A program made the translations under genes and the position numbers. Shown in pieces: positions 1 through 64,000 of a stretch of 64,000 nucleotides of DNA; the stretch's first letter is position 1; every line of letters begins with the position of its first letter. The stretch lies in NCBI GenBank assembly GCA_965235115.1, contig OZ249446.1, positions 14,012,001 through 14,076,000 on the forward strand. The letters run 5' to 3'. The notes below the pieces were generated by a model that did no database searches, was not told the DNA's origin, and was given only the letters and a program-made list of their open reading frames with translations. Source of the DNA: Laetmonice hystrix (taxonomy: Eukaryota).

Positions 1-262
1 CATTGACTCCTTGACCCACATATCAACCGGCCCGGACCGCCACACCTGGATCCATACCAAACTCTTACATCGGTCTAATGACTTCTGTCATTGAAATCCG
101 ATTACTACAAGTGAATGTGTGAACCTTATTGTCCGGTCCTCACCCCGACTTAACTCCACCCTAATACAGATTCTATACCCCCTGCCCTCCTCCTACAGAT
201 ACCGACACAACACTTCACTTGGAAAAACAAACTCAAGGATTTTCAAGCATTAAATGTGTCAT
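1..262 (+). mobile_element. Decayed 3' end of a non-LTR retrotransposon ORF2 (CR1/L2-like), truncated by the window start
   Basis: Frameshifted translation gives H*NPITTSECVNLIVRSSPRLNST...DSIPPALLLQIPTQHFTWKNKLKDF. This follows the LINE ORF2 C-terminal pattern H.YNTR...NL.VP..RL.ST...WNSLP.....FK.KLK.F. AT-rich 3'UTR-like sequence follows. Confidence 0.6.
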
Positions 263-1504
263 GAATGTCATGTATATATTTCACATTGCTGTACATGGGA
301 ACAAGAGCGTAAAAATACCCCCTCCCCCCAAAAATGCTGCAGTCCTATACAATTTACATAACAGACATAAGATGTAGAATAGGCCATAACTTGGCTCATA
401 TCTCGACTCTGGGCCTTAATGTAAACTAAGCCCCCCCCCCCCCTCATCCCCTCATATATAGCCTGTCCGCTATTTATACATTTATCTGGCATTTATCTAG
501 TGCATGCACACCGTGCCCTGATCTGGTGGCCCATCGAAAGTAGGACAAGACTATCCAAGTACGGGTAGCAACCAGAGCAAGATCTCAGGGCAAACTTGTA
601 TAAAATTCAACTCCATACGTCTGTACACGGCACAGGTATACATACATACCTACATATAGCATATGGAATGTACGATCGCGGTCAGAGTATTAGCATACCT
701 GGCGGGGAATCACGTTGAATGGCGGTCAATGGCCCATATGATTCAAGTTCCCTTGAAGGCAGGGTGGGGGTCGGGGTAGCATATGAATGGAACGGTAGGG
801 ATTAACTATTCCCCCCACCCGCACCCCCACCCCCACCTCCACATGGACTACTGCCAGCGTGGCTACAGCTGATGATGGTGCAGTTCTTGTACCAGTCCAC
901 GTTTACCAACTCCAGTCTGCCACCAGAAAAACATATACACCAACTCTCCCCCAACCCTACCCCCTTTCTGTCCATCCAACTTGTACCGCTTGTCTTCCGG
1001 TACCAGGGGTACACACCCCCCTAATCAGGTTTCTCTAACCACCAGGCCAACCCTGAGCCGGGTAAATATACACGAGCACTGATATATGGCAGGGATATAG
1101 TATCTGTGTTGGTGGCCTTCTTCACTGATATTGCTCCTAAAGGTAGTTTTATTTCGTGCTGGCAGTGACCATACTCGGGCTGTTACAGGGCACGACATGC
1201 ATTCCTTCCTATGTCGTGTGCTGGCCTGTCTCCGCGCCAACCTCCTAAACACACCTCCCCACCGTGAGAGCTCCAAACGTCCCCTGCCAAAACCGACCAC
1301 CATGCATGCAGGCCCAAACTCAGATGACCCCACAACCCATACTGGTGACACACACCCGACACACACCCAACACACACACACACTGATGGTAAAGTCAGAA
1401 GTTGGTATACATACTCCGGTTGAACCCACCTTTCTGAAGCGGTTTTGGTTTTGGTAACGTGGTGGTAGAGGTGTAGCGTTCATCATGATATAATACTATG
1501 GTCG

Positions 1505-1806
1505 TGTCGGCGACCAGTCCCAGATACTGCCGCCGAGTCGGGGACACGTCACAAATCGTCGTCAGTGGCTACGTGCACCACCACCACCACCACCACCGAG
1601 CACCGCTAGGGACGTCACGGTACTGGTAGCGGGCGTGGGGGGGCCGGGGGGCCGGGGGGAGTGAGGGGGGAGCCCTGAGAGAGAGAGTTTACTCGGGACA
1701 CGGGCCAGCGACCGAGTGCTGCTATAACGTCTGGCGGTTCAAGTGAGAGTAGCGTTGAGAGAGTCCAATAAAACACCACAAGTCTGCTCTCTCTCACTCC
1801 CCGACA
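1505..1806 (+). mobile_element. Candidate solo LTR (~300 bp)
   Basis: Begins TGTCGG and ends CCGACA (6-bp terminal inverted repeat). It contains a TATA-like gctataac (~1722) and AATAAA (1767-1772) in LTR order. The 4-bp flanks gtcg/gacg differ by one base. Confidence 0.4.
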
Positions 1807-2283
1807 GACGGCCCGGCCACCATTGCCATGTCTGGTCCATGGCCCACAGCAAGCCTCAGTGAACATAGTGCAAAGTGCACACATGTATACACACATATAT
1901 ATATATGTACGATACAATACATACTGTAGTATAATACATACTGTAGTGTAGAGACATACTGATCCACTGCACTAACTCGTTTGGCAGAATGAATTCAAGG
2001 GATGACACAGACCTAGGTCTGGATCCAGGGGGTGGCCTGGGGGCACATACTCCCCTCGATCCGGTCGTACCTTATAGAATAACTGCCTGGGCCTCTTAAT
2101 TTAATATGCATGAAAATCATCTTTAAATTACCCCCCCCCCCCCCGAACATCCCTCTTGGTACATCATACATGTATCCCGCCCACTGATTCCTCATGCTAC
2201 AAGAAGCTGGAGGTGTAATCACCTAACCCCGACCAAAATTCACTCCTGCAACAAAGTTCTGGCGGCAGCAGCAACAAGCGGAC

Positions 2284-2367
2284 GCAGCAGCAGCAGCAGC
2301 AGTAGCAGTAGCAGCAGCAGCAGCAGCAGCAGAAGCAGAAGCAGCAGAAGCAGAAGCAGCAGCAGCA
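2284..2367. repeat. Compound (GCA)n/(GCAGTA)/(GCAGAA) microsatellite
   Basis: Directly visible. It produces the poly-Leu and poly-Cys ORFs on the minus strand. Confidence 0.95.
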
Positions 2368-2647
2368 TAGACCTATCCCCCACCCCCATGACATGCCGAG
2401 TTTGCCGCCCGGACTGCGCCTTCACCACGTCACCACGACTCCTGACCGTACAGATGGGTTTGAGCAATAGAAACGGTGATGTAACTGACAGTAGAAGATC
2501 AATGGATCAATACCACTGTCTGTCCGACTGACCACAGGCACGCCCCACCGACTGGTGGATACCAGCCACCAATCGGTTCTCCCACAGGATCATATTGTCA
2601 TGGTGATTGAATATCTCCGGCAATCACCTACTAATGGGTTTGTAGGG

Positions 2648-3263
2648 TGACAGCTTCTAAACCCTGGTCTGTATGACAGGGGTCCACTGACAGCTTCTAC
2701 ACCCTGGTCTATATGACAGGGGTCCACTGACAGAGCTCTTCAACACCCTGGTCTGTATGACAGGGGTCCACTGACAGCTTCTACACCCTGGTCTGTATGA
2801 CAGGGGTCCCAGGCTGACTGACAGCTTCTACACCCATAGTCTGTATGACAGGGGTCCACTGACAGCTTCTACACCCTGGTCTGTATGACAGGGGTCCACT
2901 GACAGTTTCTACACCCTGGTCTGTATGACAGGGGTCCCAGGCTGACTGACAGCTTCTACACCATAGTCTGTATGACAGGGGTCCCAGGCTGACTGACAGC
3001 TTCTACACCCTGGTCTGTATGACAGGGGTCCCGGGATGGCTGACAGCTTCTACACCCTGGTCTGTATGACAGGGGTCCCGGGATGGCTGACAGCTTCTAC
3101 ATCCTGGTCTGTATGACAGGAGTCCCGGGATGGCTGACAGCTTCTACACCCTGGTCTGTATGACAGGGGTCCAAGGCTGACTGACAGCTTCTACACCCTG
3201 GTCTGTATGACAGGGGTCCAAGGCTGACTGACAGCTTCTACACTTGGTCTGTATGACAGGGTT
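2648..3263. repeat. Minisatellite, ~37-44 bp unit (ctgacagcttctacaccctggtctgtatgacaggggtcc[caggctga])
   Basis: About 14 visible tandem units with short indel variants. Confidence 0.95.
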
Positions 3264-3999
3264 CCCAGGGTGAATGATAGTCACCTTCCCCTACCCTGTA
3301 TGATAGGGAGTCCCATGGTGAATGAAGTCAGACACCTTCGCCTACCCTGTATGACAGGGGTCCCAGGGTGAATGATAGTCACCTTCGCCTACCCTGTATG
3401 GCAGGGAGTCCCAAGATGAATGAAGTCAAACACCTTCGCCTACCCTGTACGATAGGGAGTCCCAGGGTGAATGATAGTCACCTTCGCCTACCCTGTATGG
3501 CAGGGAGTCCCAGGGTGAATGAAGTCAAACACCTTCGCATACCCTGTATGACAGGGAGTCCCAGGGTGACTGATAGACACCTTCCCCTACCCTGTATGAC
3601 AGGGAGTCCCAGGGTGAATGATAGACACCTTCCCCTACCCTGTATGACAGGGAGTCCCAGGGTGAATGATAGACACCTTCCCCTACCCTGTATGACAGGG
3701 AGTCCCAGGGTGACTGATAGACACCTTCCCCTACCCTGTATGACAGGGAGTCCCAGGGTGAATGATAGACACCTTCGCCTACCCTGTATGACAGGGAGTC
3801 CCAGGGTGAATGATAGACACCTTCCCCTACCCTGTATGACAGGGAGTCCCAGGGTGAATGATAGACACCTTCCCCTACCCTGTATGACAGGGAGTCCCAG
3901 GGTGAATGAAGTCAGACACCTTCCCCTACCCTGTATGACAGGGGTCCCAGGGTGACTGATAGACACCTTCCCCTAACCTGTATGGCAGGGAGTCCCAGG
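3264..3999. repeat. Minisatellite, 48-bp unit (cccagggtgaatgatagacaccttcccctaccctgtatgacagggagt), ~15 copies
   Basis: Tandem units are visible, with some 51-bp variants. Shares ctgtatgacaggg with the adjacent array. It explains ORFs 3368-3955 and 3478-3966. Confidence 0.95.
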
Positions 4000-6099
4000 C
4001 CCTCAGGTTGTCATCCATCGTGTCCCAGGGTGACGCTGGGACACAATCAATGATCCCGACCAAACCAGTTTGATATTGCTCCCAGTCACTCACTCCTTCC
4101 TATAGTTTTTGTGGTAAGAAGTAAGATGATTGTATTTTTACTGCTATATTTAACATTTATACTTCCTTTTTTTCAGAGTGCTCGGTCCACCAGTAAATCA
4201 TGTCGGGTTACGTCGTCCAAACAACGACAGACATTCTTCTTCTTTTTTTTTATTAAGAACGCCAATAAGTCGTGTTTTTATTGTTTAATATTTGTGTCTT
4301 TGTCTGTACAATATATTTTGTATTTATTAAACCTGCCCAGAGAGGCCGTCTTTGTTAGGTGTATGATAACACAGAAGAATATTCCTTATCCTAGATGTAT
4401 TGTGACTAATCGACCTCCAACAATTATACACCTGCCGATAAGGTGACGTCAGGGAGCAACATTACATATCGACTTGTGACCTTGGCTTGAACTCTTGGAC
4501 CCTAACATCACGTGACCATCTTGGGCGTCCCCTGAGTGGGGAATCACTGAGGCGGAACGTTTCAAGGATCCTACACTCTCAAGTGGACTATGTGTAGATA
4601 AAAACGGCTTCACGAAGTGAGCCATGGTTGACAGTCAAAACAACCGTGTTCAGATAGCAGAGGAGAAAACCATCTCCCCCCCCCCCCCCAAATATCTGTA
4701 CGCCTTCGCTGTTTACGGCAAACAGTCTGGGCGGTCCAAACGACAGCGGCACGGTCTAATTGGTGGCCATCACGGTCGACTGATCAATATGACGTCACTG
4801 GGCCTGACTTGTGGAGGTGGTGGGCTGGCGGGGTAACATATACAACCCGCCTTTGTTTCCTGGGATCGGGGCGTGCGACCCAACTGATTACTTCCTGGGA
4901 ACCAGGAAGGAGGGTTGGTGGTTTTACGCCGAAAAGCATGATAAAAATACTATAAGTTAGACAAGGGACCTATCCCCAGTACCTAAATAGACTGTAGTAT
5001 AAGCATACAAGATATGGCTATAACATAACATGGTTGTGCCTAGTTTGCTGAGAGTAAGTAACCGAACCTTTGACAAGGTCTAAAATGACAGCCCCACCTA
5101 CGATCAAACGGTGAACCAGGAAGGTAAAATTACTGTTAGGCCTTATCCAAATATCGTCCCCAGATAGCTGGGACACTTCCGGGTGACAAACCAGGCTTCA
5201 ATAAATCCAGTCGATATTTGTTGAGGGCTTAGTGATATTATGTCATAACGGACTCAATACAACGATCCTTCTGGTTGGGCTTAATCAATGAGGCCGTGTA
5301 TGGGAACGATGAGAAAACAGGCACTCTTCTCCAAAACAATAATAAAATACAATATTTTAAATTACATTTCCATTTTTACACAATTTTGTTTCTTTCCTGT
5401 TTACATGGTTTCTGTAATATCCTATCCACTTTAAAAAATTATTTTTCTCCATTGCCATAATCCTTCTCACCATAATCAGTGTTTATAACAAAAAGAGACT
5501 CCAAGACGGTATTTCACTCAATCCTGAGGTTTAATGGAATGAAATTTCAGTACAAAGTTGAAATACATAAGTTGGAAGACAGATATATTGGCAACGAAAT
5601 ACCAAAAGAATCACATAGATTATCTCGACGGGTGCAGTGCATGCCGATGTGAGCATCCCGCTTTCATTGTCAATTTTCCCATTGGGTTATACGTTGTGTA
5701 TAATTACACATAAATAATTCATAGCTAAATAAATTAATTAGTTCATTGAACGACATCGTTGCGTTTCTTCTTTTGTTTGGTATAATTATGTGACTTGGCT
5801 CCTTGTATTCCGATCTGTGCCCTGGGTGAGGTCATATCTACTAGTGGTCACTGGTGGCGACAGGTGGGGGTTGGGGGGACCGGCTGGTCAGTGAGGTCAG
5901 CACACAGCCACGGGACCGGGGCCAGTTTCTGACCACCACCTCCACCACATAGATATGTCATTAGGTCACTGCCTCCATATCAACGTTAGCAGACCGTTAC
6001 TGAGTGTTATGTGATCGCTGACGTCATTTAATGGTGACCACCTCGCGGACAAGTTCAACACCTAGTGCCGGTGGTCACTGGGCCTCCCAACATCTTGAA

Positions 6100-6245
6100 C
6101 CTCTCACCGAATCATGTGAGAGAAGGTTTGTAAGCTTCCTGCCCTCAGTTCGATGGTTTCCGCCGGATACTCCAGTTTTCTCTGCCAGTAAAAGCTGACT
6201 GCCTTGATATAACTTTTGGTGCCGTAAATCCAAATCCAAATCTAA
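6100..6245 (+). mobile_element. SINE remnant (central domain and 3' tail)
   Basis: gtgagagaaggtttg...ggtttccgccggatactccagttttctctgcc...aaagctgactgccttgatataac...aaatccaaatccaaa resembles the GGTTTCCTCCGGGTACTCCGGTTTCCTC core of widespread invertebrate SINEs and ends in a short repeat tail. No tRNA head is seen. Confidence 0.55.
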
Positions 6246-9200
6246 GGTCAACACTGAGTTCGTATCTGACCTGTATCTAATCAGGACCTAACCAATATGT
6301 CACCAATATCTGAGAGGTCCTTAACGCTATTTTCTAATAATTATTATACATATATCTATCCAAGGTAATGTTATCCGCGGGGCTGAAATGTTTGCCACAA
6401 TGGCACCAGATACATACAAATGTGATCAGTTTATCCCACGGCGAATTAACTAAAGAACACACGGCTCTGAGGAAGACAATGGCCACTTAACACACTTAAT
6501 GTGGTTATTGATGGCCAGGTGTGCACTTGTCAATCTGACACCAAAGTCAAGGATTTTACTGCCCTCCGCCCCAACCTTGACAACAAAGGTAATCTAAATA
6601 TTCTCCAGTTTGACAACAAGCAATCCCTACCGCTGACAACAAAAGTATGGGAGAGGATTAAGGTATGTTGATAACAATACCTGTGGGATTAACACAAAAC
6701 AAACTTTGATCTTGATCCAGGGAGATTAGACTGACAAAGCTGACACTGTTCCTCCACCATACTGACGATAGACGGCGAGGTGAGACAACAGGTCCTACTG
6801 AAGTCTCCTTGTGTTAATCCTCAAGGATAACAACATGACTTCGTTATTTTATACCACACCAATCCCAGCCAGGGAATGTCTGGCCAATCATTCCGGCACT
6901 GTACGACTAGTATTGTGTGCCGTCAATAGTTACAGTAGGATTTCAGTGCGGTGGTGCACGTTTCTGCACGTGTATAATCACGTGCATTGCATGCATACCT
7001 AACCAATGTGTGCCTGGGGTGTGGGTGTAGGTATGGGTGGGTGTTGTCATGGGTGCGAGTCGCTTGGCTGTGTGTATTGTACGTAAACTGACAGATTTAT
7101 ACCTCGATCTGCGCTGTTGTTACTTGTATTAAATATGCATCTGATTTCTCAAACCGAGACAAAGGTTCCAGCTGCACCTCGCAAATCAAACCTTTGTATT
7201 GGACCGTTGTCATCATAATTTTGTAGCACCGAAAGAAGGTCACACCAAAACGATCAGTGTTAATATACCTCCTGGTATGTACCCGTGCCAATGTACCGTA
7301 TACCCCGGTATCATGTACCGGTACCTCATCGCACCCACATTTGGATCAGACCTACACCCATTCAACGTCCCCCTACCCATCATTGCGAGGGATCCCAACC
7401 CAACGACCGAACTCAAAGAACACTCAAGGATTTCACTGCTGCACAGATTCCGCCAAAACCCCTCGCTACAAATAATGATGCAGAACTTAGCGAAACGGTA
7501 AATAAATGAATGCGTGGTAAAACTGAGGATGGACCATCCTCTCAAAGTTTAATTTTCATGATACGATTATTTCACTCGTTCTAGGAGAATTCTCTCATTC
7601 TCCAGCCCTCCCCGGTAGGGGGGGGGGGAGGCCACGTCAGATTGACAAGTCAAACCTCTTTCTTATCCCCACCTCTGTGAAAGCCATCCCGCCCCGCTCC
7701 CAGGCTTTCTATCGCCCGTCAAACGGACGGATTCCTTCAAATTAAACTCTCTAATTGGGACCGCGGTGGCCGTTACCGTTTGAACGCCTTTTTCTTTCAA
7801 TTCCATTAAATACACTGTAAGATACGCCAAGTGCAAAACGGTCACACGCTGTGCCCCCTCCCACAACCCCCGCCCCCCCCCCCCTCCAGCCCCCAACCCC
7901 CTTTAATCCGGAGTTTAGTGTGTTCAAAACCCCCCAGCGGAGCAGGATCCCACCTGCTGAGCCCTCAATCTTCTTAGGTCGCGAGAGCTACTCTTAACTA
8001 TGAATTGCACGCTTTCAGAATATCATATTTACATATAATCACCATAAAATGGCCACTGGGATTTTAGCATATTCACAAAACAATCTATTCTGATTATAGT
8101 ATATGATGATAGTCGTATAGGTTTGGGAGACAGAGACTTCGTGCGGTGCATTATGTCTCCCACTGAACCTAACATACACCATCAAGCTACTGTTGGTATG
8201 TGAAAACACACAGGGCAGTTTCAACCTTTCTCAATTAGTAACTTCATAAACATGTAAATTTATACGCTTCAGTAAATCTAAGCAATATGACCCGGACAAG
8301 TGATATAACCCACAAACAATACCAGTGGCTGCCACTGTAATGACCACATATAACTCTCGTACACTTAGAAAGCTGCAAACTGTACACTTTTACTTTGGTG
8401 CCGTGGAACATTGCAAGAAGTGCTTTTTTGGGGCTTCTTCATTTTTAAAGCACACAAACTCAATTCCGACACTCCCTGGCAATCGCCGCCCACTTCTATT
8501 TTTTCCTCACCAAGTCCACAACTCTCACTCGTCCAACAGCTTAACAACATTTTCACTAGCTCAGGAAAATGACATTTTTACAAATCGAGTTCTACTGTTG
8601 TGCCACATGAAATTCATTTTCTCGGCTTCAACACAACCGAGCAAAAACGGTATTCAGACAAGGAAACACCAAACATCTCCAGCCATTGTCCCACTAATGA
8701 CGGCTGCATTTCTTTCACCCATACCTCGCGTTTTTCCCCAATTTTTGTTGGGAATTGAACAACTCTGGCCTGCAGCTAGTACAGCGCGGTGGACACGCCC
8801 AAAAACTAACACGTTGGACTGTTTGCTGTGGTAGAAGTACTTTTCCATGCTGCTGGTACCCACGATTAGCAAGCAGTGCAGATTCAGTGGTACCGTGACC
8901 AGCTGGGCGTCTTATTTGATGTGTGTGGGTATGTATACATATTATGTACCCAGCCCTGGCCGTGGCTGGTCGGGGGGTTCAGCCCCCTCCCCCAACTCTA
9001 CAGTGACATCAAAGACCGTGGCCAGCACACCATACCACAACCACTGACGGGCATTCCCGACATACCGCATTCCCAACCATGCGCCACCTATCGGCATATC
9101 AACTCATTCATTTGGGTCAACGACCAGGTCCACCCGTGTCCCCTGGGGGTCAAAAGGTCGGACTGTCTCAAATCTAGGCCAGACATATCGGTCAGGAAAA

Positions 9201-10313
9201 GATGTCAAGGTCACGGCAGGAGGTCAGGGGATAAGACCCTGCTCAGGTTTCGTGACCCTTGTACTCAACATTTGGTTCTGCCAACAAGGAAGAAGGACAT
9301 CCAACCTGACCAACTGCTATGGCCCTTATAGTTCCTGCCCCTTCCCACTTTCTCTCACAATCCCCAGCCAAAAGTAATCCTTTCATAGAAAAAAAACGCA
9401 ACCTCCATGCCTTCACATAAATTTTCTCTGAGAAGTTTTGTCTAAGACCGTCTCGTAATTTCACCAAACACTTCCCCCAACGTCGGTGCGACATTAATAG
9501 AACAAATATACTTCTAAAAAGTCCCCATGCAGTATATATCCGATTCGCCATCTGAGAGGAATTACAATTAACTCTCTGTTATCTGTCTGGTCTTTCCGTA
9601 CAATGCCTTTTGTAGTTCTTGGGGAAATGTTTTCACCAACTCCATTCCAACGACGTCGGTTTTCAAAAATACTCCTTCACCTTGGACCTGAACTCCTTTC
9701 AAAGTCTCCTGTATAAGTCATCTAAACAAAAACAATATACTCGTTCCAAAGACGGCATTTTCTTTCCTGTTTTGTTTAGACCGACAAAGGACCCGACAAC
9801 CTTTCAACCATCACCCGCGACATTTCCAATTTCAACGCTACAGCTCCTGGAAAAGTCATCAAGTCATAACTCAATAAAGTCCCATAAGGTCCCCCAACCG
9901 TACAGTGGATATTTATTTGAACTGAGTGAGGTGCCCCGTCAGTGTGTACATTATCACACACATGTTAGTACCTGTCACTCCATTCAGCACACTTGACTTC
10001 ATTTATACCACAGCCGGGAACCAGTTCACGGTTTTCCCCCAAAGTTTCCACTCCCTTAGTGTCGGTGTAAACGATATACGAGACGAGTCACGACACCGGG
10101 ACGCCCCCTGGCAGCAGTTCCTAGAACTAGGGCGGGTTCCGACCACACTCTCCCGCCAACAGACGGGGAATGCTCATCTGGGCAGACGCTTTCAGTGGTC
10201 GTCATGGGGATAGTTAGTGACTGTTTCACAATAGACATTTTCTTTTTTTCTACATTTTCAACATAAAAAAACACTTATGGTCTAGTGATTATCAGAGTAA
10301 GTCACTTTCCTAC

Positions 10314-10365
10314 CCTTCTTGTGAATGGCTCAGCTTGGCATCACGAAATATTTGGAACTCCTTAC
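10314..10365 (-). other. Candidate recursive splice site with a 52-nt cryptic RS exon
   Basis: Minus strand: tattaacatgtacgttacttttgtatgttgcag|GTAAGG (AG/GT junction at 10366/10365). A second donor, aagg|GTAGGA, follows 52 nt later. The RS exon has a TGA in phase 0. Confidence 0.65.
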
Positions 10366-10414
10366 CTGCAACATACAAAAGTAACGTACATGTTAATACA
10401 AGTTATCTTACTAA

Positions 10415-10723
10415 CCCCAGCGTTATTCCTGTCACACCTAAGATCAGCCACCTCTACCCCAGCGTTATTCCTGTCACACCTGAGATCAGCCACCTCTACC
10501 CCAGCGTTATTCCTGTCACACCTGAGATCAGCCACCTCTACCCCAGCGTTATTCCTGTCACACCTGAGATCAGCCACCTCTGCCCCAGCGTTATTTCTGT
10601 CACACCTGAGATCAGCCACCTCTACCCCAGCGTTATTCCTGTCAGACCTAAGATCAGCCACCTCTACCCCAGCGTTATTTCTGTCACACCTGAGATCAGC
10701 CACCTCTGCCCCAGCGTTATTCC
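10415..10723. repeat. Minisatellite, 42-bp unit, ~7 copies
   Basis: ccccagcgttattcctgtcacacctgagatcagccacctcta repeated. It explains ORFs 10285-10776, 10335-10820 and 10362-10703. Confidence 0.95.
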
Positions 10724-12134
10724 CCCAGCCAAAAGCTCTAACAAAGTATTCCTCATTAACGCTATGTTCCTTGTGATTGCCATGGAGCCCTATACTATAT
10801 CCCTAGTAGTCTTGACCTAAGCCATATTACCTAAACGCCTGTTCCCAGAAATAATCATTTCTCATGCAAAGCGACGCTAAGATTTCACCCAGCTTCGCGG
10901 CTTTTCCACTTTGAAGCAATCTTTCACGTTCAAAACAACAAGATAATTTAAGATGATGCCAATATAGATTTCTTTTTGATTCCAACCTCCGCGGACTGGA
11001 CGGTTCGTTCACGCCGGCCTATAGCCCTCTACCGTCCATCTTGATGTCTGATGACCTGAACACCTCCAGAAAACATTGGGTTACCGGTCATAGGTATCTT
11101 CTTTATAACTTATTGTGAAGTGGGGACGACAGGCGACCCCCCCCCCCCCCCCCCAAGTACGGCACTGATTGTACATTTCTGGCTTCCGTCACACCTACGC
11201 ATGTTTAACGACCATGTATACATATATCAAACAAATCCTGCCTTTAGGTGAGTCTCGCATCAAATTGAAGTTAGTATTTTGCTCGTGTTTTGATAGGAAG
11301 TATTTTGTAGAATGTTGTGAAAGTCTGCAGGGATATTTCCCCCCACCCGAGTCGCGTACAGCACTTTCTGTTGTGCAGCCCCACGGTTGGACAACAACAC
11401 TTTATGATAAAACTGTTGACGGAAGGCAGGATGATCGGGTTTATATCACGGCTACATTATATGTCTCGAAAGGAAAGGAACAGTAAATATAGAATTAACT
11501 TAGCTATGGTGTTCTGAAAAAAACGATATGTCTTCAGATAATAGAATAAGTTCTTTGACATTTATTAATAGTTTAGCTTGGAGTGTTCTCATTACTTTAG
11601 ATCGAGCCAAAACTTTGAGGGTGAGAAATGGCAGTTACTAACTTCATTATGATGTTAGCGTCACCTAAAGGCAGGTTTTGATGTGTGTGGATACTCAGGT
11701 TAAGAAATCAACATGAAATAAACGGAACTTGGTTCGCCTAAAATATACAAAGCACGCTATACTAAATACTGTTCGAACCTAACACATGTGTTAACATGAT
11801 CAAAACGACTTCTGTAATACGCATGGGTTTTATACAAGCCTAGGTTTTGAATTGGTGAAGGATGTAAAATCCTTTACATCTCCATCACTACCGGTATATA
11901 TCTATGGAAACATTCGACCACGATATCCTAAAAGAAAACGACTAGAGCTGAGAAAAGGCGCTAGTGTTACCATGTCGGAGACTTGATTCGTGGAGGATGA
12001 GGAGCGGGAAGATTCCAGGAACCGTGGAGGTGGGCCAGACCGCTGACCCAGGACCTCTGCCCCCCATACACACACACACCCAAAGTGACTGAAACCACCT
12101 GGCTCAGCGCGTGCGGCTCCCGCTGCCACACCTG

Positions 12135-12149
12135 GTTCCTAATGGCAAC
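12135..12149. promoter_or_regulatory. RFX X-box-like motif
   Basis: GTTCCTAATGGCAAC, an imperfect match to GTNRCC(N0-3)RGYAAC. Confidence 0.3.
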
Positions 12150-12351
12150 CAGATGGGAGGTAACAGAAGACTAGAGTGTGCACAAGATGAACGATATCTG
12201 CTTTCTCCGGCGACCTTGATTAGCCGCGGTTGATAAAAGATCTGACCGCAAAAGTCAGGGTTGGTTCGTTCTTGGAGGAATAAGGTTCTTCCAACTGGGA
12301 ACGGTTTGGGCATGCTACATGGGTCTCTCCCAGGGTTGGCGTATCGCAATG

Positions 12352-13590
12352 GTGTCTGCAGACACGCTGTCCTGTCAGCCTACTGTCTGTAGACACGCTG
12401 TCCTGTCAGCCTACTGTCTGTAGACACGCTGTCCTGTCAGCCTACTGTCTGTAGACACGCTGTCCTGTCAGCCTACTGTCTGTAGACAGGCTGTCCTGTC
12501 AGCCTACTGTCTGTAGACACGCTGTCCTGTCAGCCTACTGTCTGTAGACACGCTGTCCTGTCAGCCTACTGTCTGTAGACAGGCTGTCCTGTCAGCCTAC
12601 TGTCTGTAGACAGGCTGTTCTGTCAGCCTACTGTCTGTAGACACGCTGTCCTGTCAGCCTACTGTCTGTAGACAGGCTGTCCTGTCAGCCTACTGTCTGT
12701 AGACAGGCTGTCCTGTCAGCCTACTGTCTGTAGACACGCTGTCCTGTCAGCCTACTGTCTGTAGACAGGCTGTCCTGTCAGCCTACTGTCTGTAGACAGG
12801 CTGTTCTGTCAGCCTACTGTCTGTAGACACGCTGTCCTGTCAGCCTACTGTCTGTAGAGACACTATCCTGTCAGCCTACTGTCTGTAGACAGGCTGTTCT
12901 GTCAGCCTACTGCCTGTAGAAACGCTGTCCCGTCGGCCTACTGTCTGTAGACAGGCTGTTCTGTCAGCCTACTGCCTGTAGACAGGCTGTTCTGTCGGCC
13001 TACTGTCTGTAGACAGGCTGTTCTGTAGACATTGTCATGTCAGCTCAGCCTGCTGTCTGTAGACAGGCTGTTCTGTCAGCCTACTGCCTGTAGAAACGCT
13101 GTCCCGTCGGCCTACTGTCTGTAGACAGGCTGTTCTGTAGACACGGGCATGTCAGCTCAGCCTGCTGTCTGTAGACATTGTCATGTCCGCTCAGCCTGCT
13201 GTCTGTAGACAGGCTGTTCTGTCAGCCTGCTGTCTGTGGCTGTTCTGTCAGCCTGCTGTCTGTAGACAGGCTGTTCTGTCAGCCTGCTGTCTGTAGACAT
13301 GCTGTTCTGTCAGCCTCCAGTCAACCTTCTGTCTGTAGACACGCTGCCCTGTCAGCATGCTGTCTGTAGACACGCTGTCCTGTCAGCTCAGCCTACTGTC
13401 TGTAGACACAATGCACAGCTTTCCGACAAAGTGTCCTCGTTGTCCTGTCAGACTGTTGTGTACCGTCCGGTAAGGCTCCTGCCTGCAGACAGGTTGTTCT
13501 GTCAGCTTGCTGTCTGTAGACACACTATCCTGTTAGCCGTCTGTCTGCAGACAGGCTGTTCTGTCAGCCTGTTGTCTGTATCTCAGCATA
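12352..13590. repeat. Minisatellite, 31-bp unit (gtagacacgctgtcctgtcagcctactgtct), decaying towards the right
   Basis: Homogeneous for about 600 bp, then progressively divergent. Confidence 0.95.
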
Positions 13591-14277
13591 CCGCCCGTAC
13601 ATACTAAAATTACTCTCCTTTGACTTTTTCAGATTGACAACCCGCCACTCACACGAAACGGCTAAAACCAGGACATGTATAATTCTTTGCACTGTAATTA
13701 CTTTGCCTATTTTTCCTTACAGCGTTATTTCTTTATTATTCCCTTAATATCGTTTCAGTGTCAATTTCAATTGCTCCCAGCGCATCTCACTTTCCACTTT
13801 CAATTCACAATTCACTCAGCAACTCTTTAGGCCGGAAGTTCTAGCTTCATTTGTTTAGATGTGTGTCCATGGGGATTCTCAAAATGACCTTCTCACGGCC
13901 AAAAGCGAATTTTTTTTACGGCCGTCTTGATTTCGAAACATACTTTACAACAACAATAAGGAAGTAACGTGGGTGTCCCAGCTCCAACGAAGAAATCCAG
14001 ACATCCCTGATTTCAAGGCTGAGTCATGGTAGGGGTGTAAACTCTTTCCATTCGGTATAATTAGGCCCCGGACTATGGAACCTATAGTGCTTCCTTAAAT
14101 TGGTTTTAATACGTCTTCATGGAACTATATTTAGTTTATGTGAAAGTCACGCCCGTCGTGAACTGCAATCATGATTATATCCGGCCTACGCGTCATTTCG
14201 TGTACAAGTTTTGGTTTCTACTTCCACCTGTCCATGTAACTCAGCCGCTGTAACATTAACATGTCACAGCACACTGT

Positions 14278-14390
14278 CTGAAAATCAGCCGCTGTCTCAA
14301 AACCAGCCACTCTCTCAAAACCAACCGCTATATATCAAAACCAGCCGATGTCTATCAAAACCAGCCACTGTCTTTTAAAAGCCAGCCTGA
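14278..14390. repeat. Short degenerate ~20-bp tandem (aaaaccagcc.ctgtct), ~6 copies
   Basis: The aaaaccagcc core recurs in the sequence. Confidence 0.7.
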
Positions 14391-15564
14391 GTTTCGAAAG
14401 TGGCCGCTCCTCTGCACCAATCACATGCAGACCTTAAACTCTCCTGGAGATACTGCAGCAGCAAACACTATACGTTAACTACTAACGGAGAGACACTGGT
14501 TCTCATCTTGACGTGCCGTCAATGATCAGGACGGCTCTCAACCCTTCTGTAACAACCATGAGACAACATCCGACCATTCCCTAATGCCCCCACTCAGTAC
14601 CCCCGGGAGCTTCCGCTACCTACTAATTTCTCCTGCCGAGATAACCCTCTTGTCGACATTTAGGACCTCACGTATTTCAAATGTCAAGGACAAGACCGCA
14701 GACATTGTGGTTAGCGCCAAGTCTGGACAACGGATACAACGCCAGACATGAGACTGAAGGCGCATCAAAAAGGCGGAGAAAATCGAAAAGATTCAAGGTC
14801 AGAAAAAAGGCAGAAATCGCCCAATACGGGAAAACTGTTTTGTCTGTAACCCTGTATACAAACTATATGAGATGCTGGTCCACAGAATTCTCACTGCACA
14901 GCGGCCGAGGACTGCAATCAACCTGTCTTGAAATTGGCCACAGATTCCAGTTTCGAGTTCATAATGGTGACCATTCTGTCATGTCTAGTCAATGGAACAT
15001 AAGGCCCGATCTCCCGATGGCATGAATAGGTTTCAACCTGACTCAAGCCTTTAAATACTGTTACAGCTCTCACTACTGAAGCCGTATAACATAGAATGTT
15101 CTCACCCACCGCTGGTCAAATTTCAACCAATGAGAGTACGACCGTAGCCTAGCAGACCTAACCCACTTACTGTCCTAAATATGTCTGTGATACCTGATAA
15201 CAATAATAACTGACCACCCTTTCACGAGACAGGAAGGTATCCTAAACAGACCCTATACCGTACAACAAACATATACTTGATCACAAAGGCACGCAAAGTC
15301 AAAATGGACAAGAATAAATGCAACAAAGACTCAATATACAATCACTGTTGGAACGCTGCCACAGCCATGGTTCCCTACCAATTGTCTCGTCGGTATTCCC
15401 ACCTTAACCTTGTCTGTGGTCTGTAACCAGGTCGGGGGGGGGGGAGCATAACTTTGAGCTAAGGATCGGTCATCTCAGGCGATCAGTCACGGCTTCACAC
15501 TTCATCGCCGCCACAAACCTCTACCACCTGCTTGTAAACATTAGCTATATTCACACTTCGCCGC

Positions 15565-15965
15565 CACCATCTGCACGTCACCACTGCGAGATTCACACTT
15601 TTACTGTCACCATCTGCACGTCAGCACTGCGAGATTCAGACTTTTACTGTCACCATCTGCACGTCAGCACTGCGAGATTCAGACTTTTACTGTCACCATC
15701 TGCACGTCAGCACTGCAAGATTCAGACTTTTACTGTCACCATCTGCACGTCAGCACTGCGAGATTCAGACTTTTACTGTCACCATCTGCACGTCAGCACT
15801 GCAAGATTCAGACTTTTACTGTTACCATCTGCACGTCAGCACTGCAAGATTCACACTTTTACTGTCACCATCTGCACGTCAGCACTGCAAGATTCACACT
15901 TTTACTGTCACCATCTGCACCTCACCATAGCCAGATTCACTCTTACCGCCACCATCTGCACAACA
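15565..15965. repeat. Minisatellite, 43-bp unit (caccatctgcacgtcagcactgcgagattcagacttttactgt), ~9 copies
   Basis: Period of 43 measured (15608 to 15651). Confidence 0.95.
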
Positions 15966-18372
15966 CTATTGCCACTTCGGGCCATGTTTGCCTTCTGTGT
16001 TTGGAGCCTGATGTTCGCTTTAGAAAATACTTTGGCCAAAAAGTCCATCTCTGGGATTAACCGTGCCTCTGTGTGTGTCTGTGGGCAGATGGCGCGGCTT
16101 TCATCTCGGCCTCCGACAGCAGGCGGATTATTATTGAATTAAATAGCAGAAAATCATTTCTGAAATACTCAGTTCCTACAATCAGCAATTCGAGATTATT
16201 CCCCTCCTGGATCAGCCCGCATTCTGAATATATGTGTGCACAGGTGGACTGAAAGGTGATTAATTCGGTGTGCAAATAACAAACCCAGAAAAGGGTCTCA
16301 CAGCACAGTACTATGGACCGCTACATCAACAAGGTAGAATAGCGATAGAATGGGGACACTAGGACTATTCCAATAACCTGAGTACTGTGGCAAGCCTGGT
16401 ATTCTGAAGATATTGTCATGTTGTTATTATACACGAATATTATCATACATTATCATATATTAGTTCTTAATATGTTATCATACATTAATTCTCCATAAAA
16501 TATCGCCACTCCCCATATTCACGGATTATTTTTCTGGCGATGACGTTTGTAGAATGCTGACGGTCTAAAATAGAAACAACTCGTTCTTTCTGGGGTCGCG
16601 GCAGGTGAACAGTGACTGGCAGCAGACATGTGTCTGTTTAAAACACTTAACGGGGCGCCATTCTTCTGTCACATGGATTCAACACAACGGTCGACCTTCC
16701 GACGACCTCGGAGAACGTCTCCAAGGTCAAGGCCACCGCTGGCCAGCCGACCACAAAACGCACAATGGTGCAATGTCATAAACTTGATACCGGCTGTATC
16801 CCATTTAGAGGTCAATATATCTTCTGATTCTCTTGCTCCCCGACGTCCATGAGGTGTGATCTAGTTTCTTTTGGGGAGTTCTTTTTCAGTCTCTTCAACT
16901 CTCCACCAGATTAAAGGCCACAGGGTCCAATTTTAGGAACCGGGTCAAAATTGAACAGGACCGTAGCCAGCCCACAAAATCAGAGAAGGCAGCCTCAGCC
17001 TCAGCCTGCATGGCTATGGCCTTGTACCGTCTCGTCCCCATGCAGGCCGCCTCGTGCATGGTCGCTGCCTATGTGTGGCCCAGAATCAGAGGAGGCTGCC
17101 TCCTCTGCCTCAGCCTGGCTTCGGCCCCAGATTAGCCGGTTCTCTAACGTCGGATGTCAATCTGGCCCGTGGCTCATGATAAACCAATAATTTCACAACA
17201 ATCTTATATTGGGTATGAGCATCACTGAATTGTTCTGACCAAATACAAGCACGGCCACGGCATGCACGAAACCACAACAGACTGCACAGGTTCCACAGGA
17301 GTCACCTTTTTGTCCAAACAACCCAACCATAATTTCTGTATAAGTCGGTGGGTCCGGCCGGCTGGACAAGCCTGGGATGAGGACCATACTGGGTGAAGAG
17401 TTATTCCACGCTAGTCTCTGGCTCAATCTGGCTGCGGGGAAGGAGGACTCAGGTTGGCTCCCTCCACGCCCCTAACCAGGGTGTTCTTGAGGCGGGGTAC
17501 TCCACCCTCTGTGACCTCCTCGCGTCCTTAGCGTCTCTGGCTTGTATCCACGCTCCTACTGACGTTTCAGACTACTTTCTACAGATATTGTTTTCTTCGG
17601 AGGAAATCACAACCTTCCATATCTGCAGTCTCAAGTAGAAAAAATGAGGGACCTGCCACATAAAAGTTGAGGGAACGAAGGGTTAGTTACATTGAAACAA
17701 CTTTAAAACATTGGCACAGTTCCACAGTACTGCCATACATTTGTATTCCGGTTAATCTAAGCCCTGACAAGTTCTGCTGGAACAACTCTGGACTTAAAAA
17801 ACATTGAAAAACGATAGGAATTCTCAAAATATTTTTGTTGAAATATTTCTCTACCGCTTCACATGACACCTGGAAACAGCCTCGACAACCGTGACGACAA
17901 GAAAATATACAGATCCGGAGTTTTACAGTGAGAAACCCAGGTCGTCGCATGTATGCAGGAGAAAGAAGATCCCGTCATAGGATCATCGGATTTCACGGAA
18001 AAAATAGTTTATAAAGCAATCCCATCTAAGGTCACAGTCTCTAGCAGGCGCCTGACCTCTGATCTCCGTGGTATATGGTTGCCATGGCTACAAGGCTTTA
18101 ATTGGACATGGGTGTTGTGTTGGCCTGTAAAGTGTGGGGGTGGGGCTCATGTAAATTTAGCCCCATGACGACCGTCACCCTGGGGAGTTCCCCCGTGAGG
18201 TAAGTGTGTGTCAGGAAAACTGTCCCATCAAATCCAGTTAGGCTCGCAATGATGGCTGGCCATAATCAAATAGTCTCCCTCCAAAAATGCTGCAGCGTGG
18301 AGACTGGATGAAACGTTAGACGTCTGGCCGCCCAAGCCTCTCAGCATCCTCCCACACACACAGTACGGGCGG

Positions 18373-18392
18373 GCAGTGCCCCCTGGTGGCCA
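18373..18392 (-). promoter_or_regulatory. CTCF-type motif
   Basis: Minus strand TGGCCACCAGGGGGCACTGC, essentially the bilaterian CTCF consensus. Confidence 0.7.
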
Positions 18393-19319
18393 GCACATCT
18401 ACTCCCGATATTTTATATTCTGTGAACTTTGATCGCCACTGTGGCGCTATCGAATGGTAAAGTTTTTGGTGAGTTCACACAACCCCTTGGCCCACACTGA
18501 CACCTCGCTGCTACCAATAGTCCTAAACAACATCGGCAGTTTCAAAACGATACCACAGAACTCCTTTCCTAGGACTTGAACACTAAAATCATTCACCTTT
18601 TGAGGTCTTTACGAGTTATGCTGGCATGTATTGTGAACACAACAAAAGCGTTTTGTATCCAGGATTCTGATCATGACAAAACAATGGAGAGAGTACTTGA
18701 AACAGAAACAACAGTGGCATCTGTCGCCGACTGAACCGAGGGCATTTCGTATTCAAGCGTACTTGATACATATTATTACATCATGGCAAATCAAGAATAA
18801 ATTTTTATAATTATAATACGAAACACACAATCCATCATGTCCCCGACGACTCTGACAATGTTGAATATGACCTTACAGTTACACTCAAGTTACTGAGACT
18901 GCGTTGTACTATTATATGAATCTACCTTGATGATCAGTGTAATAAATTGTGGTAACTGTTTTGGAGTACTCTCAGCCTTTGCCTTAGACTTGCCTGATGT
19001 TAGACCAACTGTATGATTACTTACGTATAAGGCATAACTCGCATGAATCGCTTGGGGGTTTAAACAACTTTTGTTGTGAAACCCCGTCAACTAACAACGT
19101 TTCTAAAGGTTTTATAGCCTGAAGAGGTTAAAAACACCAGTCGGAAATATAAAAAAAATCCTGCCTGGCACTAAAAAATTCTCCGAATGTATTACCCATG
19201 TGGTGCCCAAGGCAGCCACCCGGTGAGAGAGGGTGAGACTGACAGGACAGGGTGGGGTTAGGGGTGTGTTCACAGGGTTTATGGATCAGGGTTGGCGATC
19301 TGAAGGTCAGGATCGCTGC

Positions 19320-19333
19320 ATCTCCATGGTAAC
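19320..19333. promoter_or_regulatory. RFX X-box-like motif
   Basis: ATCTCCATGGTAAC, with an ETS-like cacttcctg about 20 bp downstream. Confidence 0.4.
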
Positions 19334-19783
19334 CGTTGGCATAGTACCTGACACTTCCTGCTCCGACTATTTCCTCCCATCATCAATGTCACCAAGGTGA
19401 ACTTTTCCAAACTTCTCTGCTCTATCTCCCTGCTCGCCACGCTTTCGCAACGATTTCATGGAATGTTCACTTGGAAAGTAAACTGGGCCCGCCGGAGACA
19501 TACACAAAGCTTTTTCTAATCGTGTACTAAACTGTTATCAGATATGCCTTTACAGAAACAGCCGTTAACTTACCCCATTATACGTACCTACAAGACGTCA
19601 GATCTCAAACCAGGATAGAATATTCAATAAACTGGTCACTGCCACCAGACTCGGATCCCTTCCACCTCCCTCGAAATGAATTCGGCAAGTTTTAGCTCAT
19701 GCTACTGTTGCCTCCGATGTCCTCCAGCACTCAAACAAAATTGACACTTTCTAATCTCTGGTGCCCCGGTGAGGCAGGGATAC

Positions 19784-19797
19784 GTTGTCATGGTAAC
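19784..19797. promoter_or_regulatory. RFX X-box
   Basis: GTTGTCATGGTAAC, followed by three AGGTC[A/G] nuclear-receptor half-sites (19825-19860). Confidence 0.55.
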
Positions 19798-22455
19798 AAG
19801 GTGGACAACTCTCTGACCTCCCGTCAAGGTCAAATCGACAAGGTCAGCTTGAGGTCGCCGAATACCTCACTGTGGAGACTAACTGCAGACTCATTGGCAC
19901 CGTTCACATAACTTGAGAAAATCAATGGCAAGGAAGCTTTGCCCAACTTTTTTATATTTCGTGTATCTGAACCGATTAAACGTTGTTTGGTTTTCATAAA
20001 TTGCCATCCTGCAAGACGTCACGTCGGCAATATCTCAGCTCCTTATGCATACTTCATCTAGATTTTCCTGCGAAGGCATTTTTTGTTATGTTTACACACT
20101 ACGACAATCTTCCAGACCTGTCTACTTCAGATCCTTCCATAAAAAAGTGCTTTTATCAATGTTTCCTTTTTTTACAATTACAGATCTATCAACCGTTTGT
20201 CGTTTTACATTATTTAGAAAACACTCTCCATAACATGCAGTTATTTGTTCTGCACAATACAAGCATGATGAATTTCTAAATCATACCAGACATGGGAATT
20301 GTACAGGAAGAACGCAATGACTCCACTGTAACTACGTACTTCCACATACGGTATACTAACAGAAGTAACAAAGTAACATAACTGTTAAAGAGAGCCATGA
20401 ATGATAGCAAATCACCCCCCCCCCCCCAATACAACCAACATTTCAATGGTACCAAAAATCCGTTTATGAATAAATGGCCCCAAAAATAGATGTTAATTCC
20501 TTCCAATTCGGTCCGAATTGATAAATGTTTACACACACAGCCAGTGCAGTTCCGACTACCTGCTTTGTTACATTGTCAAATATATTCTCAGACTTGCGGC
20601 CATTGCCATTTTAAAATAGTCATCAACATCAGGGCTACGATTGACTCACTGATTGTATTTTTGCGGTTAGATAATGGACACAATTCTTGCGCCTCTTTAA
20701 ATCTCAGCTTCGAGAAAATCTAAATTGGATCTGTCTCAGAAACGTGTGATGACAAAGAGTATGTATAGATCTGTCTTCACCATACTGCCTGAATATATCT
20801 GTGGTGTATGCCTTTTGTCATCTTTACCCTCCGTTAAACCTACTTCATATTGAAGGTAAAGAAATACTGGGGGACTCCCACGACATGTTACCCGCCCCTT
20901 ACAGACCTCTGACATATGCAGGCTGAGTCGGAACAAAAGTCTCCTGATGTCAACTCCTCATTAGTGCCTGCCTTGACGTCGCAATTAGCTGCATTACGTA
21001 AAACGCGATTAACATGGGTGACTAAAATATCGGAGACATCAGGAAATGAGAGGCACATTTGTCTCAAATACGATTCCTAAGTGGATTTTATTAGACATCT
21101 TTATATTTTGGTGTTGGAAAGCCATCATTCCATTCATTTTCAAGATAATAATAAGGGTTATGCTCCTGCTCCATGTTTGATACAGATGTCAGGTTGAAGA
21201 AGATGGATAAATTCATGGGGCTACATCATAACTTGAAATCTTCCTGTTATTCATATCTGAATGTTATATCAAAGTTTTGTTGTTTGCTATATAGCTATAC
21301 ACTAAAAGACTAGGGACTAGGTCTGAGACTTAAGTTAACTGTCATGTTCTTGCTAAAAACGATTCTGTTTTCTTCAACTTTACAACACATAAAGATGAGC
21401 TGCTTTAAAAACTTTCTTCTGTCGTACAAAATATCTGAACCTTGAGACTGACACTAATTCAGCGCGTGTCACCGTATTTCTGACGTCTTCAGTGTCCTTG
21501 TCACCCGACCTTCCACCTCCAAGGGTCCGCCGACTACGATATCAGGCACACTGAGATTAAGTCATTATAATTTGATAGATTACAAATATGTTATATCAAA
21601 GTACCGGTAAGAAGTTTGTCAGATCGGTCTAACCTTACGACAGGTACTTCTAGAGTCAGTAATTATACTCCTGACAGATTATCGATAATCCACCTAAACG
21701 TATCGGTAAAAAGGTCATCACGAGCAGCAAGTAGATCTTTCCTCCCACTCGCCACCTTTGGGTGTCACGCCCCCGCTCATATTCTCCTTTACTGATATGG
21801 TTTGCACGTCTCCTCTGTTTTCCCCCACAAATTTTTTTCTACGAGAATTGATAAGCAACGCAGATGAACAATACACGTAGGCCTATATACTCTTTAAACA
21901 TACCTCATGCTGTGAGAATACTGCTGATACAGCTTATGAATTAAAAGTAATCAGAGATCCCCATATGGTAAATTGACTTGCAAGATTCCAGTTTAGACAT
22001 GATCTAGCAAACCCTTCTAATGCACTTAACATCGCTCAGCCACCAGTCGCACTCACCAAGCTGGGCCATTCTCTAAACATCTGTGCTTCGAGAGGTTAAC
22101 TTCTTAATTAACTGTATCAAACTGTCGCCATGCACCAGCAGAACCTAGGTCGTACGGTTCATGTCAAGTCCTTGTCAATATTCAGTGGCAATCGAACGCC
22201 AGATCCTGTCCTAAATGGCTGTCAGGTGATGGAAGATTTTCTAAACTGTTTTAAAAAAAAAATTCTTTACTCATCATTGCTCACCCTGTTTCCAAAACAT
22301 TTCCCAAATGTTCAAATGTTCATTACGCAGCTGTCTGCGCATCTTGTCGGCTGTTGCCGTGACGACGAGCAAGGGCCAGGGGTCAAAGGCCCTAGGCCAC
22401 TTAGCAACCATACCACAAGGTGGTCCAACAACGTCTCCTGGCAACTCCTGCCACC

Positions 22456-22469
22456 GTCACCATGGCAAC
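22456..22469. promoter_or_regulatory. RFX X-box
   Basis: GTCACCATGGCAAC, a near-perfect palindromic X-box. Confidence 0.55.
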
Positions 22470-22584
22470 CGTCCGTCAGATGTCAGCGGCAGTGTCATTC
22501 CTGTCATATACCCGCTATGTTTGACATCAAAGGAGACGGGCGCGATGACATGTTGGGCCGTACACCTGGTATTGATGACACAAT

Positions 22585-25500
22585 CAATATAACGGGACGG
22601 AAGGCTGGCCGGGAGCTGGGTCCCAAACCACTCCCACATCTCTACTACATCTCTTACCGTGTCTCTAACAATATACACCATCAATATAACGGGACGGAAG
22701 GCTGGCCGGGAGCTGGGTCCCACACCACTCCCACATCTCTACTACATCTCTTACCGTGTCTCTAACAATATACACCATCAATATAACGGGACGGAAGGCT
22801 GGCCGGGAGCTGGGTCCCACACCACTCCCACATCTCTACTACATCTCTTACCGTGTCTCTAACAATATACACCATCAATATAACGGGACGGAAGGCTGGC
22901 CGGGAGCTGGGTCCCACACCACTCCTACATCTCTACTACATCTCTTACCGTGTCTCTAACAATATACACCATCAATATAACGGGCCGGAAGGCTGGCCGG
23001 GAGCTGGGTCCCACACCACTCCCACATCTCTACTACATCTCTTACCGTGTCTCTTACAATATACACCATCAATATAACGGGCCGGAAGGCTGGCCGGGAG
23101 CTGGGTCCCACACCACTCCCACATCTCTACAACATCTCTTACCGTGTCTCTAACAATATACACCATCAATATAACGGGCCGGAAGGCTGGCCGGGAGCTG
23201 GGTCCCACACCACTCCCACATCTCTACTACATCTCTTACCGTGTCTCTTACAATATACACCATCAATATAACGGGACGGAAGGCTGGCCGGGAGCTGGGT
23301 CCCACACCACTCCCACATCTCTACTACATCTCTTACCGTGTCTCTTACAATATACACCATCAATATAACGGGACGGAAGGCTGGCCGGGAGCTGGGTCCC
23401 ACACCACTCCCACATCTCTACTACATCTCTTACCGTGTCTCTAACAATATACACCATCAATATAACGGGCCGGAAGGCTGGCCGGGAGCTGGGTCCCACA
23501 CCACTCCCACATCTCTACTACATCTCTTACCGTGTCTCTAACAATATACACCATCAATATAACGGGACGGAAGGCTGGCCGGGAGCTGGGTCCCACACCA
23601 CTCCCACATCTCTACTACATCTCTTACCGTGTCTCTAACAGTATACACCATCAATATAACGGGACGGAAGGCTGGCCGGGAGCTGGGCCCCACACCACTC
23701 CCACATCTCTACTACATCTCTTACCGTGTCTCTAACAATATACACCATCAATATAACGGGACGGAAGGCTGGCCGGGAGCTGGATCCCACACCACTCCCA
23801 CATCTCTACAACATCTCTTACCGTGTCTCTAACAATATACACCATCAATATAACGGGACGGAAGGCTGGCCGGGAGCTGGGTCCCACACCACTCCCACAT
23901 CTCTACTACATCTCTTACCGTGTCTCTAACAATATACACCATCAATATAACGGGACGGAAGGCTGGCCGGGAGCTGGGTCCCACACCACTCCCACATCTC
24001 TACTACATCTCTTACCGTGTCTCTAACAATATACACCATCAATATAACGGGACGGAAGGCTGGCCGGGAGCTGGGTCCCACACCACTCCCACATCTCTAC
24101 TACATCTCTTACCGTGTCTCTAACAATATACACCATCAATATAACGGGACGGAAGGCTGGCCGGGAGCTGGGTCCCACACCACTCCCACATCTCTACTAC
24201 ATCTCTTACCGTGTCTCTAACAATATACACCATCAATATAACGGGACGGAAGGCTGGCCGGGAGCTGGGTCCCACACCACTCCCACATCTCTACTACATC
24301 TCTTACCGTGTCTCTAACAATATACACCATCAATATAACGGGACGGAAGGCTGGCCGGGAGCTGGGTCCCACACCACTCCCACATCTCTACAACATCTCT
24401 TACCGTGTCTCTAACAATATACACCATCAATATAACGGGACGGAAGGCTGGCCGGGAGCTGGGTCCCACACCACTCCCACATCTCTACTACATCTCTTAC
24501 CGTGTCTCTAACAATATACACAATCAATATAACGGGACGGAAGGCTGGCCGGGAGCTGGGTCCCACACCACTCCCACATCTCTACTACATCTCTTACCGT
24601 GTCTCTAACAATATACACCATCGATATAACGGGACGGAAGGCTGGCCGGGAGCTGGGTCCCACACCACTCCCACATCTCTACAACATCTCTTACCGTGTC
24701 TCTAACAATATACACCATCAATATAACGGGACGGAAGGCTGGCCGGGAGCTGGGTCCCACACCACTCCCACATCTCTACTACATCTCTTACCGTGTCTCT
24801 AACAGTATACACCATCAATATAACGGGACGGAAGGCTGGCCGGGAGCTGGGTCCCACACCACTCCCACATCTCTACTACATCTCTTACCGTGTCTCTAAC
24901 AATATACACCATCAATATAACGGGACGGAAGGCTGGCCGGGAGCTGGGTCCCACACCACTCCCACATCTCTACTACATCTCTTACCGTGTCTCTAACAAT
25001 ATACACCATCAATATAACGGGACGGAAGGCTGGCCGGGAGCTGGGTCCCACACCACTCCCACATCTCTACTACATCTCTTACCGTGTCTCTAACAATATA
25101 CACCATCAATATAACGGGACGGAAGGCTGGCCGGGAGCTGGGTCCCACACCACTCCCACATCTCTACTACATCTCTTACCGTGTCTCTAACAATATACAC
25201 CATCAATATAACGGGACGGAAGGCTGGCCGGGAGCTGGGTCCCACACCACTCCCACATCTCTACTACATCTCTTACCGTGTCTCTAACAATATACACCAT
25301 CAATATAACGGGACGGAAGGCTGGCCGGGAGCTGGGTCCCACACCACTCCCACATCTCTACTACATCTCTTACCGAGTCTCTAACAATATACACCATCAA
25401 TATAACGGGACGGAAGGCTGGCCGGGAGCTGGGTCCCACACCACTCCCACATCTCTACTACATCTCTTACCGTGTCTCTAACAATATACACCATCAATAT

Positions 25501-26462
25501 AACGGGACGGAAGGCTGGCCGGGAGCTGGGTCCCACACCACTCCCACATCTCTACTACATCTCTTACCGTGTCTCTAACAATATACACCATCAATATAAC
25601 GGGCCGGAAGGCTGGCCGGGAGCTGGGTCCCACACCACTCCCACATCTCTACTACATCTCTTACCGTGTCTCTAACAATATACACCATCAATATAACGGG
25701 ACGGAAGGCTGGCCGGGAGCTGGGTCCCACACCACTCCCACATCTCTACAACATCTCTTACCGTGTCTCTAACAATATACACCATCAATATAACGGGACG
25801 GAAGGCTGGCCGGGAGCTGGGTCCCACACCACTCCCACATCTCTACAACATCTCTTACCGTGTCTCTAACAATATACACCATCAATATAACGGGACGGAA
25901 GGCTGGCCGGGAGCTGGGTCCCACACCACTCCCACATCTCTACTACATCTCTTATCGTGTCTCTAACAATATACACCATCAATATAACGGGCCGGAAGGC
26001 TGGCCGGGAGCTGGGTCCCACACCACTCCCACATCTCTACTACATCTCTTACCGTGTCTCTAACAATATACACCATCAATATAACGGGACAGAAGGCTGG
26101 CCGGGAGCTGGGTCCCACACCACTCCCACATCTCTACTACATCTCTTACCGTGTCTCTAACAATATACACCATCAATATAACGGGACGGAAGGCTGGCCG
26201 GGAGCTGGGTCCCACACCACTCCCACATCTCTACAACATCTCTTACCGTGTCTCTAACAATATATACCATCAATATAACGGGACGGAAGGCTGGCCGGGA
26301 GCTGGGTCCCACACCACTCCCACATCTCTACAACATCTCTTACCGTGTCTCTAACAATATATACCATCAATATAACGGGACGGAAGGCTGGCCGGGAGCT
26401 GGGTCCCACACCACTCCCACATCTCTACTATATTTCTCATATCGTGTTTCTAACAATATACA
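22585..26462. repeat. Satellite/minisatellite, 97-bp unit, 40 copies, highly homogeneous
   Basis: The unit caatataacgggacggaaggctggccgggagctgggtcccacaccactcccacatctctactacatctcttaccgtgtctctaacaatatacaccat repeats head-to-tail with only point variants. The ORF track repeats every 97 bp. Confidence 0.98.
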
Positions 26463-28269
26463 AATCTTGCGCTGAGCAACAGCGGTAAGATAACTGGACG
26501 GCCCGGGGTGCAGGATCCCCTAATATAAGTGAAGCCCAATGTGATTTTTTCACTGTTAGGTCTTATTGCCAAATATGAAATTTATACCTTGATGAAGAGA
26601 GTCGTAATGGCAGAGAGACTCGAGGTATAACATGTATCAGGGATACGAGCTACATTAAACCAAGCACATACTGCACCAGCTGCACTACTTTAATCAGGAC
26701 GATAATGGCTCGGTCTGAATAAAGTACTGAGAACATACAGAACACCGGGCTGGTTTAATGAACGGCGGGAAAAAACGGGGGAAAAAATATTGAAATAAGT
26801 CACCCGGGAATTACTAATAGACACGAATTACATGCTCTCCCACATCGTTCATTGAACGATTATGCAGCACGTAGTAAAAGAGATCTTTAATGACGCACAG
26901 TGCATGGATTCAGCTGCGCCCGTCGATTGGAATATTTTGCTCAGTTGTGGCTGTAAGAAGTTTGATAAGAGGCCCTGCACACCCCCATCTACCAGCCGCC
27001 GTGAACAATATTGCTCGCCCCCTGACCTCCGGTTCCCTGTCCCAGCCACCTAACAACAGCTCCCCTGGTGGTGGTCACTGTATTAACTCTATCCCTCTTT
27101 AGGCCGGACCGTCTCTCCACGAGGCCATCTGGCGGCGGGTGGTGGAGTGACAGAGCCCGGTGCTTTATGGGATTACCATACGGTGGGCGTCGTGAACACT
27201 AAAAGTCTACCGAACTATCAATAGCTGGCAATGTGTAGGAAGTCCAGGAAGGGTTATAATCATCTGCTATCTTTGAACCATTTAATGGGAACACCTTCAC
27301 TGTCTATAATACAAACAAGACGCAGCCTTGAAATGTATCCACGTGCGGGGAAGCAGACTGACATTTGACAAGACTGTGCGCACAGAATGTTTCAGAAACC
27401 CGAGTGGGGTGGTCAATTTGTTATTGCAGCATCAAAACTTCAACAGTCCGACCAGTTCACCCCCACCTGGGGGCTGTGGGCAAGGGCTGTCAGGGCGAGC
27501 TGGACGCGTGGGAAGGAGAGTGACCGGCCAGCTGGTGGGCAGTGCGTGGCTGGCTGACCACTTCAAGTAAAACGATGATGAGGTCGTTAATCGTTATAAA
27601 AGTGTTACCGGTGTGAGATGCAAAATGGACCCCCCATAATATATGGACCCCCGGTCCATATTTCACAGTGAAATATGGACTCCCCCCCATACGATATGGA
27701 CCCCCCCTCGGTTTTGCCTCTATTTTATACACAATGACTTGCCAAACTATAGCAATATTATACAAAACAATCATTTCTGTCAGTTTCCATAAAAAGTTGC
27801 TTATTAGTAGGCCTAGGATTTAGGCCTACATCATGCCCTAAGCCTGGACTCTGACCACTCATCCAACATTGTTTATGGCAGCTGGGTCCTGAATTAATGA
27901 CAGTAAAAATGTGTTAAAGGAGCTATATTATATTACTAGCTTTGAGTAGCATATGAAGTTATCCCTCTATTTTTCCGGGATGTAGGTCGAATTTAAATAG
28001 CGGAATGTGGACCCACCCCCCTCCCCACCCTCACCCCAGCTAATCTGCCCAGTTTATTTCCAAGGCCAGCGACAAGGAAGTTGCCCCGATGGACTATACT
28101 TCAAAGCTTGAAATCTTGATGAGCGAAACCTTGACAAACTGATATGTCTGAGTATGAGTATCATTTCTGTTATAAATAGGAGGCTCCAAATATATTTTGA
28201 CAATGAGCATAATCAAATACCTATAAGTGACATAAAAATCGTTGATTGTCCTCTCAACCCCAATAATAA

Positions 28270-29545
28270 GTGAGATGGGGGTCCATATTTCATAGTGTAA
28301 TATGCCCCTTGTTCAATATTCATACCAGCTCACTGAGAGATTGGGGGGGGGGGATAGTCACCTAGAAATTGGGGGTGAGGGTGGGTCCAAATTTCATAGT
28401 GTAATATGGACCCCCCCCCCCCGTGAAGAATGAGAGGTATGTTACGGCATATAGTCGCCGTGCATAGTTTGTCGGCGGCGACAATATATGCACGGCGACA
28501 AAATATGCCGTAATACAGTAGGCTACCCATATTTCTACCAGCTCACTGTGAGATTGGGGGGGGGGTTCTATATTTCATAGTGTAATATGGACACCCCCCC
28601 CCCCCCCCGTGAAGAATGAGAGGTACCCATATTTCTACCAGCTCACTATGAAAGTGGGGGGGGGGGGTAGTCAGCTAGAGATTGGGGGGGGGGTCCAAAT
28701 TTCATAGTGTAATATGGAACCCCCCCCCTGAAGAATGTGAGGTATGTTACGGGATATATTGTCGCCGTGCATATTTTGTCGGCGGCAAAAATATGCCAAT
28801 GTTTGCCGGCGACAATATATGCACGGCGACAAAATATGCCATAACAAAGTAGGTTACCCATATTTCTACCAGCTCACTGTGAGATTGGGGGGGGGGTCTA
28901 TATTTCATAGTGTAATATGGACACCCCTCTCCCAAGAATGAGAGGGTTCAATAGTCATACCAGCTCACTGAGAGATTAGGGGAGGGGTGTCCATAGTCAC
29001 CTAGAGATTGGGGGTGGGGGTGGGGGGTGGGGTCCAAATTTCATAGTGTGATATGGACCCCCCCCCCCCCCCATGAAGAATGAGAGGTACCCATATTTCT
29101 ACCAGCTCACTATGAAATTAGGGGGGGGGAATTCACCTAGAGATTGGGGGGGGTTCCAAATTTCATAGTGTAATATGGACCCCCCCCCCCCCTGAAGAAT
29201 GAGAGGTATGTTACGGGATATATTGTCGCCGTGCATATTTTGTCGGCGGCGAAAATATGCCAATGTTTGCCGGCGACAATATATGCACGGCGACAATATA
29301 TGCCGTAAAAAGTACCCATATTTCTACCAGCTCACTGTGATATTGGGGGGGGGGGTCTATATTTCATAGTGTAATATGGACATCCCTCTCCCAAGAATGA
29401 GAGGGGTGGGGGTGGGGGGTCCAAATCTCATAGTGTAATATGGACCCCCCGCCCTGAAGAATGAGAGGCACCCATATTTCTACCAGCTCACTGAGAGATT
29501 GGGGGGGGGGGGGGTGTGCATAGTCATCTAGTGAAAATGCCCCCC
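28270..29545. repeat. Internal modular repeat of the TA element
   Basis: About 9 copies of atttcatagtgtaatatgga with poly-G/poly-C flanks. Three gtcgccgtgcata...tatgcacggcgac hairpin modules lie at ~28454, ~28761 and ~29225. Confidence 0.85.
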
Positions 29546-29757
29546 AATGAGAGGCTTCCATATCTATATTCCGACTAACATGACCATAAAGAAATTGCTT
29601 TGGATTATCCTGTAAACCTTCAACGTTACATTTTAAGTTGTTATTTTCCTTTAAAACAGTAGTTCAGACCCTAGAGTACAGTATTATTGCGACAAGACGT
29701 GCAAGAGGTGGGTGTTATGGAACTTAATTGTGTTAACGGTAATGTTAATGGAGCCAT

Positions 29758-29916
29758 CAGGGGCGGATCTAGCTTTCAGAAAGGGGGGGGGGGGGGTGAT
29801 GTTTAAGTGAAGGTGTCGAAAAGGGTCCGGAAGCATGCCGCCCATTAGCCTGTTGTCTAGTTTTTTTGCTCCATTTTGCAACCCCCCCCCCCCCCCAACC
29901 CTTAGATCTTCCACTG
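29758..29916. mobile_element. MITE (~160 bp) nested in the TA element
   Basis: Imperfect TIRs caggggcggatctag / tagatcttccactg, with gccat on both sides (29753-29757 and 29917-29921). The terminal 21 bp are duplicated (29903-29944). Confidence 0.6.
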
Positions 29917-30488
29917 GCCATACTAGATCTTCCACTGGCCATACGACCATTGCATAGGTATACGGTGCGCGGTAGCTGCTGACCAAACTTGAGGCACGTG
30001 CCGTAATCAACGCCTTGCTCATTGTCATCTCAACCCCAATAATGCTTTCCCGTGGTTGGTTGATCATTGTCCATAAACTGAACAAAAAGTCGAAGGGGGT
30101 CCATATTTCATGGGGGGAGTCCATATTTTATAGTGAAATATGGACCGGGGGGTCCAAATGTCACTACGAAATATGGACCGGGGGTCCATAATTGGGGGGT
30201 CCAATTTTCATATCACACCGGTACCGAACACACTCTTTACATTTTCTTGACCATGATGATTGTGTATACCCTATTGAACAAATCAGCGTAGGCCTACAAT
30301 CGCGGTTTGGGAATCAAGATCTGAACTTTCTCTCCCCTAGTGTTTAGAGGTATACTAACAACAGACCGATTCGTCCCATCACACCCCGCTAAGCGTGCGG
30401 TAGTTCCTTGTGTCGAATATGGTACGTTTATTTCTCCATAACATAAAAACGAGTTGTTCCGAGTTCATTGGGGAATTGTATGAGTCTT

Positions 30489-30678
30489 GTAACAGCTACA
30501 GCTGCCTGCCAATGACCTAACAAGGCTCCATGAATACTAGGCTGCCAGGATAAAATACCGCCCAGTATTACACCTCCCCGCGTGTAACAGCTACAGCTGC
30601 CTGCCAATGACCTAACAAGGCTCCATGAATACTAGGCTGCCAGGATAAAATACCGCCCAGTATTACACCTCCCCGCGT
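30489..30678. repeat. Tandem duplication, 2 x 96 bp
   Basis: gtaacagctacagctgcc...acacctccccgcgt occurs at 30489 and 30585. Confidence 0.95.
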
Positions 30679-32850
30679 AGTTAGGGATCGACTAATCTAT
30701 AGGGCGAATTCTGTACAAAGCATTGATTGGGGGCTTTGTATGCAGGGAATTTCACCAGAGGGACCTTCTGAAGGAGAAATGGACATGATGTACCATGGCA
30801 GTCTATCGCTGGTTTCATCCGACGTTTTACAAGGTGTGACGTTCTGTTGCGACTGTAAGTAAAACTGTCAGTGCCCAGTAAACGGTTCGGCTCACAGGGC
30901 AGGGTGCGTCTATGGCGGCTGGCTTCTTACTACACACTTCAAACACGACACCTGGTGTTCATCAAAGGAATTAATCGTCTATTCGATAAATATTCTACCT
31001 CACCGTTTCCTAATTCTTCCCGGACGTCACCCGCTACATAAATCCCCCCGCCCCTGAAAGTTCTGATTTAGTGTAAATATAGTTTTTGTGACGCCTATCG
31101 TGCGAGTGGAAACTGATGGACGTAGCAGGTTGGCGGATAGACTCTCTCCAAACACAAGTGTTCACATCCTGCACAAAAGAAAACACGGTACCTCCCGATA
31201 ACTCACGCTCTCCGCCTCTCCTATTCTCAATGAAAACACCCGGCCACCGGTCCGGACACCGGGCCACGTTTGGACCCTCGATTGTGTTTTCTCACTCTGG
31301 TTCTGGCCCTCCATCCCCGTATTGTTGGGAAGTTTACTTTTTTTGCAACTCGACAATTCCGGATTACGAAATTGCTTTTTGTTGCAGCTTCATCAGTGGC
31401 AAGAACATTGTCGTTGGAACTCTCTCCATTCCAATTTGGGATCTCCAATTTCATTTCGGTCCTCACTCTCCAGAGCATACAGGACCTATAGCATAGATCC
31501 TCTATTCCTCGGCTATATAACACATTATGCCCTGAATATTACGGTCCCAATACGGTATAATACGGTCCCAAATGGAATCCTATAGGCCTACTGTAGTTTA
31601 AATCCAGTGGCTATCAATATGATATATTATGTAGGTCTATACGCCTATAGAGGACGATAGATCCATTGCTAAACGACACGCAAGCGAGGACAGTGCTCCC
31701 TTCATCCCCATGTCTTTGGCTAGGTAACCCGCTGTCTCCCAGTGGCAAGAAACAACCCTTCAGCCCATCTTCAATCGCTGGTCCCGCCCAAGATGCCTGC
31801 CCCGAACAAACACATCTGGGGGCCCTGAGATATGGCTCGGACGGCTCCTTTGGCCCTTTTCGTCCTGTGCTTATAACCCACGAGAATCATCCATCTCTTC
31901 ACTGAGAATAAGCAAGGCAGGAAAGGGCAAGGTTTTTGTTGGTATTGTATGGAATGAGTGTAGCCTGGTAAATGAGGCAAGCCTTCTCTCTGCTCCAGGA
32001 CTCAGCTCTCTGGAAGACATCGTATTCATTTGCCGTCGATGTCTTCTGACACAGAATCAGCCAAACGTGAAAATAGTGAAACACAGGCTGCCACACTCAC
32101 CGTCATCTGTACCTGTTACAACATGAGGCGCTGCTCGGAATACATCGGAACACGTTGGTACTGATCGTGCCTCAGGTCACCAATCACAGAAAGGGAAAAA
32201 CACAGGCAGAACCTCTTCTATGAATTAATCTTTCTCTCAACTCTCTTCTTGCAAAGTCACTGCAATAATTCTTAGGTTTTGTTGCCCCCAACTGGAAACG
32301 GGTTCAACATCAAAAGATCACATCCGAATGATAACAAATCGACTCACACTCCGGATCCACGAATGGTTTTCACAATCACTAAATCAACTGTAAATTAACA
32401 TTAGCCAATCCTATCTCAACTCAAAGATATTAATCTAACGCATTTTATTTAGGCAGGCGGGAGAGGTAAGTGCCTCCACTTGCCCCCCCCCCCCCCTCCC
32501 GCTGTAATGACCCCCATAGCCTATTGGAGACTTGCCTACACGAACGAACGAACGAACGAACGGACACTGACGGGAAATAGAAAGCTTTTGATGCTAACGT
32601 TTTTGCTGGCGAGTTTTCTCATATCTCATCCAGGAGGGAAAACTATCGAGAAAGAGAAAGATTATCTTATACATGAATTATCTCTTGGGAGGATCGAAGA
32701 CGAAGAAATACCGTCACGTGGGAGTGACGGTCACCACAGTGTCAGTGCTTGTCATTCACAATACTTAAAGTTATGTCAAATGACTGCCTCGCCCTTACCT
32801 TGTGACTTCCCAATCTGATGGGCGATACTGATAATAATCACTCCACTCAC

Positions 32851-32898
32851 CCTGACGACCGATTCAAAACGGTTTTAGACTTCAGTACTGCAACTTAC
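32851..32898 (-). other. Candidate recursive splice site with a 48-nt cryptic RS exon
   Basis: Minus strand: gtggtgttgtatttgtatgttacag|GTAAGT (junction 32899/32898). A second strong donor, cagg|GTGAGT, follows 48 nt later. The RS exon has a TAA in phase 0. Confidence 0.7.
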
Positions 32899-33120
32899 CT
32901 GTAACATACAAATACAACACCACTGAGGATGGGGCCGGATTCATCAATGTTACTTATCAATACAATATGAGAATTGTACGGAAGCAATGCTTTCAAATGG
33001 TATTAATAGTTACCAAAGGTGAAGATCTTGACATATCAATACTAAAACCTCAGTATTCTCACGACCAACACATGATATGCATGTATGAAGACCGAAAAAT
33101 CCTGCCACCACAGGGGCAGA

Positions 33121-33181
33121 ACCACACTCCTTCCCATGAGCCTCTTCGTGCCTACCGAGAGGCTCATGGGATGGAGTTTGG
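33121..33181. other. Long hairpin (pre-miRNA-like geometry)
   Basis: The 20-nt arms actccttcccatgagcctct (33126-33145) and agaggctcatgggatggagt (33158-33177) pair with a single mismatch around a 12-nt loop. Confidence 0.6.
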
Positions 33182-35900
33182 GGCAGAACATTTCGATACC
33201 AAGACTCAAAAGAGTCAGAAATCACAGGCATGAAGCATATCAACAGGCAAGTCTTGAAGACGAACCAAAAGCACTCCCGAGGTCTCGCCAGGAAGGTCTG
33301 ATTCTCAATCAGGCGGGAGGAGAGGCGATAATGAAAAGAAAATATGATGAAAGAAAATACCGAGTGTCAGTGGAGTGTCTTCGTTCTCTGATTAGAACTG
33401 TGCTGTCATACACGACAACTACTGAATGCTGCAGACACGGTAAAACATCCCACAATGTGAGACACGGAATCCAGCCGCAACAGTTCGGACAGTTTGCCAG
33501 CGTTTCAATATTTGTTTAAAAAACAGGAAATTAGTGGTTTATTGATATAATTAATCAAGTGAACAGCCACTTCATGTCCGAAATCTGATAGCTGCTCGTT
33601 GGAGAATACAATACATTCTGAAATGCAAATTTCTGGGTACTTGGAATTATTCAAATCAGTGAGATTTTCAGACTGTTGAAGTATAGGAAAAGGCGTGGGT
33701 TGCACACACGCTGTTATTGTGACAAGGTGACGAATACATTGAAACGGCTTGGCCTGTGGGGATGACGTCAGAAGCAACAGGCAATGAAGTCGGTATCAAC
33801 ACCAGTAGGTTAATACTATTTCTGGTATACAGCACAGGGTGTTAAAATGACCGGAAACCCCCCTCTCCCCCCACCCCCAACCATCCACTGTCAGACACCG
33901 TGAGGTGGTCATATCACGTGACTACTTGAAGTAGGTCACGAACGTGTGGCTTGAGATTTCAGAAAGACGTCCATCAGGCACTAAAACATTCCCTCCATAT
34001 CAAATAGTACTTACTCTGACCTCTTGCTCAAACCGCGGGGTGAAACCCGGCGTACGGTATCGGACGTCTGACTCTCCCAATCCCCACTGTATAACTTACT
34101 GCCAGCAATTGAACTTCAATTAGCCCACAACTGGGACAGATCTAAACGACTCTCGCCATACTCTGCCTTGTCTTCAACATCAACACATTCAGCTAAGAAA
34201 TTGCTTTGTCCTAAGAAAGCACCGCTTCAAATCCCAACTGCCGCATTATATTGGTCGAATCCCTACGGAAGCTCCCTCGTAGCTCATTCCGAGAAGTATC
34301 TGCCATTATCTTGATTGCATAGATATGGCAAATCTTGCAACGGAGGATTGTTCATGTAGCAACTTCAAGTTAAGCGAGGCAGTAGATTCAACACAGCAAA
34401 GGCTTTTCTCTGGTTAAAAAAAATGGTTTTCTATTGATTCACTTAATTATTCATCGTCCGTACTGCAAACAACTGGAGAACTAGAATATCCCGTAAAAAG
34501 TAGTTTGCTAGTTTCGTAATGTATACTGAAGGTGAAATTTGATCGGACCAATCCACTGGTTGTCTCCCTGTTTCCATAAATTTATCAACAGTCGTATCAT
34601 GTTATCATAATTAACAGCGAACTTACATTACGGCATTAGTTATTAAACCAGCTGAATATTAAATGGCAACCTTCCCATAAGGTCGTCACTGTTTAAAATG
34701 TCAGCCTAACTGGCCTGGACTGGAGTTACCTCTGGGGTAATGTTACGGAGCTCACCAAATGTCAAGGTCAATATCAGGGCACATCTAACGACCTTGTCTG
34801 CTGATCCTTGGCCGCCCACGGTCCTGACCACCGGGTGAGGGGGAGACTGTACACAACCACCCCAGCCACCCTCGGCCACCTAACCCTGACCACCGACTCG
34901 TATGGTTTTCTATCTGGACTCAGGGCCCATAGAATGGACATTTTGTACACCAAATACTGCGTGTTAAATTAAGGAAGCACATGGTGCCATGTGATTACAA
35001 AGAGCCTCTTGGCCTTTTACAAGCTAACAATTGGGACACTGCAATGTGACGTCCCAAGAGTGGCCCTTTACTGTCCTTCCTGTTTGGTTAGTGCACCGGT
35101 ACATTCTACATGTATATGTTTGTATATAGGACTTCACCCGGACATGTTCCAACACCCTCAGGTCTACTTATCTGTACAACACATAAAGCATAACTCAGAC
35201 CCTAACTTCAACTGGAATCCCCCGTGAGTTTTCATGGGGTCAGCCTAATTAGCACCCGTGTCTCAGCCCTACCCTGAAATCACCCTAAGTCACGCTATGG
35301 AGGCAGCCTAAGCCCATGCTCAGTTTTACCATATGTCCAATGGTTAACCCCCTCCACCTCCCCCATAAATCCTGCACTGGAACGTGTTGAAATCGTCGAC
35401 CAATATTTTCATATCGTATACGCCTTACTTCAAATACGGCAAGCTTGGATGATAGCAAAACCGAATCTTGTTTTTAACAGCATCAAGTTTTAATTCGGCA
35501 TCATGGCGACACGTATTTAGAAACGCGCTGCCTGTGGTAATATCTGCCATGGACACCATTATTATCTGCCATGGCCACCATTAATAGACAGTTGCCGCCT
35601 CTGACAGTCAGTAAGTCTGTGTGAGGGCCAGGATAGACTACCTACACACCGGCCCCACGCACGGTAACGGGCAATCGTCGAGTGCACAAAACAACGCTAA
35701 TTTCCATAATTAAAGCAATTTTTACTAATCAAGTTATTTTAATGAGCACAGCCAAATTTTGCTACTTGGCCTACTTTAGTTCGCCTAAACAGAGAACGAA
35801 AATGACATGTCCATCAGGTGAAGCTCTGCCAGGATTTCATCCATTATCACTCAAATCAATCAATCAGTCGGCAATGGTTCCGAGAGTTTCCCAAGCTACA

Positions 35901-36229
35901 GAAATCCATAACCTCTCTACAATGGTGGAATTAGCTAGCCGGAATGTGAAATCCATAACCTCTCTACAATGGTGGAGTTAGCTAGCCGGAATGTGAAATC
36001 CATAACCTCTCTACAATGGTGGAATTAGCTAGCCGGAATGTGAAATCCATAACCTCTCTACAACGGTGGAGTTAGCTAGCCGGAATGTGAAATCCATAAC
36101 CTCTCTACAATGGTGGAATTAGCTAGCCGGAATGTGAAATCCATAACCTCTCTACAATGGAGGAATTAGCTAGCCGGAATGTGAAATCCATAACCTCTCT
36201 ACAATGGTGGAATTAGCTAGCCGGAATGT
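35901..36229. repeat. Minisatellite, 47-bp unit, 7 copies
   Basis: gaaatccataacctctctacaatggtggaattagctagccggaatgt repeated (35901 to 35948). Confidence 0.95.
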
Positions 36230-36346
36230 ACATTTCCTTCCCTCAGTCGGAGTATAACTAAGAATCGAAACGAACGCACGATGTACGCTTCTATCGACAC
36301 TCCGACTCTGCCCACCTCTGGATGATTCAACAAACCACGGGATATA

Positions 36347-38385
36347 GGGACAAACTGACACAATCGGCATACAAATCCCACAACAGCCAACATATACCCG
36401 CCTTCACCTGTCAAATAGGGACAAACTGGCACAATCGGCATACAAATCCCTCAACAGACAACGTATACCCGCCTTCACCTGTCAAACAGGGACAAACTGG
36501 CACAATCGGCATACAAATCCCTCAACAGCCAACGTATACCCGCCTTCACCTGTCAAACAGGGACAAACTGGCACAATCGGCATACAAATCCCTCAACAGA
36601 CAACGTATACCCGCCTTCACCTGTCAAATAGGGACAAACTGACACAATCGGCATACAAATCCCTCAACAGACAACGTATACCCGCCTTCACCTGTCAAAC
36701 AGGGACAAACTGGCACAATCGGCATACAAATCCCTCAACAGACAACGTATACCCGCCTTCACCTGTCAAACAGGGACAAACTGGCACAATCGGCATACAA
36801 ATCCCTCAACAGACAACGTATACCCGCCTTCACCTGTCAAACAGGGACAAACTGGTACAATCGGCATACAAATCCCTCAACAGCCAACGTATACCCGCCT
36901 TCACCTGTCAAACAGGGACAAACTGGCACAATCGGCATACAAATCCCTCAACAGACAACGTATACCCGCCTTCACCTGTCAAACAGGGACAAACTGACAC
37001 AATCGGCATACAAATCCCTCAACAGACAACGTATACCCGCCTTCACCTGTCAAAACAGGGACAAACTGACACAATCGGCATGCAAATCCCTCAACAGACA
37101 ACGTATACCCGCCTTCACCTGTCAAACAGGGACACACTGGCACAATCGGCATGCAAATCCCTCAACAGCCAACGTATACCCGCCTTCACCTGTCAAACAG
37201 GGACACACTGGCACAATCGGCATGCAAATCCCTCAACAGCCAACGTATACCCGCCTTCACCTGTCAAACAGGGACAAACTGGCACAATCGGCATGCAAAT
37301 CCCTCAACAGCCAACGTATACCCGCCTTCACCTGTCAAGACAAACTGGTACAATCGGCATACAAATCCCTCAACAGACAACGTATACCCGCCTTCACCTG
37401 TCAAACAGGGACAAACTGGTACAATCGGCATACAAATCCCTCAACAGACAACGTATACCCGCCTTCACCTGTCAAACAGGGACAAACTGACACAATCGGC
37501 ATACAAATCCCTCAACAGACAACGTATACCCGCCTTCACCTGTCAAACAGGGACAAACTGACACAATCGGCATACAAATCCCTCAACAGACAACGTATAC
37601 CCGCCTTCACCTGTCAAACAGGGACAAACTTGCACAATCGGCATACAAATCCCTCAACAGACAACGTATACCCGCCTTCACCTGTCAAATAGGGACAAAC
37701 TGACACAATCGGCATACAAATCCCTCAACAGCCAACGTACATACCCGCCTTCACCTGTCAAATAGGGACAAACTGACACAATCGGCATACAAATCCCTCA
37801 ACAGCCAACGTATACCCGCCTTCACCTGTCAAATAGGGACAAACTGACACAATCGGCATACAAATCCCTCAACAGCCAACGTATACCCGCCTTCACCTGT
37901 CAAATAGGGACAAACTGACACAATCGGCATACAAATCCCTCAACAGACAACGTATACCCGCCTTCACCTGTCAAATAGGGACAAACTGACACAATCGGCA
38001 TACAAATCCCTCAACAGCCAACGTATACCGCCTTCACCTGTCAAATAGGGACAAACTGACACAATCGGCATACAAATCCCTCAACAGCCAACGTATACCC
38101 GCCTTCACCTGTCAAATAGGGACAAACTGACACAATCGGCATACAAATCCCTCAACAGCTAACGTATACCCGCCTTCACCTGTCAAATAGGGACAAACTG
38201 ACACAATCGGCATACAAATCCCTCAACAGACAACGTATACCCGCCTTCACCTGTCAAATAGGGACAAACTGACACAAACGGCATACAAATCCCTCAACAG
38301 ACAACGTATACCCGCCTTCACCTGTGTAATAGGGACAAACTGGCACAATCGGTATACAAATCCCTCAACAGACAACGTATACCCC
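36347..38385. repeat. Minisatellite, 71-bp unit, ~29 copies
   Basis: ggacaaactggcacaatcggcatacaaatccctcaacagacaacgtatacccgccttcacctgtcaaacag repeated, period 71. Confidence 0.97.
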
Positions 38386-39267
38386 GCTCCCTCATGAGTA
38401 ACGTTAAAATCATTTATCTGGGATCTCCGCCCAGTATAACGAATACATCTTTATACTACAGTATATTGCCTTCTATTGGTCATCCTTTTCTCAATCTTTC
38501 CTATAACAATCACTTATCGGATACATTCTGATATTCTGTGGTCAATTTGCCGAGGATGAATATCCCCCCCCCCCGACTTAATGACCCCATAGGTACGCCC
38601 ATGCCTCTTGTCCACCCAAGTGCACTATTACCAAACACACTGGGCACTAATCCTTGAGGCAGCCAGCAATCTGCGATTGTTCTCCCAAACCCTGGCTGTG
38701 GACCCATTCGTCGACACCTCGGCCTCGGGGGCCGACATTCGGCACTGGCTCTGCAACCTCTGTCAGTGTCGCGCGCCAAGACACACTTAATGATGTAAGT
38801 ACTATCGACGTCCTTTGTATTCGACAAAAACCGACGGGGACAGAAAGAACCGGCCTCTCGTTTTGTATCCTTAGGGAGGCCTGCCTGCCAGAGACGTCCA
38901 CCCTTTCACACCAATACTTGAAAGCCATTTGATTTGTTGGCTTCAGTTCCGCCTGCCACCATAAGAGGGCGCCATGTGAAATGGTACAATAATGCTAAAA
39001 GCGACACCCACCAACCCACCGCGCATCCCGCCTTGGTTCGACCTAATGACCTTTCAATCTGTCTGACCTCCACACTTAACCCCAAGGTCATGTCACCGTC
39101 CTGAGAGGTAAAACATTCAGGCCTTGCTCCAGTAAATCAGGTTGTCTGATATAGGCTGGTCAGCCATGATGACTGTGTGGTGGACCTGGGGCTGGTTAAA
39201 CCGCGGGAACTTCCACAGCTGCCATCCGTCAAACTCGCCCGGCGTCACCCCCTCCCTGATCCCTTAC

Positions 39268-40110
39268 CCCATCCCCTAACTTTCCTATCCTCGCCATGTT
39301 ATAACACCTATTCCACAAGTACGTCTGAGACATTCCGAATAATCTACTCTGTCAGCCTCCTCGCACACCTCACAGAACTATTCCCTTTTTTCGACGAGTC
39401 ATTGTAAATGATATTGAAATTTCTTCTTTTTAAAAACGGAATAGGGTGGACGGATGGGAATCTGGTTCCACTATTCCATATTGAGAAAGAATCAGCACAT
39501 GTCAAGCAGCACTTTTCCAATTAGATTTGTAAATTTGTACAGCTGAACTACTGAACGCACGTGGACAAATGCTGGGACGAACACAGCGCCGCCTAGCGTG
39601 GAACTCGTGGAAGTGTGTTCCTGCTTGGAGAGTCCCAGCGTTGTTTTCGAAAGTCTGGGGCCTTCCCAATACTGAACTCTCGTTCACCCAGCGGGCCCCG
39701 GGTTCGAGCACCCATTACTCTCCTCTCCAGGCACAACTCCCTGGAGAGAACTTCCTCCAGACCGTGAACCCCTCCGTCCGCCTCAAGCGGCGTCTCCTGG
39801 TGCTCGAACACTCTGGAGGAAGGCAGCCATACTTCATCCTGCCACCCCCCTCCTTCAGTCAGCAAAGTCCTTTAATTCCAGCGTTGTTCCTCCGGAGGAT
39901 GCCAGCTCCACTTTCGTTTTGCTCCGGAGAGACGGAGAGCGTTGTCTGTGTGGCGAGGCTGGCGCCGCCAGCTGTCCGGGAGCAGCTGGCTCCAGGCCGG
40001 TGCCCAGTACCAGTCCCGACTATTACTCTGTCTGAGCAGCTGGTCTCTCTCTCTCTCTCTCTCTCTCTCTAACTCCACATCTCTACCCCGCCCCCTCCCC
40101 AATCCTCCCT
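39268..40110 (-). promoter_or_regulatory. Candidate alternative promoter/first exon of the minus-strand gene
   Basis: On the minus strand: an ATTGG (CCAAT) box, a GGGGCGGGG box, (GA)n, then a CpG-rich stretch. It ends in aacATGGCG...GATGGG|GTAAGG (MARIGKLGDG, or MSQTYLWNRCYNMARIGKLGDG from 39333), a phase-0 donor like that of exon 54463-54651. Several upstream ATGs weaken the model. Confidence 0.3.
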
Positions 40111-40416
40111 CACCGATGTCCGCTGTTTGTTGTGTGTGGGAGGGAATCTGAAGGTGCTCCGTGATCAACATACGGGCTGGGGAGGGGGGGGGGGGGTTCT
40201 AGTCTGCAACACTGGCCCTGGCTTCGCCGACTGTCTACTTAGATACTCCCTAGAACTATCTATATAGGCTTGTTGTCTCTATGCAGACACTGTCTGGGTC
40301 GGTGGTCCTAATCTGTTCATTCAACTAGTGTCCAGGGCATTGTTCCTTACTGGTGTATTCAGATACTGAACAGTGTTTGCTGTCTGACACAACATCCGCA
40401 TTGAACTAACCACCTA

Positions 40417-41143
40417 GAGTTCCCAACACCAGCCTTGAGTTCCCAACACCAGCCTTGAGTTCCCAACACCACCCTTGAGTTCCCAATACCAGCCTTGAGC
40501 TCCTAACACCAGCCTTGAGTTCCCAACACCAGCCTTGAGATCCCAACACCAGCCTTGAGTTCCAAACACCAGCCTTGAGTTCCCAACACCAGCCTTGAGT
40601 TCCCAACACCAGCCTTGAGTTCCCAACACCAGCCTTGAGTTCCAAACACCAGCCTTGAGTTCCCAACACCAGCCTTGAGTTCACAACACCAGCCTTGAGC
40701 TCCCAACACCAGCCTTGAGTTCCCAACACCAGCCTTGAATTCCCAAAACCAGCCTTGAGTTCCCAACACCAGCCTTGAGTTCCCAACACCAGCCCTGAGT
40801 TCCCAACACCAGCCTTGAATTCCCAACACCAGCCTTGAGTTCCCAACACCAGCCTTGAGTTCCCAACACCAACCTTGAGTTCCCAACACCAGCCTTGAAT
40901 TCCCAAAACCAGCCTTGAGTTCCCAACACCAGCCTTGAGTTCCCAACACCAGCCTTGAGTTCCCAACACCAGCCTTGAGTTCCCAACACCAGCCTTGAGT
41001 TCCCAACACCAGCCTTGAGTTCCCAACACCATCTTTGAGTTTGCAACACCAGCCTTGAGTTCCCAACACCTGCCTTGAGTTCCCAACACCAGCCTTGAGT
41101 TCCCAACACCAGCCTTGAGTTCCCAACACCTGCCTTGAATCCC
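40417..41143. repeat. Minisatellite, 20-bp unit (gagttcccaacaccagcctt), ~36 copies
   Basis: Directly visible. It explains four overlapping minus-strand ORFs. Confidence 0.97.
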
Positions 41144-41339
41144 CATTATGACGCTCTACCCCCAGTTCGAGTTTCATACAGTCTAGCCTGTGTTACCCCC
41201 AACCCCCATCCCCTCTACCACGGGCACCCCACCCAAACCCCAGACCGCTGTAACACACTGCCCCCATCAAACCTACCCCGGGGCCAACCGTGCAGAAAGA
41301 TCCGGTCCTCAACACTCCAACCCGGGAAGTCGAGGTCTT

Positions 41340-41600
41340 GTCCGGCACTCAAACGTTATGTCCACACTGCAATGTTTGGTACAACTCTACGAGCTTTAGT
41401 TCCAATACTCCAACATCAGGTTCACCACATCAACGTAAGGCAACACTCCTATATGCGTTAGGTAGTACACTCCAATGCTACGCCCACCACTTCAATGTTA
41501 CGTCATCCACTCCAATGTTGCATTCAACACTCCAACCCGAGTTCCTCCACTTCAACGTTAGTTCCAACACTCCAACGTTATCGCCACCACTCCAACGTTA
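41340..41600. repeat. Degenerate repeat with a cactccaa(c/t)gtt core
   Basis: About 8 imperfect recurrences. Confidence 0.6.
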
Positions 41601-42954
41601 GGTCCCCCACGGGTTGGGTTGACCGCCCAGGTTGGCGTTGTGAACCGCGCGAAAGTGTCCCCTGGCCACCGCCCGATCTCCTTGCATATACTGCCTTGTG
41701 TCCGACTTAGAACACAACACAGCTTTCCCTCAGTTACGCCATTGGCTTAGACTGTGCTGACACCTAGCCGCCGAGCAAGGAAACACCGCCGCCGTCACTT
41801 GGCAATCGTCATCGAGTCGTGAATCCCTCCGGAAACCAATCGAACCGATTCAAATAACGTTCATCTACTTCGGCTCTCAGGCATCTCTGCCCCGACTCGT
41901 AACTTAAGGACCCTGAGAAGTGGGAAAAGATTCACACTACCCGCAGTTCCAATCAAAGGTAAAACGTGGGTTAAATAATGAATTTACGATGAAGAGTAAC
42001 CGAATACCTCAGTGTACCTTCCAGGTGCCCTCACACGTCCGAAAGGGTTTAACCCGTTTGAGGTTAACGTTTGGCTTGCAGGCCGTCACCTGTCGTGTCT
42101 GTATCCAACTCTTTTCCAGCCGGTATAATAACGACTAGATGTGGCCAACTGTCCACGCCGAGAATCCCTGATTTCTGTGAAAACTTAATGTAAATCGATG
42201 ACGGCCACAGAGAGCAGACATGTTAGTCTGCTGTGGACTTTTACCTGTCGTGTTGGAGACACCTGTGACCAAACCTGGCGCCTCGTGTAAGGAACTGAAC
42301 CTGGTATGTATAGTGAACGACGTCATCACCTTACTGCTTACTACACTCGATGGCCTTAGGCTTAGAGCTAATTGACACAACGATCTAAACTCAGCCAACT
42401 TAAGCCAAGGACTTATTGACCTTATCGCCAAGAACTTCTCAAGTCATACCTCTGACTTTAAACCTTACAACCCCTAGAGCAATGAACATCTCAAATTATA
42501 GGACCTATTGGAATTAGATTAGAGTAATAGATGTCTTACGTCATAGTCTGCCACTTGATGTCCTTGCTGTCAAGGGAAGTGATGACCTTTACGAGCGACG
42601 GCTTTGTGACCTTAGTGTTAAAGGACGCGGTGACCTTAAGACTAAAGATCTGATGACTTCAGTGTCTCCGATACCATGGCCCTAACCTTAGAACCAACGT
42701 CATACCAAGACTCTAAGATCTCATTGTCTAGAATTTTTAGTTTATATAGAATATATCCGTCTGCACATGCTGGCCTCAAGCTGAAACTATCCAGGAACAA
42801 GTGCTCAAAGTGTCCGACTGACACAACACTTTCTCTATCTCCACGAGACTTCATTCTAGATTAGTCTGCAAATAATCAGTTTCCAGTTAATGTCGTTCTT
42901 ACTGATGATTGTCTAACTGGTATCTGCACCAGAACCGGCGCCTACAAAAAAACT

Positions 42955-44088
42955 GTGATGACCTGGGAACCAGCGGCAAGAACCCCGACGGCCTTGGAAC
43001 CAGCAGCAAGAACTGCATTGGCCATGGAACCAGCGGTAAGAACTGCATTGGCCTTGGAACCAGCAGCAATAACTGCATTGGCTTTGGAACCAGCAGCAAT
43101 AACTGCATTGGCCTTGGAACCAGCAGCAAGAATTGCATTGGCTATGGAACCATCAGCAATAACTGCATTGGCCTTGGAACCAGCAGCAATAACTGCATTG
43201 GCCATGGAACCAGCGGGAAGAGCTGTGATGGCCTTGGAACCATCAGCAAGAACTGCATTGGCCTTGGAACCAGCAGCAATAACTGCATTGGCCATGGAAC
43301 CAGCGGGAAGAGCTGTGATGGCCTTGGAACCAGCAGCAATAACTGCATTGGCCTTGGAACCAGCAGCAATAGCTGCATTGGCCTTGGAACCAGCAGCAAT
43401 AACTGCATTGGCCTTGGAACCAGCAGCAATACCTGCATTGGCCTTGGAACCAGCAGCAATAACTGCATTGGCCTTTGAACCAGCAGCAAGAATTGCATTG
43501 GCTATGGAACCATCAGCAATAACTGCATTGGCCTTGGAACCAGCAGCAATAACTGCATTGGCCATGGAACCAGCAGCAATAACTGCATTGGCCTTGGAAC
43601 CAGCAGCAAGAACTGTGATGGCCTTGAAATCAGCGGCAATTACTCTGTTGGCCTTGGAACCCGCGGCAAGAACTGCATTGGTCTTGGAACCAGCAGCAAT
43701 AACTGCATTGGTCTTGGAACCAGCAGCAAGAACTGCATTGGTCTTGGAACCAGCAGCAATAACTGCATTGGCCATGGAACCAGCGGCAAGAACTGTATTG
43801 GCCAGTGGTAAGAACTGTGTTGGCTTTGGAACCAGTGGTAAGAACTGTGTTGGCTTTGGAACCAATGACAGGAACCCCGACGGCCTTGGCACCAGCGGCA
43901 AGAACTGCATTGGCCTTGGAACCAGCGGTAAGAACTGCATTGGCCTTGAAACCAGCGGCAAGAACCCCGATAGCCTTGGAACCAGCGGCAAGAACTGCAT
44001 TGGCATTGGAACCAGCGGTAAGAACTGCATTGGCCTTGGAACCTGCGGCAAGAACCCCGATAGCCTTGGAACCAGCCGCCAGAACTGA
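42955..44088. repeat. 30-bp tandem array (ggccttggaaccagcagcaataactgcatt), ~37 units, with long ORFs on both strands
   Basis: The unit is stop-free in most frames (ALEPAAITAL, GLGTSSNNCI, antisense NAVIAAGSKA). There is an 8-bp deletion near 43803. Confidence 0.95.
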
Positions 44089-45229
44089 TTTTCATTTCAC
44101 AATGACCCTACCCTGATGATAAGATCCCCATTAAAATACACTGCCACCAACACCAGAACACTATAACGACGCACAATAACGCACCCCCTTGATCGCTTGT
44201 TGGGTCAGCTACTATTTAAACCTACCCGCATCGCCTCTTTCGGACTCCGGCCACCCTCCCCGAGTCTCCCCAGACAGTCTAACTCAATTTGATTACCGAA
44301 TCAGGGGAACTCGACAGTCACACAGTGATCAGTCTGCACGTGCCGACTTACATTTGCAGGCGGTTTCTGAACAAACCAATGGCAATGGTCAGCCGGCCCC
44401 TGCTGCCCTTTTCGCGGCCCTCTTTCACTGCCCTGCCGAGTTTTTGCCCTATTGCCTTCGTGCCGACACGGCTTTACGTCTGGTGTCCCGCAGCCGTTTT
44501 CTTCACCTGCTCGCCGACAGCGGCCCGACTAGATTACCGATCTTATCTTTGGGAGCAGCTGGCGAGGCGCACTGACCAGTCAGAACTGGCGACATATTCC
44601 TGCACAGTTGGTGATCACGTGACGACTATACAACGGGCGCTCTGAGTGGTTGTTCTCCCACCTCCCTGTCAGCACATAGGACGTAATCTGATCAGCCGAT
44701 AAATTCAACCAGCAAAATGGTCCTCCAAATTTCTGTACAAGCGTTTTTAATTGCCATGTTTCTTTAGAAGACCTGTGGACTGTAATATACATCAAGACCT
44801 ATACTTCTAATAAAAACTAATAAAAAATAATAACAGGAATTGATTTTTAAACACAAGACAAAAACGTCTTGCTGTGCTTCATGACGTTCACGTTGTCATG
44901 GTTATTTACCTCTTCACAAGGACAATTAACTGTCAGCCACACCTGCTCTCACTGTATACGGAGAAAATAATTTGTTGACATAATTCATAGTAAGGAAAAT
45001 TTTTGTTTGCCTTTCAAGGTCTTTCCGAATGCCAACATTTCAATGGCGAACATGTCAGTCATAGAGTTAACACAATCTAAACCAATCGTAGCCAGCGTAT
45101 TCATGAACACGTGGACTAATAATATAAACAGTATCCAAATACAATGACATCCTTTATCTCCTATATTTCACCACCATAATAAGGAAATTTGACATATCTC
45201 CTGAAAAACCTAAAACCATGTCCGATATG

Positions 45230-45968
45230 GTATGCTGGTCAGGCCTGCCAGTCTGGGGGACCAGGCCCGACGGTCTGCTGGTCAAGCCTGCCAGTCTGGG
45301 GGACCAGGCCCGACGTTCTGCTGGTCAAGCCTGCCAGTCTCAGGGGTGAGGCCCGACGTTCTGCTGGTCAAGCCTGCCAGTCTAGGGGACCAATCCCGAC
45401 GGTCTGCTGGTCAAACCTGCCAGTCTGGGGGACCAGGCCCGACGGTCTGCTGGTCAAGCCTGCCAGTCTCAGGGGTGAGGCCCGACGTTCTGCTGGTCAA
45501 GCCTGCCAGTCACGGGGTGAGGCCCGACGTTCTGTTGGTCAAGCCTGCCAGTCTCAGGGGTGAGGCCCGACGTTCTGCTGGTCAAGCCTGCCAGTCTCAG
45601 GGATGAGGCCCGACGTTCTGCTGGTCAAGCCTGCCAGTCTAGGGGACCAATCCCGACGGTCTGCTGGTCAAACCTGCCAGTCTGGGGGACCAGGCCCGAC
45701 GGTCTGCTGGTCAAACCTGCCAGTCTGGGGGACCAGGCCCGGCGGTCTGCTGGTCAAACCTGCCAGTCTGGGGGACCAGACCCGGCGGTCTGCTGGTCAA
45801 ACCTGCCAGTCTGGGGGACCAGGCCCGGCGGTCTGCTGGTCAAACCTGCCAGTCTGGGGGACCAGGCCCGGCGGTCTGCTGGTCAAACCTGCCAGTCTGG
45901 GGGACCAGGCCCGACGGTCTGCTGGTCAAACCTGCCAGTCTGGGGAACCAGGCCCGGCGGTCTGCTGG
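45230..45968. repeat. Minisatellite, 43-bp unit, ~17 copies, with three sub-variants
   Basis: ggcccgacggtctgctggtcaaacctgccagtctgggggacca and its tcaggggtga / taggggaccaatcc variants. Confidence 0.95.
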
Positions 45969-46882
45969 TTAGTTAGTTAGGGACCAGCCGCATCATACCC
46001 ACCCACTTCCTCCACTCAAACAGAGAAAAAGTTCTACCTGCCACCCGCAAAAGATTCTTCATCTACTTCCTCAGTAAATATATCTCATTTGTCATCCCAG
46101 AGAGCAAAATTCAATTACGATAAGAAAATTTAATTAAGGATGTTCTGAGCTGCCTTTATTCCAGCTGGTCACATCTGACATGAGCCATTGGTTCTGGGAA
46201 TGCCTTCACAGACAGCCAACCCCATTACTCCTGTCTGCAAGTCTGATTATCCTCCGCCCCCGGCCTCCTCCTCCGCCTCCACCACCATCATATCAAGCTG
46301 GTCCCATCTAGACATGTATCCTAACCTTCTCTAATATTTCTGCCAGTTTCTATTTCTGGAGTTTATTTAGCTATTCGTGGTGAATACACCTCTGTAATGG
46401 CACGGACTTTGATCTGAAGAATGTGAGAGGATGACAGCTAATCTCTGGTCCCATGTCTTTCACGGACTTGGAACATGTGACAGATGATTAGTTCCTACCT
46501 GCATGGGTTACACTTACAAATAAAGATGACGTAATTTGTCAACGACTTGACTGCGCATCCCACACACCTGTTCTGGATATATTTCTCCAACGTTGCCGAC
46601 ACGGAGAAGGTTTTGGATAGAGAGGATATGCTAACTTGATTAAGGACTCAACCCCCAGTCGCACCCTGTCTATGGTTTGTTATTTCAGATCCGTCTTAGG
46701 AAGATCGTATACCACGTACAGATGATGAGGCTATGGTTCTAGAGCTCTTCGAATATCCTTCCCAATGACCTCAAACATTGTGACCTTGGCGGCCGCTGCC
46801 AAATACCAGTTGCTGGCCTCATCGGGCAATCAAAACATGCTTATAGATGGCTTTCTTTGTGCCCTGGTCCCCACCTGATCGC

Positions 46883-47146
46883 TGGCCCGTCAGGGGGCGC
46901 CCCGCCGCCGACGCTCCGCAGCGATGACAATACGGGCGTCTGATTGGCTGAGACAACCGTACTGGGGCGGCATAAAAGGTGGACTTGGCAGCGGGAAGCG
47001 GCGTCAATATTTGGCCTTGGATCAAGGATACCGGCGAGTTGCAAACAGTCGGCCATCGATATGATGTCGGATACTGGCGGCTGGTGACAGAGGCTGCTAG
47101 ACAGTGTGGCGAGACGACGTCACCGACACCGACAGACCATCATGGT
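46883..47146 (+). promoter_or_regulatory. Plus-strand core-promoter-like cluster (antisense to the host gene)
   Basis: In order: CTCF-like tggcccgtcagggggcgccc (46883), ctgATTGGctg (~46943), GGGGCGG (46964), cataaaag (46971), Inr-like TCAAT (47004), then accatcATG|GTAATA (47142-47150). The region is CpG-rich. Confidence 0.45.
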
Positions 47147-48068
47147 AATATGTCCGTGTCGGGGTCGGTCTGCGGACAGCGTAAACAAAAACACCGTCAC
47201 CGACCACAGCGACAGGAAACCTGGGCGGGAGATGTGGTAGCTATAGTGGGGCCAGCTCTGTCCGATATTACTATCTGTGTATCAGAGAAATAACCGTAAA
47301 CATTAGAATAGTGGGGGCTTTATTCTCATCTTACACCACAGCTGATGAGTCTCTCTGCCTTCATTTCTATCATAATCACTGAGCCCAGATGAGAAACTGG
47401 TCCCTTCGGTCGGAGATGGAAAAAAAGACAAGCAGAATAAGACAACGAAAAAGGAGAAAGACTTACAAACACAAAAAAGAGCAGTTAAATAACCGCTTTA
47501 AATAATTAATCATATTCACAGAAAAACGTACAAAGTTATAATATAAAAGAACGATCACACATTGAAGCAAAATCAAAATGAGCTGATCTAAAGCTTCTCT
47601 CCTCTTGTACCTCTCCTGGCTCTAGTTAGAGATGTCTCAAAACAAATAAGAGGATTTCAATTTCTACATGTGGATCAAGTTCCCAGCACTTACTTTGAAT
47701 CTCTCTGATCATCTGCTCACAATACCATTGTCTTCTCAATGTAACGTAATCACTAACTCGTACTTAATGAAGTGCCATGGCGAAGTCTGCCGTGGAGTAC
47801 ACAGTCGATGATCATAGGCATGTTCTTCTCATGTGTCAAATTGGCAGACTGTGGAGCCAAGCTCTGAACGAGCAATATGATATACGGACATCGCCGCCAG
47901 TGTTGGGTGTACGGAACGTCTCTCCAACTCTCAACAACAACCAACCCACGCCCATCTTCTCTCACTCCAAATTCTTCTCATCACAAAGCTCGGTTTACGG
48001 TTACCACAAACGTCTTCTGTTTTGTTTATCACGGGTGTAAGATCTCGCAGCGATATGGCAGGCACGGG

Positions 48069-48557
48069 GTGGTATTAAAATATAACACTACGCAGAATAC
48101 AGCCAATGGCATGGTATTAAAAACGTGACACTACACAGAATGCAGCCAATGGCATGGTATTAAAAACGCGACACTACACAGAATGCAGCCAATGGCATGG
48201 TATTAAAAACGTGACACTACACAGAATGCAGCCAATGGCATGGTATTAAAAACGTGACACTACACAGAATGCAGCCAATGGCATGGTATTAAAAACGTGA
48301 CACTACACAGAATGCAGCCAATGGCATGTTATTAAAAACGTAACACTGCACAGAATGCAGCCAATGGCAGTCAAGGGCATGGTATTAAAAACGTAACACT
48401 GCACAGAATGCAGCCAATGGCATGTTATTAAAAACGTAACCCTGCACAGAATACAGACAATGGCAGTCAAGGGCATGGTATTAAAAACGTAACACTGGAC
48501 AGAATGCAGCCAATGGCAATCAAGGGCATGGTATTAAAAACGTAACACTACACAGAA
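48069..48557. repeat. Minisatellite, 43-bp unit with 52-bp variants, ~11 copies
   Basis: atggcatggtattaaaaacgtgacactacacagaatgcagcca repeated. Confidence 0.95.
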
Positions 48558-48856
48558 TATGCACAAGAATTGGTCAATGAGAACAGCGGTGATTGGAAAA
48601 CAAGAAACGTCAACAATTTCAGACCTGATCGGTACCTTTGCGACCGAACAATATAAACATTTGAACCAACTTCAAAATACATAGGAGGGCGCCAGAACAA
48701 AAAAACAGCGACGGTAAAAAAAGAAAGAGGAAAACGATAAGCCTTCTAAGGAACCATGGCTGTCTTCGGAGCGGTTTTCTCAGCGATCTGATCGTGGCAA
48801 TGTAAAAACATCTCAAGCCGGGCAGGATTGCTGATACTGACAGGTGTCAGTACCCG

Positions 48857-49475
48857 CTGTAACATCAGCCTGAGCAACACCATACGGATCCTAACACAAG
48901 TACATCAGGATCCGGCCAGCACCAACAGTCGGATTCTTCCATCGGCCCGTACACCTCTGATATTACTGGATAATTCACCACTGTAACATCAGCCTGAGCA
49001 GGACCATACGGATCCTAACACAAGTACATCAGGATCCGGCCAGCACCAACAGTCGGATTCTTCCATCGGCCCGTACACCTCTGATATTACTGGATAATTC
49101 ACCACTGTAACATCACCCTGAGCAACACCATACGGATCCTAACACAAGTACATCAGGATCCGGCCAGCACCAACAGTCGGATTCTTCAATCGGCCTGTAC
49201 ACCTCTGATATTACTGGATAATTCACCACTGTAACATCAGCCTGAGCAACACCATACGGATCCTAACACAAGTACATCAGGCCAGCCCAGCACCAACAGT
49301 CAGATTCTTCCATCGGCTCGTACACCTCTGATATTACTGGATAATTCACCACTGTAACATCACCCTGAGCAACACCATACGGATCCTAACACAAGTACAT
49401 CAGGCCAGCCCAGCACCAACAGTCGGATTCTTCCATCGGCCCGTACACCTCTGATATTACTGGATAATTCACCAC
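48857..49475. repeat. Tandem repeat, 124-bp unit, 5 copies
   Basis: ctgtaacatcagcctgagc...gataattcacca starts at 48857, 48981, 49105 and onward. Confidence 0.97.
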
Positions 49476-51766
49476 CTACAACCCCCACCCCACTCCCCAA
49501 ATCCTCCCTTACCGCCATAACAAGGCTCCAGGCCGAACTCCGTTAAAAAAAAACAACATTTAATCACTAGACTCAAAGTACATCACGCCTAGCAAAGGGA
49601 CGGCACTAATTGAATACGCCCCCGTCTGAGACTGAACAAGTTGATAAAAAGACGTACAATAATAACATCAGCGAAACCTCTGCGCCATACTGTTCGGGGA
49701 GATTATCATTGCCTGCTGAGGGATGATCATAAAGAAGATTACCCCCACCCGTGCAACACCCGCACCTCTCAAAACTCCCAAAATCAACATTTGCTAACAC
49801 TGGGGCTGATCATCTGTCTCTCCGACCAAATCCCGGGACTTAAGTCTGAGCCGACAATCTGTGCCCAACCCGGACAGTCTGGCTGCCCCCCCCCCCCCCC
49901 CAACTCCACGGCTGAATTAGCCGGGCCTCCCAGTACCATCCATTAATGGCACTGTACCACTGAACTAGCTTAGTCAACTCTTGTTACTCTACATAACAGA
50001 CGGCCCCGCCGAGCAGGTGGTTGTACATGTATATAATGTCTGACTCACCGGCGTGCGATGACTGGTCGTCACAATCAAGTCTACACCAAGTACTATAGGC
50101 CTCAGCAGGCACTGCAGAATTACGTCCACACTAGGACTAATTAGCATCAACACTGAACAGCGACGGCAGTCTCAAACCTACAGCAGAAACTACTAGCCTC
50201 AACAACATGGACAACAGAATCAGATCTACACCAAGTCTACATAAGGAGTCAAGGGCCTGAACATTCAAGTCCAAAAGTTCAAGTTTCGAGAAATGGACAT
50301 AAACAAGTTGTCTCTACAGTGCAGTTGGATGGGCATGCTTCCTTCTGTCATGTGACTGATAGCTTTATAGAAGGATGTTTAGCAGAAATACACCCATTGA
50401 TAGATAGGACTTACCTCCCTGAATCCAAATTTACACTTAAGTCGATTTTGATGAAAGTTGAACTTGCTTCCTTTTGTCATTTCACGGCAGAGTAGAGGTA
50501 AAATAACAATGTACAGTCGTTAGGAATGACGGGTTCGAACCCAGATTAGGCCCTTGTCAGGAATGACGGACCCGAACAATGATACGGAATTAAGTATAAC
50601 CCAGGAATGACGGGCGTCAACTATGACGGACGTCAACTATGACGGGTGTCAACTATGACTATGACGGCGGACCAGACTATCCGCTGTCATAACGCCAACA
50701 CTAGAACCCGCAATGATTCTACCCACCACTAATCCACACGGTGCCAGCGCTGCGATATACGCGGATCAGTCTCCTTAATTAGTCTTCTGGGGAGGTTCTA
50801 TTTATACACGGAACAAAGATTTACCCTCAGATTTGTCGGATTCTGTTTTCTTTAGGGGTGCGATAACTGAACACGGACGCACTCTGTTTTACTAACGGCA
50901 AAATGCAAATCCTCCGAAACAATAAATCCGATAATAATTGTAGATTTTTCAAAATTCAAGGTTACAAAAAAGGAGTCGTTTGTGCTCTTGAGTTCTCTAT
51001 TTCCGACTTAAGCAGCATGCACTTTTATTGATTGGAGTCTTCAACCATTATGCCAAAGAGGCTGAATTGACTGTGCTTCTGTTAATTCCTATACTCTGCC
51101 AAGTAACATGGCAAATTCACATTGTCGACGCTCCAGTACCGTTTGTCCGGACCATCTTTTAAGCTCCCTGCTGTCTGCCACTAACTGGTCACTAACTATG
51201 GCCAGTGACAACTCCCTACGGGCCAGCCAACCAGCAATCAGCCTGGTAGTCGGTGCAGAACCAGTCATCAGGCCCCACGAGGGGACCAATCACCAAATAG
51301 ACCTGTCTTTACTGCACGATCTGAGCGCTGGCAACATTTCCCTTTGTCCAATCTGCTCATCTGAATTATGTGTACTGGAAGGAGCTAGGATCGGTTATTT
51401 CCTTTCACGCTAAGTACGGCGCCGCTCAGACGTGGCTTCCTGTCTCCGGTTCTATACACCTGTACTTTACTGGTCTTCAGATTTCCTGATACACCAAGGA
51501 AAGAACCACCGGGAAGACGCCAGCGAAACGTATCAGAAACTTCCTCGTCCAAGTCGCGCTAGAATGGAAGAGGGTCGGGTAGCTTTATAAGTCATCCTAA
51601 ATTCAATATGCAGCTGAAATATTCCGCCAGCAGTGGGATTTACGGTTCTTAGCTCGGCCGCAATACGAAGCTTCACTTATCGGACTTAAGACGTGTCCTT
51701 AAGAACCGGACCCAATCGCCACAGTTGGATTGGACGGTCAGTAAGATAGGGAAAGATTCTTGATTC

Positions 51767-52318
51767 TTGAATGGTGATAAAAGTCCGAAACTGCTGCCAT
51801 ATGTAGGGAGCAGCCAGTATCTCTGGCATACAAGAGCCATAGGAAAAGTCTCGACATCTATAAAAGAAGTTTGTTCAGAACAATCTCAGCTCCCCATCCA
51901 GCTATCTGAGTATGGCTTCCTTATACACAATATCGGTGGTCCGACCCATGGATCGTCCCCACATGGCCATGGCTCGGATATGGCCATTTGGACCAAATCT
52001 ATCCCGGTAAACATTGCCCATACCACCGCCTTCACCCCACAAGGTAAACACACCATCCCCACCCCACTCAACCAACATTACACGGCAGTTGGATTTCTAA
52101 GTCAATACACTTGGGTGTATCATTGCTACAGAAGAAAAGATTTCAACTCCTCTCCCCAAAACGGTATTCACATACAGACCCGGCCCCAATGTGCCCTGAA
52201 TAACCCAACCTCTCCTCTGAGCACCACAATCAATCTATGTACCGATGTATCGGCCCGACCCACCGACGTCTGGCCGCGCTGGACCCACACTGAGCTACGG
52301 TTCACATTTATACCGTAA
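51767..52318 (+). mobile_element. Decayed LINE ORF2 fragment (APE endonuclease C-terminus plus linker)
   Basis: The 183-aa ORF carries, in LINE order, LNGD (~I.GDFN), LIHNIGGPTH (~L.N.G.PT), YHCYRRKDF (~Y.KADF) and WPRWTHTEL (~PWW..EL). The motifs are degenerate. Confidence 0.45.
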
Positions 52319-53509
52319 TTAGAGAACTGTTAGCCGTCATCTTACACCTGGACACCTCAGGTGTGTTAATCTGGGAGGAAAACACCAATTCAAACCATGT
52401 AACCTCCCACTCAGCAGAGGATCCTGAGGCTAACCCAACTCTCCCTATACTACTGACACGTCCCCACACGGGTCAGGACGTGTCAAGGTCTGTCCAGGCA
52501 CTAACCCTTCAACAAACCACATTAACTAATAAATGTGGAAATAAAACGACGTTTTCTCCCTTCTCCGTTTATCATTTCATCATATAATAATAATTTCAAG
52601 TCTTAACGATACCTTGAGGGGAGACAGCGACATCTCACTGGATGGTCGAGACATTCCAATTCAATCCAACCATAAAATAAACATAACCTTGGTTGTCAGG
52701 ACTCAGCCCTGGGGAGTGCAGGGAATAGGGTGAGTGGGCCCCCGTCAAAGTATGAAATGTTGCGGGGTCAGTGAGAACAGTCCTCTCAACGACTGGGACC
52801 AACCTGTGAACGGGTGACTTGAACACCTTCTGACAGCCTCAAATTGAGTTATGTCAACGAGTGTTACAACAGCCAAGCCTCAACGAACAGGTTCTTTAGG
52901 CTTTGATCCTTGCAGTGACGCGAGGCCTAGGATAGCTTCCGACTGCCTCCAGTTGGGGGCTACAGTATGGTCACAGCCTATCGCAGTCCTAAGGGTCTCT
53001 CTAAACATAGTGGTTCAGTTTCTCTAGAGGATAATAGGTCGAGATACGAACAGAGACATAGTTCACTGGAGTTACAAACTGAATGCAGCAAGTTACTGCG
53101 AGAAATTCATGATAATGAAGTGATTATTTTCTCCAGTAGAGAAACTGACTGGTGTTAACACTGGTGGCCTGACACTGAGGAGAAAGTACCAGTACCATTT
53201 CTCTCAGCTCCCCTGGTATATTGATGAGTGTGGTCGGCGGTGACTTGTGAAGGCCCTGTACACGGGGACAATGTGAGCCACCATACCATTGCCATCATAC
53301 CAAGCCATTTTTCATGAGTTAAATTCCGACCATGACCTGCGAATAATCGTCGGTCAGTGTCCTCCACACACAGCAGGCCTCCGTTTCTACCCATCCCTTG
53401 TTCAACTCGTCCCCACTACCTCACAACCCATGGCCATATCTTTATTGTGTCCAACGACAAGCAGCGATGGATTGCACCCGTCCTTGCTCTGCTAATCCGC
53501 GCGTCTGAC

Positions 53510-54120
53510 AGATGATCCGTTAATCCCACCATAATGGGATGGGCCACGATTGTCTGCGCGCCCATGTAAAGATGCTATCTCCCCAGTGGCCACTCTGGGC
53601 GGGCTCCCATCTCACCATCAATCTCCTACAGTGTGCCTTCTCCATTCGTTCATATCAATCACTCAGCGTGGGAATATCTCCCCCCTCCTTCCCACCTCCC
53701 ATGAATAATTCAATTTTCTCTGTCTCAGGAAACAATATCTCCGGCCAACATGTCCACTCGTGGCCTGAGGAGAGGGGACATCGGAAACAATACTTACCTC
53801 TTATAACCAGCCGCCCCATATTACCTCCCATACATCGACACCCAGGCCTCGACCAGCTGGGCCTCTATAATATCCCACCAGACCCGGCCTCTACTACACC
53901 TCGGTCCACTTGGACGATCAACTTTACCTTCGACTTCCAAACACCTTGACGGCCTGGAGATTGTGGACCCGGTGAACGGAATCATATTACATGTCGAGTG
54001 GTGGCAGGTCACTGCCTGCCCAACACCCAGGAGACTCGGCCGACAATGGGGGCAGTAACCTCCACCACCCGTCTTCACTAGGACTTCTCACCCACCATAA
54101 CTTCATCTGGCTCCGTCCGG
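53510..54120 (+). mobile_element. Possible highly decayed DIRS/Ngaro-type retrotransposon RNase H/MT region
   Basis: Across frames: MGWA (~GWGA), QWPLWAGSHLTINLLQ (~W..E..HINLLE), PYIDTQAS (~IDLFAS), PDP and IILHVEWW (~ILVAPWWP). The order and spacing are roughly DIRS-like, but the matches are weak. Confidence 0.3.
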
Positions 54121-54462
54121 ACAACAAACCGGCAGCGAGAAAAGTTTCTGTCTGTGTGGGTCAAGCGAATAGACGGGAGGGATGGAGGGGGGAGGGGTCA
54201 ACGGCCCACTCTTACCACTCCCTGCGGTCCGGCGAGCAATTCGTACAGGACGCTGCTACTTGGAGCTATTGGTCATGGTAACAATTCTGATGGGAAAATT
54301 ATATCGTGACATATACCTACGATACATACAGATCAATAAAAGTAAAACAAACAAAAATCTTCCAACTCAAGTTTCTACCTCGGAATTATGTAGGCGTGTA
54401 GGCCAGGGGATATGTAGGTACCATGTGGTAAACTGACATGATACAGATGTATGTATCCTTAC

Positions 54463-54651
54463 CTGAGGGGGTCTGTAGGAACCGTAGACGGTGGCCGTGT
54501 TGGGGGTAGAGTAGCGCTGAGCCCCGGCCGCCGGGTTGGTACTCGGGAAGTAGGAAGGTGCCGCCCAGCCCCCCTGTTGGTAGGGAGCGGCCGGGGCGGT
54601 GGCCGTCGGCGACATGGCGTTCCGTTTACCTGAATATACTGGCCGCGTTTG
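54463..54651 (-). CDS. Coding exon (189 nt, phase 0-0) of a large minus-strand gene. Low-complexity P/A/Y/G/Q N-terminal region, tentatively RBMS/alan shepard-like RNA-binding protein
   Basis: Acceptor tttttgttgttgttgcag| and donor cctcag|GTAAGG. The frame is open: QTRPVYSGKRNAMSPTATAPAAPYQQGGWAAPSYFPSTNPAAGAQRYSTPNTATVYGSYRPPQ, with an in-frame aacgccATG at 54615, and the exon is GC-rich within AT-rich flanks. The family assignment is recalled similarity only. Confidence 0.8.
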
Positions 54652-54892
54652 CTGCAACAACAACAAAAACGGTCATTAAACATTGGTAATAATCAATTTA
54701 TACCGATCAGTCTAATCGAACACAATTTAATAAAGCTCAAAGGGTATTTTTTTAGGAGAAGGGGACACGGATGTGAACTGTTTCCTCTTGTCTTTATTTT
54801 TAATTATTTTATTCTGAAACCAATATATTTAACTAATATTGACAATAAGCATGACTTCATCACGCAAACTGCTGGTGTAGATTTCATCAGTT

Positions 54893-54970
54893 GATACGAC
54901 ACGACACCTGATACGACATGACACCTGATACGACATGACACCTGATACGACACGACACCTGATAGGACAC
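54893..54970. repeat. 17-bp tandem (gatacgaca[c/t]gacacct), ~4.5 copies
   Basis: Directly visible. Confidence 0.9.
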
Positions 54971-55169
54971 AGGTCAGTCTACCCAAGACAAGGCTACCCA
55001 CAGACCCCTCAGCACACACCTGTCACACACACACACATACGACATTTGTTTCATCGTCAGAGATCTCAGAGATCTTGTTTGAACAGACATGTACTCCCCC
55101 CTCCTCAAAGTGAACGCCTTCCCTTATTTTCGACAAGAAGTTGAGCCCGTGTGTAAACCTCGTTATATC

Positions 55170-55510
55170 TCCCCCACCCCCATACTTGACTTATCTCTAC
55201 TACACAACTCTGAGGCTAGCAGTACACGGGTAGGAATCCCAGGGATCGACGATCAACCCCCCCCCCCCATACTTGACTTATCTCTACTACACAACTCTGA
55301 GGCTAGCAGTACACGGTAGGAATCCCAGGGATCGACGATCAACCCCCCCCCCCCACCCCATACTTGACTTATCTCTACTACACAACCCTGAGGCTAGCAG
55401 TACACGGGTAGGAATCCCAGGGATCGACGATCAACCCCCCCCCCCCCCCCCCCATACTTGACTTATCTCTACTACACAACCCTGAGGCTAGCAGTACACG
55501 GGTAGGAATT
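55170..55510. repeat. ~90-bp tandem (75-bp core plus variable poly-C), 4 copies
   Basis: atacttgacttatctctactacac...gatcgacgatcaa is repeated, separated by C runs of differing length. Confidence 0.95.
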
Positions 55511-56134
55511 TACGATAATCCAAGTCCCTCGTCAGACACAAACCACAGACTGTCACTACATGTGATCACACAGGATCAACCGACTGAACGTTTTTAGTTT
55601 CATCCTTGTTTTCAATCCAAGGTCAACCCCACACCCTTCCACGTCAGATCCAAAACAAGAACTTCAAATAATCGATTTCTTTGCTTGAGCTCGATCCGGG
55701 AAAAAGTCAATCAGAGACCGATATTTTGGGCGACAAGTTGATGAGAAAGACGCGATGGTGATGTCCTATTTACGTTAGCTCCTTTCATGGTTGTCGTGCC
55801 AACAGACACGCCAAGATTAAACGGACAATAAAAATGGGCGGAGGAGAAAATTGGGTTTCTCCAAATGTTTTTACTTCCTTTCTAAACTGGCGCCTAATGA
55901 TGAATTTCCTAATGAAATCCAGCACCTGGAGCGTGAAATCTTTAAATCCTCCATTGAGAAATAAAACTATGATGTTGGCGGATTTCGGAACGAAGTTCCG
56001 CTTACTTAGGATAAGGAAAAACTAATCTTCCGCCAAGTGTGATTACCGTCAGCTTACATGTCCCCTATCACCCACAGTACATCCGGCTTCACACGACGCC
56101 GCCAACAGGATTCAGCGAAACCTGTTTCAGGATA

Positions 56135-56154
56135 TCGCCTGCAGGTGGCAGCAC
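56135..56154 (+). promoter_or_regulatory. CTCF-type motif
   Basis: tcgCCTGCAGGTGGCAGCAc. Confidence 0.55.
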
Positions 56155-56459
56155 CCGGGACGGCTCCGCCAGGCTGAATGTCCCCCGCTGTTTTTAAAGC
56201 TAACAGCCACAGCTGGTTCTGGCTTATGATACAAAGCAAATTCTCGATATATCAACCCTTTCAAACAAAATGTCAATCTAACTGAACAATCAACCCCCAC
56301 CCCCTCTCAGAAAAAGCAAGAGTTTCTCACAAGTTCGAAAGAGGGGGCCGGATATGATGACATTTCTTGTTTTCGTCCTTGACCTTACAATGTTTGAAGT
56401 GATTCAACCAACAGACGTACTTCGTAGTTTTGCTGATATCGTGATACCCTCTCTGCCAG

Positions 56460-56860
56460 GGTGTCGATCAGAGTCCCACCCAACCCCTGCCAGTATTGCC
56501 AGGGTGAAGGGTCGATCAGAGTCCCACCCAACCCCTGCCAGTATTGCCAGGGTGAAGTGTCCCCCAACCCCTGCCAGTATTGCCAGGGTGAAGTGTCGAT
56601 CAGAGTCCCACCCAACCCCTGCCAGTATTGTCAGGGTGAAGTGTCGATCAGAGTTCCCACCCAACCCCTGCCAGTATTGCCAGGGTGAAGTGTCCACCCA
56701 ACCCCTGCCAGTATTGCCAGGGTGAAGTGTCGATCAGAGTTCCCACCCAACCCCTGCCAGTATTGCCAGGGTGAAGTGTCGATCAGAGTTCCCACCCAAC
56801 CCCTGTCAGTATTGCCAGGGTGAAGTGTCGATCAGAGTTCCCACCCAACCCCTGCCAGTA
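56460..56860. repeat. Minisatellite, ~48-bp unit with shorter variants
   Basis: gtgtcgatcagagtcccacccaacccctgccagtattgccagggtgaa repeated. Confidence 0.95.
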
Positions 56861-56927
56861 TTTCGACTAATCATGGCGAGGTCAGACTCGCTCCCGGAAT
56901 CCGTAGCTGACCAGTTACAGCTGTTAG

Positions 56928-56941
56928 GTTGCCATGGCGAC
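56928..56941. promoter_or_regulatory. RFX X-box
   Basis: GTTGCCATGGCGAC, a near-perfect palindrome. Confidence 0.6.
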
Positions 56942-56996
56942 AGCCGCCAACCGCACGCCGAGTCCCTGTTGTACAGTCTGCATTCGGAGCGAGATT

Positions 56997-57015
56997 TCTC
57001 CGCGAGGGGGCGCCA
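56997..57015 (+). promoter_or_regulatory. CTCF-type motif
   Basis: tctCCGCGAGGGGGCGCCA. Confidence 0.6.
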
Positions 57016-57059
57016 CACGTACTCTCCCCCTCAACCCCACTGAATGACGGTATATATAT

Positions 57060-59826
57060 GGGTCAGGCTTTTGAACGATGTACAATTGGCCATATTCAGA
57101 CTTTTAGCACCTCAATCCCCTACAGAAAGTTTCCATTTGCTTAACAAATGTTTTTTTTTGTGTCATCTTAAAGAGAACTAATAGGGCTTTCAGGAAATGT
57201 ATACTTTTATACACTTTCACTGATTCTTCTACCAGCTGGAGGCTTCCTAAGGTCATAAAACAGTGAAAAATGGCAGTTTTGCATTAAAATAAATTAGTTA
57301 GACCTCTCCCGTGACTTTAAAAGATATATTAATGGTAATATTCAGCTATGTGGAGTAGCAGGCATATATTGGGCAAAATTCGGAAAATTTTGAGAAAGCT
57401 GCAACCAATAATATTGTAATCGTTAACATTGGAAGTGAAAGAAGTCAGTATAACGAACGTCCGGTATTGAAATATTAATGATCTGCACCACAAATTCCAG
57501 CTTGCTTTCAGAAGTTTAAATGGTGCCTAAATTTAGTGGTTCAGCCACTTAAGTAACCCTGCAAAAAGTGTGAGTCAACTCTGCAGGCATACCGAAAGAG
57601 GACACTTTAACCAAAATTATACTGGATAACCATCACGGACGTTCATTTTAATTTTCAGTCATTGGCTCGAGTAAAGTATATTCTGGTAGTAATTCTTCCC
57701 CTAGCTAAGTCTATTTACAAAGGAGAGACACGATATTGTGTGTTTTGAGTGCCTGTTTGCCGTGGGATATTCATTTCCAGCCGAAAAATGATTATTGCTA
57801 ACGTCCGTGTCGAGAACGAACGTCCGTGACCCAAATCATGGGGAGGGGGATAGCACTGCCCCCTAGTGTAGATGCTGCAAACTATACATTGCGTATATTC
57901 CGCCGTGAGGTGCACCATCACATGCGAACGATTGATGAAGCTGACCAAATCGTGGATTAAAAAAAAATTCAAAAGAAGTAAGTACACAACCACCACCACT
58001 CGTCCTGGAAGGGGGCAAGGTACCATAGATCATGTAGGCATAGCACATTAAGGGTTATTTTGATGCAAAACACTTCTATGTTCATCGTGAATGTGCTAAG
58101 CACCGACGGCAAAATGTATACATTAATAGATTCACGTGTTTTACGTCGGATGAACGTCCATGACGGTAATCGCGAACGTCCGGCATGTGAAAGTAACACT
58201 TTCAAATATCACTCCTGTTTATTGAATACGTTGTTTAGCCCTATCTATTGAATACAGTTTGTTTGGATAATAGTATTAGTGTAGAATTAACACATTTTCA
58301 GCAGTAGTTAGGTATCTTCTTGGTCTGTAGATGGTCATCTAATGAGAGTCCGATGATAATTTTTTAGGTATTTGAGATTTAGCATCATATTATGTCACAA
58401 ACGTTATCTTGCTTTTGTAAACAAACTTTTTAGAGGATTACTGTATGTGTATTCTCTTATTTTAGTACAATATAACGTGATTGCTCATGATATTTCAAAC
58501 ATTAATGACACTCAGAAAGGTTGTCGGAGTAACCATCATGGACGTTCGCTCATGAAACGAAAACTGATATTACTCATATGCCAAAGGTGTCTGGCATATC
58601 TTTTGTAGTGAAAATTGTTTGTTCATAAGGAGCTCTTCCATATGGCAAAATAGGAAATACCGTGTAATCCAGGAAGTTATAAAAAAAAAACCAAAACATT
58701 TTCATCATGGACGTTCGTTATACAAACATTTGCACAAAATCCATACTTATAGTTGGATGACGTTCATCAGATTTTTACAGTAGCTGCCCCTCGTGTCTAT
58801 CCTTCATTCCCAGTACATACCCCCAAAACCAAATATACAAAGTTTCCGTTTTCATCACGGACGTTCGCAATTCAATGTTTCCCTTGAAATATCTGTGTTC
58901 AATATGGGGAGACCGGGGCAGGGACGACTGGGGACCTATTGGCCATTTCCCCCCCTTTTCCCCATGTAACTTTTGATACATTATAGCCATAAATATAGCA
59001 ATTATAGCCATTTATATAGCCATAAATATATAGCAATTTGTACAGTGCATCTGGTGACATGTCAGCTACATTTAACAACTATAAAACTATGGTCAGTACA
59101 TCGCAGGAAACAGTAATTATTTAAGTGGTTCTGATAGAGGAACATATTGTTGGCATGAGAACACTATTTCTGGTTAATAAAAGACTTCTTCTAAGCAGCA
59201 GAACTCGGTAGTTGAAGTTACTATATAGTTTCTAGAAGACGTCCGTGACCGTTACCCGAACGTCCGTGATGAAAACAATGCTCAGTTTGAGCAGGTATTG
59301 CAGGCCATATGGGTTAGATATGTTCTATACAGTACTTGATGAAGTTCCTATACCTATTTAAGTGCAACATACTGGTATTTCAGCATACTCTGATATTCTT
59401 TTGGAAAATGAGAGGAATGTAAGCAAATGGAACCTATGACTGCAGTGTTTTTGCAATATACACATATTTTTGTGAAAGTTCCATGGTCTGTTATTTATAT
59501 ATGGTTTGGAGTAGACAATCCATGCTGCACATAGTGATAGATACATCTCTCCACAGTACCTAGCCAATTTCTGGTCTATATATGATGTAGATTGTATCAG
59601 TTATGTGGCTATACACTCTAAATGAGGTGGTTTCAATCATGGACGTTCCCCGTTTCGAGACACTTCACTTCAATGTTGAATAAAAACGGAACCGATGGGA
59701 GTATGCCGGTATAATTGGGTACGTTGTGAAGCTGAGACAATGGTCTTTTAACCTAGATAGGTTGTTTTTAGCATTTTCAAAAATCATAATTTAGCCCCAA
59801 TTGTACATCGTTCAAAAGCCTGACCC
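57060..59826. mobile_element. Non-autonomous TIR DNA transposon (~2.77 kb), GGG termini, inserted in an (AT)n tract; Sola2- or ISL2EU-like ends
   Basis: Perfect 30-bp TIR GGGTCAGGCTTTTGAACGATGTACAATTGG at both ends, with atat on both flanks. About a dozen internal CA(C/T)GGACGTTC-type motifs occur in both orientations. No transposase ORF. Confidence 0.88.
57853..57872 (-). promoter_or_regulatory. CTCF-type motif inside the transposon
   Basis: Minus strand tctACACTAGGGGGCAGTGc. Confidence 0.45.
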
Positions 59827-60099
59827 ATATATGTCCACTTCTGCACGTTTGGAAACCACCGCCAGATTAACTGCCCAGCCTTTGGGGCTATACATCAGAG
59901 GGGCATGTCTGATACCCCGTTTAATGGATTCCTGCCCTTCAATCTGACACCTCACCCCTCTCGTGATGAGGGGGCACCAGCAGCCACCTCACAGAATACC
60001 TAAAGTTTCTGACTCAGAACTAACTGAGAGATCTTCTGGTTGTCTGAAGAAGTGGACAGCTGCACACTTGGACGGGTGTTCTCTCTGAATTATGATAAC

Positions 60100-60463
60100 T
60101 CGGTGCTACGTCCCGGAATAAATAACACAGCAGTCTGAATAAGTAACGACCACCAAACAGAAAAACCTGTGCGGCCTCTTCAATTCCCACTCCTTTTTTG
60201 GGGTGGGTAGGGGGTGGAAAGTTTGGGTTGAAATATACCCATTGTTATTGTATATATGTTGAATGTATAATCGTTTTACTATTGTCACACCATCTCTAAC
60301 CTCTATCTTGTAACAGTTTTTAAAATATGCCTTTATCCAATGTATGTATACCCCTGTGACTAAAACAAGCACTTATACTGCTTTATTGTTCAGGAATATG
60401 TAATCATTAATTTTCTATGTATAATACTGTGACAATAAACTTAAACTCAAACTCAAACTCAAA
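60100..60463 (+). mobile_element. Probable LINE 3' end
   Basis: AT-rich 3'UTR-like tract ending in AATAAA plus a cttaaactc(aaactc)n simple-repeat tail. Upstream GLFNSH weakly resembles the LWNSLP motif. Confidence 0.45.
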
Positions 60464-62258
60464 TAACTTAAGAACCAAAAGTCTAGCATGGCCTCGCAGT
60501 TCAACATTTCACGCACTGCCTGGTATTGAATAACCAAGCCAATGACCTCTAAAGAGTAAATCTATGTTTACTGCCTTTAGGCAGGGATACAGAGAGCGAT
60601 GGCACCGCCCTCCGCTCACAATCAATGAAGATGAATGTTCCCAGAATTAAGGAGAAGTAAAGTATTAGTGGGATCAGACGAGAAGGTCACGGGTTGTCGG
60701 TCAGCGACCTACCGCTAGGATTACGGCGCGCTCCATGGTACCGCTCCCGCTCCATGGTACCGCTCCATGCTGCACCACCATACATCCGTACTGATCAGTT
60801 GACAGCTGTTTCATCCCACTTTTACTCCGATATACCCATCATCTTATACCTCACCAAATCATGCCAGTTCCTGGCCAGACAACCCTTTCCGGTCACGTGG
60901 TCAGTAGTGACGTCACTACAAATGCCTAGAGACTAGTTTTCGAGACCCAAAGCCAGTAAACTCTGACATTGAGAGTGTTGGTTGGTTTACGCCATGTCGG
61001 CAACTAAAGGGCCACATCCACTCAGCCGGCAGGTCAGCCGATTTTGAAAATGCACGGGGGTGGTTGGTCCCATTAGTACACTGAATCTATAAAACCAGGG
61101 GTCTAAAATATCTTACGGTAGCTGGGGACCAACTCTAAGAGTTTAAGTTGTGTAATATCCCTATCCCTAACTGCTAGCTCTAACCCATTTTGAAACATTA
61201 AGTAAAAAACAAACAAACAAAAACAGTTGCTCTAAGGTGATTGGTCATAGGCAAATGAACTCCGCTTTGGTCCCGAACTAGGAAAACAAAATTCGCCAGC
61301 CGGCTATCTTCACTGCCAAAATATAGTGGAAGTGGATAGATGAAGTTTGGTCTGAGGGATCTAGCGGGGAACCTGGTGATATTGATTCTATAAACCCGAC
61401 ACGTTCGCTAACACAGAGTCGTCAATAAACCTATATACAACATGTTCTCAGTCATTGTCTGATGGCACCAGTGGACATTATATTCAATAACCCGATGACA
61501 AATAGAAACCACAGTAATTGATCTGCAACAATCGACTTGTGAATTTACAAACCGGTGCTGCACTTTCTTTTTAACTGTATAATCATCCTGTCTTAGCCGT
61601 CAATAATCCCATTTGAGGGTGTTTCCATTTTTTGTCCCCATGAGCTAAACTGGTAGATAGACTATGTATGAGCCTATTTTGTTTAAAATCCAAATACAGG
61701 CTTTATGATGGTTGACAACATAAAACCGTCTTAACCGAGGAACTAATGCTGTGGAAAATGAAGTCAGGGTGTGTTTTCCTCATTTTATTACATGATGCTT
61801 TGTATCACAAATAGGCAGGCCTGACACCTTTATGCACGAAAATCCTAATCTCTGCTTGGCGGGAGGTAGCTTCCCTTTACATTGAAGTAGTTTGTCTGAG
61901 AAGTTTATATCCAATACTAGAAGGACTAGGCGGCGAATTCTGATAAATATTCATTAAATGGAGTCTGTGTTCTGTGTTCTGTGTTCTGTGTAACGTCTGG
62001 CACGGTGGAAACCAATTGTTAACTCGTCAGTCTGTGACGATAACACGTGACCCTAAAACGGCGTTCTTTATTAATGTATGTGATTTATTGCAGGCACTTC
62101 CAAGAAATAACCGTTGCAGTCCTCCAAAAACTCAGTCAATGTCAACCGTCTGGCCATGAAATAAGTGCATGTTGAACATGACACGAATGAACAGTTATCT
62201 GCTTCACTTACATCGCCAAAAGTCGCAAGACTCACCTCTTCCCTCCCTGAGAAGTTAC

Positions 62259-62387
62259 CTTGAAATCTTTTCTTGTCTTGACCTTTCCCCCACCCACTCG
62301 GTTCATACAATGACGCAGGGAATCCGAATAAGACAATTCAATTAATCACCGCGCTGTGGCGGGTCGACAGGAAGTGCTCCGTTTATA
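62259..62387 (-). CDS. Candidate TATA promoter and first coding exon (MNRVGGGKVKTRKDFK) of the minus-strand gene
   Basis: TATAAA at 62387-62382 and a ccAc Inr-like site 30 nt downstream (62357). ATG at 62306, 16 open codons, then the donor ttcaag|GTAACT in phase 0, which is in frame with exon 54463-54651. An alternative donor gag|GTGAGT lies 23 nt further on. Confidence 0.4.
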
Positions 62388-62869
62388 CCCAGCATGCAAC
62401 GCTGCTGGACTTCCTGTGCGCAACGCCGTTTTTGGCGAAATTCCATGGTCGGCAACCGTCGTCCCTTTGGTTGCACACGTCAACAATAGGTAGTCTGAAC
62501 TGTAAACCGTGCAGTTCCTGTACACCACATCACGGACCAGAGAACTGGTTACATAGCTTGCCCTAAAATAGACAACCTTTCTTGCCGTGATTTGACGACA
62601 GCGCTAACACTGTCCCGGGTATAATGAAAGGTTGTTTGTCTCTCCTATGTTCAGCGCAGAGGGGGCGACACGTTGCTAATTTCAGGAGATTGCCTTACAC
62701 TTGCTCATTTCAGGCGACAGCTTGCTAATTTCGGGAAATCTAAAAAAGCACTTCATGAAATCAACTGCGTTTTTCATAGACTAAACCAAACCTGTCAACA
62801 ATCCGACTTTAAAGGAGAAGACCAGTCAAAAATCACATTTGGACAGCTGCAAGGCCTCTATATACTCAC

Positions 62870-63002
62870 CTTTCAGAGTAGTGGTTGGAAATAAATGTCC
62901 CTCTATTCCAAGAAGTCATATATTGAACATGACAACCGTGTCAAAATCACTGGCTTCAGCAGCGCAGCCATTTGTTGCTATTGGGCTGACCGGAAGTGAC
63001 GT
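62870..63002 (-). promoter_or_regulatory. ETS-CRE promoter-like element with a probable 5' exon
   Basis: CCGGAAGTGACGT at 62990-63002. On the minus strand it is followed by cccaat, aaATGGCT (a 22-codon uORF, MAALLKPVIL...FLE*) and a strong donor gaaag|GTGAGT at 62869. Confidence 0.5.
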
Positions 63003-63471
63003 TCCAGGGCTAATCTTTTGCATGCCAGGGCTAGGCTATACTAGGCTAAAGGCAGCCGAGGCGGGTGGCAAATCGACGGGGTTCAGTCCCACAGTCACAG
63101 TCACAGTCACAACTAAACGCAGCAGGTCTGTGCTGACCATGCTGACACTAGCTGCCATTGCTCGCGGTCGTAGTCAGAGTGGCGCCGGGCCTCAGGGGCC
63201 AAGCTCCCATCAACATCACACGCATGCACGAATCCAAGTGGGACGAATGCAGGCGGCCGAAACCCACAGCTGCCCAGATCCGTGTCCACCCTGATATGTC
63301 CCCTGACATCGGTAGGCTTTTCCTAGCCATTCCTCATCACTATCGATGGTTTTCGTCTATGTTCTAACAAATTTTGCTTATAAGTTGTCAACGTTCGCTG
63401 CCTTCCAAATCGATCAACGCAACAGGTGCGTCAGCTTTTAGTTCTTCCCAAACTGGAGAACAGTCGCGCTA

Positions 63472-63498
63472 CGCATGCTCGCCTAGGGCGAGCATGCG
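63472..63498. other. Perfect 12-bp hairpin/palindrome
   Basis: cgcatgctcgcc-tag-ggcgagcatgcg, overlapping an NRF1-like GCATGCGC. Confidence 0.7.
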
Positions 63499-64000
63499 CA
63501 CTTTGAGATTAGCCCAAGGAGCAGACGGTGAATGGCGGCCTTCACCAGCTGAGCAGGTTGAAAGAAGCCTCCGGCACTAAAGTGCCTATATCTTAAACAT
63601 CTGAGCACCAATTGTGTTCAAATATTTTTTAACTTGCTTAGAATATCACGGCATGTGTGCCTGGCCTGTACAGACTGGCGATGGTCTTTTCTTTTAAGAA
63701 CACCAAGAACTAGAAATAAGTTCTAGGAACTATTATTTCTATTTCGATTCTCTACTTTCATAACTAGAGATGCTGGTTTCGATCGACCTCAACTTTCTGC
63801 CTTCATACCGGAATCTTTCATTCCCAGAGCAGAACGTCCAACTACACAGCGAATATAATCAGCGTACGCTGAGGTGTGTACTGATATCTTTATTAGTTCA
63901 CCGATTCTAGGATCAGGGTTAAGTATGGTGATCGCATCTTACACGGCATCCTTGGAATGGGAAAGCATCCTTGAGATTTCGTAAACGGTTAACAAAGGCG

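What the first reader, a model, noticed from the sequence alone, without database searches (positions are those of the whole stretch)
10314..54462. Recursive-splicing architecture: two evenly spaced ratchet points with ~50-nt cryptic RS exons in a >54-kb intron
Seen: downstream of the exon donor at 54462 there are two AG|GT zero-length-exon junctions on the gene's strand. They are TTTGTATGTTACAG|GTAAGT (32899/32898) and TTTGTATGTTGCAG|GTAAGG (10366/10365), identical at 18 of 19 nt with unrelated flanks. They cut the intron into 21.6-kb and 22.5-kb segments. Each has a second donor close downstream (GTGAGT at +48, GTAGGA at +52), and each cryptic exon has a phase-0 stop. Established: Drosophila ratchet points (e.g. 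in Ubx) and vertebrate RS sites in long neuronal genes have this 3'SS-5'SS juxtaposition plus a short cryptic exon. Inference: this invertebrate gene removes its giant intron stepwise. As far as I know the mechanism is little documented outside flies, nematodes and vertebrates.
Basis: partly seen in the sequence, partly recalled or inferred. Interest (0 to 1): 0.85.

Follow-up and report, generated by a model that had tools for sequence, protein, structure and literature searches.

The report
Predicted recursive splice sites, RBMS/shep intron
Two "acceptor fused to donor" sites sit in a 73-kb intron of this invertebrate's RBMS/shep RNA-binding-protein gene; they belong to a strand-specific series of five such sites that look like the ratchet points flies use to remove long introns in steps, but no RNA intermediate has been seen.

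Summary
TTTGTATGTT[A/G]CAG|GTAAG lies on the minus strand at 32899/32898 and 10366/10365. This 17-mer occurs nowhere else in the 627-Mb genome.

The host gene is an RBMS1-3 / Drosophila shep orthologue. An RNA-like run shows the exon at 54463-54651 spliced to an exon 33.8 kb upstream, on the minus strand. The intron holding the two sites is probably 73.2 kb. It seems to end at an in-frame 42-nt exon that itself begins with AG|GTAAGT.

The two sites are the weakest of five sense-strand TTNCAG|GTAAG sites in 118 kb of this gene's 5' introns. About 0.16 are expected from the genome-wide density, and none lies on the antisense strand in 204 kb. All five have TT at -5/-6 and a second donor, strong to weak, 37-52 nt downstream.

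In a related species, whose introns are otherwise unalignable, the orthologous intron has three strong sense-strand sites of the same kind. It also has an RS-type in-frame exon at a similar distance.

Best reading: fly-type ratchet points with cryptic RS-exons (confidence 0.6). No junction, sawtooth or lariat evidence could be obtained.

This scan has already reported the same architecture in other long introns of this genome (ephrin, Eph, KDM3 and others). It is a new member of a known kind.

The parts
54463..54651 (-). Coding exon B (189 nt, phase 0 at both ends) of the RBMS/shep-like gene. Its donor CAG|gtaagg at 54462 opens the long intron.
   Evidence: One search gives the sequence. In one search, a contig of the RNA-like run X4 covers 54503-54652 and continues into an exon found at G000:C12:14100418. 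One search shows an open frame with the upstream ATG exon. One search found a 63%-identical exon in a relative.
32899..32925 (-). Site 1 acceptor half: T/G-rich tract ending ...ttgtatgttacag, with TT at -5/-6.
   Evidence: heuristic 3'ss score 3.4; 12 of 20 pyrimidines.
32851..32898 (-). Site 1 cryptic RS-exon (48 nt). It begins with the regenerated donor GTAAGT (32898-32893) and has a TAA stop in phase 0.
   Evidence: ratchet-point donor score 8.7.
32845..32850 (-). Site 1 RS-exon donor, AGG|GTGAGT at +48.
   Evidence: score 6.1, weaker than the ratchet-point donor.
32793..32798 (-). A further strong donor, AAG|GTAAGG, at +100 from site 1 (alternative end of the cryptic exon).
   Evidence: score 7.3.
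10388..10397 (-). ATTAACATGT block at -32..-23 of site 2. It contains a branch-point-like TTAAC. The relative's site at 42,066 nt has the same block in the same register.
   Evidence: best of 20 cross-species site pairs, z = 2.3; suggestive only.
10366..10387 (-). Site 2 acceptor half: ...acgttacttttgtatgttgcag, with TT at -5/-6.
   Evidence: 3'ss score 4.7; 13 of 20 pyrimidines.
10314..10365 (-). Site 2 cryptic RS-exon (52 nt). It begins with the donor GTAAGG and has a TGA stop in phase 0.
   Evidence: ratchet-point donor score 7.5.
10308..10313 (-). Site 2 candidate RS-exon donor, AGG|GTAGGA at +52 (weak).
   Evidence: below 3 on the heuristic donor score.
10414..10723 (.). 42-bp x 7.4 minisatellite just upstream (sense strand) of site 2. 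The shared 19-mer lies outside it.
   Evidence: also visible in the alignment.

Best explanation
The two sites are fly-type intronic ratchet points with short cryptic recursive-splicing (RS) exons. They lie in a roughly 73-kb phase-0 intron of an RBMS1-3 / shep orthologue transcribed on the minus strand.

Proposed mechanism (inferred, not shown):
1. As the intron is transcribed, the donor of exon B (54462) is spliced to the acceptor at 32899. The 48-nt cryptic exon, bounded by GTGAGT, helps the spliceosome recognise this acceptor.
2. That splice recreates a strong donor, CAG|GTAAGT. This donor outcompetes the weaker downstream donor and is spliced to the acceptor at 10366.
3. The step repeats, ending at an in-frame 42-nt exon 18.7 kb beyond the window start. 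That exon itself begins with AG|GTAAGT.

The intron would so be removed in pieces of 21.6, 22.5 and 29.1 kb. If a cryptic exon were included, its phase-0 stop would truncate the reading frame.

The two sites belong to a set of five sense-strand TTNCAG|GTAAG sites in the gene's 5' introns. In window coordinates these are at 99259, 79332, 32898, 10365 and -18737.
For: Shown:
- The sequence is as described.
- The gene is an RBMS orthologue: RRM_1 by Pfam, and PDB RBMS1 6m75 at E = 3e-36.
- Transcription is on the minus strand and exon A is spliced to exon B. A contig of the RNA-like run X4 joins them with exact GT-AG borders.
- The frame is open and in phase 0 through exons A, B and the mini-exon.
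- The sites are not a repeat: the 17-mer is unique to these two places in 627 Mb.
- Strand-specific excess: TTNCAGGTAAG occurs 5 times on the sense strand and 0 times on the antisense strand in 204 kb. The genome-wide density of 1.37 per Mb of strand predicts 0.16 in the 118 kb; first-order Markov simulations give 0.2.
- On a heuristic combined 3'ss+5'ss score, the five sites score 8.6-15.0. The next sense-strand site scores 4.7 and the best antisense site 2.4.
- All five have TT at -5/-6, as do 99.5% of fly ratchet points (10.1101/006163). All five have a second donor 37-52 nt downstream (weak GTAGGA at two of them), like the ~50-nt fly cryptic RS-exons (PMC8605326).
- Each ratchet-point donor is stronger than its RS-exon donor.
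- Segment sizes of 9-29 kb fall within the fly range (mean 18 kb, 10.1101/006163).
- In a relative (exon B 63% identical; introns unalignable), the orthologous intron has three outlier sense-strand sites at 17.9, 29.1 and 42.1 kb. They score 10.7-20.4 against a best antisense score of 2.2. An in-frame RS-type exon lies at 75.9 kb.
- Site 2 and the relative's 42.1-kb site share a 10-nt branch-point-like block in register.
- Drosophila shep carries a tested cryptic RS-exon (PMC8605326).
Against: - No RNA evidence exists for use of either site. X4 contigs stop at 54503, before the donor, so the partner of the 54462 donor was not seen.
- X4 holds none of the sampled words of 32780-32960.
- The two reported sites are the weakest of the five. 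Their tracts are T/G-rich, with only 12-13 of 20 pyrimidines, and the downstream donor of site 2 is poor.
- The genome-wide excess of the motif over its reversed control is modest (1.5-fold).
- The 3' end of the intron (the mini-exon) is inferred from frame and composition, not from RNA.
- Orthology of individual sites between the two species is not demonstrable; the best pair has z = 2.3.
- The splice-site scores use a generic PWM recalled from human frequencies, not one trained on this species.
Confidence: 0.6

Rival explanations
1. The sites are ordinary regulated cassette or poison exons (48/100 nt and 52 nt). They would be included in a fraction of mRNAs to trigger nonsense-mediated decay, for example as autoregulation of this RNA-binding protein. 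On this view the GTAAG at their 5' ends has no re-splicing role.
For: Both units have an acceptor, a downstream donor and an in-phase stop. Site 1 has two good downstream donors, at +48 and +100. RNA-binding-protein genes often carry poison exons (general knowledge; poison exons are discussed in PMC8605326).
Against: Five of five units in this gene begin exactly with GTAAG, and three of three strong ones in the relative begin with GTRAGT. An ordinary cassette exon has no reason to start this way. X4 contigs hold no words of the site-1 unit (weak evidence). The two readings also overlap: an RS-exon that is sometimes included is a poison exon.
Confidence: 0.15
2. The two sites are non-functional. 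They would be a chance AG|GTAAG pair, or the relic of an old local duplication, that happens to lie in a gene whose three stronger sites are the real elements.
For: CAGGTAAG alone is expected about once per 65 kb per strand. The two sites score lowest of the five. TATGTTNYAGGTRAG is not enriched genome-wide (47 against 55 for the control), so the shared extra bases are not a general element. No RNA support.
Against: Given two CAGGTAAG sites, 10 of 11 identical upstream bases has a probability of about 1e-5. The 17-mer occurs nowhere else in the genome. Flanks are fully diverged, so a neutral relic would not have kept a 19-nt island. Both sites are on the sense strand, both have TT at -5/-6 and a donor about 50 nt downstream, and they split the intron fairly evenly (P = 0.04). 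The relative's orthologous intron has sites at comparable distances.
Confidence: 0.2

Closest known systems
Drosophila intronic ratchet points with cryptic RS-exons (Ubx, kuz, Bx, luna and notably shep; Duff et al. 2015 preprint 10.1101/006163; Joseph & Lai 2021, PMC8605326)
   Same: Juxtaposed acceptor and donor with the core TTNCAG|GTAAGT. On the sense strand of introns tens of kb long. A cryptic exon of about 50 nt, closed by a weaker donor and carrying stops. Several sites per intron, with segments of about 10-30 kb. The host gene is the orthologue of shep, which has a tested fly RS-exon.
   Different: No RNA proof here. The pyrimidine tracts of the two reported sites are interrupted by G and A and are weaker than the fly consensus. 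One regenerated donor is GTAAGG rather than GTAAGT. The animal is not an insect. The fly and present sites cannot be shown to be orthologous.
Vertebrate RS-exons in long neuronal genes (Sibley et al. 2015, as summarised in PMC8605326)
   Same: Exon-definition logic: an RS-exon with its own donor, and a premature stop if it is included.
   Different: Vertebrates have few fully suppressed intronic sites and show no sense/antisense enrichment of the motif (PMC2773006, ratios 0.9-1.5). The local sense-only excess here resembles the invertebrate pattern.
Computational RP-site enrichment in large introns of non-fly invertebrates (Shepard et al. 2009, PMC2773006: sea urchin 8.2x, beetle 8x, bee 4x, mosquito)
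   Same: The same kind of evidence (sense-versus-complement excess of combined acceptor-donor motifs in introns over 50 kb) and the same inference.
   Different: That work is genome-wide statistics without individual loci. Here one gene is dissected and compared with a relative's orthologous intron.
Other predicted ratchet-point ladders in this same genome (scan notes s1-310938 ephrin, s1-313658 Eph, s1-317202 KDM3)
   Same: Same site architecture, the same genome, and the same lack of RNA data.
   Different: Different genes. Those notes are unchecked AI reports and were not re-tested here.

Membership tests
Fly-type intronic ratchet point / cryptic RS-exon | Acceptor and donor juxtaposed (YAG|GTRAGT) on the transcribed strand | tested here: met
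   CAG|GTAAGT at 32899/32898 and CAG|GTAAGG at 10366/10365, on the minus strand. Minus-strand transcription is shown by the spliced contig of run X4.
Fly-type intronic ratchet point / cryptic RS-exon | TT at -5/-6 and a prominent pyrimidine tract (99.5% of fly ratchet points have the TT; 10.1101/006163) | tested here: inconclusive
   TT at -5/-6 is present at both sites and at all five sites in the gene. The tracts of the two reported sites are only 12-13 of 20 pyrimidines, with heuristic 3'ss scores of 3.4 and 4.7 against 7.0 for exon B's real acceptor.
Fly-type intronic ratchet point / cryptic RS-exon | Located inside a long intron (tens of kb) of an expressed gene | tested here: met
   Exon B is expressed and spliced. 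No homologous coding exon lies between 54462 and the in-frame mini-exon at window coordinate -18737. Intron length is 73,199 nt. The 3' end is inferred, not RNA-verified.
Fly-type intronic ratchet point / cryptic RS-exon | Short cryptic exon (~50 nt) closed by a downstream donor that is weaker than the regenerated donor (PMC8605326) | tested here: met
   Site 1: GTGAGT at +48 scores 6.1 against 8.7 for the regenerated donor. Site 2: GTAGGA at +52 scores below 3 against 7.5. The PWM is heuristic, and the donor of site 2 is poor.
Fly-type intronic ratchet point / cryptic RS-exon | Sense-strand excess over the complementary strand (PMC2773006) | tested here: met
   5 sense against 0 antisense TTNCAGGTAAG in 204 kb, with 0.16-0.2 expected. 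The five sites are clear score outliers.
Fly-type intronic ratchet point / cryptic RS-exon | Exon-to-ratchet-point junction reads, sawtooth intronic coverage, or recursive lariats | not testable with these tools
   Only one RNA-like run (X4, contigs only) was found. Its contig ends before the 54462 donor and it holds no words of site 1.
Fly-type intronic ratchet point / cryptic RS-exon | Evolutionary conservation of the site while its flanks diverge | tested here: inconclusive
   The relative's orthologous intron has three strong sense-strand sites and an RS-type in-frame exon at similar distances. Only site 2 shows a possible one-to-one match: a 10-nt in-register block with z = 2.3.
Ordinary cassette / poison exon | Exon present in mature mRNA isoforms | tested here: inconclusive
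   The RNA-like run X4 holds none of the 13 sampled words of 32780-32960. This is one low-depth run, so absence is weak evidence.
Dispersed repeat / transposon fragment | Many copies genome-wide on both strands | tested here: not met
   The 17-mer has exactly two genomic hits, both in this intron on the same strand. The flanks do not align.

The most novel reading that the evidence does not exclude
Stepwise (recursive) removal of the long 5' introns of shep/RBMS is an old bilaterian feature, kept in flies and in this distant, non-insect invertebrate lineage. It would be kept by turnover of ratchet points rather than by conserving their sequence. An expressed in-frame RS-exon would serve as the fixed last step. 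If so, recursive splicing would be ancestral and widespread in invertebrates with long introns, not a fly speciality.
Probability: 0.3. Interest if true: 0.7.

Novelty: new member of a known kind. Interest (0 to 1): 0.5.

Why it matters
Recursive splicing has been shown experimentally only in Drosophila and vertebrates. The open-access library searched here holds no report of it for annelids or molluscs. The only hint outside insects and vertebrates is a motif-enrichment study in sea urchin (PMC2773006).

This locus gives precise targets for testing how widespread the mechanism is and how ratchet points evolve. It has five candidate sites in the orthologue of a fly gene with a tested cryptic RS-exon, and counterparts in a second species. 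The evidence points to turnover of sites at roughly preserved spacing.

The practical value is in annotation. Such sites explain strong "orphan" splice signals in giant introns, and they warn gene predictors against calling the cryptic exons.

Tried and rejected
- **Dispersed repeat:** rejected. The 17-mer is unique to the two sites.
- **Part of the neighbouring minisatellite:** rejected. The array 10414-10723 ends before the shared 19-mer.
- **Shared TATGTT as a genome-wide cis-element:** no enrichment (47 against 55 for the reversed control). The 19-nt identity beyond the splice consensus remains unexplained; common descent or chance within T-rich tracts are both possible.
- **Nested genes in the intron:** the large ORFs (for example 42942-44088 and 40406-41146) are read-throughs of tandem repeats, with no convincing Pfam family.
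- **RNA test:** The second run search showed that X4 lacks site-1 words. Neither tests recursion.
- **Cross-species alignment:** blastn of the two introns finds only exon B. In-register identity of site flanks is 0.18-0.41, with no clear orthologue for site 1. Site 1 and the relative's 29.1-kb site both have a GG|GTGAGTG donor at +48, but their flanks do not align.
- **Walking the relative's contig:** the walk stopped 82 kb downstream because no further called gene was available. The RRM exons of the relative were not reached.
- **The relative's second contig:** it is a 94-97% identical haplotype, too close to be informative.
- **Literature:** the RBMS3 plus recursive splicing search gave one unrelated paper.
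Full report
**1. Observation**

Reading the minus strand confirms the sites. The sequence ...tttgtatgttacag|GTAAGT has its AG ending at 32899 and its GT starting at 32898. The sequence ...tttgtatgttgcag|GTAAGG lies at 10366/10365. The exon donor CAG|gtaagg is at 54462.

The two sites agree at 18 of 19 positions. Their flanks do not align.

The 17-mer TGTATGTTRCAGGTAAG has two hits in the window against 0.05 expected, even allowing two mismatches. In the whole 627-Mb assembly it has only these two hits, both on the minus strand, with zero hits for the reversed control. So it is not a dispersed repeat.

Site 2 lies next to a 42-bp minisatellite (10414-10723), but the shared motif is outside that array.

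Site 1 has GTGAGT at +48, and site 2 has a weak GTAGGA at +52. Site 1 also has AAG|GTAAGG at +100.

**2. The gene**

Minus-strand open stretches downstream of the window encode RRM exons. Pfam finds RRM_1 at 5.8e-17. The best solved-structure match is human RBMS1 (6m75, E = 3.4e-36). The gene is therefore an RBMS1-3 orthologue; by general knowledge, not tested here, RBMS1-3 is the family of Drosophila shep.

Four runs from one sample hold the exon. Three are genomic. The fourth, X4, has 58 million letters and covers only the exon plus a high-copy repeat, so it behaves as RNA, although it is not on record as RNA.

An X4 contig covers 54503-54652 and then continues into 60 letters that map uniquely to G000:C12:14100418, which is window coordinate 88418. 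There an exon ends ...CCAGTG|gtaagt and contains an ATG preceded by in-frame stops.

This shows three things:
- The locus is transcribed on the minus strand.
- The exon at 54463-54651 is an internal, phase-0/0, 189-nt coding exon.
- A 33.8-kb intron precedes it.

The contig stops 40 nt short of the 54462 donor, so the partner of that donor was not observed.

The next exon is inferred. At window coordinate -18737 (G000:C12:13993263) a strong acceptor (…tttttttcttccag) is followed by 42 in-frame nt encoding VSPSYYGYSQDNWM, and then by |gtaagt. An earlier scan note, s1-319924, pointed to this exon. The peptide repeats the SYYGYSQ motif found in the ATG exon. The following exon, which begins the RRM1 region, also starts in phase 0.

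The intron holding the two sites is therefore most likely 73,199 nt. It would be cut into pieces of 21,564, 22,533 and 29,102 nt. Two random cuts would give a split this even with P = 0.037, which is suggestive only.

**3. The two sites are part of a larger, strand-specific set**

A scan covered 204 kb around the gene. It used a heuristic combined score: a generic acceptor tract plus -4/-3, and donor positions +3 to +6, with frequencies recalled from human sites.

| Window coordinate | Combined score |
|---|---|
| -18737 | 15.0 |
| 99259 | 12.7 |
| 79332 | 11.9 |
| 10365 | 8.7 |
| 32898 | 8.6 |

The next sense-strand site scores 4.7, and the best antisense site scores 2.4.

The plain pattern TTNCAGGTAAG finds exactly these five sites on the sense strand and none on the antisense strand. 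Genome-wide the pattern occurs 1,713 times against 1,138 for its reversed control. That is 1.37 per Mb of strand, so 0.16 are expected in the 118 kb spanned by the five sites. First-order Markov simulations give 0.2.

With a stricter tract, Y6NCAGGTAAGT occurs 190 times genome-wide against 74 for the control, inflated by one tandem array. Two of those hits are in this gene.

All five sites have TT at -5/-6. All five have a further donor 37-52 nt downstream; at two of them (79332 and 10365) it is a weak GTAGGA. In each case the regenerated donor scores higher than that downstream donor.

The unit at 79332 lies in the 33.8-kb upstream intron and is open in phase 0 for 51 nt. The units at 32898 and 10365 carry phase-0 stops, and so does the one at 99259 when read in phase 0.

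**4. Comparison with a relative**

A full-library phmmer search with exon B found two ORF fragments that are 63% identical. They lie on two long contigs of ENA assembly ERZ25767047. The two contigs are 94-97% identical haplotypes.

I walked one contig 82 kb downstream of the orthologous donor by looking up called ORFs. The introns of the two species are saturated, and blastn aligns only the exon.

The same score nevertheless picks out three sense-strand outliers in the relative, against a best antisense score of 2.2:

| Distance from donor (nt) | Score |
|---|---|
| 17,895 | 20.4 |
| 29,099 | 10.7 |
| 42,066 | 15.1 |

A weak site lies at 46,458 nt. At 75,890 nt there is an AG|GTAAGT-initiated, 51-nt, in-frame, stop-free unit closed by GTAAGC. 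This matches the position of this genome's 42-nt exon at 73,199 nt.

Site 2 here (44,097 nt from the donor) and the relative's 42,066-nt site share ATTAACATGT at exactly -32..-23. This block contains a branch-point-like TTAAC. The pair is the best of 20 cross-species pairs, but only at z = 2.3.

Site 1 has no demonstrable orthologue. It shares a +48 GG|GTGAGTG donor with the 29,099-nt site, but nothing else aligns.

The architecture is therefore conserved. Conservation of the individual sites is not shown.

**5. What is known**

Fly ratchet points:
- They are juxtaposed acceptor-donor sites in long introns, with TT at -5/-6 in 196 of 197 cases.
- The segments they remove range from 2.6 to 63.6 kb, with a mean of 18 kb (10.1101/006163).
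- They are recognised through cryptic exons of about 50 nt.
- A stronger regenerated donor causes the cryptic exon to be skipped.
- shep is among the tested cryptic RS-exon reporters (PMC8605326).

Combined-site enrichment on the sense strand of introns over 50 kb was reported for sea urchin (8.2x), beetle, bee, mosquito and fly, but not for vertebrates (PMC2773006).

The open library holds no paper linking recursive splicing with annelids or molluscs.

This scan's own notes report the same architecture in ephrin, Eph, KDM3, srGAP, TCF and NCX introns of this genome, all without RNA proof. One of those notes guesses the animal is an annelid. I did not test that.

**6. Verdict**

The recursive-splicing reading is the best explanation. 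It is supported by motif detail, strand specificity, local density, cryptic-exon anatomy and a parallel in a second species.

It remains a prediction. No junction, sawtooth or lariat evidence exists, the two reported sites are the weakest of the five, and the 3' end of the intron is inferred. Confidence is 0.6.

It is a new member of a known kind, and the scan has already met it elsewhere in this genome.

The 19-nt identity of the two sites goes beyond what the splice consensus requires. It is not a genome-wide element and remains unexplained.

Noticed in passing
L010:5332 (G000:C12:14091332, window coordinate 79332), minus strand: A strong RP-type site, ...tgtgttttctgtttcag|GTAAGT, lies in the 33.8-kb intron upstream of exon B. 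The unit is open in phase 0 for 51 nt and has donors at +18, +36 and +51. It could be an expressed in-frame RS micro-exon.
   Followed up: partly
L013 (G000:C12:14111259, window coordinate 99259), minus strand: Another strong site, ...ttattgtctttttcag|GTAAGT, with CAG|GTAAGC at +37. It lies 10.7 kb upstream of the ATG exon, which implies a further 5'UTR intron and a promoter still farther upstream.
   Followed up: partly
L004:1221-1262 minus (G000:C12:13993222-13993263): A 42-nt in-frame exon (VSPSYYGYSQDNWM) begins with AG|GTAAGT. It repeats the SYYGYSQ motif of the ATG exon (L011, about 1500-1628 minus). Its inclusion in mRNA has not been verified.
   Followed up: partly
If it is a promoter or exon of the same gene, some transcripts would bypass both reported sites.
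   Followed up: no
window 2648-56862: The intron is packed with minisatellites: 23 TRF rows. Examples are 97 bp x 40 at 22578-26462, 71 bp x 29 at 36346-38384, and 30 bp x 38 at 42962-44087. These arrays create the long spurious ORFs on both strands.
   Followed up: yes
window 57054-57500: A high-copy repeat: word depth is 1,500-3,900 in the genomic runs against about 40 nearby. It is also present in the RNA-like run X4.
   Followed up: no
window 54705-54935: A low-depth X4 contig (depth 2.3, against 14.7 on the exon) lies in the intron just upstream of exon B. It could be unspliced pre-mRNA or an unannotated exon.
   Followed up: no
window 32780-32960: The three genomic runs hold only 0.54 of the sampled words here, against 1.00 at exon B. 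This suggests heterozygous variants near site 1. Whether the core motif is affected could not be checked.
   Followed up: no
L012 (window coordinates about 92757-93445), plus strand: A tandem array repeats ...cacctgtag|GTAAGTAC on the antisense strand. This shows that repeats can multiply AG|GTAAGT motifs, but these copies lack a pyrimidine tract and score low.
   Followed up: partly
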